DNA of 64,000 nucleotides from Paramoeba atlantica (GCA_977017575.1 CDRNVI010000160.1:34746-98745), one strand, 5' to 3'; shown: positions 1 to 64,000, counted from the stretch's first letter. Program-made: numbers and translations. Notes: a model not told the origin generated them from the sequence alone.

Positions 1-177
1 ATTCGTCTTACTCAACTAGATGGACCGAATGGATTCTTCTACCCACCTGGGTGGACCCTTGACTCTTTAGATCATTACTTGAAAGCAGAGGGAACAATCA
101 ATGAGAGTGTCATGGTGAGGTGGCAGAAGCAGTGTAATTCCATTCTTTCTGCTCTGGAAAAGTCAAAAATTATTTAA
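1..177 (+). CDS. 3' end of an unidentified protein-coding gene (partial, runs off window start)
   Basis: Open frame from base 1 (IRLTQLDGPNGFFYPPGWTLDSLDHYLKAEGTINESVMVRWQKQCNSILSALEKSKII) to TAA at 175-177; coding-like composition followed by AT-rich intergenic DNA. Confidence 0.6.
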   Translation: MRLTQLDGPNGFFYPPGWTLDSLDHYLKAEGTINESVMVRWQKQCNSILSALEKSKII

Positions 178-276
178 TAAAATATTTTTCATTCATGAAT
201 GAAAAAGGTAATAATAATAATAATTTATATTTTTAGAAAAATATATAAAGAGTTTTCTTTGATTAAAGTAAATAGA

Positions 277-1557
277 TTAAGACGAGTTCTCTTTTTCCTC
301 AAAAGAAAAAGAAACATCAAGAGGTTCGAAAGGAGGATTTTCTTTAAAATGTGCTTTCAATTCTTTCGAATGAAGAAAAGCAGTCTTCAAAATGGAAACG
401 ATTTGAAAAATCTCTTCTTCCTTGATGGATGGACCACCAGGGAGCTGAAAACAAATTTCTGATAACTTTTCAGTGTTGGGGAGGGGGTGAGGATGGAGAC
501 GACCTTTGTATGGTTCCATATTTTGAACACCTGGGACAAAATATCGACGACATCGAACATTCTCAGCACGCAAGACAGCCACAATTTCATCTCGATTAAG
601 TTGAAACTTATCGGAATTATCCAAGCAACAAACAACAGATTGGTAATTGTTGGTTGAATTAGGGTGAACGCCAGTTGCTCCAACCAACTGAACTCCTGGG
701 ATTGAGGATAAGTGCTGTTTGTACAAATGCCACACCATTGAGCACCTTTTCATCAAATCATTCAGAGAGTTCAGGTTGGCAAGAGCCAAACCTGCGTGGA
801 GTTCAGATAATTTCGCATTTGATCCCAAACAAACAACTCGATCAGTCATCAAAAACCCAAAATTTCGAAGAAATCGACATTTTTCTGCGAGTCGTTCATT
901 GTTGGTGGTGATCATCCCTCCCTCTGCAGAAGAAAAAAACTTGGTGGCATGAAAAGAAAAGACTTCAGCCCTCCCAAACCCTCCAATCTTTTTCCCTTCA
1001 TGTTGACAGTTGAAAGCGTGGGCAGCATCAAAGAGCAATGGAATTTCATGAGAAGAACAAAGCTTTTCCATCGCCACAACATCACATCCTCTTCCCCACA
1101 AATGAACTCCAATCACAGCAGCAGTGTTTGGGCCAATGCAACGAGAAAGAGAATCAACTGAAATCAAGTGACTATCCCGATCACAATCACAAAACACACA
1201 TCGATACCCAGCCATTTCGACGGCATGTGCAGTTGCAACAAAAGTCCAAGCAGGGACAATCACTTCAATCTTTTCTCCTCTCTCCCAAGGATCACCCAAT
1301 TCCGCTCGTAAAACCAACTGCAGACCAAGAGTCGCATTTGCCACACAGATACAATATTTCACCCCCAAAAGCTCGCTCAAATCTTTCTCCAGCTTCTGAA
1401 CAAAAGGGCCATTGTTCGTTAAGTTCCCGCTTTCAAGAGACGATCGAAAATACTCCAATGCTTTCTCGATATCGAGAGTGTTTGGTTTTCCAACGGCGAG
1501 TTCGTTTTTGAAGGTGGGTTTCTTGGTAGAAAGAACAGCCAGCGGTGGAACGGCCAT
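277..1557 (-). CDS. DegT/DnrJ/EryC1/StrS-family PLP-dependent sugar aminotransferase (DesI/VioA-like NDP-4-amino-4,6-dideoxyglucose transaminase), intronless, 426 aa
   Basis: Motifs NATLGL, VPAWTFVATAHA, GVHLWGR, FDAAHAF, SFHATK (Schiff-base Lys) and GSNAKLSE match the family and closely follow the Streptomyces DesI sequence as I recall it; first plausible ATG is MAVPP at 1557. Confidence 0.9.
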   Translation of the reverse strand: MAVPPLAVLSTKKPTFKNELAVGKPNTLDIEKALEYFRSSLESGNLTNNGPFVQKLEKDLSELLGVKYCICVANATLGLQLVLRAELGDPWERGEKIEVIVPAWTFVATAHAVEMAGYRCVFCDCDRDSHLISVDSLSRCIGPNTAAVIGVHLWGRGCDVVAMEKLCSSHEIPLLFDAAHAFNCQHEGKKIGGFGRAEVFSFHATKFFSSAEGGMITTNNERLAEKCRFLRNFGFLMTDRVVCLGSNAKLSELHAGLALANLNSLNDLMKRCSMVWHLYKQHLSSIPGVQLVGATGVHPNSTNNYQSVVCCLDNSDKFQLNRDEIVAVLRAENVRCRRYFVPGVQNMEPYKGRLHPHPLPNTEKLSEICFQLPGGPSIKEEEIFQIVSILKTAFLHSKELKAHFKENPPFEPLDVSFSFEEKENSS

Positions 1558-1734
1558 GATTCTTGTGGAAAACTGTTTGCGGAAAACAAACAAAAAAAAG
1601 TGAAAAAAAGTGAAAAAACCCGCGTCCTTTTTTTTTCTGATCCCATTTTCATTTTCAAAGATTTTCTTTACTTTTTGTTTGGTTGTTGTTGAGAGTAAAG
1701 GGAAGGAAAAATCATTCAATCTAAATTAAAAGTT

Positions 1735-3160
1735 TTATTTTTCTTTTTTTGGTCTCCAATTCTTGCAATGAACTTTATGTTCTGGCCAATTTTTCTTTTG
1801 GCACTCTCTCGAACAATAAAAAGCTCGCCCACATTGAGAACATTTTAAAGGTGCCTCTTTTTCACACTCTTTTCCTGTACAAAATTCTACTAAAACCCCC
1901 CTGGCAACCTGTTTGTTCTGCCGGTGGAGAGATTGATTGTCAGAGACAGGATTTGCTTTCCGACCAAACCTTACATACCCCGCATAAGCTTCTAAACAAT
2001 TCCCTAAATTCATTTTTATCAGCTCAGAAAAGGTGATGGTACATGGATAAGACAAAGCACAAAGATAGGCACCACACGCTTGGAGATATTTTTCCATTCG
2101 TTTGAGGCACAAAGCAAAACAATTGAAACAATGAGAAGCCATCCCTGGACCAGTCCAGCCTAACGAGGTCATCTCTGTGGCTCTAAAGTAGCTCTGAGCA
2201 GCCTTTGCGGTCATTCCACAAGATTCATATACTTCACCAAGATCGACATAATAAAATGAGAGGTCATGGTACAAGCTCGGATAGGAGAAATATTGAGGCA
2301 AGAGAAGGAGAATCGATTCAAATGCTTCTCCATATCGCTTTTGTTCTCTCAGCTTGATTGCAGCTCCCTTAGCTCCAGCGATGAGAGGAAGGATAGATTT
2401 GATATCACGTTGACGGCAAGCAGCCAAGAAACACTCCAGTGTTAAAGTAAATGTCTCTCGCTTTGATAATGGAGGAATTTTAAAATCCGGTCTTGTTTCG
2501 GCAGAAGAAGTCATCCCAACCATTGTCCCCTGTTTCAGGTAGAGGTGGGTACGATACCCCTCATACATGTCACTTTCACCACGAATTTTGTTGATAAAAG
2601 AAGGATTTGTCATTGTCAGTATAAGATCATCACCCTGATACTTGGTATGGGAAAAACTTTCTCCTGTACAGGGGTGATTTCATTTTAATTTTTTTTTTAA
2701 AAAAAGAGGAAGAATATGAATTAATTAATCGAAACGAAAAAAAAAAACCTTTTGATATGAACAGTTGATGATCTCGAGAAAAATGGAAAATCTTTCGTTC
2801 CTCCTCTACCGCCTCGCAAGAGATCCCTCCATACTTACAGGATTCATTCCAGTTCTGTTCAGAAAACAACGCTTGATTCCATTTCCAATCGTCTCCCGCT
2901 TCAGGAATTTTCACTTCCTTGTAAGAGGGAATCTTTCGTTGACTTTGTCTCACTTCATCCCCAGAGAGAGGGAGGTCAACTCTCAAACCTTCCAACTCTT
3001 GATCCTCAAACTCCATCTTCTCCACTTTCCACTGGACAATCAGAGTAAGAACACCAACTAACGGGTGGTTTTCTTGGACGATAGAATAAGAGGAGGTCCC
3101 AGGAAAGCCATGAGGTGTTGAGGGAGGGAGGTTGAGGTTGATCACAACTGTCTTGGGCAT
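1735..3160 (-). CDS. MYND zinc-finger protein with TPR-like helical region; join(2749..3160,1735..2663), 446 aa
   Basis: C-terminal CSQCGRAFYCSRECQKKNWPEHKVHC is a MYND finger. A GT..AG intron at 2664-2748 joins ORF 2630..3160 (ATG 3160) in frame to ORF 1735..2613. Confidence 0.8.
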
Positions 3161-3387
3161 CGAAGAGAATTAGGAGAGATTCGAGAAAGGAAAAAAAAAA
3201 GGAGAAACATCTTTTTGACATCAAAAAATAATTGACGTCCTGCGGACATTGATTACCGATCGTTTTTTGTTTTGTGGTCGTTGCAGTAACTGCGGTGTTG
3301 TTGATTTGATTTGATCAGAGCGAAAAGTGAAAGTATTCGAATCTTTGTTTTCCAGCCACCCCTTTCCCCCTCCCCCTGAATTTATTA

Positions 3388-5317
3388 TTGGACCACCCAC
3401 CGATAGTTTTTTGGCTTGTTGTCCTCCTCTTTCATTTTTGCTGTCAATCTTCTGCTTCTCATCTCCCTGAATCTTTCTCCTGTTATCGCTATACCCTCGA
3501 AAATGAGTGTACAAGTTTATTACAAGGAAATGTAACAGTGATCGAAGAAGAAGAACAACAACAATTTTTTGATCAATATGTTTCTTGAACTGTCTCAGAT
3601 ATTCGACTGAAACCAAAAGATTGTCGAAGACCTTTCTTGTCTTATTACTGTCAATTGATGTTCAGTGGATTTTCTTGTGTGTCTTCTTCAATTGAAGAAC
3701 AACTTTGCTTGAAAGAAGAATATTGTCTTCAAGTTTCTGAGGCATGCCCTTTCCTTTCACAGTTAAATTGTTCTTCTTTTTCATTCCCATCATCTACATC
3801 CCCTTCCTTCTCCTCATCGACATATAATTGTTCAAATGAAGTCACACAACAAATCAATGAAAGCAAAGAGAAAGCAATCGCAGTCCAAACATGTTTAAAT
3901 GAAACAAAAGAACATATTGAATGTTGTTTCGATCCTTTTACTTGTGACGAATTTGGTGAATGTGTTGTTGAATGTCCACAATATTTTTATGGTGAAGAGT
4001 TGGAAAAGACAGTTCGGCTTCTTTCTTTTGGTTTTGTTTTCCTTAGTATCCTTGTTTTCCTTATTGCCATTATACCTCTCTTTCTTTTATCTCCCTTAAG
4101 GTGTCTTTTTTTCTTTTGTGCCTTTTTTTTTTCATTTTTGACTTTTTTTCTTTTCTTTCTCTTCTTTCAAATCGAAAATCATTGAATCAAAAAATCAAAT
4201 AGAATATATCCAAACTACGTTTTTTTTCTCTCTGCGACCGCTTTCTTTCTTTCTTTTTTACCATGCATCATTGGAGCACTTGTGGCTGGTCCATTTTTAT
4301 TTTTATTTTATTTTATGGAGAAAGAGAGAGAAAGAGAGAGAGAGACAAAAAGTCTCAAGATTGATTTCTTTGGTTTTTTTATGATTGAGATTTTTTTGAA
4401 AATCTTTTGAAAAGGGGGAATGAATCAGTATCTTTGTCGTGGGGAAAAGGGTTATTGGGCTGCGTTATTAAATTATGGACAATCAACAACAACCCTTTTT
4501 CAGTTTTCGATTTGGGCCTTTTTTTCTTATTCTTCATTTTTTTATTTTTTTCTGTTTGCTTTTAATTTATTTTGTCTTGCAATGAGGTTTATTTTTATTT
4601 TGCAAATTTTATTGATTTATTTTGGTTTCTATTCTATTTCTCTTTTCTTATCTTTTTCTCATCTCATCCCTCTTTCCTTTTTTTTTATTTAGACCACATG
4701 TCTCATTCTTTGAAAAGTTTGTCGAAAAACCAGTCGACCCATCAATTGAGAAAGGATCCCATGGATTGGGCCTTTTTTTTTCAACTGGAATATTAATTGC
4801 GACTCTCGTTTTTGGGTTCACAAGTGACACAGCTCTTTTTGTTCCTATGCCAATTTCTGATTCTCCTTTTCCTTTGGATACTAATTTGAAGAATTTTTTT
4901 CGAATTCCACTTCTGATTTGTGGTTCATTGGCTTCAATTTTTATTTTCTTGGCCATATTTCTTTTGATGAGAAGAGGAAGACATATTGTTTATTATCAAT
5001 GGTAATTTGGTTTTATCAATATTCATGATTCTTTCTTATTAATTTTTCTCCTCAGGAGAACTATTAGTGTTTCAATTTTTTGGATCATCTTCTTTTGCTT
5101 TCTTGTAGTCGTTTTCTTGGAAGTCACACCAAATTTCGCATTTCTGACTGAATACTTGAACTGTGTTTCCGCTCATCCTCGAAGTGTCCCTTCACCTTGC
5201 CAGAGAGAATATGACGACGGAGCATTCATCACTTTTTTTTATCTTTTCATTATTTTTATTTTTTTGCTTCTGATTGTGGTCTCTTTTTGGACCAATTCGC
5301 TGGTTATTGATTGGTAG
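3388..5317 (+). pseudogene. Frizzled/Smoothened-like (class F, Dictyostelium fsl-type) 7TM receptor gene carrying an in-frame TGA and no ATG; pseudogene or recoded gene
   Basis: Exons 3388-4100, 4203-4288, 4415-4586, 4693-5001 and 5056-5317 splice in frame through four GT-AG introns. Product has a signal-peptide-like start (TTG), a Cys-rich ectodomain (CRRPFLSYYCQLMF), seven hydrophobic segments, RIYPNY after TM1 and a paired-Cys ECL3. In-frame TGA at 3586-3588. Confidence 0.65.
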
Positions 5318-5368
5318 AAAGAGCTGATTTTTAAGAGAAGATATTTGACTTCTCCTCTCGAGTCCGAA

Positions 5369-5408
5369 GAGTCGGATGGCCTCAAGTCGACTTGAGGCCA
5401 TCCGACTC
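5369..5408. repeat. Perfect 40-bp spacerless palindrome
   Basis: GAGTCGGATGGCCTCAAGTCGACTTGAGGCCATCCGACTC equals its own reverse complement, centred on GTCGAC. Confidence 0.95.
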
Positions 5409-6009
5409 AGAGTTAAATGGTTTAATTCAGAGCTGAAAAAGAATCCTTCTTTTTTTAAAACTGATTTATTTTTCTGAAATTAATTGAAAAAATGAAAAAA
5501 GATCTCAAGTATCGTCCTTGGGAAAGTTGCCCATTTTGCCAAAACATTTCTCAAGTCATTCGAATTCTTTTCAACACCGCACAAAAAATGACAAAAAAAA
5601 AACGAAAAGTCTTCGATTTATCCCGACCCTCATACAATATTTTATTGGGAATATGGGTTGGTACTCCATACCCCCCTCTGTTGCTTCCAAACAGAGTTGA
5701 AAACAGTGTTGAAAAAATATTTGTGGGTTTTTTTCATATCCGAAAAAGAGGGTGATAAATCGAAGGTCAAAATAACCGCTTTACCAAAAAAAGTCACTTT
5801 TTGAAAAAGCAGCGTTTTTGGTTCCAAAGAAACCCCTTCTTTTTCATGGGATCGTCCCTTTCTCTCGTCTTTCTCTTTTTTCAGTTTGGTTGTTGGGACT
5901 TTTTATCATAGGGATAAGGAAAAAAACAATTCTTACTCCCCTCTCTTTCTTTCTCCCTCTCTCCTTCAATTTTTTCTTGTTTCTTGTTTTTTGATCTCTT
6001 TCGGTCGGT

Positions 6010-9000
6010 ATGTGGGAGAAACATCTTATTCTCGCTTTTTTGTTCATCTTTCTCGTCTTGTTTTCTCCAACCAACGCGACCCAACCATGCGACTTTACTG
6101 CTTCAGTTCACTCAGGTTATTTTTCATTTTTTTTTAGTTGTTTTCTCGAATGAAAAGTAACCACTTTTTTTTTGGCTCAAGATTGTGAGTGGCCGAGTTG
6201 TAATATAATTGGAGAAGATCACACAGCAGAGTCTTTTTCCAATGTGTCATTCCCTTCAAATTGCACAACAATCAGAATTGAGGATTCAATATTCGCCTCT
6301 ACGACTTTTCGCTTTTGTGAATTCACTCCAGAAGGATCATTTTTCATCACTAATTCAGTTTTCGATCACTCTGTTTGGTCGGAGGTCCTCATTCTTGGCG
6401 AATTTCCAACTTTAGCACCAGTACCAGAAAATTACATTGTTCTCTTCGAAAATTGTTCTTTTTACGACGTTGAATGGGAGGACGTGACCATTTCAGTTTC
6501 GGGAACTCGATATTTTCCGTCTTCTACGTTCGAAAGTCGAGGAGGAATTGGGATTATAGAATGTAATTTTGATCAATCAAATTGGGTCAGTGTTAAACTC
6601 CAAACACTTCCTGAATTCGTTCTCACTTTAGTTGAAGATAACTTTGAGTTTACCACTGGTATTTTTTTCGAAGAATCCACCTTTAATGATGCGGTATTTT
6701 ATGACATTCTTTTTGATATGATGGGAGAGGTGTTCTTAGATGGAGAAGGCAACCCAGGAATGAGAATGGGCGGGATTATTTTCTATGATTGTGAGTTTGT
6801 CAATGCGAGATGGTCTGCGTCAATCTTTCGTTTTGATGGTTCATTAACTGCAATGAATGTTTCGAGTAATGGCTATCCCTTTTGGAAAAAACCTCTTTGG
6901 GGTCTTGCATTTATTCATATGAAGGCAGCTTTCTCTTATTGGGAATCTGTTGATATCTTTCTGAACGGGCAATTCAATGCGAATGAAGCTTGTGCTGAAT
7001 GTTTTCTCTCTGGATTCCATATTTTGGGAGAGGAGACAAATTTTTCTTCTGCCGTCTTTGATGATTTTAATATCGATTGCACCTCCATTTTCTCAGAGGG
7101 CGAAGAAATAACCACTTCCTCTCTCATGTCAGCTGTTACAATTGGTACATTATCTTATCCAGCGTACAATATAACTGAATTCGGTGTACTTAATTTCGCC
7201 GATTGTTACTTTCGAAACTTTCGAATTTTTTCAGATGTTACAATGGACTGTACAAAGGAAAATTATCGAGTTTACATGCGGAATGTAGATTTTTCTGGGA
7301 GCACTTTTTGTCGATGGGAAATTGGGGCAGAGGGAGGAATGTTTTCTGAGACTTCTAACTCTTATTTTGTGGCTCTTGTCTCCTGGGCTGATTTTCGAGA
7401 GACTGTGTGGAATGATGTTGTCTGGGAAGCTGAAGTAACATTCGATGCTAACAACCCTAGTACTGGAGTTTTTTTCCAAGGAATATATTTACAAGAAAGT
7501 TCTTGGAATAATGTAAAAATGTACTTAGAAAACCAAGGCGGATCTTTTGGTACTAACTCTCGCTCCTTTCACTTTCAATTTAATGTGCAGCTACAAGGCA
7601 TGACAATGTGCAGTGTTGAGATGAGGGCAGCTGGGGTAGATCAGGATTTTTCGTGTTCAATGTCATCCTCTTGGGATCAGGCAGACATCTCTGGATTTCG
7701 TTTTGTTGCTCCTGATGGTGATTTTGAAGCATCATCGTACACAGGCTCTTCTTTTGTTCAATCCGACTTTTCATCTTCACTGTTTGGCTTGACTTTTATC
7801 GGCTCTGAGACTGTTTGTGATGTTTCTGTAAATGGAGGTCCTCTACAAGACCTCGGAAATTGCAGCAGTTCAACAGTTCTTGATCGATTTGCTGGTTGTC
7901 CTTATCTCCTTCAGAATTTTTCTCTTTCTGATTCTGAAGCTTGTCCTGACTTCCCCTCACCTTCACCAGCACCATTGCCAGTACCATCCCCAATACCAGC
8001 ACCATCACCTGTACCAGCGCCCTCTCCAGTACCAGCGCCCTCTCCAGTACCAGCACCATCTCCAACCCCAGCACCATCACCTGTACCAGCTCCATCTCCT
8101 GTACCAGCACCATCTCCAGTACCAGCACCATCTCCAGCCCCAGCACCCTCTCCTGTCCCAGCACCATCTCCAACCCCAGCACCATCACCAGTCCCAGCAC
8201 CATCTCCAGTCCCAGCACCATCTCCAGTCCCAGCACCCTCTCCTGTCCCAGCACCATCTCCAACCCCAGCACCATCACCTGTACCAGCACCATCTCCAGT
8301 ACCAGCACCCTCTCCAATCCCAGCACCCTCTCCAATACCAGCACCCTCCCCAATACCAGCACCATCTCCTGTACCAGCACCATCTCCAATACCAGCACCA
8401 TCTCCAATACCAGCACCATCTCCAATACCAGCACCATCTCCAGTCCCAGCTCCATCACCTGTACCTGCACCATCTCCAATACCTGCACCATCTCCAATAC
8501 CAGCACCCTCTCCAGTACCAGCACCATCTCCAATCCCAGCACCATCACCTGTACCAGCACCATCTCCTGTACCTGCACCCTCTCCAATACCTGCACCATC
8601 TCCAATCCCAGCACCATCACCTGTACCAGCACCATCTCCTGTACCAGCACCCTCTCCAGTCCCAGCTCCATCTCCAGTCCCAGCACCATCTCCAGTACCA
8701 GCACCATCGCCTGTACCAGCACCATCTCCAGTACCAGCACCATCTCCAGTACCTGCACCATCTCCAGTCCCAGCACCATCACCTGTACCAGCACCATCTC
8801 CAATACCAGCTCCATCTCCAGTCCCAGCTCCATCGCCTGTACCAGCACCATCTCCAGTCCCAGCACCCTCTCCAGTCCCAGCACCATATCCAGTCCCAGC
8901 TCCATCTCCAGTCCCAGCTCCATCGCCTGTACCAGCACCATCTCCAATACCAGCACCATCCCCAATACCAGCTCCATCCCCAATACCAGTTCCATCGCCT

Positions 9001-12000
9001 GTACCAGCACCATCTCCAATACCAGCACCATCCCCAATACCAGCTCCATTGCCTGTACCAGCACCCTCTCCAATACCAGCACCATCTCCAGTACCAGCTC
9101 CATTGCCTGTACCAGCTCCATCTCCAATCCCAGCACCATCCCCAGTACCAGCACCATCCCCAGCACCATCTCCAATACCAGCACCATCTCCAGTACCAGC
9201 TCCATCTCCAATCCCAGCACCATCTCCAGTCCCAGCTCCATCTCCAGTACCAGCACCATCCCCAATACCAGCTCCATCTCCAGTACCAGCACCCTCTCCA
9301 ATACCAGCACCATCCCCAGTACCAGCTCCATCTCTAATACCAGCTCCATCTCCAGTCCCAGCTCCATCCCCTGTACCAGCTCCATCCCCTGTACCAGCTC
9401 CATCTCCTGTCCCAGCGCCATCTCCTGTACCAGTTCCATCACCTGTACCAGCACCATCTCCTGTACCAGCACCCTCTCCAGCACCAGCACCATCTCCAAT
9501 ACCAGCACCATCCCCAGTACCAGTTTTACCCCCTCAAATAATTCCTCTTACAACATCTTCCTCTTCTTTATTATACCTAGAAGCGCCAGTCTCTTCCCTC
9601 TCTCTCACATGGACATATTTTGATAGTTCTCTCTCTGAACCATGTCAAATTTGTCCATCACATGTGTGTCCATCAAATATCTGCCCAGGTTGTTCTTGTT
9701 CTGTTGATGGGGTTCTTGTCCCTTCAAATGCACTCCCTTCATTTTCTGAGATCACCATTGGAGTTGGCCCCTACTTTTATCTCATTGATACATCAGTTTG
9801 GATTGAACCCACAATTGTGTTTGACAAGGGAAATGAGTTGTTGTGGTCCTCAGACAAAGGAGATTTGATGATTGGAGTGGAAGTGTTGAATCCAAACACA
9901 TGCCCAGAAGATGAACAGCTCATTGTTGCTGAATGGAGATGCCGATATCCTGATGCAGATGGAAGTGTGTGTCCTGGTACCTCTTCTGTCATTTCTGTGA
10001 ACAGTAATAATCCTTCACTCGAGGTTGAGTATCCAGAAGACAGCCCTTCTGTGATTGTCTGGACTTTGACAATGTCGTTTTGTTTGCCGAGTGAAGAAAG
10101 AAGGGAAGCAAGGGGCCAAGTAATTGGGGGTTGGGAATTGGCTGAGCCAGTTACGGTTCAAAAAACTGAATCGTCATTTCTCTTGTTCAGTTTTTCCTCA
10201 CTTTCTTTTACAGTATGTGAGTCTTTGCTAACTGCTGACACTATCACACTCCAGCTCCAAATTGCTGCAGAATCTTGGAGTGAACTGTTATCAGATGATT
10301 CATCTGCTTTGATTTCTGTTCACTGGGCAGCTGAGAAGTGGGAGAATGACGATACAGAAAGTAGAGTAAGTGTGCCAATGGATCAATCATGTGATGAGTC
10401 ACCATGTGAATTGCAGTTTGGAGGAAACTTTGTGACACCAACAGGATTGGACAACGGAACATTTACAGTTGTATTTCGTGGTGGATTTTTGGAGCCAGGA
10501 GAATCAGTCCAAGTCCAAACAACAGCGGTTCCAGTGTCACCTGATGATGGATCTGTGTTAAGTGGTTGGGAAGAGGCTACAATCCGATCTTGTGTGATTA
10601 CACCTCTTGTCCCCCCATCTGGGGGGGATTGTTTGATAGAGTCCCCTGTTGAATCTTTAACAAATTACTCGATCGAATGTTTTGGATGGGAAGGAGAAAA
10701 CGGCCCCTTTGCTTACATTTTTGAGATTCAAGGGCAAGATGGCTCATTTGTTGCGATTTCAAACCCGATTGGACCCACAACATCGATTTTTTTCCCTTCA
10801 AGTCCTGAGGAATCTGAGGTTCAAATTCGTGTTCGGGTGTGTAATACTCGGGGAGCGTGCTCAGATGGGTATTTATTAGAGGTTGTTGTTCTTGCAAGAG
10901 AAGAGATCAGTGATTCTGAATGGGTTGACCTCATTGAACATGATCAAGAACTTCTTTCATCTGGGGATGTCATGGGAGCTGGAAATTATTTGTTATCTAT
11001 TCTTGAGTCCTCTCCTCCCATAGAAATCCAAGCCGATTCAATTGAGATTATCACTGAAATTGTCGATACAATGTTAATTGCGAAACCACCAGCTGAAATG
11101 ACAGGTGCGGAAGCAGACTTAGTTTTGAATTTACTGGCTTATTCTTCGAGCGATGGGAACAACCGAGACCAAAATTATGAGATTCTCCAGAATGTCACAC
11201 AAGCAACCAGTTTCCCTCCTGGTGTTGCTTTAACTGTTTTGGATCAAGTAGCTACCGGATCTGAATTCGACAGCGACAGTTCGGTTACATTTGATAATGT
11301 CAACGAAATTATCGTGAGGACTCAAGATCTATTGACAACGCAAACAGACTTTTGTGGGGAGGAATTTTTGTTTGCTGGGGAAACAGTGTCATATTTTGCT
11401 TTTACTCGTTCAGCGACCGAGTTGGGTGATAGTGATACATTGGTTCCGATCTATCCAGATGGGGATTCAGAAGATTCTTCTTCATCAGTATCATCTTTCT
11501 TTGTTTTACCTCCTTTTATCTCTGAATTAATTCTTGAGTGGGCGGACGAAAACTTTAACGAACAACAAACAACTGAGTCTTTATATTGTGTTCTGCTTCA
11601 GAGATCTCAAGTTGGGGAACAGTGCGATTTTCCGTCTCTTGACACTGAGAGTGAGAGTGATACGAGTGGGAGTATCACCGCGGGATCAGATGTCCAAGGA
11701 TTGACACTATCGGTGCGATTGGATGGAGGAGAACCTGCAGAGATCGAGATTAACAACCCTGATCTTGAAATCCAGATTTTTTATGATGTCGAAGAAGTAA
11801 CACGAGCGTTCAAGAAGAAGCAGAAAAGAATCCAAGATTCAGGAGGTGGTGGTGGAAATCGTTTTGTTCTGGAAGATGATTTCGCTGAGTTGAGTGAAAC
11901 ATTGTGTGCGTTTATTAATGGACCAGATTGTACATATGATTTAAGCGGGTGTTATTTGTCTGAAGAAGATTATGCAGAAGGGAGAATTGTTTGTATTTGT

Positions 12001-12225
12001 AATCATTTATCTAATTTTGGGCTCTTGTTTGAGTTTTCGACGTCTGGAGAAAATTGGACGACTTTGAGGATTGTGTCTCTTTCTTTATTGGGCGCAGTTT
12101 GGATCTTTATGATTCTATTCTTTTTCTTGGCTTCGCACCCTGAAATAGCTCGTAGACTTGGAATTGAATCAAACGTTCAAAGAGATATCAGGATTTGGGG
12201 AGACCGAAGTTCTGTTGCTTTGTAG
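6010..12225 (+). CDS. Giant secreted/surface protein: signal peptide, beta-solenoid-like N-terminal region, PAPSP(V/I) stalk, REJ/PKD-like module, GAIN/GPS motif, single TM; join(6010..6115,6182..12225), 2049 aa
   Basis: Exon 1 [23 protein letters not shown] is a signal peptide and splices (phase 1) into the 2017-aa [12 protein letters not shown]...[10 protein letters not shown]...FAYIFE resembles REJ; [13 protein letters not shown] is a GPS motif; [22 protein letters not shown] is a TM helix. Confidence 0.8.
7957..9525 (+). repeat. Coding tandem repeat, 18-bp unit (ccagcaccatctccagta variants) encoding PAPSP(V/I/T), roughly 87 copies
   Basis: Directly visible in DNA and translation; variation between units is mostly at synonymous positions. 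Confidence 0.95.
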
Positions 12226-12539
12226 AAGATTTGGGACTTCTTTTTTTTTGGAAGGGAATTATTTTATGTGATCTTTGATTTTCCGATTTTGTGTGAAATG
12301 TGATTGAAAATGGAAAATCAAATTTCTATTATTTTAAAAAATAAAACAACAATTTTTTATGGTGTCGTTTTTGGTGTCCCATTTCATTGGTGTCCCACCC
12401 TTTTTTTGTTTTTCTCTTTTTTGCTTTTTGTTGGATCGCTCTCGTTTTTTATTTTGGGACAAAACGCTCTCTCTCTTGTCTCAAACGGACGACGATATTC
12501 TTCTTTTCTCTCTTCATTCTTTGAATTCGAAAAAAAAAA

Positions 12540-12731
12540 ATGTTGCAGTTAAAAATTCGAAATTTCCTTCTCGCTCTTCTCTTCTTTGCGTTTCTTTTCT
12601 TGAGCTATGTTTCCGGGAGCGACGAAGATACATGTGCCCTTCATTGTTCAATGAATTGCCCAAAAAGCAAAAGTTGTTTCTCTGCCTGTGATATTCAATT
12701 GCCTTGTTTTCCTCGTTGTTGTCCTTTTTGA
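12540..12731 (+). CDS. Small secreted cysteine-rich peptide (63 aa; 8 Cys in the mature part)
   Basis: ATG in A-rich context, hydrophobic signal (FLLALLFFAFLFLSYVSG), then SDEDTCALHCSMNCPKSKSCFSACDIQLPCFPRCCPF; isolated between two long genes. Confidence 0.6.
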   Translation: MLQLKIRNFLLALLFFAFLFLSYVSGSDEDTCALHCSMNCPKSKSCFSACDIQLPCFPRCCPF

Positions 12732-13099
12732 TTTTTTTTTTTTGAAAAAAAGATTGTTCTTTTTTGAAAAAAATGATCATTCTTTTTTGAGATTGATTGG
12801 TTTTTTGAGATTGGTTTTTTTTATTAATAAAATTATTATTTGTTGTGCAAATAAGATTTGTTGATTTTCAATGAATTATATTTCAGTTGTAAGTTGTAAA
12901 AAAAAAAAAAGAGATTGATTGTTCATTCTTGAAGCTCAGAAAAACAAAGAACAAAAGACAGCGGAAAAAGAAAGAAAAAGGGAAAAAATGATTCACTTTC
13001 TATTTTCAAAAAATATATTTATTTGAACCCAAAAAAGATAATTTTTTTTTTTTGAGAGGAGAAATCAAGAAGAGAGGAAGAAGGAATATGACCATTACT

Positions 13100-13975
13100 C
13101 TACGCCACATATTTGTACACCTATTTTCATTTTAACATTTTCTTTCTTTCTTCTCTTTCTCTTCTTTTCTCTTCTTTCTCTTCTCTTCTCTTCTTTTCTC
13201 TTCTTTCTCTTCTATCTTCTCTCAGATTGTTCATACCTGGCTATTTTCTTCGTCCAATTCAATAAATTCTTTTTCTATTAAACTTTCAAGTCTCTTTTTG
13301 ACCAAATCCATCTGAACACAAACATTTAGAATACTAGAAAGAAAGAAAGAAAAGAAAGAAAAGAAAGAAAAGAAAGAAAAGAAAGAAAAGAAAGAAAAGA
13401 AAGAAAAGAAAGAAAAGAAAAGAAAGAAAAGAAAGGATAAAAGAAAGAAACCTGGAGGGGAAATTTCAATTGACTGCAGAGTTCGGTAATTAAGAGATTG
13501 TGTTTTAAAGTTTTTCTTGTTTTCATGATCCTCACAACAGCCGCGTCAATCTATTCAATAAGAAAGAGAGAAAGAAAGAAAAGAATCAATTGAGAATCAA
13601 GAGGAAAAGAGAAAAGAAAAAGAAGGAAAAGAGAAGAAATAAAAAAACCTGGTACTGTCGGTCAACAAAAACAGAGTCATTTGTTTTTTGTCGTTCCGCT
13701 TTCTATTTTTTTATGTTTTCAGAAAAATAAAAGTAAAAAGAGAAAAGAGAGAAGAAAGAGAAGAAAGAAGAGAGAAGAGAGAGAAGAAAGAGAAAAAAGA
13801 GAAGAAAGAGAAGAGAAAGAAAAAAAAGATAGAACCGTCTCCTTCGCTTGAATTTGATTAATCTTAATTCGAAACAATGGATTTTTAAAGTTGACATTTA
13901 AAGAAAATGAATCATCTGGTTTGACATCTCTACTCATTGGAGTTTTTGAAAGAGGTCGTATCTGGAAGAGAGAGA

Positions 13976-14011
<36 letters not shown>

Positions 14012-14763
14012 AAGAGAAGAGAGAGAAAAGAAGAGAAGAGAGAAAAAGAGTGAGAGAGAAGCGAAAAGAGAAAAAGAAAGAGAAAGAAAAAACCTTTGCA
14101 ACCGAAAGGCTCTGAAGTGTACTTCGAAGTTCTTTATCATCTATTTTTCTTTTTAGAGAAACAAAGAAAGAAAAAAGGAGAGGAGAAAAGAGAGAAAAAG
14201 AGAGAGAAAGAGAGAGAAAAAAAAAGAAAAAAGAGAGAAAAAAAAGAGAGAGAAACCTAAGCCAACTTTGTCTTTAATTTCATTATATTTAAGAGCAGTA
14301 TTCTCATTAAACAACAAAAGAACAACAGCTTGGAAGAGAGAAACAGAGAGTTCTTTCTTTCCTGCCTATTTTTCAACTCCATCAGTTTGGTTTGGTTGTA
14401 AATTGTTTTTGGAGTTTGTCGGAATAATTTGGAATTTGGTAATCATATTTGAAGTTGGTAATCTTATTTGAAGTTGGGAATGAGAGTTAATTGGTTGTAA
14501 ATTGTTTTTGGAGTTTGTTGGAATAATTTGGAATTTGGTAATCTTATTTGAAGTTGGTAATAAGAGTTTGAATTGGTTGTAAATTGTTTTTGGAGTTTGT
14601 CGGAATAATTTGGAATTTGGTAATCTTATTTGAAGTTGGGAATGAGAGTTTGGAAATGGTGATGAGAATTGTGGTTGATTGGTAGTAGGAAAGGTTGATT
14701 GTTGGAGTTGGTTTGAAAAAGAAATAGTTTTGAATCATATATTAATAATCAGAATAAGAATAA

Positions 14764-14803
<40 letters not shown>

Positions 14804-17800
14804 AAACCTTTGGGAAAATAACTTTTAAAATACAATGGCCAAGAGAGTGTTGCCATGACAATCGCCGAGAAGAATGTTTGCTGAAGTAGAATTTTTTAAA
14901 TGTTTCTAAATATCCTGTCATCTGTTGTTCTTGGATTAGTTTCGAAAAACTTGGCAATTTGTTTCAGGGAATCGAAATGAAAGAATTTTTCAAAGAAAAG
15001 TTAAAAATAAGAATGAGAAAAAACTGAATAATTCTGAAAAAAACTAAAATTCAACAATTTTAAAAAAAATAAAAAAACAAAAACAAAAACAAAAACAATT
15101 ACCAGAGAATTCAAATGCAATTCAAGAGCAGGATAAGGAGGCCAAAATCCCATTGTCAAAACAAAGACATTTAAATCAACTTGTTGTTCCATTTCTACTC
15201 CAGCTCTTGTCTATTTATTATGATTTTTTTATTTTTTTTAAAGGAAAGGGAAAGAAAAAAGAAATATAACTTTCAGAACAAAAAAAAAAAACATAACGGA
15301 AATAAAAGAAAGAAAAGAAAAGAAAAAAAGAAGAGAAAAGAAAAAAAGAAAGAAAGAAAAAAAAAAAAAAAAAAAAAACCTGTTTAAAAGAAAGCACCAA
15401 ATCTTTCGACAAATCAACATCCTTAAACATCCCCTCCAACTTAGCAGTAAAAGCAGCGCCACACTCAGCTCTCAACCGAGAAATCATCAACTTTTCTCCA
15501 TCAATAGAAGCACTCCTTCCTAATAATAACCTTTTGGCCAAATCTTTCTTATAAAATGCTTCAAAAACGTCCTTTCCGTTTATGTAGCGGAAGATGATGA
15601 GGACGTCGTTTAGCATTTGTTCTAGTTCCTTGGGGAGAGAGAGAGAGAGAAAGAGAGGAATGGGGGTGGGGGTGGAAGATGATTAGTTTGGTGAATAGTT
15701 GTTATTGTCAAGGAAAAAAAGGCGAAAAAAGAACGGAAAATAAAAATGAACAAAAAAAAGAAAAGAAAACAAAAGAAAAAAAAGAAAAAGAAAAAAAGAA
15801 AAAAGAAAAAGAAAAAAAAAAAAAAACAAAAACAAACCAAAACAAAAAAAAAGAAAAAAAAAAAAAAAAAAAGAAAACTTGTTCAGAAATAGATTTAGAA
15901 CCACCAGTACGAAGTTTAGAATCAACAAATTTAGCAACAAGTTCAGAAGGTCGATTTTCTCGAATATTCATAAAATATTCAAATCCTTCTCTTAATCCAT
16001 ATCCGAAATCTTCATTTCCTGATTTATTTTTGTTAGAGAGAGAGAGGGAGAGGGGAGAAAGAAAGAAAAGGAAAGAGAAAGAAAAAAGGGGCTGAAAGGA
16101 GAGAGAGAAAAGAAAAAGAAAGAAAAGAAATAGAAAAGAAAAGAAAAGAAAAAGAGAAAAAGAAAAAGAGAAAAAAGAAAAGAGAAAAGAAAAAGAGAAA
16201 AAGAAAAAAAGAAAAAAAGAAAAAGAAAAAAAGAAAAAAAGAAAAAAAGAAAAAGAAAAAAGAAAAGAGAAAAAGAAAAAAAGAAAAAAAGAAAAAAAGA
16301 AAAAAAGAAAAAAAGAAAAAAAGAAAAAAAGAAAAAAAGAGAGACCAGCAAAAGAGACACGAATAATTTCATCGAGTTTTCTTTTAAATTCCAAAACTTC
16401 TTGGACCATTGTTGGGTCTTTTTCCTGTGAGAAAGGAAAGAAGAGAGAAAGAGAAGATTTTAAGAACGAAATAACGAAAAAGAAGAGGAGGGAAAAGAAA
16501 GAAAAGATGATAAAGAAAGGAAAAAAAAAAAAGAAGAAAAGAAAAAAGAAGAAAAGAAAAAAGAAAAAAGAAAAAAGAAAAAAGAAAAAAAGAAAAAAGA
16601 AACAAAGAAAAAAAGAAAAAAAAGAAAAAAAGAACCAAACAAAGAAAAAGAAACAAACAAATAAAAAAATAAAAAAAAAAAAAAAAAAAATAAAATAAAA
16701 TAAATAAATAAAAAAAAACCTGATCAGAAACAATCTGAGAACCGCGTGACTTGACGTACTCTTTAAAATAGTCCCTAATTTGAATTCTCCCTTCCGAATA
16801 AGGAAATAATCGGTATAATAGACCCAAATCTTCGAGTTGGTGACTTTTCATTAATTTATCAAATCTTTTTTTGTTGTTGTGATTAGAAAAGGGTTTTTGG
16901 AAATGAAGAAAAAGAATAAAAGAATAAAAGAATAAAAGAATAAAAGAATAAAAGAATAAAAGAATAAAAGAGACAAATCAAAAAAGAAATAAAACAATTA
17001 TTAAATTAAAAATTAAATTCTAAAAAATTCTAAAAAAAAAAAAAATCTCACCAATTATAAAAAAAATTATTTCAAATTAATGATAAAAGAATAATAAAAA
17101 AAAATAATAATAATAAATAACAATCATAAATAATAATAATAAAAAATAAATAAACAAGAAACAAAAATAAAATACCCTCTCTTTAATATCGTCTCCAAAT
17201 GCCGAAACAACAATTGCTTATTCACAACTTTTAACAAACTCTTTTTCGTTGCTCCATCCAAATACTGAACAACTCTTTTCCCCTCTTCTCCTAATCTCCT
17301 CTCTGCGTCCCGAATGTATTCTGAAACCTGAAAGAGAAAAAAGAGTGAGAGAGAGAAAAAGAAAATGAATTTTTGCTTTTAATAATAATAAAAAAGAAAA
17401 GATTAAAAACAAAAATTTAAAAAAATTACAAAAAAATTACAAAAAAATTAAAAAAACGAAAAAAAAATAAAAAGAAAAAAGAAAAAAGAAAAAGGAAAAA
17501 AAAACAAAAAAAAAAAAAAAAAAAAAAACCTCCATCCCATCAATCCTCTCCCTCCCCTCCCTCCGATAAAAATCTTTCGTCTCTCTCAAAAAAGGGTGTT
17601 CAAAATAACAACTGTACAAATCAAGAGAAACCATCATCCCAACAACACTCTGTAAAATAGACCAAGAGACCGCCTCTCCTTGTCTTTCTTTTTTGATCTG
17701 TTTTTTTTGTGGGGTGAATTTGAGAATAGAAAAGAGAAAGAAAATTGAATGGTTGAAAAATAATTCTGAAAAATTAAACAAAAAACAAAAATCACAAGTT

Positions 17801-18949
17801 GAAAAAAAAAATTTAAAAAAAATTTAAAAATTAAATAGAAAAATCCTTCTCAATAAAAAAAAAATTTTAAAAAAAAAAAGAAATAAACAAAACAATCACC
17901 ATCTCCAAAACAGAATCAATCGCAGGACCAATCAACTGAAAAGCAAGAAGATGTTCCTGAAACAACTCCAACCCCAAATTCCAAATAGAACGAGAAGAAG
18001 TAGAATGAAGCACAAAAGTTCTATCTAAATAAAGAAAAATCCGACGAATCATTTTCATTTGTTCGCTGTGTGTTTCCCAGACTTTGTGGAGAGATTCTAG
18101 AAAAGGCGTTCCTCTCCTTTCTCTTTCTTCTGTTGTGGGAGGGGGAGAGAGGCGAAAAGGAGAAGAGGATCAATTTTTTTTGTTGGTAAAAAAGAATAAA
18201 GAAAGGAAATGGAGGAGGATTATTGAATAAAAGAAAAAGAAAATAAAAAGAACAAAAAGAAAAAAGAAAAAAGAAAAAAGAAAAAGAAAAACCAGTCAAT
18301 TTTTTTAACATTTGACAAATATGAGAATTTAATTCTTCTTTCAAATCAGAAAACAATTCTTTCGAATTTTGATTGGAACAAAGATTTTTAACATCATTGT
18401 ATAATTCTTCTAAGTTTGATTTTGTTGATTGTTGATTGTGGATTGCCTGAATTGCTTCCTATTTATTATTATTATTGTCAAATATTATCATTATTTCTTA
18501 TTAAAAAAGAATATTTTTTATCTTTAATAAAAATTATTAAAAAAAAAATTATATTCTATTATTTTTTTAGATTATATTATTTAATTTAATCAAAAAGAGA
18601 AAATGATTCTTTTTGTGTTAAAGATGTGATTCTGAAAATAAATTTCAGTGAAAGAAAAAAAAAAGTATGAAGTAATTTTGTATTAAAATTTTGTGTGTGA
18701 GGTTTTTCTTTTCGACTTTGTTTTATTTTTCGTTTAGAATTCAAGACATTGTTGGTAAATAATTAGACAACGAAGAAAGAAAGAGGGGAGATGAAAGGAA
18801 AGGGAAAAGAAAAGGGAAAGGAAAAAGAAAAAAAGAAAAAAAAAAGAGAAAAAGAGAAAAAGAAAGAAACAAACTCGGAGTTTGACCCAAGTATCAGCCT
18901 TAAAAGATTTTGGAACAGTCGATGGACCAACTTTAAAGTTGATTACCAT
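13100..18949 (-). CDS. CUL4: Cullin-4, multi-exon (5' end approximate; an additional upstream exon is possible)
   Basis: Exons encode [84 protein letters not shown] and [10 protein letters not shown] (neddylation site), ending YKYVA-TAG at 13100. Confidence 0.92.
14392..14650. repeat. Three imperfect tandem copies (about 99, 82, 80 bp) inside a cullin-4 intron (14366-14807)
   Basis: Unit ttggttgtaaattgtttttggagtttgt(c/t)ggaataatttggaatttggtaatc..tttgaagttgg starts at 14392, 14491 and 14573. Confidence 0.9.
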
Positions 18950-19572
18950 TTTTTTGACTCCCCCATTTGTCCCTTCAAAAGAAAAAGAAGGTTAGAAAGG
19001 AAGTAGAAGAAGAGAAGAAGAGAAGAAGAGCTTTTTGAAAGAACTTTTTGAAAGAAAGAGGAGAAGAAAACGAACCGATTTGACGATTTTTCTTCGATGT
19101 AATCATTTTAAAAAGAAAAAGAGACAAAAGAGAGAGACAAAAAGAAACAAAAGAGAGACGAAAAGAGACACAAAAGAAAGAAAAACCAAAACAAAGAAAG
19201 AAAAATCACTTTCTTAATTCCCGACCCTCTCTCAAAATTAGCTTTAAAAAACCATACACCACATCGAGATTGGGATGGAGTTCAAAACTGTTTTTCGTTT
19301 TCTTTTTTTTTTATTTGTTTTTTTTTTTTGATTTTTTTCTTTTTTATTGAAATAAATATTTCCAACTTTAAAAAAATTGCTCTTTCTCATTTGCAATTTA
19401 ATTTTTCTTTCTATTTTCTTCTCTTTTCTTTCTCGCATTCCTCATTTCGATTCATTGAAATCTCCTTTTTTCTTCTCCCTCTTTTTTCTCTTCATTTTCT
19501 CTTCATTTTCTCTTTTTCCCTTCTCTCTCTTCTCTTTCTTCTTTCTCTTCTCCCCCCCTCTCCCCCCCACTC

Positions 19573-21168
19573 TCATTTACACTCTTCTTCAAGTTCAGGA
19601 GGAACAACAATCCCTCCAACTCTCTCTTTCATACTCCCAAAAAACTTCTCCATCTTCTCTTGCAAAGGTTTCATTGGCTCAGGACAGAATTTTCGATGAA
19701 ATTCCAACCCACTTTCCAAAAAGGGAAGAGTTTTTTGTAATTCGTCTAAAAATTGGGGGAGAAATTGGGCTTGTCCTTTTTCATTTTGGACGTATTCTGA
19801 GTTGAAAAATGCTTCTTGGTATTTTTTTACACCACCTGGGAAGGGAGAGGAGAGAGGAGAGAGAGAAAATGAGAAAAGAGAAAGAAAAAGAAAAAAGAAA
19901 AAAGAAAAAAAAATAAAATAAACAAAAAAAAAAGGAAAGAAAAAAAAAGAAATAAAAGAAAAGAAAAAAAAAAAAAAAAAGCAAATCATTTGCAAACCAT
20001 TAACTTCAGCATCAATAACACCATTCAAAGAGCGAGTCAAACGATCAAGTTGCTGAGGGCCATACTCATTTGAATCAAACAAACGAAGAATTTCTTCCAA
20101 TTGTTCATTCTTTTCTGCAATGTTTGATATCGCGTTTTCGACTGGTCCAATTTCTATGTCTTGTTTTTTGATTACTTCGGATCTGTTTAGGATTCCTGGG
20201 AGTGGTTCTGTTGTTTTTTTTTGGAGGGGGGGGGTTGGGGTTGTGAGGAGAATGAAAAGGAAAAGAAAAAAGAAAAAGAAAATAAATAAACAAAAGAAAG
20301 ACAAAAAAGAAAAAGAAAAAAGAAAAAAATAATCATAAAAAAAAATAAAAAAAATAAAAAAAAAAAAAAAAAACAAAAACAAAACAAAACAAAACAAAAA
20401 AAAAACCAGCAGTAAAAAGAATGGTCTTCCGAATCCACAAATCCCGAAACTCATTCTCAAACTTCTTCTTCTCTTTCCGAAAAGTTTGTTTCAAAACAAA
20501 TCTTTGAACATTATCATTTTTTCGAAAATTTTTCACATTTTCTTTCACATTTTTAAAATCCAAAAAACTCTTAGTTTCATCTTCCCAACCGCTATTTTCT
20601 GGTACAACTGTTGAAATTACTACATATTGTTTTTCTTCTTCTCTCATTGTTTCTTGGAAATCTCCACGAGATCTTAGGACCTTTGCGCCGGGGAACTGTG
20701 AAAGAGAGAGAGAAAGAAGAGAGGAGAGAGAAGGGGGAGAGAAGAGTGAGAAAAAGAAAGAGAAATAATAAAAAAAGATTGTCAAAAAAAAGTTAAGAGA
20801 GAAAAAACCTGGTTTTGCATTCTTGTTGAAAAAGCTGCAATTCTCTCAAGTTCATGACCTGCATAAAAAAATAAGAAAGAGAAGAAAGAGAAAGAAAGAA
20901 AATGGAAGAGAAAGAAAAGAGAAAAGAGAGAAAGAGAGAAAGAGAAAGAAAAGAAAATGGAAGAGAGAGAAAAGAGAGAGAAAAGAGAGAAAGAAAAGAG
21001 AAAGAAAGAAAGAGAAACCTCGATAAACAAACTCACGATTTCTGAGACTTCGTTTAAATCCTTTTCCATAAAATCCCACATACGCGTACAGCGGAATAAA
21101 CCTTTTATTAATTTAGTATTCTTATTTATTTTTTGTTTGTTTTTTGTTTCTTTCTTTTCTTTTTATTT

Positions 21169-21199
<31 letters not shown>

Positions 21200-24100
21200 T
21201 TATTTTTAACTATTTAATTATTTAATTACCTCTCAGTAGTTTTCAAATTATCTTCAATAACTTGTCTTTTAATCCTCGACATGTCACGAAAACTCCTCGC
21301 CTGCCCAATCATATCAATACCTCTCTTTTCTTTCTCCTCCCCTTTTTCTTTTTTCCTTTCTTCCTAATCCTATTTCTCTCTCTCTTTCCTCTTTCTTTCT
21401 CTTTCTTTCTCCCCTTTCTCTCTTCTTTTCTTTCAAAACCTGATCAATTTGAGCTGCGTCAAAACCATTAACCAGATCCAAAACCTCCAAAGCTTTCTCA
21501 TATTCTTTTCCTTTTACAAAGTAATTCAAAGCGCGAAAACAAGAGACAAATTTTAGTTCTCCTTCTGATGAGTCCATTCCTTGAGAAAGAAAGAAGAGAG
21601 AGGGAAAAGAAAGAAGAAAGAAAGAAGAAAGAAAGAGGGAGAGGAGAGAAGAGAAGAGAAGAGAAGAGAAAAGATAAAATAATTAATGAAAATAAATCAA
21701 ATTAAATTAATTGTTTTTTTAACTCAAATTATCAATCAAATTTATCCAGGGAATGAGAGTACAAAATATAAATAAAAGCAAAAGCACCCAATCTATCTGG
21801 AAAATGATCTTTGAGCTTTTGAAATAATAATATTATTTCTTCTCACAACCATTAAATGAATAAATAAAAATGGTTCTTTGAATAAGCTCAGTATTCTCGT
21901 TTCATACTTAAAAATAAAATAAAAATAAAAAATAAAAAAATAAAAAATAAAAATAAAAAAATCAAACCAGACAAATGTTGCAAATTAACAGAATAAGGAA
22001 ACCTCTCCTTAGACCACCTCAAATGAGTCACAAAAACCATAAAAGTATGAGCAGCCTGACTAAAACTCCCATACTCCACAAAACTCTGAAACATTTCAAG
22101 AAGATATGAATAATATAATCCATAACTCCCCGCATTTTTCATACATTTCATCAATTTAATTGTCAATTCTGTCATTTGTTCTTCATCTCCTTGTAATGTT
22201 GCATATTCAAGATCAAGATAAACGCCCAAAGCATGTCGCACATCTCCAATCAAATCAAAGACTTCTTGTTTCGCTTCAAATTGTAAAGTGGCCCATTTAT
22301 CCACCTTTCCTTCTACACATTGCCCCAATCGAAACAAAAATGGATCAAAATGAGTGTCACGGTTTTCCAAAAGCCCTCGACTCTTCGTTAAACTCACAAT
22401 CGTCTCGACTGTCCTCCTCCTCATCAAAGAAAGAGAAGAAAGATCAGAAAGAGTACACCGAACAATACACAAGAAGTACATATCTGCCAACCAACACTGA
22501 AAATCCACCTCATCTGTTTGTGACGCAAAGTAGATAATCGCACGTGTCATGTCCCCAATAATAGGATGCTGTGACGCTCCTAAACGAAGCCAAACTCCTT
22601 CAGCAATCATACGAACCGATTTTCGAAGATCAATTGGAAAAATAGTCCCATACATGGATTGTCGTGTCACAGATATCCACATTGTTTGTGTCAAAGTTGT
22701 AAAACAATCCAGAAAAACAAAACAAAGAGCAAGGAGCGCACGGAAATGGGGAAGATTCTCTGAAACTTGTTGAGAATGAAAAGGAACTTTTGTTGATTTG
22801 GATAAGAAAGAAGGAGAGAGAAAGAAAGAAGATGAGATCGAAGAAGAAGAAGAAGAACTGGTGCCATTTTCTGGGGGGGTTATGACAGAGGGAGTGGTTG
22901 AAGTTCTTCTTCTTTTTGATTTTAGGGAAGAACCTTTTTCGTTTGTAGCGTGGATTAGATGGTAAAAGAAGACCTAAGAAAAGGGAAGAAGAAAAAAAAT
23001 GAAAAAAAAAATAAAATAAAATAAAATAAAATAAAATAAAAGAACCTCAATCATACGATGAGTCACCCGACACTGAAAAATCAACAAAGAAAACCACTTC
23101 TCTCGAAAAGTATTTCTCATACCACACAACAAAATCCCCACCAAATACAAAAAAATACTGTCAGGATGTCCCGGGTGTATGAGACACCAATTTCGAAGAG
23201 AGGCAGCAGAAAGAGAATCGAGAAAAAGTAATAAAACTGTGTATGCTTTGATGAGGTTTTCGTGAGATGAGATGGTTAGTTTTGGGGGGGGAGGAGAAGA
23301 AGAAGGAGGAGGAAAAGAAATTGAAGAAGAAGGTGAAATTGAAGGAGAAGAAGGAGCGCGAGGAGAAGGAGCACGAGGAGAAGGAGCACGAGGAGAAGAA
23401 GCACGAGGAGAAGAAGCACGAGGAGAAGAAGCACGAGGAGAAGGAACACGTGGAGAAAGAGGAGAAAGAGGAGAGGAATTTGCAGGAGAAAGAGGAGGAG
23501 AAGAGGAACCACCCTTTTTTGAAGAAGGAGAAATAGAGCGAGATAACATTTCCAAAGGAGAAATTGAACGAGATGGGGGGAAAGAAGCAGAAGGAGAGGG
23601 AGAAAAGCGAGAGGGAGAGGGAGTACGAGAGCGAGAGGGAGAGGGAGAAGTACGAGAAGAAAAGGAAGGGGTGGGAGAAAGAGAAGTGGGAGAAGAAAGA
23701 TGAGAAGAAGGGCGAGAGGAAGGAGAAGGGCGACGGCGAGAAGGGGAAATACGAGATAAAGGAGAAGGAGAAGAAGAGACTTGATTTGAGTCTTCATTCA
23801 AATCAAGTTTTTTTGGAGGAGATCTTTCAGAGGAAAGTGAGAAAGATTTTGGGGAGATGGGTGGAGAAGGAGAAGGATTTGAAAGGGGAGAGTTCTCTGG
23901 AGAATCTATTTCCTCAATCAAGAGGGTGATATTTGATGAAGATTCTTGGTTTACAAGACGATGTTCACCAGATGAAGTAGCATCAGATGAATTGACATCA
24001 AGATTTGAGGAAGAAGAGGAAGAAGAAGAAGAAACATCACAACGACCCTCTTCCAAACTCAAAAAAGAATTTCCTGGAAATGACCCCGCTTCCAATAGAG

Positions 24101-27100
24101 AGCGAAGATAAATCAGAAACGAAGGTACAAGCACCATCAACTTTTTCATAATTTTGTTTCTCTTTTTCTCTTTCGATTCCCTGAGCCAATCCAACACCAT
24201 CCCAATGGAGTCGAAAACACTAAGCGCCAAATCTCTCACTCCTTCATCCCATCCAACTGTACCACCCGAACCAGTCATTGTGGTTGTTGATGTTGTGGGG
24301 GTGAACTCTGTGATTGCGCTCAGTGGTTTTCTCAACCATTCGTATAATGACAACAAAAAAGAAACAACATAATCTCCAGGCCCATTCATGATCCCATGAG
24401 AAACAATAGCACAAACGAGATCTTTTACTTCATTTTTCTTCCACAATGCGGGGGAGAGAGACTTAACAAACTCCCCAACAAGCTTGAGAGCATCCAAATT
24501 AACAAGTTTAACTTTTCTTGCTGCAGACTGGATCATCCACAATGCAGGAGTCACATCAACCATCGACTCAATCACGAGATTTTGTAAATCTCCAAGTAAC
24601 TCCGAATCCATCTTAACAATTCGCAGCAATTGAACAAAGATTTGATACAATGAATCAAAAGCAGATTCAAAGTGATGAAAGGGGGATTGAGCAGCAGAAT
24701 GAGGAGTTGAAAGGTTGACAGGTAGAGTTTTAAATTGTTGTTGAAGTCCTTTCCGACTTTTTCCCTTTCGTTTCCTTGGAGAAACAGAAGGAGTAGAAGA
24801 AGATGGAGGTTCAAACTCTGCCTCAGCTTTTTGAAGAGAAGAATGTAAAATGAGCAAAATCGTGTCTAAACCGTGAAGCACAGACTGTGATGCCATTTTA
24901 ATAATTGGATCACTCCCCTCTAAACTCCATAAAATCATTGAAGCAAGATATGGAAACTTATTTGCAGAAGTTGTACTTGAGAAGTGAGAAGACTGGAGAT
25001 AGTTAATAAACGTCTGACGAACATCTAAAGAACACTTAATCGCTGCGGACATTTGCACAAAAACAGCAAACAAATGAAAATCAATCTTTTGTCCATAGTT
25101 TCCGTCCAAGATCTCAAACAATCGTGGCCCAATGATAAAAATACTTTGAGCTAACTCGACAACATCAGCTTTTAACAGCTCTTGCAATTGAACCCCGATA
25201 TTATCCCTCTCTTTTTGATTCAAAAAGGAATTTAAATGCTTATTCTGGCTGAGGTGATTCGAGACAGTTAAAGTTTTGACAGTTAACCGAAATTTCGCTG
25301 CCTTCTTATTTTCTCCTACTCGCTGAAGAATAACTTGATGACTTCCATTGGTGATTCGAGAAGAATCTTGACACAAAGAAAGAGACCCTCGATACCGAAT
25401 ATTGGAAACTTCCTCCCACAAATTAAAGACCACTTTCATCTCAAAAATCCCAAAGTTGCCTTGAAAAGCCAACTTTAACACTTCATCAAAACAAAGAGAG
25501 AGAGAATTTCGAAGTGCTGGAGAAGTATGAACTGCTGGAGGTTGTTGCCTATCGATTGTTACACATTTAATAGGATTCCCATTCGAATCTGTCACTTCGG
25601 CTGAGAGATGGAAAGCAGATCTTTGCTTCCTTTCATCTATTTTGGGGCGCTTGGTATCGTCTGGTTCCAGGTTTTGGAGGGTGAGATAGATATCCGTTCT
25701 TTTGTAAAGAGAAAAGGAATGAGTCAAGAAAGAAAAATACATATGAATCATAAATCATCATAAATGAAGTAAAAATTGTGAAAAATAAAAGGAATATCAA
25801 AAAAAAAAAAACCTTTTCCGTTCATTAAACCAATTCAACTCCAAGGGGACATTCTGAGCATGGATAGCATTCACAGGAATTTTCTTCACCGCTCCCCCAC
25901 CACTCATATCACCAAGTCTTTTCTCCTCAAACAAATCGACATCCAAAGATAAAGAAAACTTAAAAGGCAGAGGAGCAACATTTGGAGAAGAATTAATAAT
26001 CGATTCATGCAATTTAGGGAAAACATGACCTAAAACAGGTGTGGAAGGTTGATAAAAACACATTTGAATTGTACTCGAATCCAAAAAACTCCCTTTCCCT
26101 TTTTGTCCGACCTTTCTTTTCAACTCTGCCAATCCCGAAACACAAGGCGAAAACTCAACTTTCCAAACTCCAACACCAAGATAATTCTTCCACAAAAGAG
26201 ATTCATCAGATTTACCAACTCCTCCTCCTCCTCCAACACCTCCTCCCACTGCATCACTACTCGCTGCCAAACCTGACACAGAGAGAGAAGGGAGAGAGTG
26301 AAGAGGAGAAAATGCACGACAAACAAGATAAAGTGAGTCTGATTCGCAGTATCGGATTGGGATACTTTTGAAGAGAATCGGTGCTCTTTTTTCCCCTTTT
26401 CCTGTGACTGATACCTTGAGGAAGTTTTGATGTTAATAATATTATTTAATATTTTTTTTGTTCAAATTTGGACACAATCATAACATTTCAATACACAATA
26501 AAACACAACAAAACAACACCCAATTGATAAACAAAATAAATCAAACTTGAATAGTCTCAGTCCTCGCAGAAGAACTCGCCTTATCCCACAAAAAGAAACA
26601 CAATGTAATCGGCGATGTCACAGTACTTAAAGACCTCGTCGTGACACACAAATAGAAAAGAATCTCGTCTGGAATTCGCCGAAAACTATTTAAGCGAACT
26701 TTGGAGAAAATATTGAGAGATCTTCCTGAGAGTTTGTCACGTGCTACTTTCATTTCTCCTTCTTGAACTCCTCCTGTTATTTTTTCTCTGGAAAAAGAAA
26801 GTTAAAAAAAAAAGACATCTATTTTTTTCTCCTTGTTTTTATCTCTCTTCCACATCCCTTTTCTCTCTTACTAAAAAAAGAAAAACCTCATTGGTTCCTT
26901 GGGTGGTCCGTTGACTTGAACCTGAATTTCAGAGAAGGAAGAAGATATAAGAGGAGCAGCAGAGGAGAAAGAAGATGAGACAGAGGAAGAGGAAGAGAAA
27001 GAGGAGGAAGTAGAGGTCGAGGAGGAAGAAGAAGAGGAGGAAGTAGAGGTCGAGGAGGAGGAGGAGGAAGAGGAAGAGGAAGAGGAGGAAGTAAAGGTCG

Positions 27101-29781
27101 AGGAGGAAGAGGTATTCTCTTCAAGAGTGGTCTGGGCAGTCGCAATTGCTAAAATATCTGCTTGTATCAAAGTAGAAGGACGAGAAGCAGGAGAAGATGG
27201 GACAGAGGAAGAAGGAGAAGAAGAAGCTGGAGAATGAGGAGGGGAAGAGGAAGGGGAGGAAGATGGGGAAGATGGAGAAAGGAGTGAAGAAGAGGGAAAA
27301 GTTGGAGAAGAAGATGCTGAAGAGGTAAATTCTTTCTCTTTTTTCAAAGAACTTTCACTCTGATTTTCGTCTTCTCCGAGCTCCAAATAATCAGAAAGTT
27401 GAGAAGTCGAACCAGACCGATATTGAAAGGGAGTTGGATCTTCTTTTGGATTTGGTCTTATTTGGGACGAAGGAGAAGAATGTTTTGGGGGTGTGAGGCC
27501 ACGTTTAAAAACAGGTGTGTCAGATGATGATCCTATCTCTGATGTTGTGGTGTAGGATGATCGGGGGGATAGCATTCGGGGAGGCCTAACCGGAGGTGTG
27601 GTGATCGTCGTTTGAGAAGATGATGAGCCAGCAGAATGTGTAAAAGTGCGTTTCGACCCCCGTAATGAGGGTGGTGTTGTTAATTCTTCTGCTGATGATG
27701 ATGGTTGGGGAGACACAGATCGGTATGTTGGGGCTGCCCCCGTTGGGCCCAATGAGGGTGTTGATGATGATGATGACGATGATGATGACGATGATGATGT
27801 TGATGATGATGTTGCTAATGATGTTGGTTGTGTTGAGGTCGAGGAAGAAGAAGAAGAAGAAGAAGAAACTGCAAATGCTGCAGTGAAAGCTGGTGCTGGA
27901 GATGATTCATCATCAGAAGGGGCAGATCGTCTGCCAATTGTACCTAAACTACTCTGAGACTCTGATGTTCGAGTGAGGCCAAGTCGAGGCGTTGACGCTC
28001 CTCGTTGTGAGGACTGGAGTGAAGGTGCAAATGATCTTGACCAAGTCCCTCCTTTTGGAAAAGCTCTGTTTTGAAAATCAAACAGTGAATCAAACAGCCA
28101 TTTTATAATATCATATAGTTCATCAAAGTTTCACTTCCAATCGACCAACCAAGCAAATAATAATAAAAAAATGAATCACAACAAAAACAAACAAAGAATA
28201 ATAATAAATAAAATACCCATGAAAAGGACGTTCTAAGGATCCAACTTTCAAATGTGAAACCCCACTCCCCCCATTCCCAATTGTTCCTTGACTTGCTGCT
28301 AGAATTCCTGATGAGGTTGTTTCTGACGAAGAAGAAGACGAAGAAATTGAGGGGTGAGAAAAGAAGTTTGAAGAGCCTGAAATAATTTTTCTTCTCGCAG
28401 TAGATACTCCTTTTCCTACCAACATTTTTGAGTCAGGAAAATGTTTTACAAACTCAGAAATAGCCCAATCAACCCATTTTTCAACCAAAAGATCGGATTT
28501 TTCATGTCGCCCCCCAGACCAGTCACTAGAAAGTTCATCAATGATATTCATCTCTCTCTCTCTCTCTTCCTCTTCTTCTTGCAATGAAGCAACTCGGCGT
28601 AATCTTTGACAACATAAATTATAGAGATTAGGTTGTAAGAATTGTCTCCCTTCAGAACCATCACCTTTCCCACTTTCCTCAGACAACCGATCCAAAGCAC
28701 AAAACCCTAAGAGACTCTGGCAAGGTTCAAGAGCAATTTGAGCCTCTCTCTTTGTCGCATCTTCCGCATCAATCGAGCTTGGTTGTGATGAAAACGCAAT
28801 TAATTGTCGTCGATAAGGCAACAATGAACAAATTGACTCAACGTGTGCATGAGAGAAAGATCTTTGAGACTCGGAACCAAATGGATTTCGAGAACTTTTA
28901 AGTAAAATTCTTGATCCCCATTCTTCAATTACATTTGAAATTTCTGTAACAAGTGGGTCTTGATGGCAAACTGATGGAAGACAAGTCATCAACAATTCAA
29001 GAGGATGTTCGATTACTAGTAAAAAAAAAAATCAATGAGTCTGTTTGTCTTGTGTGTTCACTTTCGAACAATACTTCCTCTTTTTTTTGTTTTGTTTTGT
29101 TTTTCTTTCAATCAGCTGATTAAAAAAAAAAAAAGAAAAATGAAAAAAAGAAAAATGAAAAAAAAAAAGAAAGAAACCATCAAAAGGAGTCAAAATAACA
29201 AATGTTGTCGGAAAAATTCCAACAATTGGTTTCGCCTTCCTCGTCTCCCCCAAACAATTCGCAACCACAACACCCCGAAACCAAGTCACAGAAAGAGAAG
29301 GAAGCGTACAACCAGTAGTAGAAACAGCAGCTGGGGCCAAACAAATAGACATTCGGATTTTAGATGAAGAAGTCCCCCCAAGAGAAGAAGAAGAAAGACC
29401 AGGATGTAATACAGAAGGAGCGACCACTGCTCGTGGATTTTCAGGAGGTGGTCTTTCGATTGTCTTCTTTTGCTTTGAAATTCGAGATCCGGTGGTAGTT
29501 TCCCCTCCTGTCCAAGCCATGAAAGCTTGTGCCATTTTTGTTTTTTTCTCTTCATTTGGTTTCTTCTCTATTTTTGAATGTGAAGATTTTGACTTTCTGA
29601 ATAATCCTGATTCGACTCCATCATTTGAAAACACGAAACCTCTCCGAGAGGTTTCTTCCTCAGTTCGAAATCGCTCTTGGATTCGAACCACATCTCCTCG
29701 TTTGAGGTTGATTTGGTGAGCTCCTTTCGCCTCAAATGAACAGAGAACAATTCCGGCTCCATCCCATTTCTCCCATCCCAT
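19573..29781 (-). CDS. DOCK-family (DOCK-A/B-like, SH3-containing) Rac GEF, multi-exon, with long Ser/Pro-rich insertions
   Basis: N-terminal SH3 halves (GIVLCSFEAKGAHQINLKRGDVVRI ... WFRG ... GIFPTTFV), DPLVTEISNVIEEW helical region, C2-like DHR1 segment, and DHR2 C-terminus (GPVENAI, LNGVIDAEVNG-GVKKYQEAFF, LESGLEFHRKFCPEPMKPLQEKM). Confidence 0.85.
23356..23458 (-). repeat. Coding 15-bp tandem repeat (PRASS/PRAPS, about 7 copies) in the DOCK gene
   Basis: gcacgaggagaag(a/g)a units on the + strand; PRASSPRAPS in the minus-strand translation. Confidence 0.85.
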
Positions 29782-30163
29782 TCTTTTTCAAACTTCAGGC
29801 TCAACTGAAAAAGATCTCCAAAATTTGGAGAGAGAGAAAAGAGAAAAAGGGGAACAACAAAAAGAAAAAGAAAAAGAGAGAAGAAGAAAAAAAGAATGAA
29901 ATAAAGTGAAATCAGAAAACGTGAAAACGTGAAGAGAGAGAGAGAGAAGAGAGAAGAGAGGAGGAGGGGGAGGGAAAAGAAAGAGAAAAATTTTGTGGGG
30001 GAAAAGGAGGAAAAATGTTGTGTTGCTTTTTTCCGCTGCATAATTTAGAAACCTAAAAATAGACTCCTATTTCTTTTTTTGAATTGGCCATTTTTGAATT
30101 GTTGAACGTTTTATCTTTGGTTTTCCCCCAGAATTTCTTTCCTTTCCAAACTGACAAACAAAA

Positions 30164-33100
30164 ATGGCCACAGGATGGGATCAACCTGTGATCCATTATT
30201 CTGACCAACAACTCGCTTCTTCAACTCATGAACCACAACAATATGAAAAACAGGTTGATTTTTTTTTTTTTGGAAAGAACGATCAGATCAATCAATTCAT
30301 GATTTCTAAAAAACAAATTCCAAAAAACAAAGGTGATTCAAGAGCAATTCTATAATTTCTTACGTACCTTTCGTTCAAATGGTACCTTTACCTATCGAAG
30401 TCAAATCCGGTCAAATTGTCGTCTTGGTCGACACTTTGTCGAAGTCGATCTTGCTGACCTTGCTGGTTCTTTTATTTTTCTCCCTTTTTCTTCTTTTTCA
30501 TCATCCCTTTTCAATCTTCTTCTTTTCAGCGGAAGAACCAATCGTGAGTGATCAACTCAAAAATACTCCAACACAACTCTTACCTCAATTTGAGAAAGCT
30601 GCAACACGTTTGGCACGTGAAGAAAATCGAATTCAATTACATTCTATTGGGGATGTTGATGACCCAATGGATGAGGCAGCTGACTCTGAAGCTTCTTCTA
30701 CTTCTGGTCCTAGTTCTGGGGCACTCAAAAAAATGCAGGTTTCCCTTTTCTTCTCTTTCTGTTTTTTATATCTCCTCCTCTTGAGATTTCATGACACACT
30801 CAACACACACACACTTCCCTCCTCTTTCATTCTTATTTTTCATCTCTCTCAATGAAAAGGTTATTGTAACAAGTAAGGAGAGACCTATTCCCATTCGGAA
30901 TTTAACTGCAGTTCAAATTTCATCTTTGGTGGTGATTCAGGTTTACAAGCAAGAAAGCAATCAGAGGAGGTGTTGGTACTCAAAACCAAAGAAAAAGAAA
31001 AGAAACTTTCAAGAGAACTCACAGAGAATTTTAAAAAAGGGGATTGTGGTATCAGCATCAAGGACAAGACCTAAAGCCACTCGAATGACGATTATGTGTA
31101 GTAATTGTCATGCAACGACATCTGTCTCTGCTCAAGAGGTTTTTCTTTTTTGACCCCCTCAAAATTCTTTGAGTTTTTCTCTTTTTTCTTTCCCTCTTTT
31201 TCTCCATGATGGTTTGTTTCTTCTCTTTTGATGGACCAAACAGGGATTTAGTCACATTAATCTTCCAATTCGATGTACAAATCAAGCAAGCGAACAACCA
31301 GTGGGAGGGACAGCTGCAAATTGTCCTTTGGATCCATATGTTGTTCTTCCTGATCGTTGCACTTTTGTTGATTGCCAAACTTTGAAACTTCAGGTTTGAT
31401 GATGATTTTCTCTTCAGAAAATGATCACCCTTTCTTTCTTTCCCTTCATCATTTCATTTCATTTCATTTCATTTCATTTCATTCATTCATTCAATCTCTT
31501 CTCTTACCACAGGAATCACCAGAGACAGTCCCAACAGGAGAAATGCCTCGACATGTGATCTTATCTTGTGAAAGAAATTTAGTTGATAGGTATTTTTGAC
31601 CTTGTTTTGTTTAAATAGTGAACTATTTTTATTTATTTTTGTCCCCTTTTGTCTGTCAATAGAAATAATAAATGAAATAGACCATAAAACACAAATAAAT
31701 AAAATAACTCAATCAAAATATCACAGAGTTGTTCCAGGAACAAGAGTCACAGTGATGGGAGTATACAGTACAATGGAAGGAAAGTCAGCAGATGCAGGAA
31801 ATAAAAGAAAGGAGAGAGGAGGAGTGGCGGGTGTTGGTTTGAGAACACCATATCTTCATGCCATTGGGATTGATGTTGATGATCCTACAAAAGGCTCTTT
31901 TAGTCATAATTTTACTCCTGAAGAGGAAGAAGAGTTTGCAAGTTTGGATTTTTTTTTCTTTCTTTCTTTTCTTTTTTCTTTCTTTCTTTCTTTCTTGTTT
32001 TTTTTTTTGAAAGTTTCTCCCTCTTTCCCCTGGTTGCAACTCATGTTTCCTTTAAATTTACCCTCCCATTTTGATTTTTTCTTTTGAACAGATCTCGGAT
32101 CACTCCCAGATCTTTATTCTAAGATCACTCGATCTATTGCCCCTGCAATCTATGGAATGGAAGATATCAAAAAAGCAATTGCTTGTCAGGTAATGTCCCT
32201 TTCTAAAAAGAAACATGAGAGAAATGTGTTTTTGATATTTTTTTTTCTTTTACAAAAAAAAGTTATTTGGTGGATCGAGAAAACATTTACCAGATGGGAT
32301 GCGACTTCGAGGAGATGTTAATATCCTTCTCCTTGGTGATCCAGGTCTCTCTCTCTCTTTCTTTTCCTCCTCATTCTTTCTTTTTTTTTTGAGTCCAAAT
32401 TGACAAATCGTTTTGTAGGTACTGCAAAGAGCCAAACACTTAAATTTGTCGAGAAAGTTGCCCCAATTGCTGTCTATACATCTGGAAAAGGTTTCTTATT
32501 TTCTTATTTTCTTATTTTCTTATTTTCTTTTTTCCTCCTTGAGACTGTTTTTGTGATTGAGAGAGAATAGGAAGTAGTGCAGCAGGTTTGACAGCATCAG
32601 TGGTTCGTGATCCTTCTTCTCGAGAATTTTACCTTGAAGGAGGGGCTATGGTTCTTGCTGACCAGGTTTTAATTTTTGAATTTGCATTTTTTTTTTTTGT
32701 GATATTTTTTTATCCATTGGAGATTTCATTTTTTTTTTCTTTTAATAATTCTCTATTTTTATTTTTTGGTGGATTTATCTTTGCCATTCCCTTTTTCTTT
32801 CTATTTGCTAAAAAAAAATCTTTCTTTAAGGGGGTAGTGTGCATTGATGAATTTGATAAAATGAATACAAATGATCGAGTTGCAATTCACGAAGCTATGG
32901 AACAACAAACAATATCTGTTGCAAAGGCAGGTCTGATGAAATACTTTTCCTTTTCTTTTTGTTGAAAATCCCTCCCCATCAACCCATGGAAGAGAAAACT
33001 CGGAGTCTGATTTTTCAAAATACTTTTTTTTTGATCTATTTTCTTGACTGAATAGGAATTACAACAATGTTAAACTCAAGAACATCAGTATTAGCAGCTG

Positions 33101-34036
33101 CAAATCCAGTCTTTGGTCGTTATGATGATATGCGACAACCTTTCGAGAATATTGAGTTTCAATCCACAATTCTTTCCCGTTTTGATTTAATCTTTTTGAT
33201 TAAAGATGTTCGGAATGAATTAAAAGATCGTGTGATTGCCCAACATGTTATCGGCATTCACATGAAGGGGCAAACAACTGATTCAGATGCTGGAGAAATT
33301 GATATGCATTTATTGAAAAGATACATTTCATATTGTCGAGCAAAGTACAGCCCACGACTTTCAAAGGTGCCTCTTTCTTGTTTCCTCTTCTTTTTTTTGT
33401 TATACTTTTGGAAGAATTTCTCTAATGGAGAATAAAACAGGCAGCGGCAGACGCACTACAAAATCACTATGTCTCCTTCCGATCATCTCTTCGTGATATG
33501 GAACAGAGTCATGGGAGATCAATGTCAATCCCAATCACAGTTCGACAATTAGAAGCTATTATTCGGATTACAGAATCTCTTGCACGAATGCAACAATCAC
33601 AAGTCGCCCGTGAAGAACATTTGACAGAGGCGATACGACTTTTCAAGGTCAAAAATTTTGATTTCTCTTTTTATTTTATTATCTCTTTGTGTTGTTTTTG
33701 AACTCTCTCATATTTTCCCTCACTTTTTCTTTTTGTGTTTTTTTTTTAAAAAATATTCAAAACAATTGGCAGGCAAGTACAATCGATGCAGCAGCAGCTG
33801 GAATTACAGCACAAGACAATGTTTCCCCAGCAGTGCAACAAGAGATCGAACATGCAGAAAATATGATCAAACTTCGACTCCCAATTGGAGCGAGTGTGTC
33901 AGAACAACGTCTCATTTCTGATCTTTCTCACCGAAATGTATCTGTCTTTTCAGTTCGAATGGCAATTCGAGGAATGGTACAAAGAGAAGAATTACTTTAT
34001 CGAAATCAACGAAAAACTCTCAAAAGAAAGAGTTAA
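30164..34036 (+). CDS. MCM5: DNA replication licensing factor MCM5, about 16 introns
   Basis: GDPGTAKSQ Walker [45 protein letters not shown] Walker [10 protein letters not shown] arginine finger, [19 protein letters not shown]; the N-terminal exon layout and these motifs fit MCM5. Confidence 0.95.
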
Positions 34037-34328
34037 TTCGAAGGAGTTGAACCCGCTACCCCGCAACAAAAACAAAACACAAAATCACATTCGCTGAAGA
34101 CCGACATTTTATATCTTTATTTAGAAATTACGTTGTGGGGGTCTAAAACAATTGAAAACGAAGGAAGAAACTTGGAACATGGTTATTTTTGACCATTTTT
34201 TATAGTAGAAATTGATGATAAAAGTGCACCAATGACTTTCATTTTTTGGTGATTTTTTTTTTTTGCGTTTTCCTTTTCTTTCCAACAACTGCAAAGAACT
34301 TTCACTTGTTCACCCAAAATCACACAAA

Positions 34329-35581
34329 ATGTCTGACGACTGGACTCCTCCTCCCGCAGAAGTTATCACTGAAGAAGAGTTTAAGAAGTTTCGGGAAGAT
34401 TGTTTAAATGATGATGGGTGGAATAGTGTCGTGAACAATGACAAATGTCTCGTTTTTTCTAAGAAGGTTTTCCCCTCTCTTTATTTTCTTTGTTCTTTCT
34501 CTCTCTCTCAGAAAAACGAAGAAAAACAAAATATAACGCCCTCTTTTTTTTCTTCTTTTTTTTAGTCCAGCAAATCTGCGATTAATCTTGTCAAAGTTCG
34601 AACCAAATTGAAGGATATCAGTCCCTCCACACTCTACGACATTCTCCATGATCATGCCTACAGGTTTTTTTTTCTGAAAATATTATTGACGAAAAAAGAA
34701 GTTGAAATGAACCTTGCTTGTTCCTTTTCCATAGAAAAACTTGGGATTTAAATATGATTGATGGACATGTCATTGAGATGATGAACAAAACAAATGAAAT
34801 TGGATATTACTCTGCCTCGGTAACTCTTTTTTCCCCCCTCCTCTTTTCCTTTTTTCTTGATAAGAGAGAATTTTTGATTAATTGTTCAATCAATCACAGG
34901 CATCTATGGTCTCCAATCGTGATTTTGTGAATATCCGTGCTTGGAAGGCCCGCCCAGAGCAAGGTGAGTGGTCTATTGTCAACCACAGTGTCACTCACAA
35001 GGACTACCCTGAGAAGAAGGGTTTTGTCAGGTTTTTTTTTTTTTTTGATTTCATAAAATATGATGTCATTTATTTTTCATTTGTCTTTTGTCTTTTTTCT
35101 TGTTTTTTTTTTTCTTGTTCTTCAAAGTGCCAGTCTCCTTTCTTTTCCTCTTTTTTCTAATGTTTTTCTTTTATCAAGGGCTTGGTCCATTCAGAGTGGA
35201 TATTTCATTCAAAAATTGGAAGGAGACGGTTGTATTGAAGGAGGTGGTTCTCATTTTACCTATGTGAGCTGTGCTGATCCTCGAGGTCTCAATTTTCTTT
35301 TCTTGAAAAACTCTTTCTTCTTTTTTTGCGTGTTCATTAAAGAATCGTTGGAAGATTTTCTTTTTCTCTTTTTCTCTTTTTCTCTTTTTCTCTTTTTCTC
35401 ATCCCCTCGTTTTTTCTATCAACAAAATATAGGATGGATTCCAAAATGGGTCATCAACTCCTTTTATAGTTCTTTTGCACCTGGTGCAATTGACAAAATG
35501 TATAACGCAGCGAAGGGATATGAAGAGTGGAAGGCGAAACAAGAGGACCCCAAATTTAAACCTTGGTTGATTGAGGAATAA
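34329..35581 (+). CDS. START-domain lipid-transfer protein (PCTP/STARD10-like), multi-exon
   Basis: LYDILHDHAYRKTWD, EIGYYSA, NRDFVNIRAW, SVTHKDYPEKKGFVRA, DPRGWIPKWVIN motifs across exons. Confidence 0.88.
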
Positions 35582-35866
35582 GCCTGTATTCTTCCATTTT
35601 TTCGAGGAAAAGAAAAGCGATCCAACTCACTCATTCTTCACCAGTTCTCATTCTTCTCTTCAAATAGATGCCAAAATAAAGAATATCCCCTTTTTCATAA
35701 TTTTTTATTTATTTTATTTTTCTTTCCTCTGCTCTCCCTCTCTTTTTTTTTTGTGAACAAAAAAACGCTAACTTTGTGGACACAGCAGAGAGAGAGGAGA
35801 GGAGGTTGGTTTACTTCAAAAAATAATGATGTTGTTTTTACTTTTTTAGACTTTTTTTCTTTGTTT

Positions 35867-36877
35867 TTACATTTTCCCGAGTCTCTGACGAATTGTTGTT
35901 GATGAGATTTTGTATTCTTCTGTCTGAAGCTCTTTTAAAGTCCCTTGTTGGAGTCTTTCGAGATAATTTGGAACTTTAGAAACATCGAGAAGGTAATCGA
36001 TAACAGTGTGGTCAAGAGGATCAAGTCCTTTTTCAGCTCTCTTCTCATTAATTTTTTGAATGGCACTTCCGTTTTCCATTGAGAGAACAATCAAATCCAA
36101 AGAACCATCTGTAATTGTTGGTCCAAATGGATCTCTGAGAGGGAAAGTATTTCGTCCTACACGTCGATTGATCACTCGAATAAAGTGACGAACTTGTCGC
36201 TCTCGATCTTCAAATGGTTCCAGAAACTCGGCATGTTTTTTCTTTTGCAACAATTCTTTTTCTGTCACACCAACATGGACTGTGTTTTGTGCATTAAGAA
36301 CTGCTGCAGAGAGGAGAATTTTATGTCCATCATGAAGATGATCGAAAGTTCCACCAAGGACCGAATGTTGGTATTTCGGAGAATATTGGAAAGACTTTGA
36401 TGTTAACAGAAGAAGAGGTGGGAGACATCGATTCTTTTCATCGCTCTGACTTTCTTGATGATGAGGAGGAAACCCTTCGCATTTGAAGGGAGGAAGAGAA
36501 TCTACTTTTCTTTGAGAGTTCAATTCCTCGAGAGCTTTAACATCTTCTTTGCTCAGATCGTGGGAGAATACAGTCGCAATTGACTCAAGGTCAACCAAAT
36601 GATTTTGACCTTGTATTTCAGGGAGAACAAATACCTTTGTTCTCAAAGAAGATGAGGAAAGAAGGGATTGTGTGCATTCATAGGTTCGAGAGAGGATTTC
36701 GAGGAAAACAGAAAAATCAAGGGAGTCAGCACTTCGAAGACGGATGAAGATTTCTTCATTTGTCTCTCTTTGAGAGACAAACGAAAGGGAGGACTTGAGT
36801 AAATCAAAGTCAAATTGAGGGTATTTTGCTTGAACAGGTAAATCAAATAAAACAGAAGAAGGAGGAGGAGAAGCCAT
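35867..36877 (-). CDS. Phosphopantetheine adenylyltransferase (CAB4/COASY-type cytidylyltransferase fold), intronless
   Basis: VLGGTFDHLHDGHK (HxGH), VGVT, LRDPFGPT and ISSTTIR motifs; ATG of MASPPP at 36877. Confidence 0.88.
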   Translation of the reverse strand: MASPPPSSVLFDLPVQAKYPQFDFDLLKSSLSFVSQRETNEEIFIRLRSADSLDFSVFLEILSRTYECTQSLLSSSSLRTKVFVLPEIQGQNHLVDLESIATVFSHDLSKEDVKALEELNSQRKVDSLPPFKCEGFPPHHQESQSDEKNRCLPPLLLLTSKSFQYSPKYQHSVLGGTFDHLHDGHKILLSAAVLNAQNTVHVGVTEKELLQKKKHAEFLEPFEDRERQVRHFIRVINRRVGRNTFPLRDPFGPTITDGSLDLIVLSMENGSAIQKINEKRAEKGLDPLDHTVIDYLLDVSKVPNYLERLQQGTLKELQTEEYKISSTTIRQRLGKM

Positions 36878-37040
36878 AATATTCGAATGATGAAAGCAAG
36901 AATGAACCAAAAAAAAAAAAAACGAAAATCGTTTTTTTGGCACGTCATTTCAGCAAACCTAAATTGTGGCTAATTTAGCCTTAAATTAGCGATCTATAAA
37001 AAATCCATGACGCCAAAAGTTTTTCTTTTTTGCGTTTTTC

Positions 37041-37384
37041 TCGACACTGGAACAAGAATTGCTTTCGAAGTCAACCTACAGAAAGAAACAACTTTTGTTG
37101 TTGTCTTTCATCAATTTTTGACTTTGGGGAAAGTCCCCGGACCCTGTGGCAGTCAGTGCTGTTCGTAAAGAACTGAACTTAGAAGTGTCTGTGTGTTTTC
37201 AGTTGCAAAGACTTCTTTTGGAAGGAGCGCTGGAACGTTCAAAGCACAGATGTTTCTGGGGAGCTCGTCGTAGCACAGTAATGCAATTAACGCACAAATT
37301 TCTGAAATCATGTCTGTTGGTCATGCAGTTTGATGGAAGATTGTGTTCGTCAACACAACGGGGCTCACTCTGTTCCTGAGTCGA
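37041..37384 (+). ncRNA. RMRP: RNase MRP RNA (ends approximate)
   Basis: GGGGAAAGTCCCCGGACC..GGCAG..AGTGC near 37126 and CAACACAACGGGGCTCACTCT near 37350 match the conserved P4-forming regions of human RMRP as recalled. The ends pair (TCGACACTGGAACA / TGTTCCTGAGTCGA, P1), a P3 hairpin forms (AAGTCAA..TTGACTT), a TATA-like element lies near 36995 and a T-run (Pol III terminator) from 37393. Confidence 0.9.
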
Positions 37385-37800
37385 ACATGACCTTTTTTTT
37401 TTTTGAAAAGTTTTGTTTAGTTCGTCTTGGAAGACGAATAACCAAAGTTTTTCAGAACACACACAATGAGACTTTATTCTTCAAAAAATATGATTCTGTG
37501 AAACCAAAATAAATAAAAATCACCTTCCTTTTCTCTCTCGCCATTCTTTCTCTTCTCTCTTCTGTTCTGAACTTTCGGTGAAAGAGGGAAAAACCAAAGA
37601 CAAAACGGTGTTCCGTTTTTTCGTTCCTCGTTTTTTTTTTTTTTTGTTTTCTTGTTCCCATCAATAATTTTTTTTGTTCTGTCCAACCTGTCTCCTCAAT
37701 GAGTTTCGTTCCTTTTTCTGTTCAATCTCTTTCAAAATTTCGTCGTTTCATAATCTAGGTGGGTGGCAACATGTTGTCGCCCACCTTTTCCTAAGGCAAA

Positions 37801-39994
37801 ATGGATCCGTACGCCTCTTTCGATCCCTTTGCGGATCTCCCTCTTCACGATCAGTTCCCTCCAAGTGAAAACGATTTTCTTCCATCCCAATCCAATCAAC
37901 ACACACAACAACATCCTTATGACGCTTACCAACAACCTTCAAATCAATTTTTTCACCCCCCACAACAACATTTTCGGTATGACTCTTTCGTTCCTCCTCC
38001 TCCTTCCACTCAACACACCCACCATCGCCACCACTACACAACCCCCCGACGTTCATCCAATCGACAAATCAAATCCACTCGCTCTACTGAATCTACTCCA
38101 ACCCAACAACAACAACAACCACCTTCAAACTTACCAACACAAGAACAACCGCCCTTTCCTTCTTGTTCCTGTAAAATTCGTTCGAACCCACGAATTGTCA
38201 GCCAGAAACAAAAGAAAAAACTTCGTTCAAAGAATCAGGATACAATCTTGGCAGTTCTGTTTTCCCTTCGAAGAATTTTGAACCTTCCTTTCTCTCCATT
38301 ATTTACCGCTCTCTTTAATGATGGTTTGAAAATATATCTTCACTCAGGGAGAAGGAGTTGCTCGACAGTTCTTCCTTCAACCTGGTTTTCCTCAGTCTCC
38401 GCCTTTCTGACAAAGGATCGTTTTGGAGATGGAGATGAAGACGACGATATTGTCGTTCTCCAAGGACCAAAGGAACACTTAAATTGTGTTTTGGGTTGGG
38501 TTGAATCCCAAATTGGCCTTGTCTCTGCTGAAGTGGATCCTCTCTTTGGCTTTATGGTTTATCACCCCTATTTTGCTGGGGCTTCTCTTTCTCCTCTCTC
38601 GGACCGAATCCGGACCGCTTCCTCTCTTTTAGGTCGCTCTGATGAAGCCAAGAAAGAAGGCTCTCCTTCAAAAGGATTAAAACGGAAAGAAGAAGAGAGT
38701 AAAAAAAAAGGGGGGGAAGAAGATTTGATCGGGGAAGAAAAGACAGATGTATTGAGTTGGATTCACACTCATTTAAACGGATTAAACGAAGAAGAAGAAG
38801 GAGAAAAAGAAGATCTATCTGCGAGTTTAAAATCAAGTTTCGAGTTTGATGAAAATTTTTTTTCTTGGGAGTCTTTTATCGGTGTTCAAGAAGAAGAAAC
38901 TTCCAATGCCCTTTTACTCTCCTCCTCTTCTTCTTCTTCTTCTTCTTCTTCTTCTTGTTCTTTTTCTTCATCTAGTAGTCCTTCTTTTAGTGCCCCTGAG
39001 GATTCCTTCGGCTCTCTTTCTCCCATCTCAACATCTGTCGGAGAAGATCAATACGTTCCCATCCCCCAACTCTCACAAACAGACTTTCAACTCTCTTGGA
39101 TCCCTTCTTCTTCTCAACCTCTTATTTCTCTTTTTGGAGAAGATTTTCTCTTCCCTTCTGATGCTCGAAGAAGAAAAAAGAGTTGTTTCGATGATCCCTC
39201 ACAAGAGTTTCTTGAAACAGAGGAGAAAACAATTGAGTTAAAGAATTTTTTAGAAACCAAATTCTCAGGGTCTGGGAGTTCAGTTCACTGGGAGTTGTCT
39301 TCTTCTTCTCTTTCTCTTCTTGATCGATCTGCTTCTGCTGGGTGTGGATACGCTTGTCGAGTTTCAGAAAGTCTTTCTTTTGAAGTTCTCTCTCGGATCT
39401 TTTCTGCTCGACTGAAATATCGAGAAAAAGAAGTTCTGTATCGAGATAAGAAGGGGGGGATGGTTGATTATGTTTGTAAGATTGAGAGGAGTCTTGTTGG
39501 GGTCAGTGTTACTCGTGTTGTTCAAATCCCACACCAAGGAAAAGAGAAAGAACTTTCTTGTGATGAGGATGTTTATTATTTGTTATTGAAAAAATTGGCT
39601 GGATTAGCGCTTGCTTCTCAGTCTGTTGCACCCTCTCATTCTTGGAAAGGTATTATTTCTTGTGCATTTTCTTTTTTTCTTTTTTTTTCTTTTCTTTTTT
39701 TTTTGTTGTTGTTGTCTAACCTTTTCTTTTTTTTTACAGTGTCCTTACTGTTCATTTGGGTTGCTTCTCCTTCTCTTCATGAAAGGGTCACTCGGTAATT
39801 ATTTTTTTTGCTCTCTCTTCTCTCTTCTCTCTCTCCTCTCCTCTTTCTTTTGAATTGATTTCAAAAAAAACAGGATCCTCAAAATGATGGGAAAGAATCC
39901 TCATTATAACGAAATCTTTTTGACAAAAACTTCAATTATGGTTATTGAAACGGATCTCACGTCTCCTTTTTATACTGCTGATTTGTACACTTGA
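37801..39994 (+). CDS. Protein with low-complexity N-terminus and C-terminal domain resembling the Dictyostelium AAC4 family (unknown function); 3 exons
   Basis: C-terminal SESLSFEVLSRIFSARLKYREKEVLY...VDYVCKIERSLVGVSVTR...LLLKKLAGL...WKVSLLFIW pattern; two GT-AG introns restore the frame to TGA 39992-39994. The family call is from memory. Confidence 0.6.
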
Positions 39995-40096
39995 AAAAAT
40001 GAACCTTTTTTGTTTTCCTTTTTTAATTTACTCAATAAAATTCATTTTCTTTTTCATTTCTTTTCTCCCTTTTTCTCTTTTTTTTTTACTTTATTA

Positions 40097-40931
40097 TCAC
40101 CTCGCTGCCTTAATATTTCTTCCTTCCAAAGAAAGATTGTAAAAAGGTTCACCATAAAAATAGAACGAACCAAGAGTTTGAAACATCTCATCAACCATTT
40201 CTCCAGTCTTTGCACTTGTCTCAATGAATGGGATCTTGAACCTCAAAGCCATTTCTTCTCCTTCTTCTTTTGTCACTTGACGTTCTTCTTCTCCAAGATC
40301 AACTTTGTTTCCAATCAAAACGCCAACTGGTACTTCAACATCCTTCACTCTCATTACCTTTTCAATGTAAGAGACAATTTGGTGAAAAGATTCCTTTGAA
40401 GTGATTGAATAAACAAAGAAAAATCCATGGGTATCCAACAAGGGTTGTTCAATGTAGACAATATATTCTTCAAAAGATGGTGAATCTGAAAAGAGAGAAT
40501 AAAAAAGAAAGGAAAGCGATTGGAAGAGAAAGAAAGAAGAGGAGGGAGAGAAGAACCAGAAAGGTCAAAAAGGGTTAGTTGTTCATCGATGTTCAAGATC
40601 ACTTGCTTTCGATATCTGGATGAAAATGAAAATCACAGAAGGAAATAAAGTGAAAAAGAAAAAGGGAAAAACAAACGAATCTTCAATTGTTGGATCATAT
40701 TCCTCAAGAAAAGTATCCTTTTCACAAAATTGTCAAATTGCCAAAAACAAATCGAAACAAAAAAAAAAAAGAAAAGAGAAGAACATGGGCAAATCGAGTA
40801 CACAAAGCAGTTTTGCCAACCCCACCATCACCTTGCATCAACATTCTGAAATGACCAACACGCTCTCGAATTGGCTCTCTCTTTCCTTTTTTTGATTTGT
40901 TCTTTTCTCTTCTCGAAAGAACATTTCCCAT
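40097..40931 (-). CDS. Atypical Ras-family small GTPase, 4 exons, N-terminal MGxxxS plus basic patch, no CAAX
   Basis: GDGGVGKTAL (G1), EEYDPTIEDSYRK (switch I), GNKVDL (G4), ETSAKTG (G5); the spliced G3 region reads FDLSDS. Confidence 0.85.
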
Positions 40932-41196
40932 CTCAATCGCTTTGACAAGTCAAGAGAAGAGAGAGAGGGAAAGGAACAAAATTCGAAAAAAAAATCAAAA
41001 AAGACAGCTCTTTAAAACTCGGTCTGTTTGGATGGGTTTCTCATGAAAAACTATGATTTGTTTTTCTTTCTTTTGAATTCGGGAGAGTGTTCGAAACCAA
41101 ATCTCAAAAAAAAAAGGAATTTTGAATCTTTGTCAAAAGACAAAAGAGAAAAAAGGACAAAAAAAAAACGCTGATAAGATTTTTATTTTTAGATAT

Positions 41197-41853
41197 TTAA
41201 GTGGACCAGCCCTTGCAAACATCATAAGGACCAGCAGGCAAGTCACCGGAGATCTTGGTGTAAGCCGTGTTGATCGCACACATGGAACCAGAATCATCAC
41301 CATCTTCAATGTAGGTGTTGGAGTAAGCCATCTTGGAGGAAACGAACTTGAGGACCTCAGTTCTGTGAAAAGAAAAGCAAAAAATCATGAGTATCATTTT
41401 GAACTTGAAGAAGAAGAAGAGAACAAAAGCTCAAAAGACAAAGAAAAGAAACAAATCAAAAAAAAAAAAAAAAATGAAGGAAAACCTGTCAGCGTTGTTT
41501 CCGTTGTAGTTGCTGTTGGTGTCGCAAGAGTTGTCAGAGGCACCAATGGTGTTCAAGAGACCATATCCAGCCTTAGATTGGAAGTTGATCATACCATTTC
41601 TCCAGTAGTGACCACAAGAGTTGTCAGCGGGAACATAAAATTCAGCAGTCTTGATGTAACAGTTGGGGTAGATAACGAGTTCACCAACTCCAGCGGTGCA
41701 GAAATCGGAGGTTCCTTCATTGGAAGGGGTGGTGGTGGTGGACCAGACACCAGCGATGGAGGAGCATTTGTAGTTGGAGTAGGGGCCTCTGGCTTGCTTT
41801 TCAGCACAGACGGCAAGAACACAAGCGAGGAACAAGATGGCAATCTTCATCAT
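41197..41853 (-). CDS. Small secreted Cys-containing protein of unknown family, 2 exons
   Basis: Signal peptide MMKIAILFLACVLAVCA; ORF 41431..41853 and ORF 41197..41397 are separated by a T-rich GT-AG intron. Confidence 0.7.
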
Positions 41854-42278
41854 GATCGTTTGTGAGTGTGGAAAGTGAAAAAGAAAAAAAAAAGACGGAA
41901 CGCTCTTTTTAGAGCTCTAAATTTTAGCACTTTGATCTAGATTTTTAGCTTTTTTTTTTTTCAGACGAAGACGCAAAAAACTGCGTTCGTTGTTTCTTTT
42001 CGTTGATTTTTGAATTTTCTTTTTTCATTTCTTTTTTTTTTTCTTTTTTTTTTCACCTTTTTTCTTTTGTCTCTTTTTGAGGTGTGGGGTTGCTTTTTTT
42101 GGGGGGTTGTTCTTTTTCAGAAATTTGAAACTGAATCAAAGTTTTTTCTGAAACAAGTTCTTTTCATTTTTCATTTTTTTTTTTTTGGATCTCCATTCAA
42201 CAGTACTTCTTTTTCGAATTTTCTTTTCAAAAGAAAGAAAGAAAGAAGAAGAAAGGGTTTCTCTCGTTTCTCTTCAAA

Positions 42279-43269
42279 ATGGCGGGGGTGTGGGGAACAG
42301 TGAGAGGGGCTCTCTTTGGAAAATCTTTTGTTCGAATTAACAAACGACCAAAAGTTATTATTGCTGGTGATGCGATTGTCGGAAAAGTTGGTCTTTCTTT
42401 TTTTTTGTTTTTGTTTTGTTTTTAGAAAAGGAAGGACAATTTTGTTTTTTCTGGATTCAGACTTTCTCTCTCTCTCTCTCTCTCTCTTTCAATTTTGACA
42501 GACAACGTTACTTTCGGAATGGGGAAACAATCCTGCCTCTCGTCCAAATCGTTGGATTACCAACCGAAAAAGTGGGGCTGGACTCGAGATTATTTGTCAA
42601 GAAGAAGGAAATGCAACAACATATATCGAAGAGATTGCTGAACTTTCTGACTTTACTCTCAGTGGAGCGCATGCTTGTGTTTTACTCTTTTCATTAATCG
42701 ATCGACAAACTCTTCTTACAGTGAAACGAAAGTCAATTCCTTTGATTTTAAGTTCTCGAGGAAAGAATTGTCCAATCATTCTAGTTGGAACAAAACTGGA
42801 TCTTCGAGAAGCAATTAAAATCCCAAAAAACACAACAAAGGGAACAACAACAAAAGGAAACTCATCAAACAAAGAATTACCTTCTCCTCCAAATATTCCT
42901 CCCTGGGATGAAAAAGTAGACGGGGGACTCCCTTCAATCCAAGATCTCCCTTCAGAAGTTCTCATGAAAATTTTTGATTTTCTTGAAGTCGAAAACTTGA
43001 TCTCTTGTTCGAGTGTTTGTAAAGGATGGCATGAAATTTCTAAATATCCTTATATCTGGTCCAACAGACCTGAAAGAGTGGTTCTGACTTCGGAAGGGAA
43101 TGAAGTTAAGAAACAATTCCCTGAAGTTGTAATGTACATTGAAATTGGGCTTGGTCAGATTCGAAATCCAAAAACTTCAAAACAGTTGATTCGAAGAGTG
43201 ATTGAAGAGGCGGCGACAAGTGGTGAAAAATTGGTTACTCCCAAGGTTGAAGAGTATGATGAAAGTTGA
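42279..43269 (+). CDS. Rho-like GTPase fold with an internal F-box; join(42279..42386,42502..43269)
   Basis: KVIIAGDAIVGK|TT P-loop across the intron, ACVLLFSL, PIILVGTKLDLR (Rho-type G4), then DLPSEVLMKIFDFLEVENLISCSSVCKGWHEIS (F-box), then YIEIG...LIRRVIEEA (G5/alpha5-like). Confidence 0.8.
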
Positions 43270-43699
43270 TGTTTTATGGTGATGAGTTTTCATTTTTATT
43301 ATTGAAAAAAAAGAGGGAGAAAAAGATTAAAAAGAGAGAGGAGAGAGAGATGGTGGATCACCAAAAAAAAAGATTTTGTGTGAATAATTTTATCTTTCTC
43401 TCTGCTTGTAAACAAGTGAAGTTGTCAAAAGTGAAGAAGAAAAGAGGTTCATCTCACTTTTAAAAAAATATTGACACAGAGTAACAATTTTTAACATGTT
43501 TATTTTTGACAAATTCCTTTTTTTTCTTTCACACACAAAACAAGAAAGTACCAAAAACAAAAAAACAAACAAAGAGAAATAATTTCACCAAATGAGATAA
43601 ATCAATCCTGACAAGACAGGGAGAAGAGGAGAGAGAGGAAAAAAAAAGACGGACAAACAGAGAGAGAGAGGAGAGAGATCGAGAATAGATCTTTTGTTT

Positions 43700-44575
43700 T
43701 TACGAAAGCTTCTGAGTTGTTGGTCGAGGAGGAGGAGGTTTGTTCGAAGGAGGAAATGCAGAGAGACGATTCTTTGCTGAACTTGAAGGACGAGCAGGAG
43801 AAGGTCGAGCAGGAGCACCACTCCCTCCTCTTGGATTTGGAACTTCAGAAGAAGAAGAAGAAGAAGATGGTTCTGGAGAGGGTGGCTTTCTTCTCTCTGG
43901 GACTGTGGGGCCTCGATCAGCCCATTTTTGGATTGAGCCCCCCGTATTGGAAAAGAAATCATACACCATTGTGTCAACATCAACTTTTTCTGGAGGAGGG
44001 GCGTTTTCTTCTCCTTCTCCTTCTCCTTTTGGTGGGAGGAACCAACTTGCGAGGTATGGTTGCGGATCTCCTTCTGGTTGAGGGTTCTCTTCTCCTTCTC
44101 CTTCTCCTTCTTTCTTCTCTTCCCCTTGAAAGATCGTCGCTCCATAAGCCCCATAATCCGAAACAGTAGAGACCGTGGAATCATAATATGAATCGAGAGT
44201 TTGTTTAAATCCTGGAACAGATTCTTGTCCTTCTTCTGCAGGTTCTTTTCCATAATACCATGTCGACACACTCTCCCCCCAACCTTCTTGGTTTCCCTCT
44301 TCTTGCTTTTCTGGAGGAACATCTCCTTCTTGCTGACTCTGATCAGAGGGGGGGGCAGAAGAAAATTGTGCTTTCACACTATCAATCCCCTGAGCAAAAG
44401 AACCCCAAACATCAGAACCCCCTGCCCCTTCTTCCCCACCACCACCACCGCCACCTTCATTTCCACCTCCACCACCACCAAACCAACCAACCACAGAATC
44501 ATACACGCCCCCTTCTTCTTGTTGTGTTTGTGGTTGCTCCGGCAGCCCCCGATTTGGAGGTGGGGTTCTATCACC

Positions 44576-44631
<56 letters not shown>

Positions 44632-44659
44632 CAGGAGTTGCGGGGGTAGGTCTCCTCAT
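43700..44659 (-). CDS. Hypothetical disordered Ser/Gly/Glu/Pro-rich protein, intronless, 319 aa
   Basis: Long open frame from MRRPTP at 44659 with coding-like composition; no recognised domain. Confidence 0.7.
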
Positions 44660-45086
44660 TTTTTCAACGATGAAAGAAATAAAAGGAAGAAGAAGAGACT
44701 CAAAAAAAAAAAAAAGAAAAACAAAGCAACCCCCAAAACGCAAAAAACGGCCTTTTAAATTGTCCTTTTTATTTTTGTATTGATTTTTTATTTGAATTTT
44801 TTTTTGAGGATTTTTTTTTTTTGGAATCTATTTTTTGGAGTCATCATTTTTTCGTTTTCTATTTCCAAATTCATAATTTGAATTTTTTCATTTCTCATTT
44901 ATCTTCCGTCATTTTTTAAGACCTTTTTAAATCAAATGCGCCCAATTCTTCTAAAATTTTCTTTTCCTCTCCTTTTTCTTTTTTTCCAATCACTTGAATT
45001 TCAGAAAAACTTTTCACAGAGAAAGAGAAAACACAAAAAAGAAAAGAAAAGAAAAGAAAGAAAAAAAAAATTCTCTCAAATTATCA

Positions 45087-48000
45087 TCACAATTCTTGAA
45101 CAAGCCAATTTTGAAACTCCATTAATTGTCCAAGACAAGGATCAGCAGGAACAAGAGGCTCATTTTCTTTCCAATCTCTTTCATTCTCTCTGATTCTCTC
45201 TCTTATTTCGTCCATCGCTTTTATGACCCCTTCTCGAGAATAGGATTTGTTTTTTAAATGCTCCATTATCTGTGAAATATTTTGAATTATTAATTATTAA
45301 TTATTAATTATTATTATTATTTGTTTTTTGTAAGATGTTTTTTGGAAGAGAAAGAGAAAAGAGAAAAAAAATAGAGAAAAAAAAAAGAGAAACAAAAAAA
45401 AAAAAGAAAAAATAAAAGAGAAAAAATAAATAAATCAGAAACTAAATTCCAAAAAAAACAAAAAAAAAAAATTACCAAAGAAACCAAATCAGGAAACAAA
45501 GAATCAGAATAAATAAGAACATCAAGAATCAATCCATCCTTGGAAGTGATATTAACATCCATTATCCCCCACTCGAATCTCTCTTCCATGTTGTGTGTGA
45601 ATGGTGGTGAGTGTCCAAATCTCCAATTCCTTTTTTTTTTTTTTGTTTTGTTTTTGTTTTTTTTTTGTTTTTTTGTTTTTTTGTTTTTTGTTTTTTGTTT
45701 TTGTTTTTGTTTTGTTTTTTGTTTTATTTTTGTTTTTTATTGTTTTATTGTTTTATTGTTTTTTGTTTTTTTTTGGAAGAGGAAAGAGAAGGTTGGGGGA
45801 GAGGAGAGGAGAGAGGAGAAGAAAAAGAAAGTTGAGAAAGAGAAGGAGAAAGGGAAAGGGGATTTTTTTTTTACCAAAGAAATGAAGAGAGAAAGAGAGA
45901 GAGAAAGGAAAAGAGAGAAGAAAGAGAACCATTCTAATAATTTATCATAAATTTGTTTCACTTCACCATTTTTAATAATATCATCTCCAATCTCAATAAA
46001 CTCAACTTCTTTCCTCTCAAGACCATAAGAAGAAAGAAAAGAAGAGACAAGAGAGTCACAGAGAGACTCATGAGAGAGAGAAGGGCAAATATCGTTTAAA
46101 TTTAGAACTCGTGAGACAACACTTTTGATGCCTGGGGAAAGAGAGAAAGAGAGGAAAGGAGAAAGAGAAAAAGAGAAGGACAGAGAAAGAAAAAAAGAAA
46201 GAAAAGTCATTTATTAGTACAAATCCCTTTTTACTTAAAAAAACTAATAAAAGAAGAGAAAGAAAGAAAAAAAGAAAAAAAGAAAAAAAAAAAGAAAAAA
46301 AAGAAAGAAAAAAAGATTAAACCTTTACTTTCCAATTTCTTCTTATTTGGATTCAAATATTTGGCCATATCACTAAAATTCAAATTAAGGAGAATTGTTC
46401 CATGATGTAATCCTCTCTGAGATGCGTATTTAAATGCAGATCCTGATATCTATTTATTTATTATTTTAATCTTTTTTTTATATTCAATTAAAAGACAAAG
46501 AAAGAGGAGAGAAAGAGAGAGAGAAAGAGAGAGAGAAAAGAGAGAGAGAGAAGAAAACCTTGTGATCATTAACATGAAGATCATTCCTCCCAGTAGGAAG
46601 AGCATCAATACCAAAAGGAGTCAAAGCATCACAAAGAATAGCCATATTTCTCTTAACATCATAAAAATTGTTATGAGACATGAAAGAGAAAATGCTGTTT
46701 CCAAAATCTTGGTATACCGCCCCTCCTCCTTTTTTTTGAGAGATTAGAGAGAGAGAGAAGAGAGAGGAGAGAAGAGACAGAGAGGGAGAGAAAGAGAATA
46801 GGGGAAAGGAAAAAGAAGGAAAAAGAAAGAATAATAAAAGAGAGAAGAATTCCAACTTTTGAATGTTTAAATTACAAAAATTCACGAATACAATACAAAA
46901 AAAAGATAGATTAAAAAAAGAAAAAAACAGAAAAAAAAATAGAAAAAAATCAGAAAAAATCATCAACTTCTGGGAATGAAGTCTTTTGTTGGCTTGCTTT
47001 TAGAATTAGTGTACTTTTTCTTATTTCTGGTGTACGTATTGTACGTTACGACTGAGTTGCCTCCTATGAGTAGTGGGTCGCACTCTCCTGGTACCTGTTT
47101 CAATTTTCCTTTTGTTGAAAATGACTTCCTGCGCATTCTCCCGTTGTAACGCTTCTGCCGACATTGATTGTAATGTCTTCACTAGCCCCCTCACCAAGAA
47201 AGGATGTTTCTACTATCCAAGGTAATAAACTCTCTTCTGTTTCACCTATTACAAGACAGACATCGGATGGTAAGTCAGGACTTTCGAGTACCAATGCCCC
47301 TCCAACTAAACCTCCACCGTTCCAAAAATCCACCTCTGCTGGAAAGCAAGGATTGAGACATCGTATAACCAGCTCATCCGAGCAACTTGAACGAGGGAGC
47401 CCTTTGTGAAGGAACCAGACTTTGCCAAGTTTCTTGAGAGATATAAATATGACCCAGTGATTGAGCAAGCTGCCCTCTGGTTTGTCAAGGAGGGTTTAAT
47501 GGAATGGTTGGATTTGCCACCGAACTCAAAAATGTATTCACAACCGAAGCCAGGGAGCGACAAAATGTGAGTCTAAAAAAATCAGAAGTTCTCTCAAATT
47601 GTGGCATTCTTGTTGTTATAACATAAAAAGTGAGTTCAATTGAGCGATATGATATCTTGATGGAATAGGGTACTTTTTGAGTGGTTTTGTGAGATTGTCT
47701 TTGTCTCGCTCACTCTAAAACTCTAAAAAAAATAAAATAAAAATAAACATTATCTGTTCTTCTATCTCCTGAATAAAACACTTTTGAAACGGGTTTCTGA
47801 TGTGGTTCATTTCTTAACAAATAAAAAACAAACAATCTCACAAAAAATAGACAGAAAAAGTAATTAAAAAACATTCAAAAAATAAAAAAAAAAATAAAAA
47901 AATAAAAAAAAAACCAGAAAATCTTCGAACAAGATGAACATTATCTTCCTCCATTTTTTGGACAAAACACTCTTTAAACGGATTCTGATGTCTCCCAATA

Positions 48001-48155
48001 ATAACAGAAGGTTCATTTCTCCACAAATACAAGAGAGGTTCTTCTTTCTTTTCTTTGATTGAAGAATCCCAGAGCCATTCTTCGAATGCGATGTTGATAA
48101 ATGGGTTTGTTGTCTTTGTTGTTATGATTCTTGGTTGGTTTATGAATCGAAACAT
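45087..48155 (-). CDS. lplA: Lipoate-protein ligase A (LplA/LIPT1 family), multi-exon
   Basis: NPFINIAFEEWL, LWRNEPSVIIGRHQNP, RRFSG|GGAVYQD, GRNDL, KISGSAF, HHGTILL, GIKSVVSRV and WRFGHSPPF motifs across exons. Confidence 0.92.
46976..47570 (+). other. Candidate nested antisense gene or inserted coding-like island in lplA intron 1 (46729-47914)
   Basis: High-complexity sequence unlike neighbouring T/TC introns. ATG 46976 gives MKSFVGLLLELVYFFLFLVYVLYVTT (hydrophobic); a GT..AG at 47091-47185 joins it in frame to ORF 47164..47409; a second open frame 47391-47570 reads EPFVKEPDFAKFLERYKYDPVIEQAALWFVKEGLMEWL. Confidence 0.4.
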
Positions 48156-48647
48156 TCTATTTTTTAAAAAATGAGGAGAAAAAAAGAGAGACCAATTGAT
48201 TGAATCAGTTAATTCAAAAGAAAAGAAAGAAAGAAAAAAAAAATCAACAAACTTTTTCAGATTTCTTCGAAACAAAAAAAAAAGAAAAAGAAGGAACAAA
48301 AAAAAAATTGGAGAAAATCAATTGAGGAGCCCACTCCCGTTCTCCCATACAAAATTTAATGTAAAAAACCATACTGATAAATTTTTAAACTTTTCCATCA
48401 CAAACCCTTTTTTTTATTTATTTCGAGGTCGTTTGTCTTTGTGAAAATAACTCTTGAATTTTGATTTTTAGAGAACTTCGAAGTTCTCCACGCCTCGAGC
48501 AAAAAGACCAAAAGCAATCTCGTGTGTTTTTCCTTTCGTCTGTCGCATCTTTTGCAAAAAGAGAACACCACCGTCCGCCTCAACTGAAACAGCAGTGGTT
48601 CTTACAACTTCATTCTCTTACAGAAAACAACAGAATCGGAATAGAAA

Positions 48648-49001
48648 ATGACAGACGTTTTGTTGGACGATGTCCTCGCGGCTGATAAGACCTGGGACTT
48701 CAAGTTCTATTTCGAGAAAGACGGCGAAAGAAATCAGATTGATCTCTTTGTTCCTCTCGGTCAAGAGGACCTTTTCCTCCAGATTTTTTCTGGAGAGATT
48801 ACTCGGGTGGAGAACATGTCGAGATTGTTGATCAACAGTAGCTTGGAAGATTTTCAGAGAAGATTGGCATCATTGCGCTTGCGTATTTTAGCAGGACCTG
48901 TCTCTTTTTCGATTGGCAGCAGAACAGTTGGCGTCTTTTATGCTGGCCGTACTCGTGTGCACTCAGTGGAGAGCGCAGATTGCTCCAAAGGACAAAAATG
49001 A
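48648..49001 (+). CDS. Hypothetical 117-aa protein
   Basis: ATG-initiated ORF with globular-protein-like composition in an otherwise T/A-run intergenic region; no motif recognised. Confidence 0.55.
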   Translation: MTDVLLDDVLAADKTWDFKFYFEKDGERNQIDLFVPLGQEDLFLQIFSGEITRVENMSRLLINSSLEDFQRRLASLRLRILAGPVSFSIGSRTVGVFYAGRTRVHSVESADCSKGQK

Positions 49002-49609
49002 GAATAAAAATCATTTAAAAATCATTGATCAGAAGAAACTCAATTATTTGATATTTTGAAGAAAAGGTTCCGGATTCATTTTTCTTGTGAAAAAAAATCT
49101 TAAACAAAAATCTCAAACAAAAATCTCAAAGAATGAAACTCATTTCAAAGAATTTTTGCGATTTCATTGGGAACCAATTTTGTGTAAATTTTGAATTTTG
49201 GCGATTGGAGAAAGAGAGAAAAAAATGAGAAAAAAAAATTCACAAAAATCGTCGAAAAAAAAGAAATTCTTCTTTTTTTCCCTCAAAGTAGTGACCTTTT
49301 TGTAGTTATCAAATGAGTATTTTAAATAAAGTAAAAATATAAAAAAGGAAGATACTACCTTTCTGTTTCTTTTCTCGTTTCGTGTGTCGCGGCGAAAAGA
49401 AAGAGAACAAGAGGTTTGTTTGTTTTTTTTTGTTTTGTGAATTTATTTTTTTGTTATTCTTTTATTTGTTTTTTATTTTTATTTTTAAAACAATTTTTTG
49501 TTTTTGATATTTTTTTTGAAAAAGTTTGGTTTTTTTTTTTCAAACAATGTTTGTTGTGTTTTTCTTTTTCTTTTTCATTTTTTTAATCTTTGTTTCTTTT
49601 CTCAGAAAG

Positions 49610-52600
49610 ATGGCTGACGATCAGAGAGAAGGTTTCTTTCTCTTTTCTCTTTTCTCTTTTTTCTTTTTCTCTCTTTCTCTCTTCTTTTCTCATTCTCTTA
49701 CCCTCTTCTCTTTCTTCTTTCTCTTTCTTTCTTTCTCTCTCTTTCTCTCTCCAATGCAACAGAAGAAGAAAAGAAACAAACGGTGAAAAGAGATTTTCTT
49801 CTCCAAATACAAAAAGATGTACAATCTGTTTGGAATGAAAAGAAAGTTTGGGAACTTGATGCTGAAGAAGGAGACAAAACTCCTAAATTTATGGTTCTTT
49901 TCTCTCTCCTTTTTCTCTCTCTCTTTCTTTCTCTCTTCTCTTTTCTTTCTTTCTTTCTTTCTCCAAGTACAAAGAAAAAAAAGGTTTCCAGAACCAAAAT
50001 TTGGAAATAAAAAAGAAAGATTGGAGAAATTGATCCACCCTTTTTTTCTCCAAAAATAAAATTCTCTCTCTTCTCTCTCTTTCTCTCACCTCTTTCTTTC
50101 TCTCTCTTCCCAAAACTCTTTGGCTTTTTCTCTTCTTTTTCTTTCCCTTTCTCTTTTCTCTTTTCTCTTTTCTCTTTCTCTTTCTCTTTCTTTTCTTCCT
50201 ATATTCAATTATTTTAGGCGGTGTTTCCATATCCTTATATGAACGGATCTCTTCATCTTGGCCACAGTTTTACAATTTCTAAGGTTTTTTTCTCTTTCTC
50301 TTTCTCTTTCTCTTTCTCTTCTTTTCCCCCTCTTTCCTTGAAAACCTAATTCTCTTCCCCCCCTTTCCATTTCTCTCCATCTTCTCTCTCTCTTCCCTCT
50401 CTCTCTTCCCTCTCTCTTTTTCTTTTTTCCCAAAGGCGGAATTCGTCACAGGATTTCAAAGACATCTTGGAAAGAAAGCTCTTTTCCCTTTTGCTTATCA
50501 TGTTACTGGAATGCCTATCAAGGTTTCTTCTTCTCTTTTCTCTTTTCTCTCTTCCTTTCTTTCTTTTCTTTTTTCCTTTCTTTCTTTCTTTTTTCTTTCT
50601 CTCTTTTCTCTCTTTTCTCTTTTTTTTTCTTTCTTTTCTCTCTTCTCTCTTCTCTTCGGTTCCTTCTCGACTCTTCTAATTCTCTCTCTCTCTCTCTTCT
50701 CCCTCCTTTCTTTCTTCAGGCATGTGCAGACAAACTAAGAAGAGAGATTGATACATATGGAAATCCTCCTCAATTCCCAGAAGTGAAAGAAGAAGAAGAA
50801 GAGAAGAAAGAAGAAAAGAAAAAGAGTGCTGCTGATCCTCTTAAATTTCAAGCTGCAAAGGTATTTTTATTTTTTATTTTAATTTAATTTAATTTATTTT
50901 TATTTTATTTTTATTTTTCTTTTTATTTTTCTTTTTCTTTTTCTTTTTCTTTTTCTTTTTCTTTTTCTTTTTCTTTTTCTTTTTTCTCTTTTTCTCTTTC
51001 TCCTTCCCTTCCTTTCTCTCTCTCTCTCTTCACTCACAACCAACAAACCAGACAAAACTGAAAGCCAAAGCCGGAAAAGGAATGTTCCAATGGAAAATCA
51101 TGGAACAACTGGGAATTAGCGCAGAAGATATCCCTAAATTTGCTGATGCTGCTCATTGGCTTGACTTTTTCCCTCCTATTGCTCAGGTTTTTTTTTTTTG
51201 TTTTTTTTTTATTTTTGTTTTTATTTTTGTTTTTATTTTTGTTTTTATTTTTGTTTTTATTATGTTATTATTATGTTATTATTATGTTATTATTATTTTT
51301 TTTAAAATGTTTTTGTGTTTTTTTTTGGCTTGATTTTCCCTCCTATTTTTTTGTTTATTTTTTGGTTTTTTTTTGTTTATTATAAATAATAAATATTCCC
51401 AAAAAAAATAGGAAGATCTGAGTGCAATGGGATGTAAAATTGATCATCGGCGGAGTTTTCTGACAACAGATGTCAATCCTTTTTACGATTCTTTTGTTCG
51501 TTGGCAGGTTTTTTCTTTTTTTCTTTTTTCTTTTTTTCTTTTTTCTTTTTCTTTTTCTTTTTCTCTTTCTCTTTTTCTCCTTGCTCTTTTTTTTTTTAAA
51601 AAAAAACAAACTCATTTTCTTTCTTTTCTTTTCTTTTCCCTTTTTTCCTCTTCTCTTTTCTCCTTTCCTCTCTCCCCAGTTCAACAAACTGAATGAAATG
51701 GGACTGTGCAAATTCGGAAAAAGATTTGTGATTTGGTCTCCAATCGATGATCAACCTTGTGCTGATCACGATCGTTCATCTGGTGAGGTAACCTATTTTG
51801 TTATTTCTTTTTTTTTTAAAAAAAAACTTTTTTATTCCCTTTTTAAAAATTGTTATAAAAATTATTTGTTTTTATGATCCGAGATTTTTTGTCTTTTTTT
51901 TTAAAAAAAAAACAAATTGTGAGACCCTCTTTTTCAATTTCTAATCATTTTTTCATATCTCCAGAACGTACAACCAACAGAATACGTAGTAGTAAAAATC
52001 CCAGTAAAAGAACCATACCCGTCAGCACTAAAATCACTGAGTGGAAAGAAGGTTTCTTTTGCGGCTGCCACTCTCCGCCCTGAAACTATGTATGGTCAGA
52101 CGAATTGTTGGGTTCTTCCTGATGGTGATTATGCTGCTTTTGAAATTCAGTTTTGTGCTTTTTTTTTGTTTTTTTTGTTTTTTTTTGTTTTTTGTTTTTT
52201 TTGTTTTTGTTTTTGTTTTTTTTGTTTTTGTTTTTGTTTTTTTGTTTTTGTTTTTTTGTTTTTTTTTTTTTTTTTTTTTTTTTTTGTTTTTGTTGATTTA
52301 TTTGTTGTTTGTTTGTTTGTATGTTATTTTGTGATCTTATTGATGTCAATAAGGTTTTGATTGAAAACATTATTTTTTCTTCTTATTAAATCAATTTTAA
52401 TCTCAGGGAAGGAGATGTTGTTATCTGTGCTGAACGAGCCGCTCGCAACATGTCATTCCAAGGTTCCATTTTTTTTTTGAAAATTGAAGAAAGATTTTTG
52501 TTTTGATTTTGTGTTAAAAACAAAAACTTTTGAAAAGAAATAAAACTCACATGAAAAAATTTCACAGGAAATTCACTTGATTATGGAAAAGTCACTTGTC

Positions 52601-55038
52601 TCCTGAGTAATATTAAAGGAAAAGATCTGATTGGAACTGCTCTTACTCTTCCAATGGAATCTCATTATGATGTCATTTATACTCTTCCAATGATGACAGG
52701 TTTTGTCTAATTTTTATTTTTAGTCTTTTTTTGTCAATTTTGTTTTGTTTCTCTTGAAAAAATGGAATCTAATTATTGATCTTTTCTCTCTCTCTCTTTC
52801 TTTTTTGTTCTTTCAGTCCTTATGGACAAAGGAACGGGAATCGTCACAAGTGTACCAAGCGACTCTCCTGCAGACTACCGCACAATCCTCGACCTCAAGG
52901 AAAAACCAGATCTCAGAAAAAAATTCGATATCCTTGATGAGTGGATTCTCCCATACGATTCTGTCAAAATTATTGATATTGAGGGAGATACAGAATGTGC
53001 CAAGACTGTTTGCGAAGAACTCAAGGTCACTTCTCAAAACGATCCGAAACTTGAGGATGCGAAGACAATTGCTTATCGTCTTGGATTTAATAAGGGTGTG
53101 ATGATTGTGGGATCTCAAAAGGGAAAACCAGTTACTGTCGCAAAACCCCTTCTCACACAAGAACTGATTGAACAAGGAAATGCATTTAAATATGCGGAAC
53201 CTTCTGATGAAGTGATCTCTCGTTCTGGGAGTGTTTGTGTCGTTGCACTTTCTAATCAATGGTATCTTCCTTATGGAGAGGGAGAGTGGCTCAAGAAAGC
53301 AAAGGAAGCTGTTGATCGAATGAAGATGTATGGAGATTCTCGAGCAACTCGAAAATCCTTTGAGGAAGCTCTTGATTGGCTCCACGAGTGGGCTTTCTCT
53401 CGAACCTATGGGCTTGGAACAAAAGTCCCTTGGGATGAGAATTATCTGATTGAATCTCTTTCTGATTCCACCATTTATATGGCGTATTATACCATCGCAC
53501 ATCTTCTGCAAGGAGGAAATCTCTCTGGGTCACAGCTCGGTCCTCTGGGAATTAAACATGAGCAAATGATCCCCGAAGTTTGGGATTATGTTTTTGGAAT
53601 GTCACCGGATGTTCCTGAAAAATCCGATATCGCCCCTGAACATCTTAAGACAATGAGGAGAGAATATGAATATTGGTATCCTTATGATGTTCGTGTGAGT
53701 GGAAAAGATCTTGTGAAAAATCATCTGACTTTTGCGGTGTATAATCACGTTGCTCTCTTTGAAGATGAGAAGAGATGGCCAAAAGGTGTCAGAACAAATG
53801 GATTTCTGCTCCTGAATGGAAAGAAAATGTCAAAAGGAGCGGGAAATTTTCTGACTCTGAGGGAAAGTATTCAAAAATATTCTTCTGATGCGATGAGAAT
53901 GGCTCTGGCGGAAGCAGGGGATAATCTTGATAATTCTAATTTTACTCATGGGTCTGCAAATGCCGCTATTCTTAAGCTTTTTAAATTTGTTGATTTTGTT
54001 AAGGAGATGGTGGAGAAGAAGAAGAGTCATCGAACTGGTGAATTTAATTTTAGAGATCGAGTTTTTGCTGCTCAGGTTTTTATTTTTGTTCTTATTCTTT
54101 GTTTTTCTTTTGTTTTTTTTTTTCTCTCTCTCTTCTTTTATTGAAATGAAAAGATAATGATATTATTTATTGATTTAAATTTTTCTTTTTTTTTTTTATA
54201 GATTGATCGAGCCATCGTGAGAGCAACCGCAGCGTACGAAGAAATGAATTTCAGAGAAGCTCTTATCGCTGGTGTCTTTGACCCAAAAGCAGATATTGAT
54301 TCTCATATTCACTCCACTTCAACTCTTGGAGGACCACACGCAGACCTGATTTCCCGATATATCCAAGTCCAACTTCTTCTTCTTGATCCAATTTGCCCAC
54401 ATACAATGCAATATATTTGGAAAGATGTTCTCGGAAATAAGGAACAGCTGCTTTGTGATGTTCCTTGGCCTGTTCCTTTCCAGGATGTGGATATTAAGAT
54501 TACAATTCAACAAGATAAGTGGGTGGGTCAAGCTCTGTCGGCTATGCGAGCAAAGATTGACTACGAAGTCAAACAGGCATCAAAGAAGGGAAGTAATGGA
54601 GATAAATTTGAGTGTTCTCGGGTTGTTGTTGTTGTTGGAGAACACCCTGAGTTTATGGCTGAGACAGAAGTTTTTCTGAGAAAGGTATTTAATGAAGAGA
54701 CAAACTCTCTCCCACCACTGAAGGAATTTGCTGGGCAACTGAAGAATCTGAACAGTCTGAAAGGAAATAAGAAGGCAATGCAGCTTTGTATGAAACTTGT
54801 GAAAGAGACAGTGGATAAGGTTGCTGTCGAAGGGGCTCCTGCTCTCCAACTTGGTCTCTCTTTTGATGAAGTTGAGACCATTCAGATGAATTGTGATTAT
54901 CTGAAAGCTGCTCTGGGAGTGAAAGAAGTTTCTGTGGCGAGAGAAGCTGACGCTGGTGCTGATCTTCCTCCAAAGAGAGTTCTTTCTTGTCCTGGAAAAC
55001 CAGCTACTGTTTCTCTTTTTATTCAAAAGATTGAGTGA
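49610..55038 (+). CDS. LARS1: Cytosolic leucyl-tRNA synthetase, multi-exon
   Basis: [14 protein letters not shown] (HIGH), [33 protein letters not shown] (CP1 editing domain), [30 protein letters not shown] (KMSKS). Confidence 0.96.
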
Positions 55039-55447
55039 AGAGAGAGAGAAATTTTCTCTTTTTGAGATTTTTGGGATTTGTTTTTTTGATGATGAATGAT
55101 GTGATGGGTTTGTGGAGGATGGATTTTGGTGTGTCGAGAGGTGTTGTGGTGTTGGTGAGTGTTTGGAATTTCAAAAGTTGTGTTGGGAAGGAGGGTCGAA
55201 AAGAAAATTTTCAGTAAACTGACATTTTTTCTCAACTTTTTCATCCCTTCTTTGTCTTATTATTGAATAATTATCAATCTCTCAAATGAATTGAGCGAGA
55301 GATTTCTCACTCCAAGAGCTTGAGTCAAGAAAACTGTGATTGTTTGAAATTTCGTGGAAAGAGAGTTTTCTCCGAATTCTTTGTTCTCTCTCTCTTTCTC
55401 TTTCTCTCTCTTTCTCTCTCTCTTTGACACGAAGGAAAAGGAGGGTG

Positions 55448-57535
55448 ATGAATTGGTTGTCGGTGTGGTGTTGGATTCAATTTGGAACAGGGGTCTATCT
55501 CTTTCCAAGTCGAATCCACTTTTACAATTCCATGGGGTTTGAATCCTCTCATTTGAAAAGTGAAGAGAAAGGAAAGATTCCTCTTCTTTTGAGAAAGAAA
55601 AGGGGTTTGTCAACACAAGGTTATCCTTTCTTGGGAGTGGTCAAAGTTCCCCACTTTTCTTCTCTTGTTTTAGTTCTCTTGTATCTTCTTTATTTGATCA
55701 ATCTCGCTTACATTGGTTGGTTTGGATCTTCATTCGTGGGGAATATCACTGCAATGATTCTCTATGTTTGTGTTGTTTCATCTCTTTGGGCGGAAGAGAG
55801 TCTCTCTTACCATAGAAATATCCTTCCATGTGTTGTTCATCTCTATGCTGCTCTCATCCAACTCAGTATCAGCGGTGGTGGTGGTGGTGGGTTTGAAAGA
55901 GATGAAGAAGATTTATTCGAACCGGTGTTGTTACAATGTATTCAACTTCATGTTTCTTCGATTTACTATGCTGGTGGGATGCAAAGAATCAGTGCTTCTT
56001 TTATTCAGAATATGTTTTGGGGTTTTTTTATTCCTCTTTCTGTGACTTGGAATGGGCTTTGGAGTAAACCTCTTCTTGCTCATGGTCGTTGGGGAAATCG
56101 AATTGGAAAAAAGGGAAAAGGGAAAGGAGAAGAGAAAGGGGAACAAGAAGAAAAAGAAAAAAAGAAATCAAAGAAGAACCAAACAACTTTAATTGATTTC
56201 GAGAAGTTGAATCCTTTGTGCAACTGGGAAAACATGCCTCCCCTTTTATCTTTCTTGACTTTTCCTATCTTCTTTCCTCTCACTCTCCTCTCTTATCTTC
56301 CTTTCTTTAGTTCTCTCGGCTTATCTTTCCGTCGATACTTGAGCAAAAAATCGATTGAGTTTCATTACTTTATGGTCAGAAAACCGTTCTTTATCTTGTT
56401 TTGTGGGACCTTTGCTCTCTTTTTCGAAATCATTCTCTTTCCCCTCTTTCTTCTCTACCATTGCCCTTACCTCCGAGAAACCTTCTCGAGCTACATCACA
56501 GAGCTCAATAGAGAATATCTCCTTCTTTTCATCTTTATCTCCAGCTGTCTTCTTCTTAATATGCATGTTATGATTTGTTTTCTCCAAGGAATCGATTATT
56601 TGAGTATGTGGGGTCCAGTTCTTTTCTGTTTTATTTTTCTTCCCTCTCTTCCTCCCTCTCTACTCTCATTCACAGCAGCAGGAGAAGACTTATCTCCTTC
56701 TTATTCTCCTCCTCCCTTCTCCTTCTCTTCATTTTATTCTTCTCTCCATGGCGCCTTCTTGGCCTTCCAAATCATCTTTGCGTTGGTATCTGCCGAGAAC
56801 TATAATATCAATATTCCACCATTCATGTCATGCCCAATGTTCTCAGTGGTAAAGCCAATGTTCGGACGTGATCACAGAGTTTATGGTATCAGAGAACCAG
56901 GTGTTCCTCGCTCTAGTCGGTGGGAATACTTTGAATGGAGTTATCCTCAATTTAAGGAGAGCACAGGGATCGGACTTTCTCCTCCTCAGTTCAATAATCT
57001 TCCTTTTTGGGGAATCCAATTTGGTGTGGTTGATAAATACTCTGAGGAACCTGGGTTGAAGAGCTTGAATGATTCAGAATTTTTTTCATATTCTGAGGAG
57101 AATTTTCCATCGGTTCAGTCTCGACCAATTCCTGAATCTTTGAAATGGATTCAACCAGTTTTGAATGTCTATCTTTCTTGTGTTCACAGATTTCGTACTT
57201 CCCTTTTGTCGATGCGTGAATATGGAGTTTGGCATTTTGCTGCTTCTCGAAACATCAAAGGGTCATTACAAGAGTGTGCATGGCATCAAATTTGTTTGGA
57301 AGAAGGCTCAATGTATTATGTGATTTGTAATCGAGATGGGTTAATGGAGAGGTTGGAAGAGTATTTAAAAGAACCACCACATGAATTTCTCTTTTCTGTT
57401 CTTCGTTTATTGAATAATAATAATCGAAAAGCGCAATGGAATTCTTCTTTGATGGATGATCTTTGTGCTCGTCATGCCAAATTTACTCGGGCAATTCTTG
57501 AAATGGTTGGGAGTGATACAACAAGTTCCTGCTAA
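55448..57535 (+). CDS. Multi-pass membrane protein, weakly HTTM-like, intronless, 695 aa
   Basis: Several hydrophobic segments; LLQCIQLHVSSIYYAGG and LFFEIILFPL...MHVMICFLQGIDY resemble the HTTM Q..Y..G / E / H..I...G pattern. The family call is tentative. Confidence 0.55.
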   Translation: MNWLSVWCWIQFGTGVYLFPSRIHFYNSMGFESSHLKSEEKGKIPLLLRKKRGLSTQGYPFLGVVKVPHFSSLVLVLLYLLYLINLAYIGWFGSSFVGNITAMILYVCVVSSLWAEESLSYHRNILPCVVHLYAALIQLSISGGGGGGFERDEEDLFEPVLLQCIQLHVSSIYYAGGMQRISASFIQNMFWGFFIPLSVTWNGLWSKPLLAHGRWGNRIGKKGKGKGEEKGEQEEKEKKKSKKNQTTLIDFEKLNPLCNWENMPPLLSFLTFPIFFPLTLLSYLPFFSSLGLSFRRYLSKKSIEFHYFMVRKPFFILFCGTFALFFEIILFPLFLLYHCPYLRETFSSYITELNREYLLLFIFISSCLLLNMHVMICFLQGIDYLSMWGPVLFCFIFLPSLPPSLLSFTAAGEDLSPSYSPPPFSFSSFYSSLHGAFLAFQIIFALVSAENYNINIPPFMSCPMFSVVKPMFGRDHRVYGIREPGVPRSSRWEYFEWSYPQFKESTGIGLSPPQFNNLPFWGIQFGVVDKYSEEPGLKSLNDSEFFSYSEENFPSVQSRPIPESLKWIQPVLNVYLSCVHRFRTSLLSMREYGVWHFAASRNIKGSLQECAWHQICLEEGSMYYVICNRDGLMERLEEYLKEPPHEFLFSVLRLLNNNNRKAQWNSSLMDDLCARHAKFTRAILEMVGSDTTSSC

Positions 57536-57788
57536 AAGAAACAAACCTAACAATTTGATTGAAAAATAAGAGAAATAATTTGAAAAAGAAACCAAAAATA
57601 ATTGAGAAGAAAGAAGAGAGTTTATTCAGAAAAAAAAGAAGCAAAAAGAAGATTAAGTTCGTCATAGGGAGATTCAATTTCAACCAATCATCTTTCAGAA
57701 AATAAATTCTAAAGATTCATTCACTCAAATCCACCCATTTCACTCACCCAATCATCATCACCATCTTTTCATTGAATCACCATCTCAT

Positions 57789-58772
57789 TTACCACAGATC
57801 TTCATCGTCAGAGAAAAAAGTCCCACCAAAACCGACATCATCAGAATCTGTGTCATTAGGATCGATGAGGTTCTCATCTTGAAGAACATCTTCTTCAATT
57901 TCTTTCTTCTCTTTCAGGGAAGCAGAAGCAGCAGCCAACGCTTTTGCAAGAGCTTCAGGGTCATCAAGAAGAGCCTTGATCTCCTCAGTTCCCTCGAAAG
58001 TGCAAGAAGTGGCCAAAGATAAATGGACAATCAACTTGTAAGCGTTGTTGAGGGAATGAGGAACAGAAGCGAGGGTGGGATAGCCAACTCGTAAGGAAAT
58101 GGAAGCGACTTTTTTGACAGCTTTTTGGAAATCAGAGATCATGTCTTCCTCAGTCAAATCAAGGACCTTTGCATCAAAGAAAGCACCATCGTCAAAAACA
58201 TACTTGACAGAAAGCCCATACTTGAAAGGACGAAGATTCAACTTGGTGAGCAGAACAGCCTGGGAAGGAGTCACTTTCTCTCCCTCACGAATCAAATTGA
58301 CATTGGTCTTAATTTCAATCTGACCTCTTGCAATCATTGTTGGGATTGGAGGATCCAAAGCTTGAAAGAAAGAGGTCTGACCAGGATCAAGACCGGTGGG
58401 ACCAGCGTTTAAAACGACATCACAAGGAGCAACAGCACCAACACGAGCAGGTGCACCAATTTTGTTCTCCAAAATCTTCCTTCTGATAGAGGTGATATCG
58501 CCATTGGTGAAAACAAAACCCAAATTGCCATACAACTTGGGGAGAAGTTGTTGGTACGGAGGGAACTCCTTTTCGTTTTCGCGAAGGATTTTTCGAATGA
58601 CAGTGTTCTTTCCCATCAAAATAGTGGCTTCATTTCGGAGGGAAGAACGGATCCGTTGGAAGTGGTTGGAACCAACGTTATCAGCACCGATAAGGAGAAG
58701 TTTGTCGTGCTCTCTCAGCAAGCCGAGGAGTTGAGAGCGGAAAGCGAGTTTCTTTTCAGAGAGTTGCTTCAT
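57789..58772 (-). CDS. RPLP0: 60S acidic ribosomal protein P0 (uL10), intronless, divergent C-terminus
   Basis: ADNVGSNHFQRIRSSLR, LMGKNTVIRK, GNLGFVFT, GAPARVGAVAP, TGLDPGQTSFFQAL, GYPTLASVPHS. Confidence 0.93.
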   Translation of the reverse strand: MKQLSEKKLAFRSQLLGLLREHDKLLLIGADNVGSNHFQRIRSSLRNEATILMGKNTVIRKILRENEKEFPPYQQLLPKLYGNLGFVFTNGDITSIRRKILENKIGAPARVGAVAPCDVVLNAGPTGLDPGQTSFFQALDPPIPTMIARGQIEIKTNVNLIREGEKVTPSQAVLLTKLNLRPFKYGLSVKYVFDDGAFFDAKVLDLTEEDMISDFQKAVKKVASISLRVGYPTLASVPHSLNNAYKLIVHLSLATSCTFEGTEEIKALLDDPEALAKALAAASASLKEKKEIEEDVLQDENLIDPNDTDSDDVGFGGTFFSDDEDLW

Positions 58773-58922
58773 TTTTGGTTCTTTTGTTAAGCCCCAAGGG
58801 TTACCCAAGGATATTTAAGCTGTTCAAAAGGAAAATGAATTCTGAAGAAGAGAGAGGAAAAAACATCAGAGCAGAGTTCAATGAAAAAGGGAAATGACAA
58901 AAGGATCAGGAAAAATAATAGA

Positions 58923-58932
58923 ATGACGTCAT
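58923..58932. promoter_or_regulatory. Palindromic ATGACGTCAT (CRE-like) in the divergent RPLP0/ankyrin promoter
   Basis: Perfect 10-bp palindrome; related TGACG cores occur in other divergent promoters of the window. Confidence 0.35.
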
Positions 58933-59199
58933 CCTAATTCGTTTGAATTTGATTTTTATTACTCCCTCCCCAATCCAGCCATTTTTTATTACAGTTGGGG
59001 TGCTTTTAAAAGTCGTGATTTGGTTTTTCTTTTTGGCACCATTTTTTCCTCTTTTTCATTCTTTTTTTTGTTTGGAGTTGTTCAAATTTCGTTTTGGTTT
59101 TTTTTGGGGGGGTCTTCAAAATTTCTGTTGATTGTTGTTGTTTGGCTCACACCCAAATTTGTTTTTGAAGGGAGAAGAGAAGAGAGAAGAGAAGGGGAA

Positions 59200-60084
59200 A
59201 TGGCCGAAGATGAAGGGGAAAACTCAATAGGATGTCGATTATATGTTGCTGCTCTGCAAAATGACCATGAACAAATCAGACATCTTATCGAAGAAGGTTT
59301 CTCTTTTTTGCTCTCTCTCCCTCTCTCTCCCATTTCCTTCTTCCTTCTCCACTTTAAAGGGTCAATCAGCTGCTGATTGACACTCTGAGTGATGGGTTCT
59401 TTTTTTCTCTTTCTCTATTGAGAAAATGATGGAGATATGAAACACAAGAGATGACCTAAAGATCAAAGTATTTCTCCTCTTTTTTGAGAGTCTGGTCCCA
59501 CACAGAGACGAAAAAGAAAATTATTAAAAAAGAAAGAAAATTGGGTTCTCAAAGATTCGTTCTTCAGCACTCTCCTAAGGCTTGGGAGGGGGATCAGAGT
59601 TGAATTGGATGATGTTGTGTGAAAAATGCTTTTCAAAATAATGGAAGATATTGTCGATCCTTTTTCAAAAATACCTCCTCTTTTTCCGCAATCCAAATTG
59701 AATGAGTTCCCTGATGCCCTTTCACTCGTTTGTTTCAAGAAATAAACAAATTCAAAAACAGGAGCAGATGTAAATTGGAGACATTATTCTTCCGTTGATA
59801 CACCACTCCACGGAGCTGCAGCCTTTGGTTGTTTTGGAGCTGTTAAACTCCTCCTTGATTTGGTTTCTCTTTCTTTTTTCTCTTTTCTGTTTTCTCTCTT
59901 TTCTCTCTTTTCATTTCAAGTGACCCAATTTTTTTGTTCATTCAAAAAACAGGGAGCAGACCCAACCATTCGGAACAGTAGAAATGAAACCCCTTTGGAT
60001 CGAGTTCGGAACAATGAACAACTTTCCGAGTATTTAAAAGCATGGAATACTTGCCAAGTGAAGCCAGCGAAAAAAGATAAATAG
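59200..60084 (+). CDS. Small ankyrin-repeat protein, copy 1 (3 exons)
   Basis: RLYVAALQND...GADVNW...DTPLHGAAAFGCFGAVKLLLDLGADPTIRNSRNETPLD; exons splice in frame; ends CQVKPAKKDK. Confidence 0.88.
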
Positions 60085-60116
60085 GATATGATTGGTCAGG
60101 GAAATGTCATTTGGCT

Positions 60117-60240
60117 ATCAAACTTCACATGAAATGTAATTACAAAATGTATTTTTCTCATATTTTTAGTGATTTGATCTCACAAGCGAATTCATTCAGT
60201 GCAACAATCTTCATGTTAATTTACAAGTTGAAGGGTTTTC
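60117..60240 (+). repeat. Left arm of a ~125-bp imperfect inverted repeat (partner 61160-61306)
   Basis: First 40 bp (atcaaacttcacatgaaatgtaattacaaaatgtattttt) are the exact reverse complement of 61267-61306; similarity continues with indels. Confidence 0.9.
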
Positions 60241-60411
60241 CATAATAAACTTGAGATAAACTTGAAACTCACTTTTTCAACATCCCCTTCTCTTTTTGTT
60301 CCAAGCCCTTCAAGAAAGAATAAATTTTACACAAACAGAAAAAGCAAAATTTTGTTTCTTTTTGAGTGCTTTTGAAGGGAGAGAAAAGAGAGAAGAGAGA
60401 AGAGAGAGGAA

Positions 60412-61086
60412 ATGGCCGAACGTGAAGGATTCCACTCAATTGGAAGTCGATTATATGATGCTGCTCTGCAAAATGAAGTTGAAGAAATCAGACGTCTTAT
60501 TCAAGAAGGTTTGTTTCTCTCTTCTTTTTCTCTCTTCCATTTTCCGCTTTCTCGATTGAAAAAACGAGCAACAATCGTCTTGGATAAGATCAAAGTATTT
60601 CATTCAAAATATTGGGTGATTATTATTGTGTGATCCTTTTTCAAAACATGTAGAGTAGTAAAGGAGTTTAACACAAAAAATACCTCCTCTTTCCGCAACC
60701 CAAATTGAATGAGTTTCTCTATGCCCTTTCACTTGTCCTTGTTTGTCTCAAAGAAAATAAACAAATTCAAAAACAGAAGGAGTAAATGTAAATTGGAGAC
60801 ATTTTGAATCAGATGATACACCACTCCACGGAGCTGCAGCCTTTCGTCAATTTGAAGCTGTTAAACTCCTCCTTGACTTGGTTTCTCTTTCTTTTCTCTC
60901 TTTTCTCTCTTTTCCTTTCAAGTGACCCAATTTTTTTGTTCATTCAAAAAACAGGGAGCAGACCCAACCATTCTGAACAGTAGAAATGAAACCCCTTTGG
61001 ATCGAGTTCGGAACAATGAACAACTTTCCGAGTATTTAAAAGCATGGAATACTTGCCAAGTGAAGCCAGCAAAAACAGAAAAATGA
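60412..61086 (+). CDS. Small ankyrin-repeat protein, copy 2 (recent tandem paralog of 59200..60084)
   Basis: Same three-exon structure, near-identical last exon, alignable intron and 5' UTR sequence; ends CQVKPAKTEK. Confidence 0.88.
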
Positions 61087-61159
61087 GATGAATGTTTTGT
61101 GTATAATGATTGATTGGATCTTCACATATATATATATTTTTATAAAAATATATATTCGA

Positions 61160-61306
61160 GAAAAACCCTTCAAAAAGTGAACTTGGTTAAATAACATGAA
61201 AGATTTGTTTGTTGTTGCAATTGAATGAATTCGCTTCTGAGATCTAAATCACTAAAAATATGATAAAAAAATACATTTTGTAATTACATTTCATGTGAAG
61301 TTTGAT
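61160..61306 (-). repeat. Right arm of the inverted repeat (partner 60117-60240)
   Basis: Reverse complement aligns to 60117-60240 across tatttttagtgattt, gcgaattcattca, catgtta and gaagggtttt. Confidence 0.9.
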
Positions 61307-61377
61307 GTGTCTTGAAGAAAAGAAAAGAAAAAGAGAGGAAAACAGAAGAAGAAAAGGACAGAATGTCTCTCGATTTT

Positions 61378-62030
61378 TTAAAGTTCATCAAGAGAATTCA
61401 TCGCAGAAGAAGATCGAAAAAGGAGATAAAAAATGGTAATCAAACACAACAAAATAATTGCGTTTGTCAAACAAAACATTAATTTTGGGGGAGAAGAAGA
61501 AGAAGAAGAAACAGAAGAAGAAGAGGTTGAAGAGAGAGACGAGGAGGGAGAGGTATTTTCTTCTGAATGAGATTGTCTTTCTCGTACTTTCTCTTCTTTC
61601 TTTTCTCTCTCTTCTTCTTCCTCTTCTTTCTCTTCTTTCTCTTCCTCTTCTTCTTCCTCTTCTTTCTCTTCTTCTTTTCCCTTTTTCTCCTTACTTTTTC
61701 TCTCTTTTTCCAATCTCCTCTTTTCTAAGTCCCTCAAAAGGTCACGATTGGGAGAAGCAGAAGAAGAGGAAGATGAAGAAGAAGGATTTGAAGAAGAAGA
61801 GTTTTGTTCATCTGCATCTCCAGACATTTGGAGAGGATCATCCTATTTGAAAAAAGGAGGGGTTTGGAAAGGAAGAAAAGAAAGAAAAAAAAAATCGAAA
61901 AAAAAAAAACAACCACAAGAAAAGAGAAAAAGAAAACCTGAACAAAATCAGCATGGACATTGCCAACAACCTCAGAAGGCCAATAAACAGGTTCTACAGG
62001 TTCTCTTAATCGATAGCAAATGCATTGACT
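61378..62030 (-). CDS. Hypothetical tail-anchored protein with Ser-rich and charged segments (5' exons uncertain)
   Basis: ORF 61378..61827 ends in a hydrophobic helix (LMFCLTNAIILLCLITIFYLLF); an upstream open exon near 61945-62030 (CICYRLREPVEPVYWPSEVVGNVHADFVQ) ends at a GT donor. Confidence 0.5.
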
Positions 62031-62451
62031 ATTTCAAGAAAGAATGAGAGAGAGAGAGAGAAAAGGAGAAAAGAAAAAAAAAAGAGAAAAACAAAACTCC
62101 ATCCCCAGAAACAGAAAAAAGTGCAAAAAAGAAAATAAAAGAAACCGTTTTTTTCCAAATAAAGACCTAAACTGTTTTATTTCTTTCGATTTTTGGAGTT
62201 TTTTGGGAAATTTCTTTGAAAACAGAGACGGTTTGTGAAAAGAAAAGGAGTCCCAATTCTCTGCCTTTTGGAGAATCTGAGTCTCGTTCAAGAAGATTTT
62301 GTCTCAAAATCATGTCTTGTTGAAATGTCATTTGCCACTCAAAATTATTAGATTTCAGAATGAAGAAAAAGGGAGGAGATTTTAATCACCAAAAACAAAC
62401 GATTGAATGATTGTCAAGTTCTTCTTTTGAATCTATTTTTTTTTCAGAGTT

Positions 62452-63301
62452 TCATGATTCAAGTTTTTTGGCTGCTTTGACATTAAGAGCCCAATTCCCA
62501 GGTAATTTCTTGACCACAGCTTCAAAAATCAAATCCAAATTTGTATTTGAAAGAGCTGATGTCTCATAATAAGGAATATGTTGACGCTCCATACAAAATT
62601 CAGAAACCAAACTGAAATCCACAGCCCTTTGACATTCACCACTTTCAATTTTATCCAATTTGGAACCAACAACAACCACATAAGGTAAGGATGTCTCACC
62701 TTCAAAAGTGTCAATAAAAGTTTGGTAGATGTCTTTTAAAGAGTTGAAAGAGTCTTGGTTTGTGAGATCGAAAACTAATATTCCTGCAGAAGCTCCTCTG
62801 TAGAATGATCTGCTGAGTGCTTGAAATCTCTCATTTCCTGCAGTATCCCAAATCTATTATTTTTTATTCTTATTATTAGATTGTTGGACAAGGATATGGG
62901 AGAAGTCGATTTGGATATATTCTTTCATATCCATTTGATTCTTCTTCTTATCTTAATAGTTGAAATTTTCTTGAAACTCTCAAAATAATCTCAAAATAAT
63001 CTTCACTCTTTAAAAAAAACAAAAATAAATCTCCAAACCTGAAGACGATAAGCACCATCATCCAAAAACAAATCTTTTATTGCAAAATCAGCACCAATTG
63101 TCGCTCGATACTGTTCACTAAAAGTGTGGGAAACATACTGATTCATAATTGATGTTTTTCCAACTCTAAAAAAAAAAAATGGAAAGTGAAAAAGTTGAAT
63201 CAAAAAGAAAGGGAAGTTCTCAAGAGAGAAAGAAAAGGAAAAACTCACTTTTCGGAGCCAAGTATAACAATTTTTAAGTGGGACTCTTCTGACTTCTCCA
63301 T
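62452..63301 (-). CDS. Rab7-like small GTPase, 3 exons, without C-terminal cysteines
   Basis: LKIVILGSEK|VGKTSIMNQYV, YRATIGADF, IWDTAGNERFQAL, FYRGA, GSKLD, YYETSAL; ends NWALNVKAAKKLES. Confidence 0.88.
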
Positions 63302-64000
63302 TTTAAAAGAAAAAAAAGAAAAGATAGAGAAAAAAAACAAAAGTCCAAAACACAAAACCAAAAAAACTCGACACCTTAAAAACACGCTTTTTTTTGACGC
63401 CGTTTTTTGCAAAAAAAGAAAGTTTCCTTGTTTCCCTCCGAAACCAAGTTTTGCAGCAAAGCTCCTCAAAATCAAAACTTTCTCTCAACATTTCTCTTCT
63501 TTCTCAGATTATTTGGAAAAGAAAATGAAAAAAAAAAAATTGGATCAAATAATGCTCTCATTTGTGGTTTTCAAACCAAGTAAGAGAATGAGAATGAGCT
63601 CTTTTTTGGGGGTATGTGTGAATTTGATTTGTGATCCCTTTTTCAAATAATTTAATTCATTACTTAATTCACTGTTGAAGCTGGAGTTTCAAGAAAATGA
63701 AGTGATTTCAATAAAGAAAAAGAAAATCTATCTTGACAATAAAGGATGAAAATATATTATTTAATGGATTCTATTTTGGGAGATGAAGAGAACAATATTA
63801 TTTTTATTTTAAATAGAAAAAACAAACACAACTTCCAAGGAAGGAAATGAACAAGTCTGAGAAGAGAGGAGAAATATTGTCTTCCAAATTCAAAAATAAA
63901 GGAAGAGAAGAAGCAGGAAAAAAGAGAAGAGAAGAAGAGAGGAAGGAAGAGAGAGAGAAAGGGTTGTATCAATATTCAATATCTTCCATGGGATCTGAAT

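Follow-up and report, generated by a model that had tools for sequence, protein, structure and literature searches.

Genes and tails in the window

The window, the 64-kb stretch of Paramoeba atlantica DNA analyzed here, carries four genes whose small protein products end in related short tails. We call the five residues common to these tails the tag. The gene coordinates below come from spliced models, and those of the tags from the sequence together with a six-frame scan.

40097..40931, minus strand: Ras-like GTPase gene, 211 aa (exons 40931-40785, 40717-40677, 40615-40557 and 40485-40097)
40100..40114, minus strand: tag IKAAR on the Ras-like protein, N before, stop directly after (40097-40099)
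59200..60084, plus strand: AnkA1, small ankyrin-repeat protein, 109 aa (exons 59200-59296, 59762-59862 and 59953-60084)
60058..60072, plus strand: tag VKPAK on AnkA1, CQ before, then KDK and the stop (60082-60084)
60412..61086, plus strand: AnkA2, tandem paralogue of AnkA1, 110 aa (exons 60412-60508, 60777-60880 and 60955-61086)
61060..61074, plus strand: tag VKPAK on AnkA2, then TEK and the stop (61084-61086)
62452..63301, minus strand: Rab7-like GTPase gene, 193 aa (exons 63301-63249, 63165-63039 and 62853-62452)
62467..62481, minus strand: tag VKAAK on the Rab7-like protein, N before, then KLES and the stop (62452-62454)

The protein ends therefore read ...LEGRNIKAAR (Ras-like), ...NWALNVKAAKKLES (Rab7-like), ...CQVKPAKKDK (AnkA1) and ...CQVKPAKTEK (AnkA2). 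A preliminary description of this DNA had reported the four tails, and both the sequence and the spliced models place them where it did, with coordinates correct within a codon. All introns of the four models are GT-AG and all frames are intact. The 3' ends were taken from the gene models and, for the Ras-like gene, additionally from paralogue conservation. The ENA assembly gives the AnkA2 end as TEKMR followed by a stop, a difference of one homopolymer base. The last exons of AnkA1 and AnkA2 are about 95% identical in DNA and the two genes are recent tandem duplicates, so the window holds three independent tail cases, not four.

The Ras-like gene matches Pfam Ras (PF00071, E=4.5e-23), and its product, which carries GDGGVGKT, GNKVD and ETSAK, qualifies as a small GTPase of the Ras family; its top solved-structure matches are Rap2A, M-Ras and R-Ras2. 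Switch II is degenerate in the window copy (DSPSFEEY instead of DTAGQEEY), whereas DxxGQ is present in paralogues. The genome contains at least 13 tandem paralogues, and the eight that we aligned are 61-92% identical. The same preliminary description held that the Ras-like protein lacks a prenylation signal. This is right in that there is no CaaX box, but the protein does have an N-myristoylation-type start, MGNVLS followed by a polybasic stretch. All first exons found in the family begin with Met-Gly and a basic stretch; of these, only the window copy and the L002 copy have the canonical Ser at position 6. In some paralogues a Cys lies outside the CaaX box, 8-9 residues from the end.

The Rab7-like protein also matches Pfam Ras (E=1e-24), and its top solved-structure match is Rab7 (E=1.3e-19). 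Its closest database relatives are Rab7 proteins, at most 47% identical to it. Its nucleotide-binding motifs are atypical: DTAGNE, with Asn for the catalytic Gln; SKLD for NKxD; and ETSAL, in which SAK has become SAL. The protein has neither a hypervariable region nor C-terminal cysteines and ends 15 residues past its last helix, while a terminal Cys is present in 109 of the 119 relatives retrieved.

The AnkA sequence has ankyrin-repeat character; Pfam gave no match for the 43-aa AnkA last exon alone, which is too short. Searched against Pfam with E up to 1, the carriers matched only Ras or Ank families, and neither signal peptides nor membrane spans are seen in their sequences. Beyond the last helix of the domain, the carriers have only 5-24 residues. 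The tail had been described as directly following that helix; instead, a linker of 3-8 residues lies between the two.

Distribution and conservation of the tag

Scanning all six frames of the window for [IV]K[AP]A[KR] gave four matches, which are the four tails, each 0-4 codons 5' of the stop of a spliceable gene. The motif is absent from the housekeeping genes of the window (ribosomal P0, class I tRNA synthetase, DegT aminotransferase, cytidylyltransferase and a zf-MYND protein), as had been claimed. We added about 118 kb from the same genome (ENA ERZ24900291), for a total of 163 kb of non-redundant sequence. Here the relaxed motif [ILVM]K[APS]A[KR] has 25 matches, 23 of them no more than five codons from a stop, whereas the five residue classes arranged in the 119 other possible orders have on average 2.6 matches, 0.73 of them beside a stop. 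The few high-scoring orderings in this control are equivalent patterns that match the same tails. The two matches away from a stop are VMKSAKL, inside a long open frame, and GKNIKSARKK, in a Ras-like remnant, nine codons from a stop. No tag was found in another 19 kb. Since the extra loci were reached partly via Ras-like paralogues, they cannot be used to estimate tag frequency, and several array copies are so closely related that counting copy by copy exaggerates independence. There are five independent carrier families: Ras-like, Rab7-like, AnkA, AnkB and an orphan family that we call family X; of these, AnkA and AnkB have the ankyrin fold in common and may be related beyond it. The tag is found on at least four unrelated folds.

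AnkB, a second small ankyrin protein with the tag, lies outside the window. Family X has seven copies, in which the tail stands alone on a last exon of 13 codons. RNA support for the tag covers family X only and comes from the MMETSP0151 transcriptome. EukProt entry EP00008_Paramoeba_atlantica_P014994, derived from it, runs colinear with copy 1 of family X; its junction between the main exon and the 13-codon last exon falls exactly where the model puts it, and the protein ends VKPAKR. Two forms of the tag can be distinguished. AnkA1, AnkA2, AnkB and family X carry a P form, [I/L/V]-K-P-A-[K/R/Q] plus basic residues before the stop, which only family X encodes on a micro-exon. The GTPases carry an A/S form (KAAK, KSAK, KAAR), with Ala or Ser in the Pro position and Asn before the aliphatic residue; in the Ras-like and Rab7-like genes it is encoded within the last domain exon.

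The codons used for the tag vary between families (ATT, GTC, GTG or CTT for the aliphatic residue; GCA, GCG or GCC for Ala), and the 3' flanks compared across families have nothing in common. Thus, the tag is encoded at the protein level and not as a common DNA cassette. The end NIK[AS]A[KR] is invariant in the eight aligned Ras-like paralogues and present in all other copies found. Within it, N-I-K-x-A is conserved to the same degree as NKxD and ETSAK, while the adjacent linker shows five lengths, indels and many substitutions. In addition, a family X member that is only 35% identical still ends IKPAKRN. Because the tag has been kept in both of these comparisons, it is, as judged from the alignments, under purifying selection within families.

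These observations bear on the simplest alternative, namely that the resemblance arose by chance in Lys/Ala-rich tails, or that the gene ends were mis-set and splicing continues onward. The motif was indeed defined after the tails had been seen, but the permutation control largely refutes chance and bears out the earlier claim that the convergence exceeds it. As to mis-set ends, the Ras-like stop in the window overlaps AG|GTGA, a potential donor that had been raised as a point capable of overturning the tails. In all Ras-like paralogues, however, the motif and the stop hold their position to within one codon. Those array paralogues whose codons were inspected one by one end ...AAG AGA (once ATA) and then TGA, with no GT there, and the L002 copy ends AGG AAA TAA. 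Since AG/GT exists only in the window copy, use of this donor appears unlikely. Likewise, an open frame of seven codons that ends CPC and lies 480 bases downstream of the Rab stop could be taken for a missed terminal exon, but an open frame on the plus strand is antisense to it, and it is not preceded by a phase-matched donor. The family X tail is, moreover, confirmed by the transcript. We find this explanation hardly credible.

Outside the loci of the Ras-like family, the motif is absent anywhere in 160 Ras or Rab homologues, and 139 of 167 retrieved proteins have a Cys in the last five residues. The nearest Ras-like relatives in other organisms end in CaaX, with CFLF closing the closest named one (Cochliopodium minus). 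In the Ras-like family, the tag occupies the CaaX place of related amoebae. The preliminary description had proposed a lineage-specific C-terminal address appended to expanded gene families. What stands of this proposal is a real, protein-level tail, and the sequence comparisons support its being lineage-specific and carried by tandemly duplicated families of unrelated folds.

Known C-terminal signals and alternative readings

Fifteen known motif patterns were compared with the tails, and none fits all of them. Among 14 tails, we found no CaaX box (Cys at -4, two aliphatics, one residue), no Rab double-cysteine box (CC, CXC or CCX(X) after a hypervariable region) and no KDEL pattern. PTS1 ([SAGCN][RKH][LIVMAF] at the end) matches 1/14, a Ras-like paralogue ending AKI, and the monopartite NLS K-[KR]-x-[KR] also matches 1/14. 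The di-lysine ER retrieval pattern K(X)KXX occurs in two of the 14, on carriers with no visible membrane spans. The VxPx ciliary motif is present in five of the 14 (AnkA and family X) and missing from AnkB and all GTPase tails. None of the known labels compared thus accounts for all the tails, and the tag resembles an address or docking label of a kind not described before.

One alternative, unlikely but to be taken seriously, is that the tail is an acceptor site at which the central Lys is modified by a ubiquitin-like conjugate, methylation or acylation. The responsible enzyme, no less tentatively, would read aliphatic-K-small-A-basic as the SUMO E2 reads aliphatic-K-x-E. The invariant aliphatic-Lys core, found in all tails in an exposed position, covers the first two positions of the SUMO consensus, and the lack of a fixed distance to the end fits an enzyme that reads local sequence. 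However, the acidic residue of that consensus is missing in 14/14 tails, where a basic residue follows instead. Such sites usually also occur internally, whereas the tag is nearly always terminal, and we know of no lysine-modification consensus that matches it.

A C-terminal degron, recognized by a ubiquitin-ligase adaptor and governing how long fast-evolving switch and binder proteins last, seems to us quite unlikely. The tail is terminal and basic, and seven of the 14 have Arg last or at -3, as in Arg-type C-degrons, although the ankyrin tails, the Rab7-like tail and some Ras-like tails do not. A precedent in favor of a degron is that ankyrin proteins and small GTPases of animals share a C-terminal ligase box (ASB, Rab40). 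Known C-degrons, however, require an exact distance from the carboxyl end, and the tag is followed by 0-4 residues. No SOCS, BC-box or F-box signal was detected in the carriers. The SOCS box, with its BC-box and Cul5-box, spans about 40 residues and the tail 5-13, and Pfam sees only Ras or Ank; the analogy with SOCS-box proteins drawn in the preliminary description is weakened accordingly.

The tail could also be a short polybasic patch that binds membranes and, in the GTPases, makes up for the loss of the prenyl anchor. It lies in the CaaX/CC place of their relatives and has a net charge of +2 to +4, and the Rit, Rin and RGK GTPases have basic C-termini instead of CaaX. Yet charge alone does not explain the invariant Asn, Ile and Ala or their fixed order, the patch would be only 5-8 residues long, and the same tail is present on soluble ankyrin and family X proteins. 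The idea of a mere substitute for a membrane anchor is further weakened by the Ras-like family, in which every paralogue keeps the Met-Gly and basic start. Taken together, this makes a polybasic patch very improbable.

A candidate docking label and its relation to known systems

Our preferred reading, to which we give an even chance of being correct, is that a single lineage-specific tag of Paramoeba recurs in these C-terminal tails and works as a docking or address label. With the same balance of confidence, we would define the tag as an aliphatic residue, Lys, Pro/Ala/Ser, Ala and Lys/Arg, placed 0-4 residues from the end and joined by a short flexible linker to the small folded module before it. 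Docking is favored over anchoring because a purely electrostatic anchor would not need the invariant N, I and A, and because the Ras-like paralogues already have their N-terminal Met-Gly and basic start. The variable distance to the carboxyl end likewise argues for a docking label, unlike signals that are read from the free end.

In our model, the exposed tail would be bound by a single partner protein common to all carriers, which would gather switch and binder modules (Ras-like, Rab-like, ankyrin and family X) at one site or in one complex. In the GTPases that lack the cysteines, docking via the tag may take the place of prenyl-dependent placement. The P form and the A/S form would be variants of the same tag, and we assume that they share the same partner.

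A broader version of the docking label can be envisaged, although we regard it as speculative and rather unlikely. The tag would then be a proteome-wide sorting or conjugation signal, specific to the Paramoebidae, with its own receptor or enzyme and a scope like that of PTS1 or CaaX, for which the prenyl anchors of Ras and Rab would have been swapped. Paramoeba keeps a eukaryotic endosymbiont, the kinetoplastid Perkinsela, and the signal might direct switch and binder proteins of the host to the host-endosymbiont interface.

CaaX, PTS1 and KDEL each opened a field, since what happens to many proteins is explained by a single receptor or enzyme. The label described here has five residues, is common to unrelated small modules and displaces a near-universal prenylation box in the whole Ras-like family. 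As it is short, portable and terminal, its function is directly accessible to reporter fusions and peptide pull-downs, and identifying its reader would show how signaling modules are wired in a lineage-specific manner.

The tag shares features with several known systems. Like the CaaX and Rab CC/CXC boxes, it is very short and lies at the extreme C-terminus of Ras/Rab GTPases behind a variable linker; unlike them, it has no cysteine at the required positions, is also found on ankyrin and orphan proteins and is followed by a variable number of residues. PTS1, KDEL and di-lysine signals are, similarly, labels of a few residues at the protein end that are independent of family, and they have a dedicated receptor; reading them depends on a fixed distance to the free carboxylate, whereas the tag is not so constrained. 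With the SUMO consensus the tag shares an aliphatic residue directly before Lys, the residue essential in a SUMO site, and a flexible segment, but it has Ala and then a basic residue where the acidic +2 position defines a SUMO site. Finally, the SOCS box of ASB and Rab40 is, like the tag, one C-terminal module common to ankyrin-repeat proteins and small GTPases, and it connects a variety of binder or switch domains to the same machinery; it does so as a folded element, whereas the tag is a far shorter tail without a Pfam signal.

Spliced models of the tagged genes

Paramoeba atlantica is the amoebozoan host of the kinetoplastid endosymbiont Perkinsela. The DNA of the window is eukaryotic, AT-rich and intron-rich, which agrees with the host nuclear genome reported for the related species P. 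pemaquidensis, itself intron-rich and devoid of spliced-leader trans-splicing (PMC5601477). We rebuilt four genes of the window by hand as spliced models, in which the frames are open and the introns are GT-AG throughout.

Hand-built gene models (window positions)
40931-40097, minus strand: Ras-like GTPase, 211 aa
63301-62452, minus strand: Rab7-like GTPase, 193 aa
59200-60084, plus strand: AnkA1, a small ankyrin protein
60412-61086, plus strand: AnkA2, a small ankyrin protein in tandem with AnkA1

The preliminary description had claimed that these unrelated proteins share a C-terminal motif, [NQ][IV]K[AP]A[KR]; the tag, as used here, is an aliphatic residue followed by Lys, Pro/Ala/Ser, Ala and Lys/Arg. 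The models bear this out, as they end in NIKAAR (Ras-like), NVKAAKKLES (Rab7-like), QVKPAKKDK (AnkA1) and QVKPAKTEK (AnkA2). The last exons of AnkA1 and AnkA2 are ~95% identical. Since the two genes are recent duplicates, the window gives three independent cases of the tag. The AnkA2 stop differs by one base between the window (TEK-stop) and L001, a locus of the ENA assembly (TEKMR-stop). Relatives of AnkA were sought by a word search with its last exon, and no candidates came up.

A two-exon gene for a small, cysteine-rich, secreted-looking protein, with a signal-peptide-like start (MMKIAILFLACVLAVCA) and without the tag, lies at 41199-41853 on the minus strand.

Conservation of the tail in the Ras-like family

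The Ras-like family comprises at least 13 paralogues, most of which belong to the tandem arrays of contigs ctg3841l and ctg2844l. The array covered by L003:1-8500 and L004:8000-13500, on two overlapping contigs, holds at least 11 head-to-tail copies, and in many copies a Cys stands two or three residues ahead of the NIK of the tail. We aligned eight copies of the family, whose identity ranges from 61 to 92%. In all of them the sequence N-I-K-[A/S]-A-[K/R], followed by 0-1 residue and then the stop, is invariant, and the tail is as conserved as the NKxD and ETSAK motifs. The linker connecting the last helix to the motif comes in five lengths and has accumulated many substitutions. It had been noted that the stop of the window Ras-like gene overlaps a possible AG|GT splice donor. 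This donor is absent in those paralogues that were read by codon and by flank, and in them the position of the stop is kept within one codon.

Synonymous variation is low throughout the family, and the tail does not fall below other conserved stretches in this respect. Moreover, the tail codons vary between carrier families and the 3' flanks have no sequence in common. Taken together, these observations argue for constraint on the peptide and not on a DNA element. A nucleotide-level signal in the tail is ruled out by the first of them, and a mobile 3' DNA cassette common to the carriers by the other two.

Motif counts and further carrier families

A six-frame scan of the 64 kb for [IV]K[AP]A[KR] gave four matches, all of which are the window gene ends. 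We then added neighbouring and paralogous loci (L001-L011) from ENA assembly ERZ24900291, which has open frames called on the window genes; this brought the non-redundant sequence to 163 kb, later 182 kb. In the 163 kb, the broader pattern [ILVM]K[APS]A[KR] matched 25 times, with 23 of the matches at most five codons from a stop; part of the added sequence was found via the carriers, so these counts are no estimate of proteome frequency. As a control, the five residue classes were placed in each of their 119 other orders; these averaged 2.6 matches, 0.73 of them stop-adjacent, and the few high-scoring orderings were equivalent patterns that match the same tails. The two stop-distant matches lie within a long open frame and in a Ras-like remnant, nine codons from a stop, respectively.

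The near-stop match VVKSAKFC is off-frame within a 912-codon open frame and was set aside as noise, and relaxed motifs, with other residues allowed at positions 1, 3, 4 or 5, returned noise only. Among 160 Ras/Rab homologues outside the loci of the Ras-like family, none carried the tag at any position. One retrieved protein, P0132, comes from another organism (25% GC), lacks the tag and was rejected. At L012:2676-3200, from an environmental eukaryote of 25% GC, the last exon of a Ras gene ends in SLRVAK-stop without a CaaX box, a pattern that differs from the tag.

Two further carriers were found outside the window. AnkB, a small ankyrin protein encoded on ctg3889l, ends in TLKPAKSP. The other, family X, was the only new carrier in the first four contig extensions, and it appeared only in the extension beyond the end of the window:

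L009:2300-7600 (ctg3211l, ~20.0-25.3 kb), plus strand: family X array of seven tandem copies, just past the right end of the window

The final 19 kb of contig extension held no further tag carriers, and random sampling of the genome via a reverse-transcriptase open frame led to one place only. Family X is an orphan protein of ~130-150 residues with an acidic start (MEEGEEETSPNIGD). Pfam offers no match for it, and a search among 1.84 billion representatives gave only five; its AlphaFold model is unusable (pLDDT 35), and an Atlas search for its fold gave nothing above noise. An intron of variable length (70-110 bases) separates the main exon from the last exon, which spans 12-13 codons, has in-frame indels and ends in [M/T/I]VKPAKR.

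The protein P0170 (EukProt EP00008_Paramoeba_atlantica_P014994, from the MMETSP0151 transcriptome) matches the gene adjoining the window (L009:2298-2780) residue for residue, except for a few one-base assembly indels. In this transcript the main and last exons of family X are joined exactly as predicted, which provides RNA-level support for the tail. P0171, a transcript-derived relative that is only 35% identical, ends in SIKPAKRN. Judged from these sequences, the family X tail is deeply conserved. Several copies have one-base frame breaks; since single-base indels relative to the transcript break the frame, the seeming pseudogenes in the ENA long-read assembly may be homopolymer errors.

The independent carrier families are Ras-like, Rab7-like, AnkA, AnkB and family X. 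The possibility that the tail arose by chance or from mis-set gene ends is now unlikely, given the permutation control, the position of the Ras-like stop and the family X transcript.

GTPase anchors, known motifs and the reading of the tag

In the Ras-like family, every first exon opens with Met-Gly and continues into a basic stretch; the start of the window copy, MGNVLS, is the canonical form. This suggests that the Ras-like proteins probably carry an N-terminal anchor. Switch II of the window copy (40557-40485) reads DSPSFEEY versus DTAGQEEY, with the Gly and the Gln lost. The Rab7-like protein carries DTAGNE, SKLD and ETSAL (within 62853-62452), and lacks both a hypervariable region and C-terminal cysteines. 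From these motifs, both GTPases may be slow or non-hydrolysing switches. No hidden prenylation exon was found downstream of the Ras-like gene. Behind the Rab7-like gene there is only one CPC-stop micro-frame of seven codons (~61950-61975, minus strand), 480 bases past the stop; it runs antisense to a plus-strand open frame, has no matching-phase donor ahead of it and is probably due to chance.

A RasGEF gene (RasGEF_N and RasGEF domains), without the tag, lies at L011:2087-4753 on ctg3889l, ~15 kb from a tagged Ras-like copy.

We hypothesize that the tag is a short linear motif on a flexible linker that would be bound by one common partner and, once bound, would act as a docking or address label. 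This putative role is the most likely reading. It is suggested by a residue order that is fixed, by non-charged positions that do not vary, by the flexible linker, and by a distance to the carboxyl end that varies from 0 to 4 residues. It also fits that soluble binder modules bear the tail as well as GTPases that probably have another anchor. Alternatively, the tail could be a degron, a site of lysine modification or a small polybasic anchor.

We compared fifteen known short-motif patterns with 14 distinct tails: CaaX, the Rab cysteine box, PTS1, KDEL, di-lysine, three PDZ classes, the SUMO consensus, the classical NLS, VxPx, three C-degron types and EEVD. None of the fifteen matches all 14 tails, and the majority match no tail. 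The carriers show no signal of a SOCS box, to which the tail had been likened, or of an F-box. A full-text literature search with the tail strings returned unrelated uses only, such as the IGF-1 D domain, and the Paramoeba genome paper does not mention such a tail (PMC5601477).

The closest named relative of the Ras-like family in another amoeba, Cochliopodium minus, has a CaaX end; in P. atlantica, the Ras-like and Rab7-like tails are the Ala/Ser variant of the tag and occupy the place of the prenylation box.
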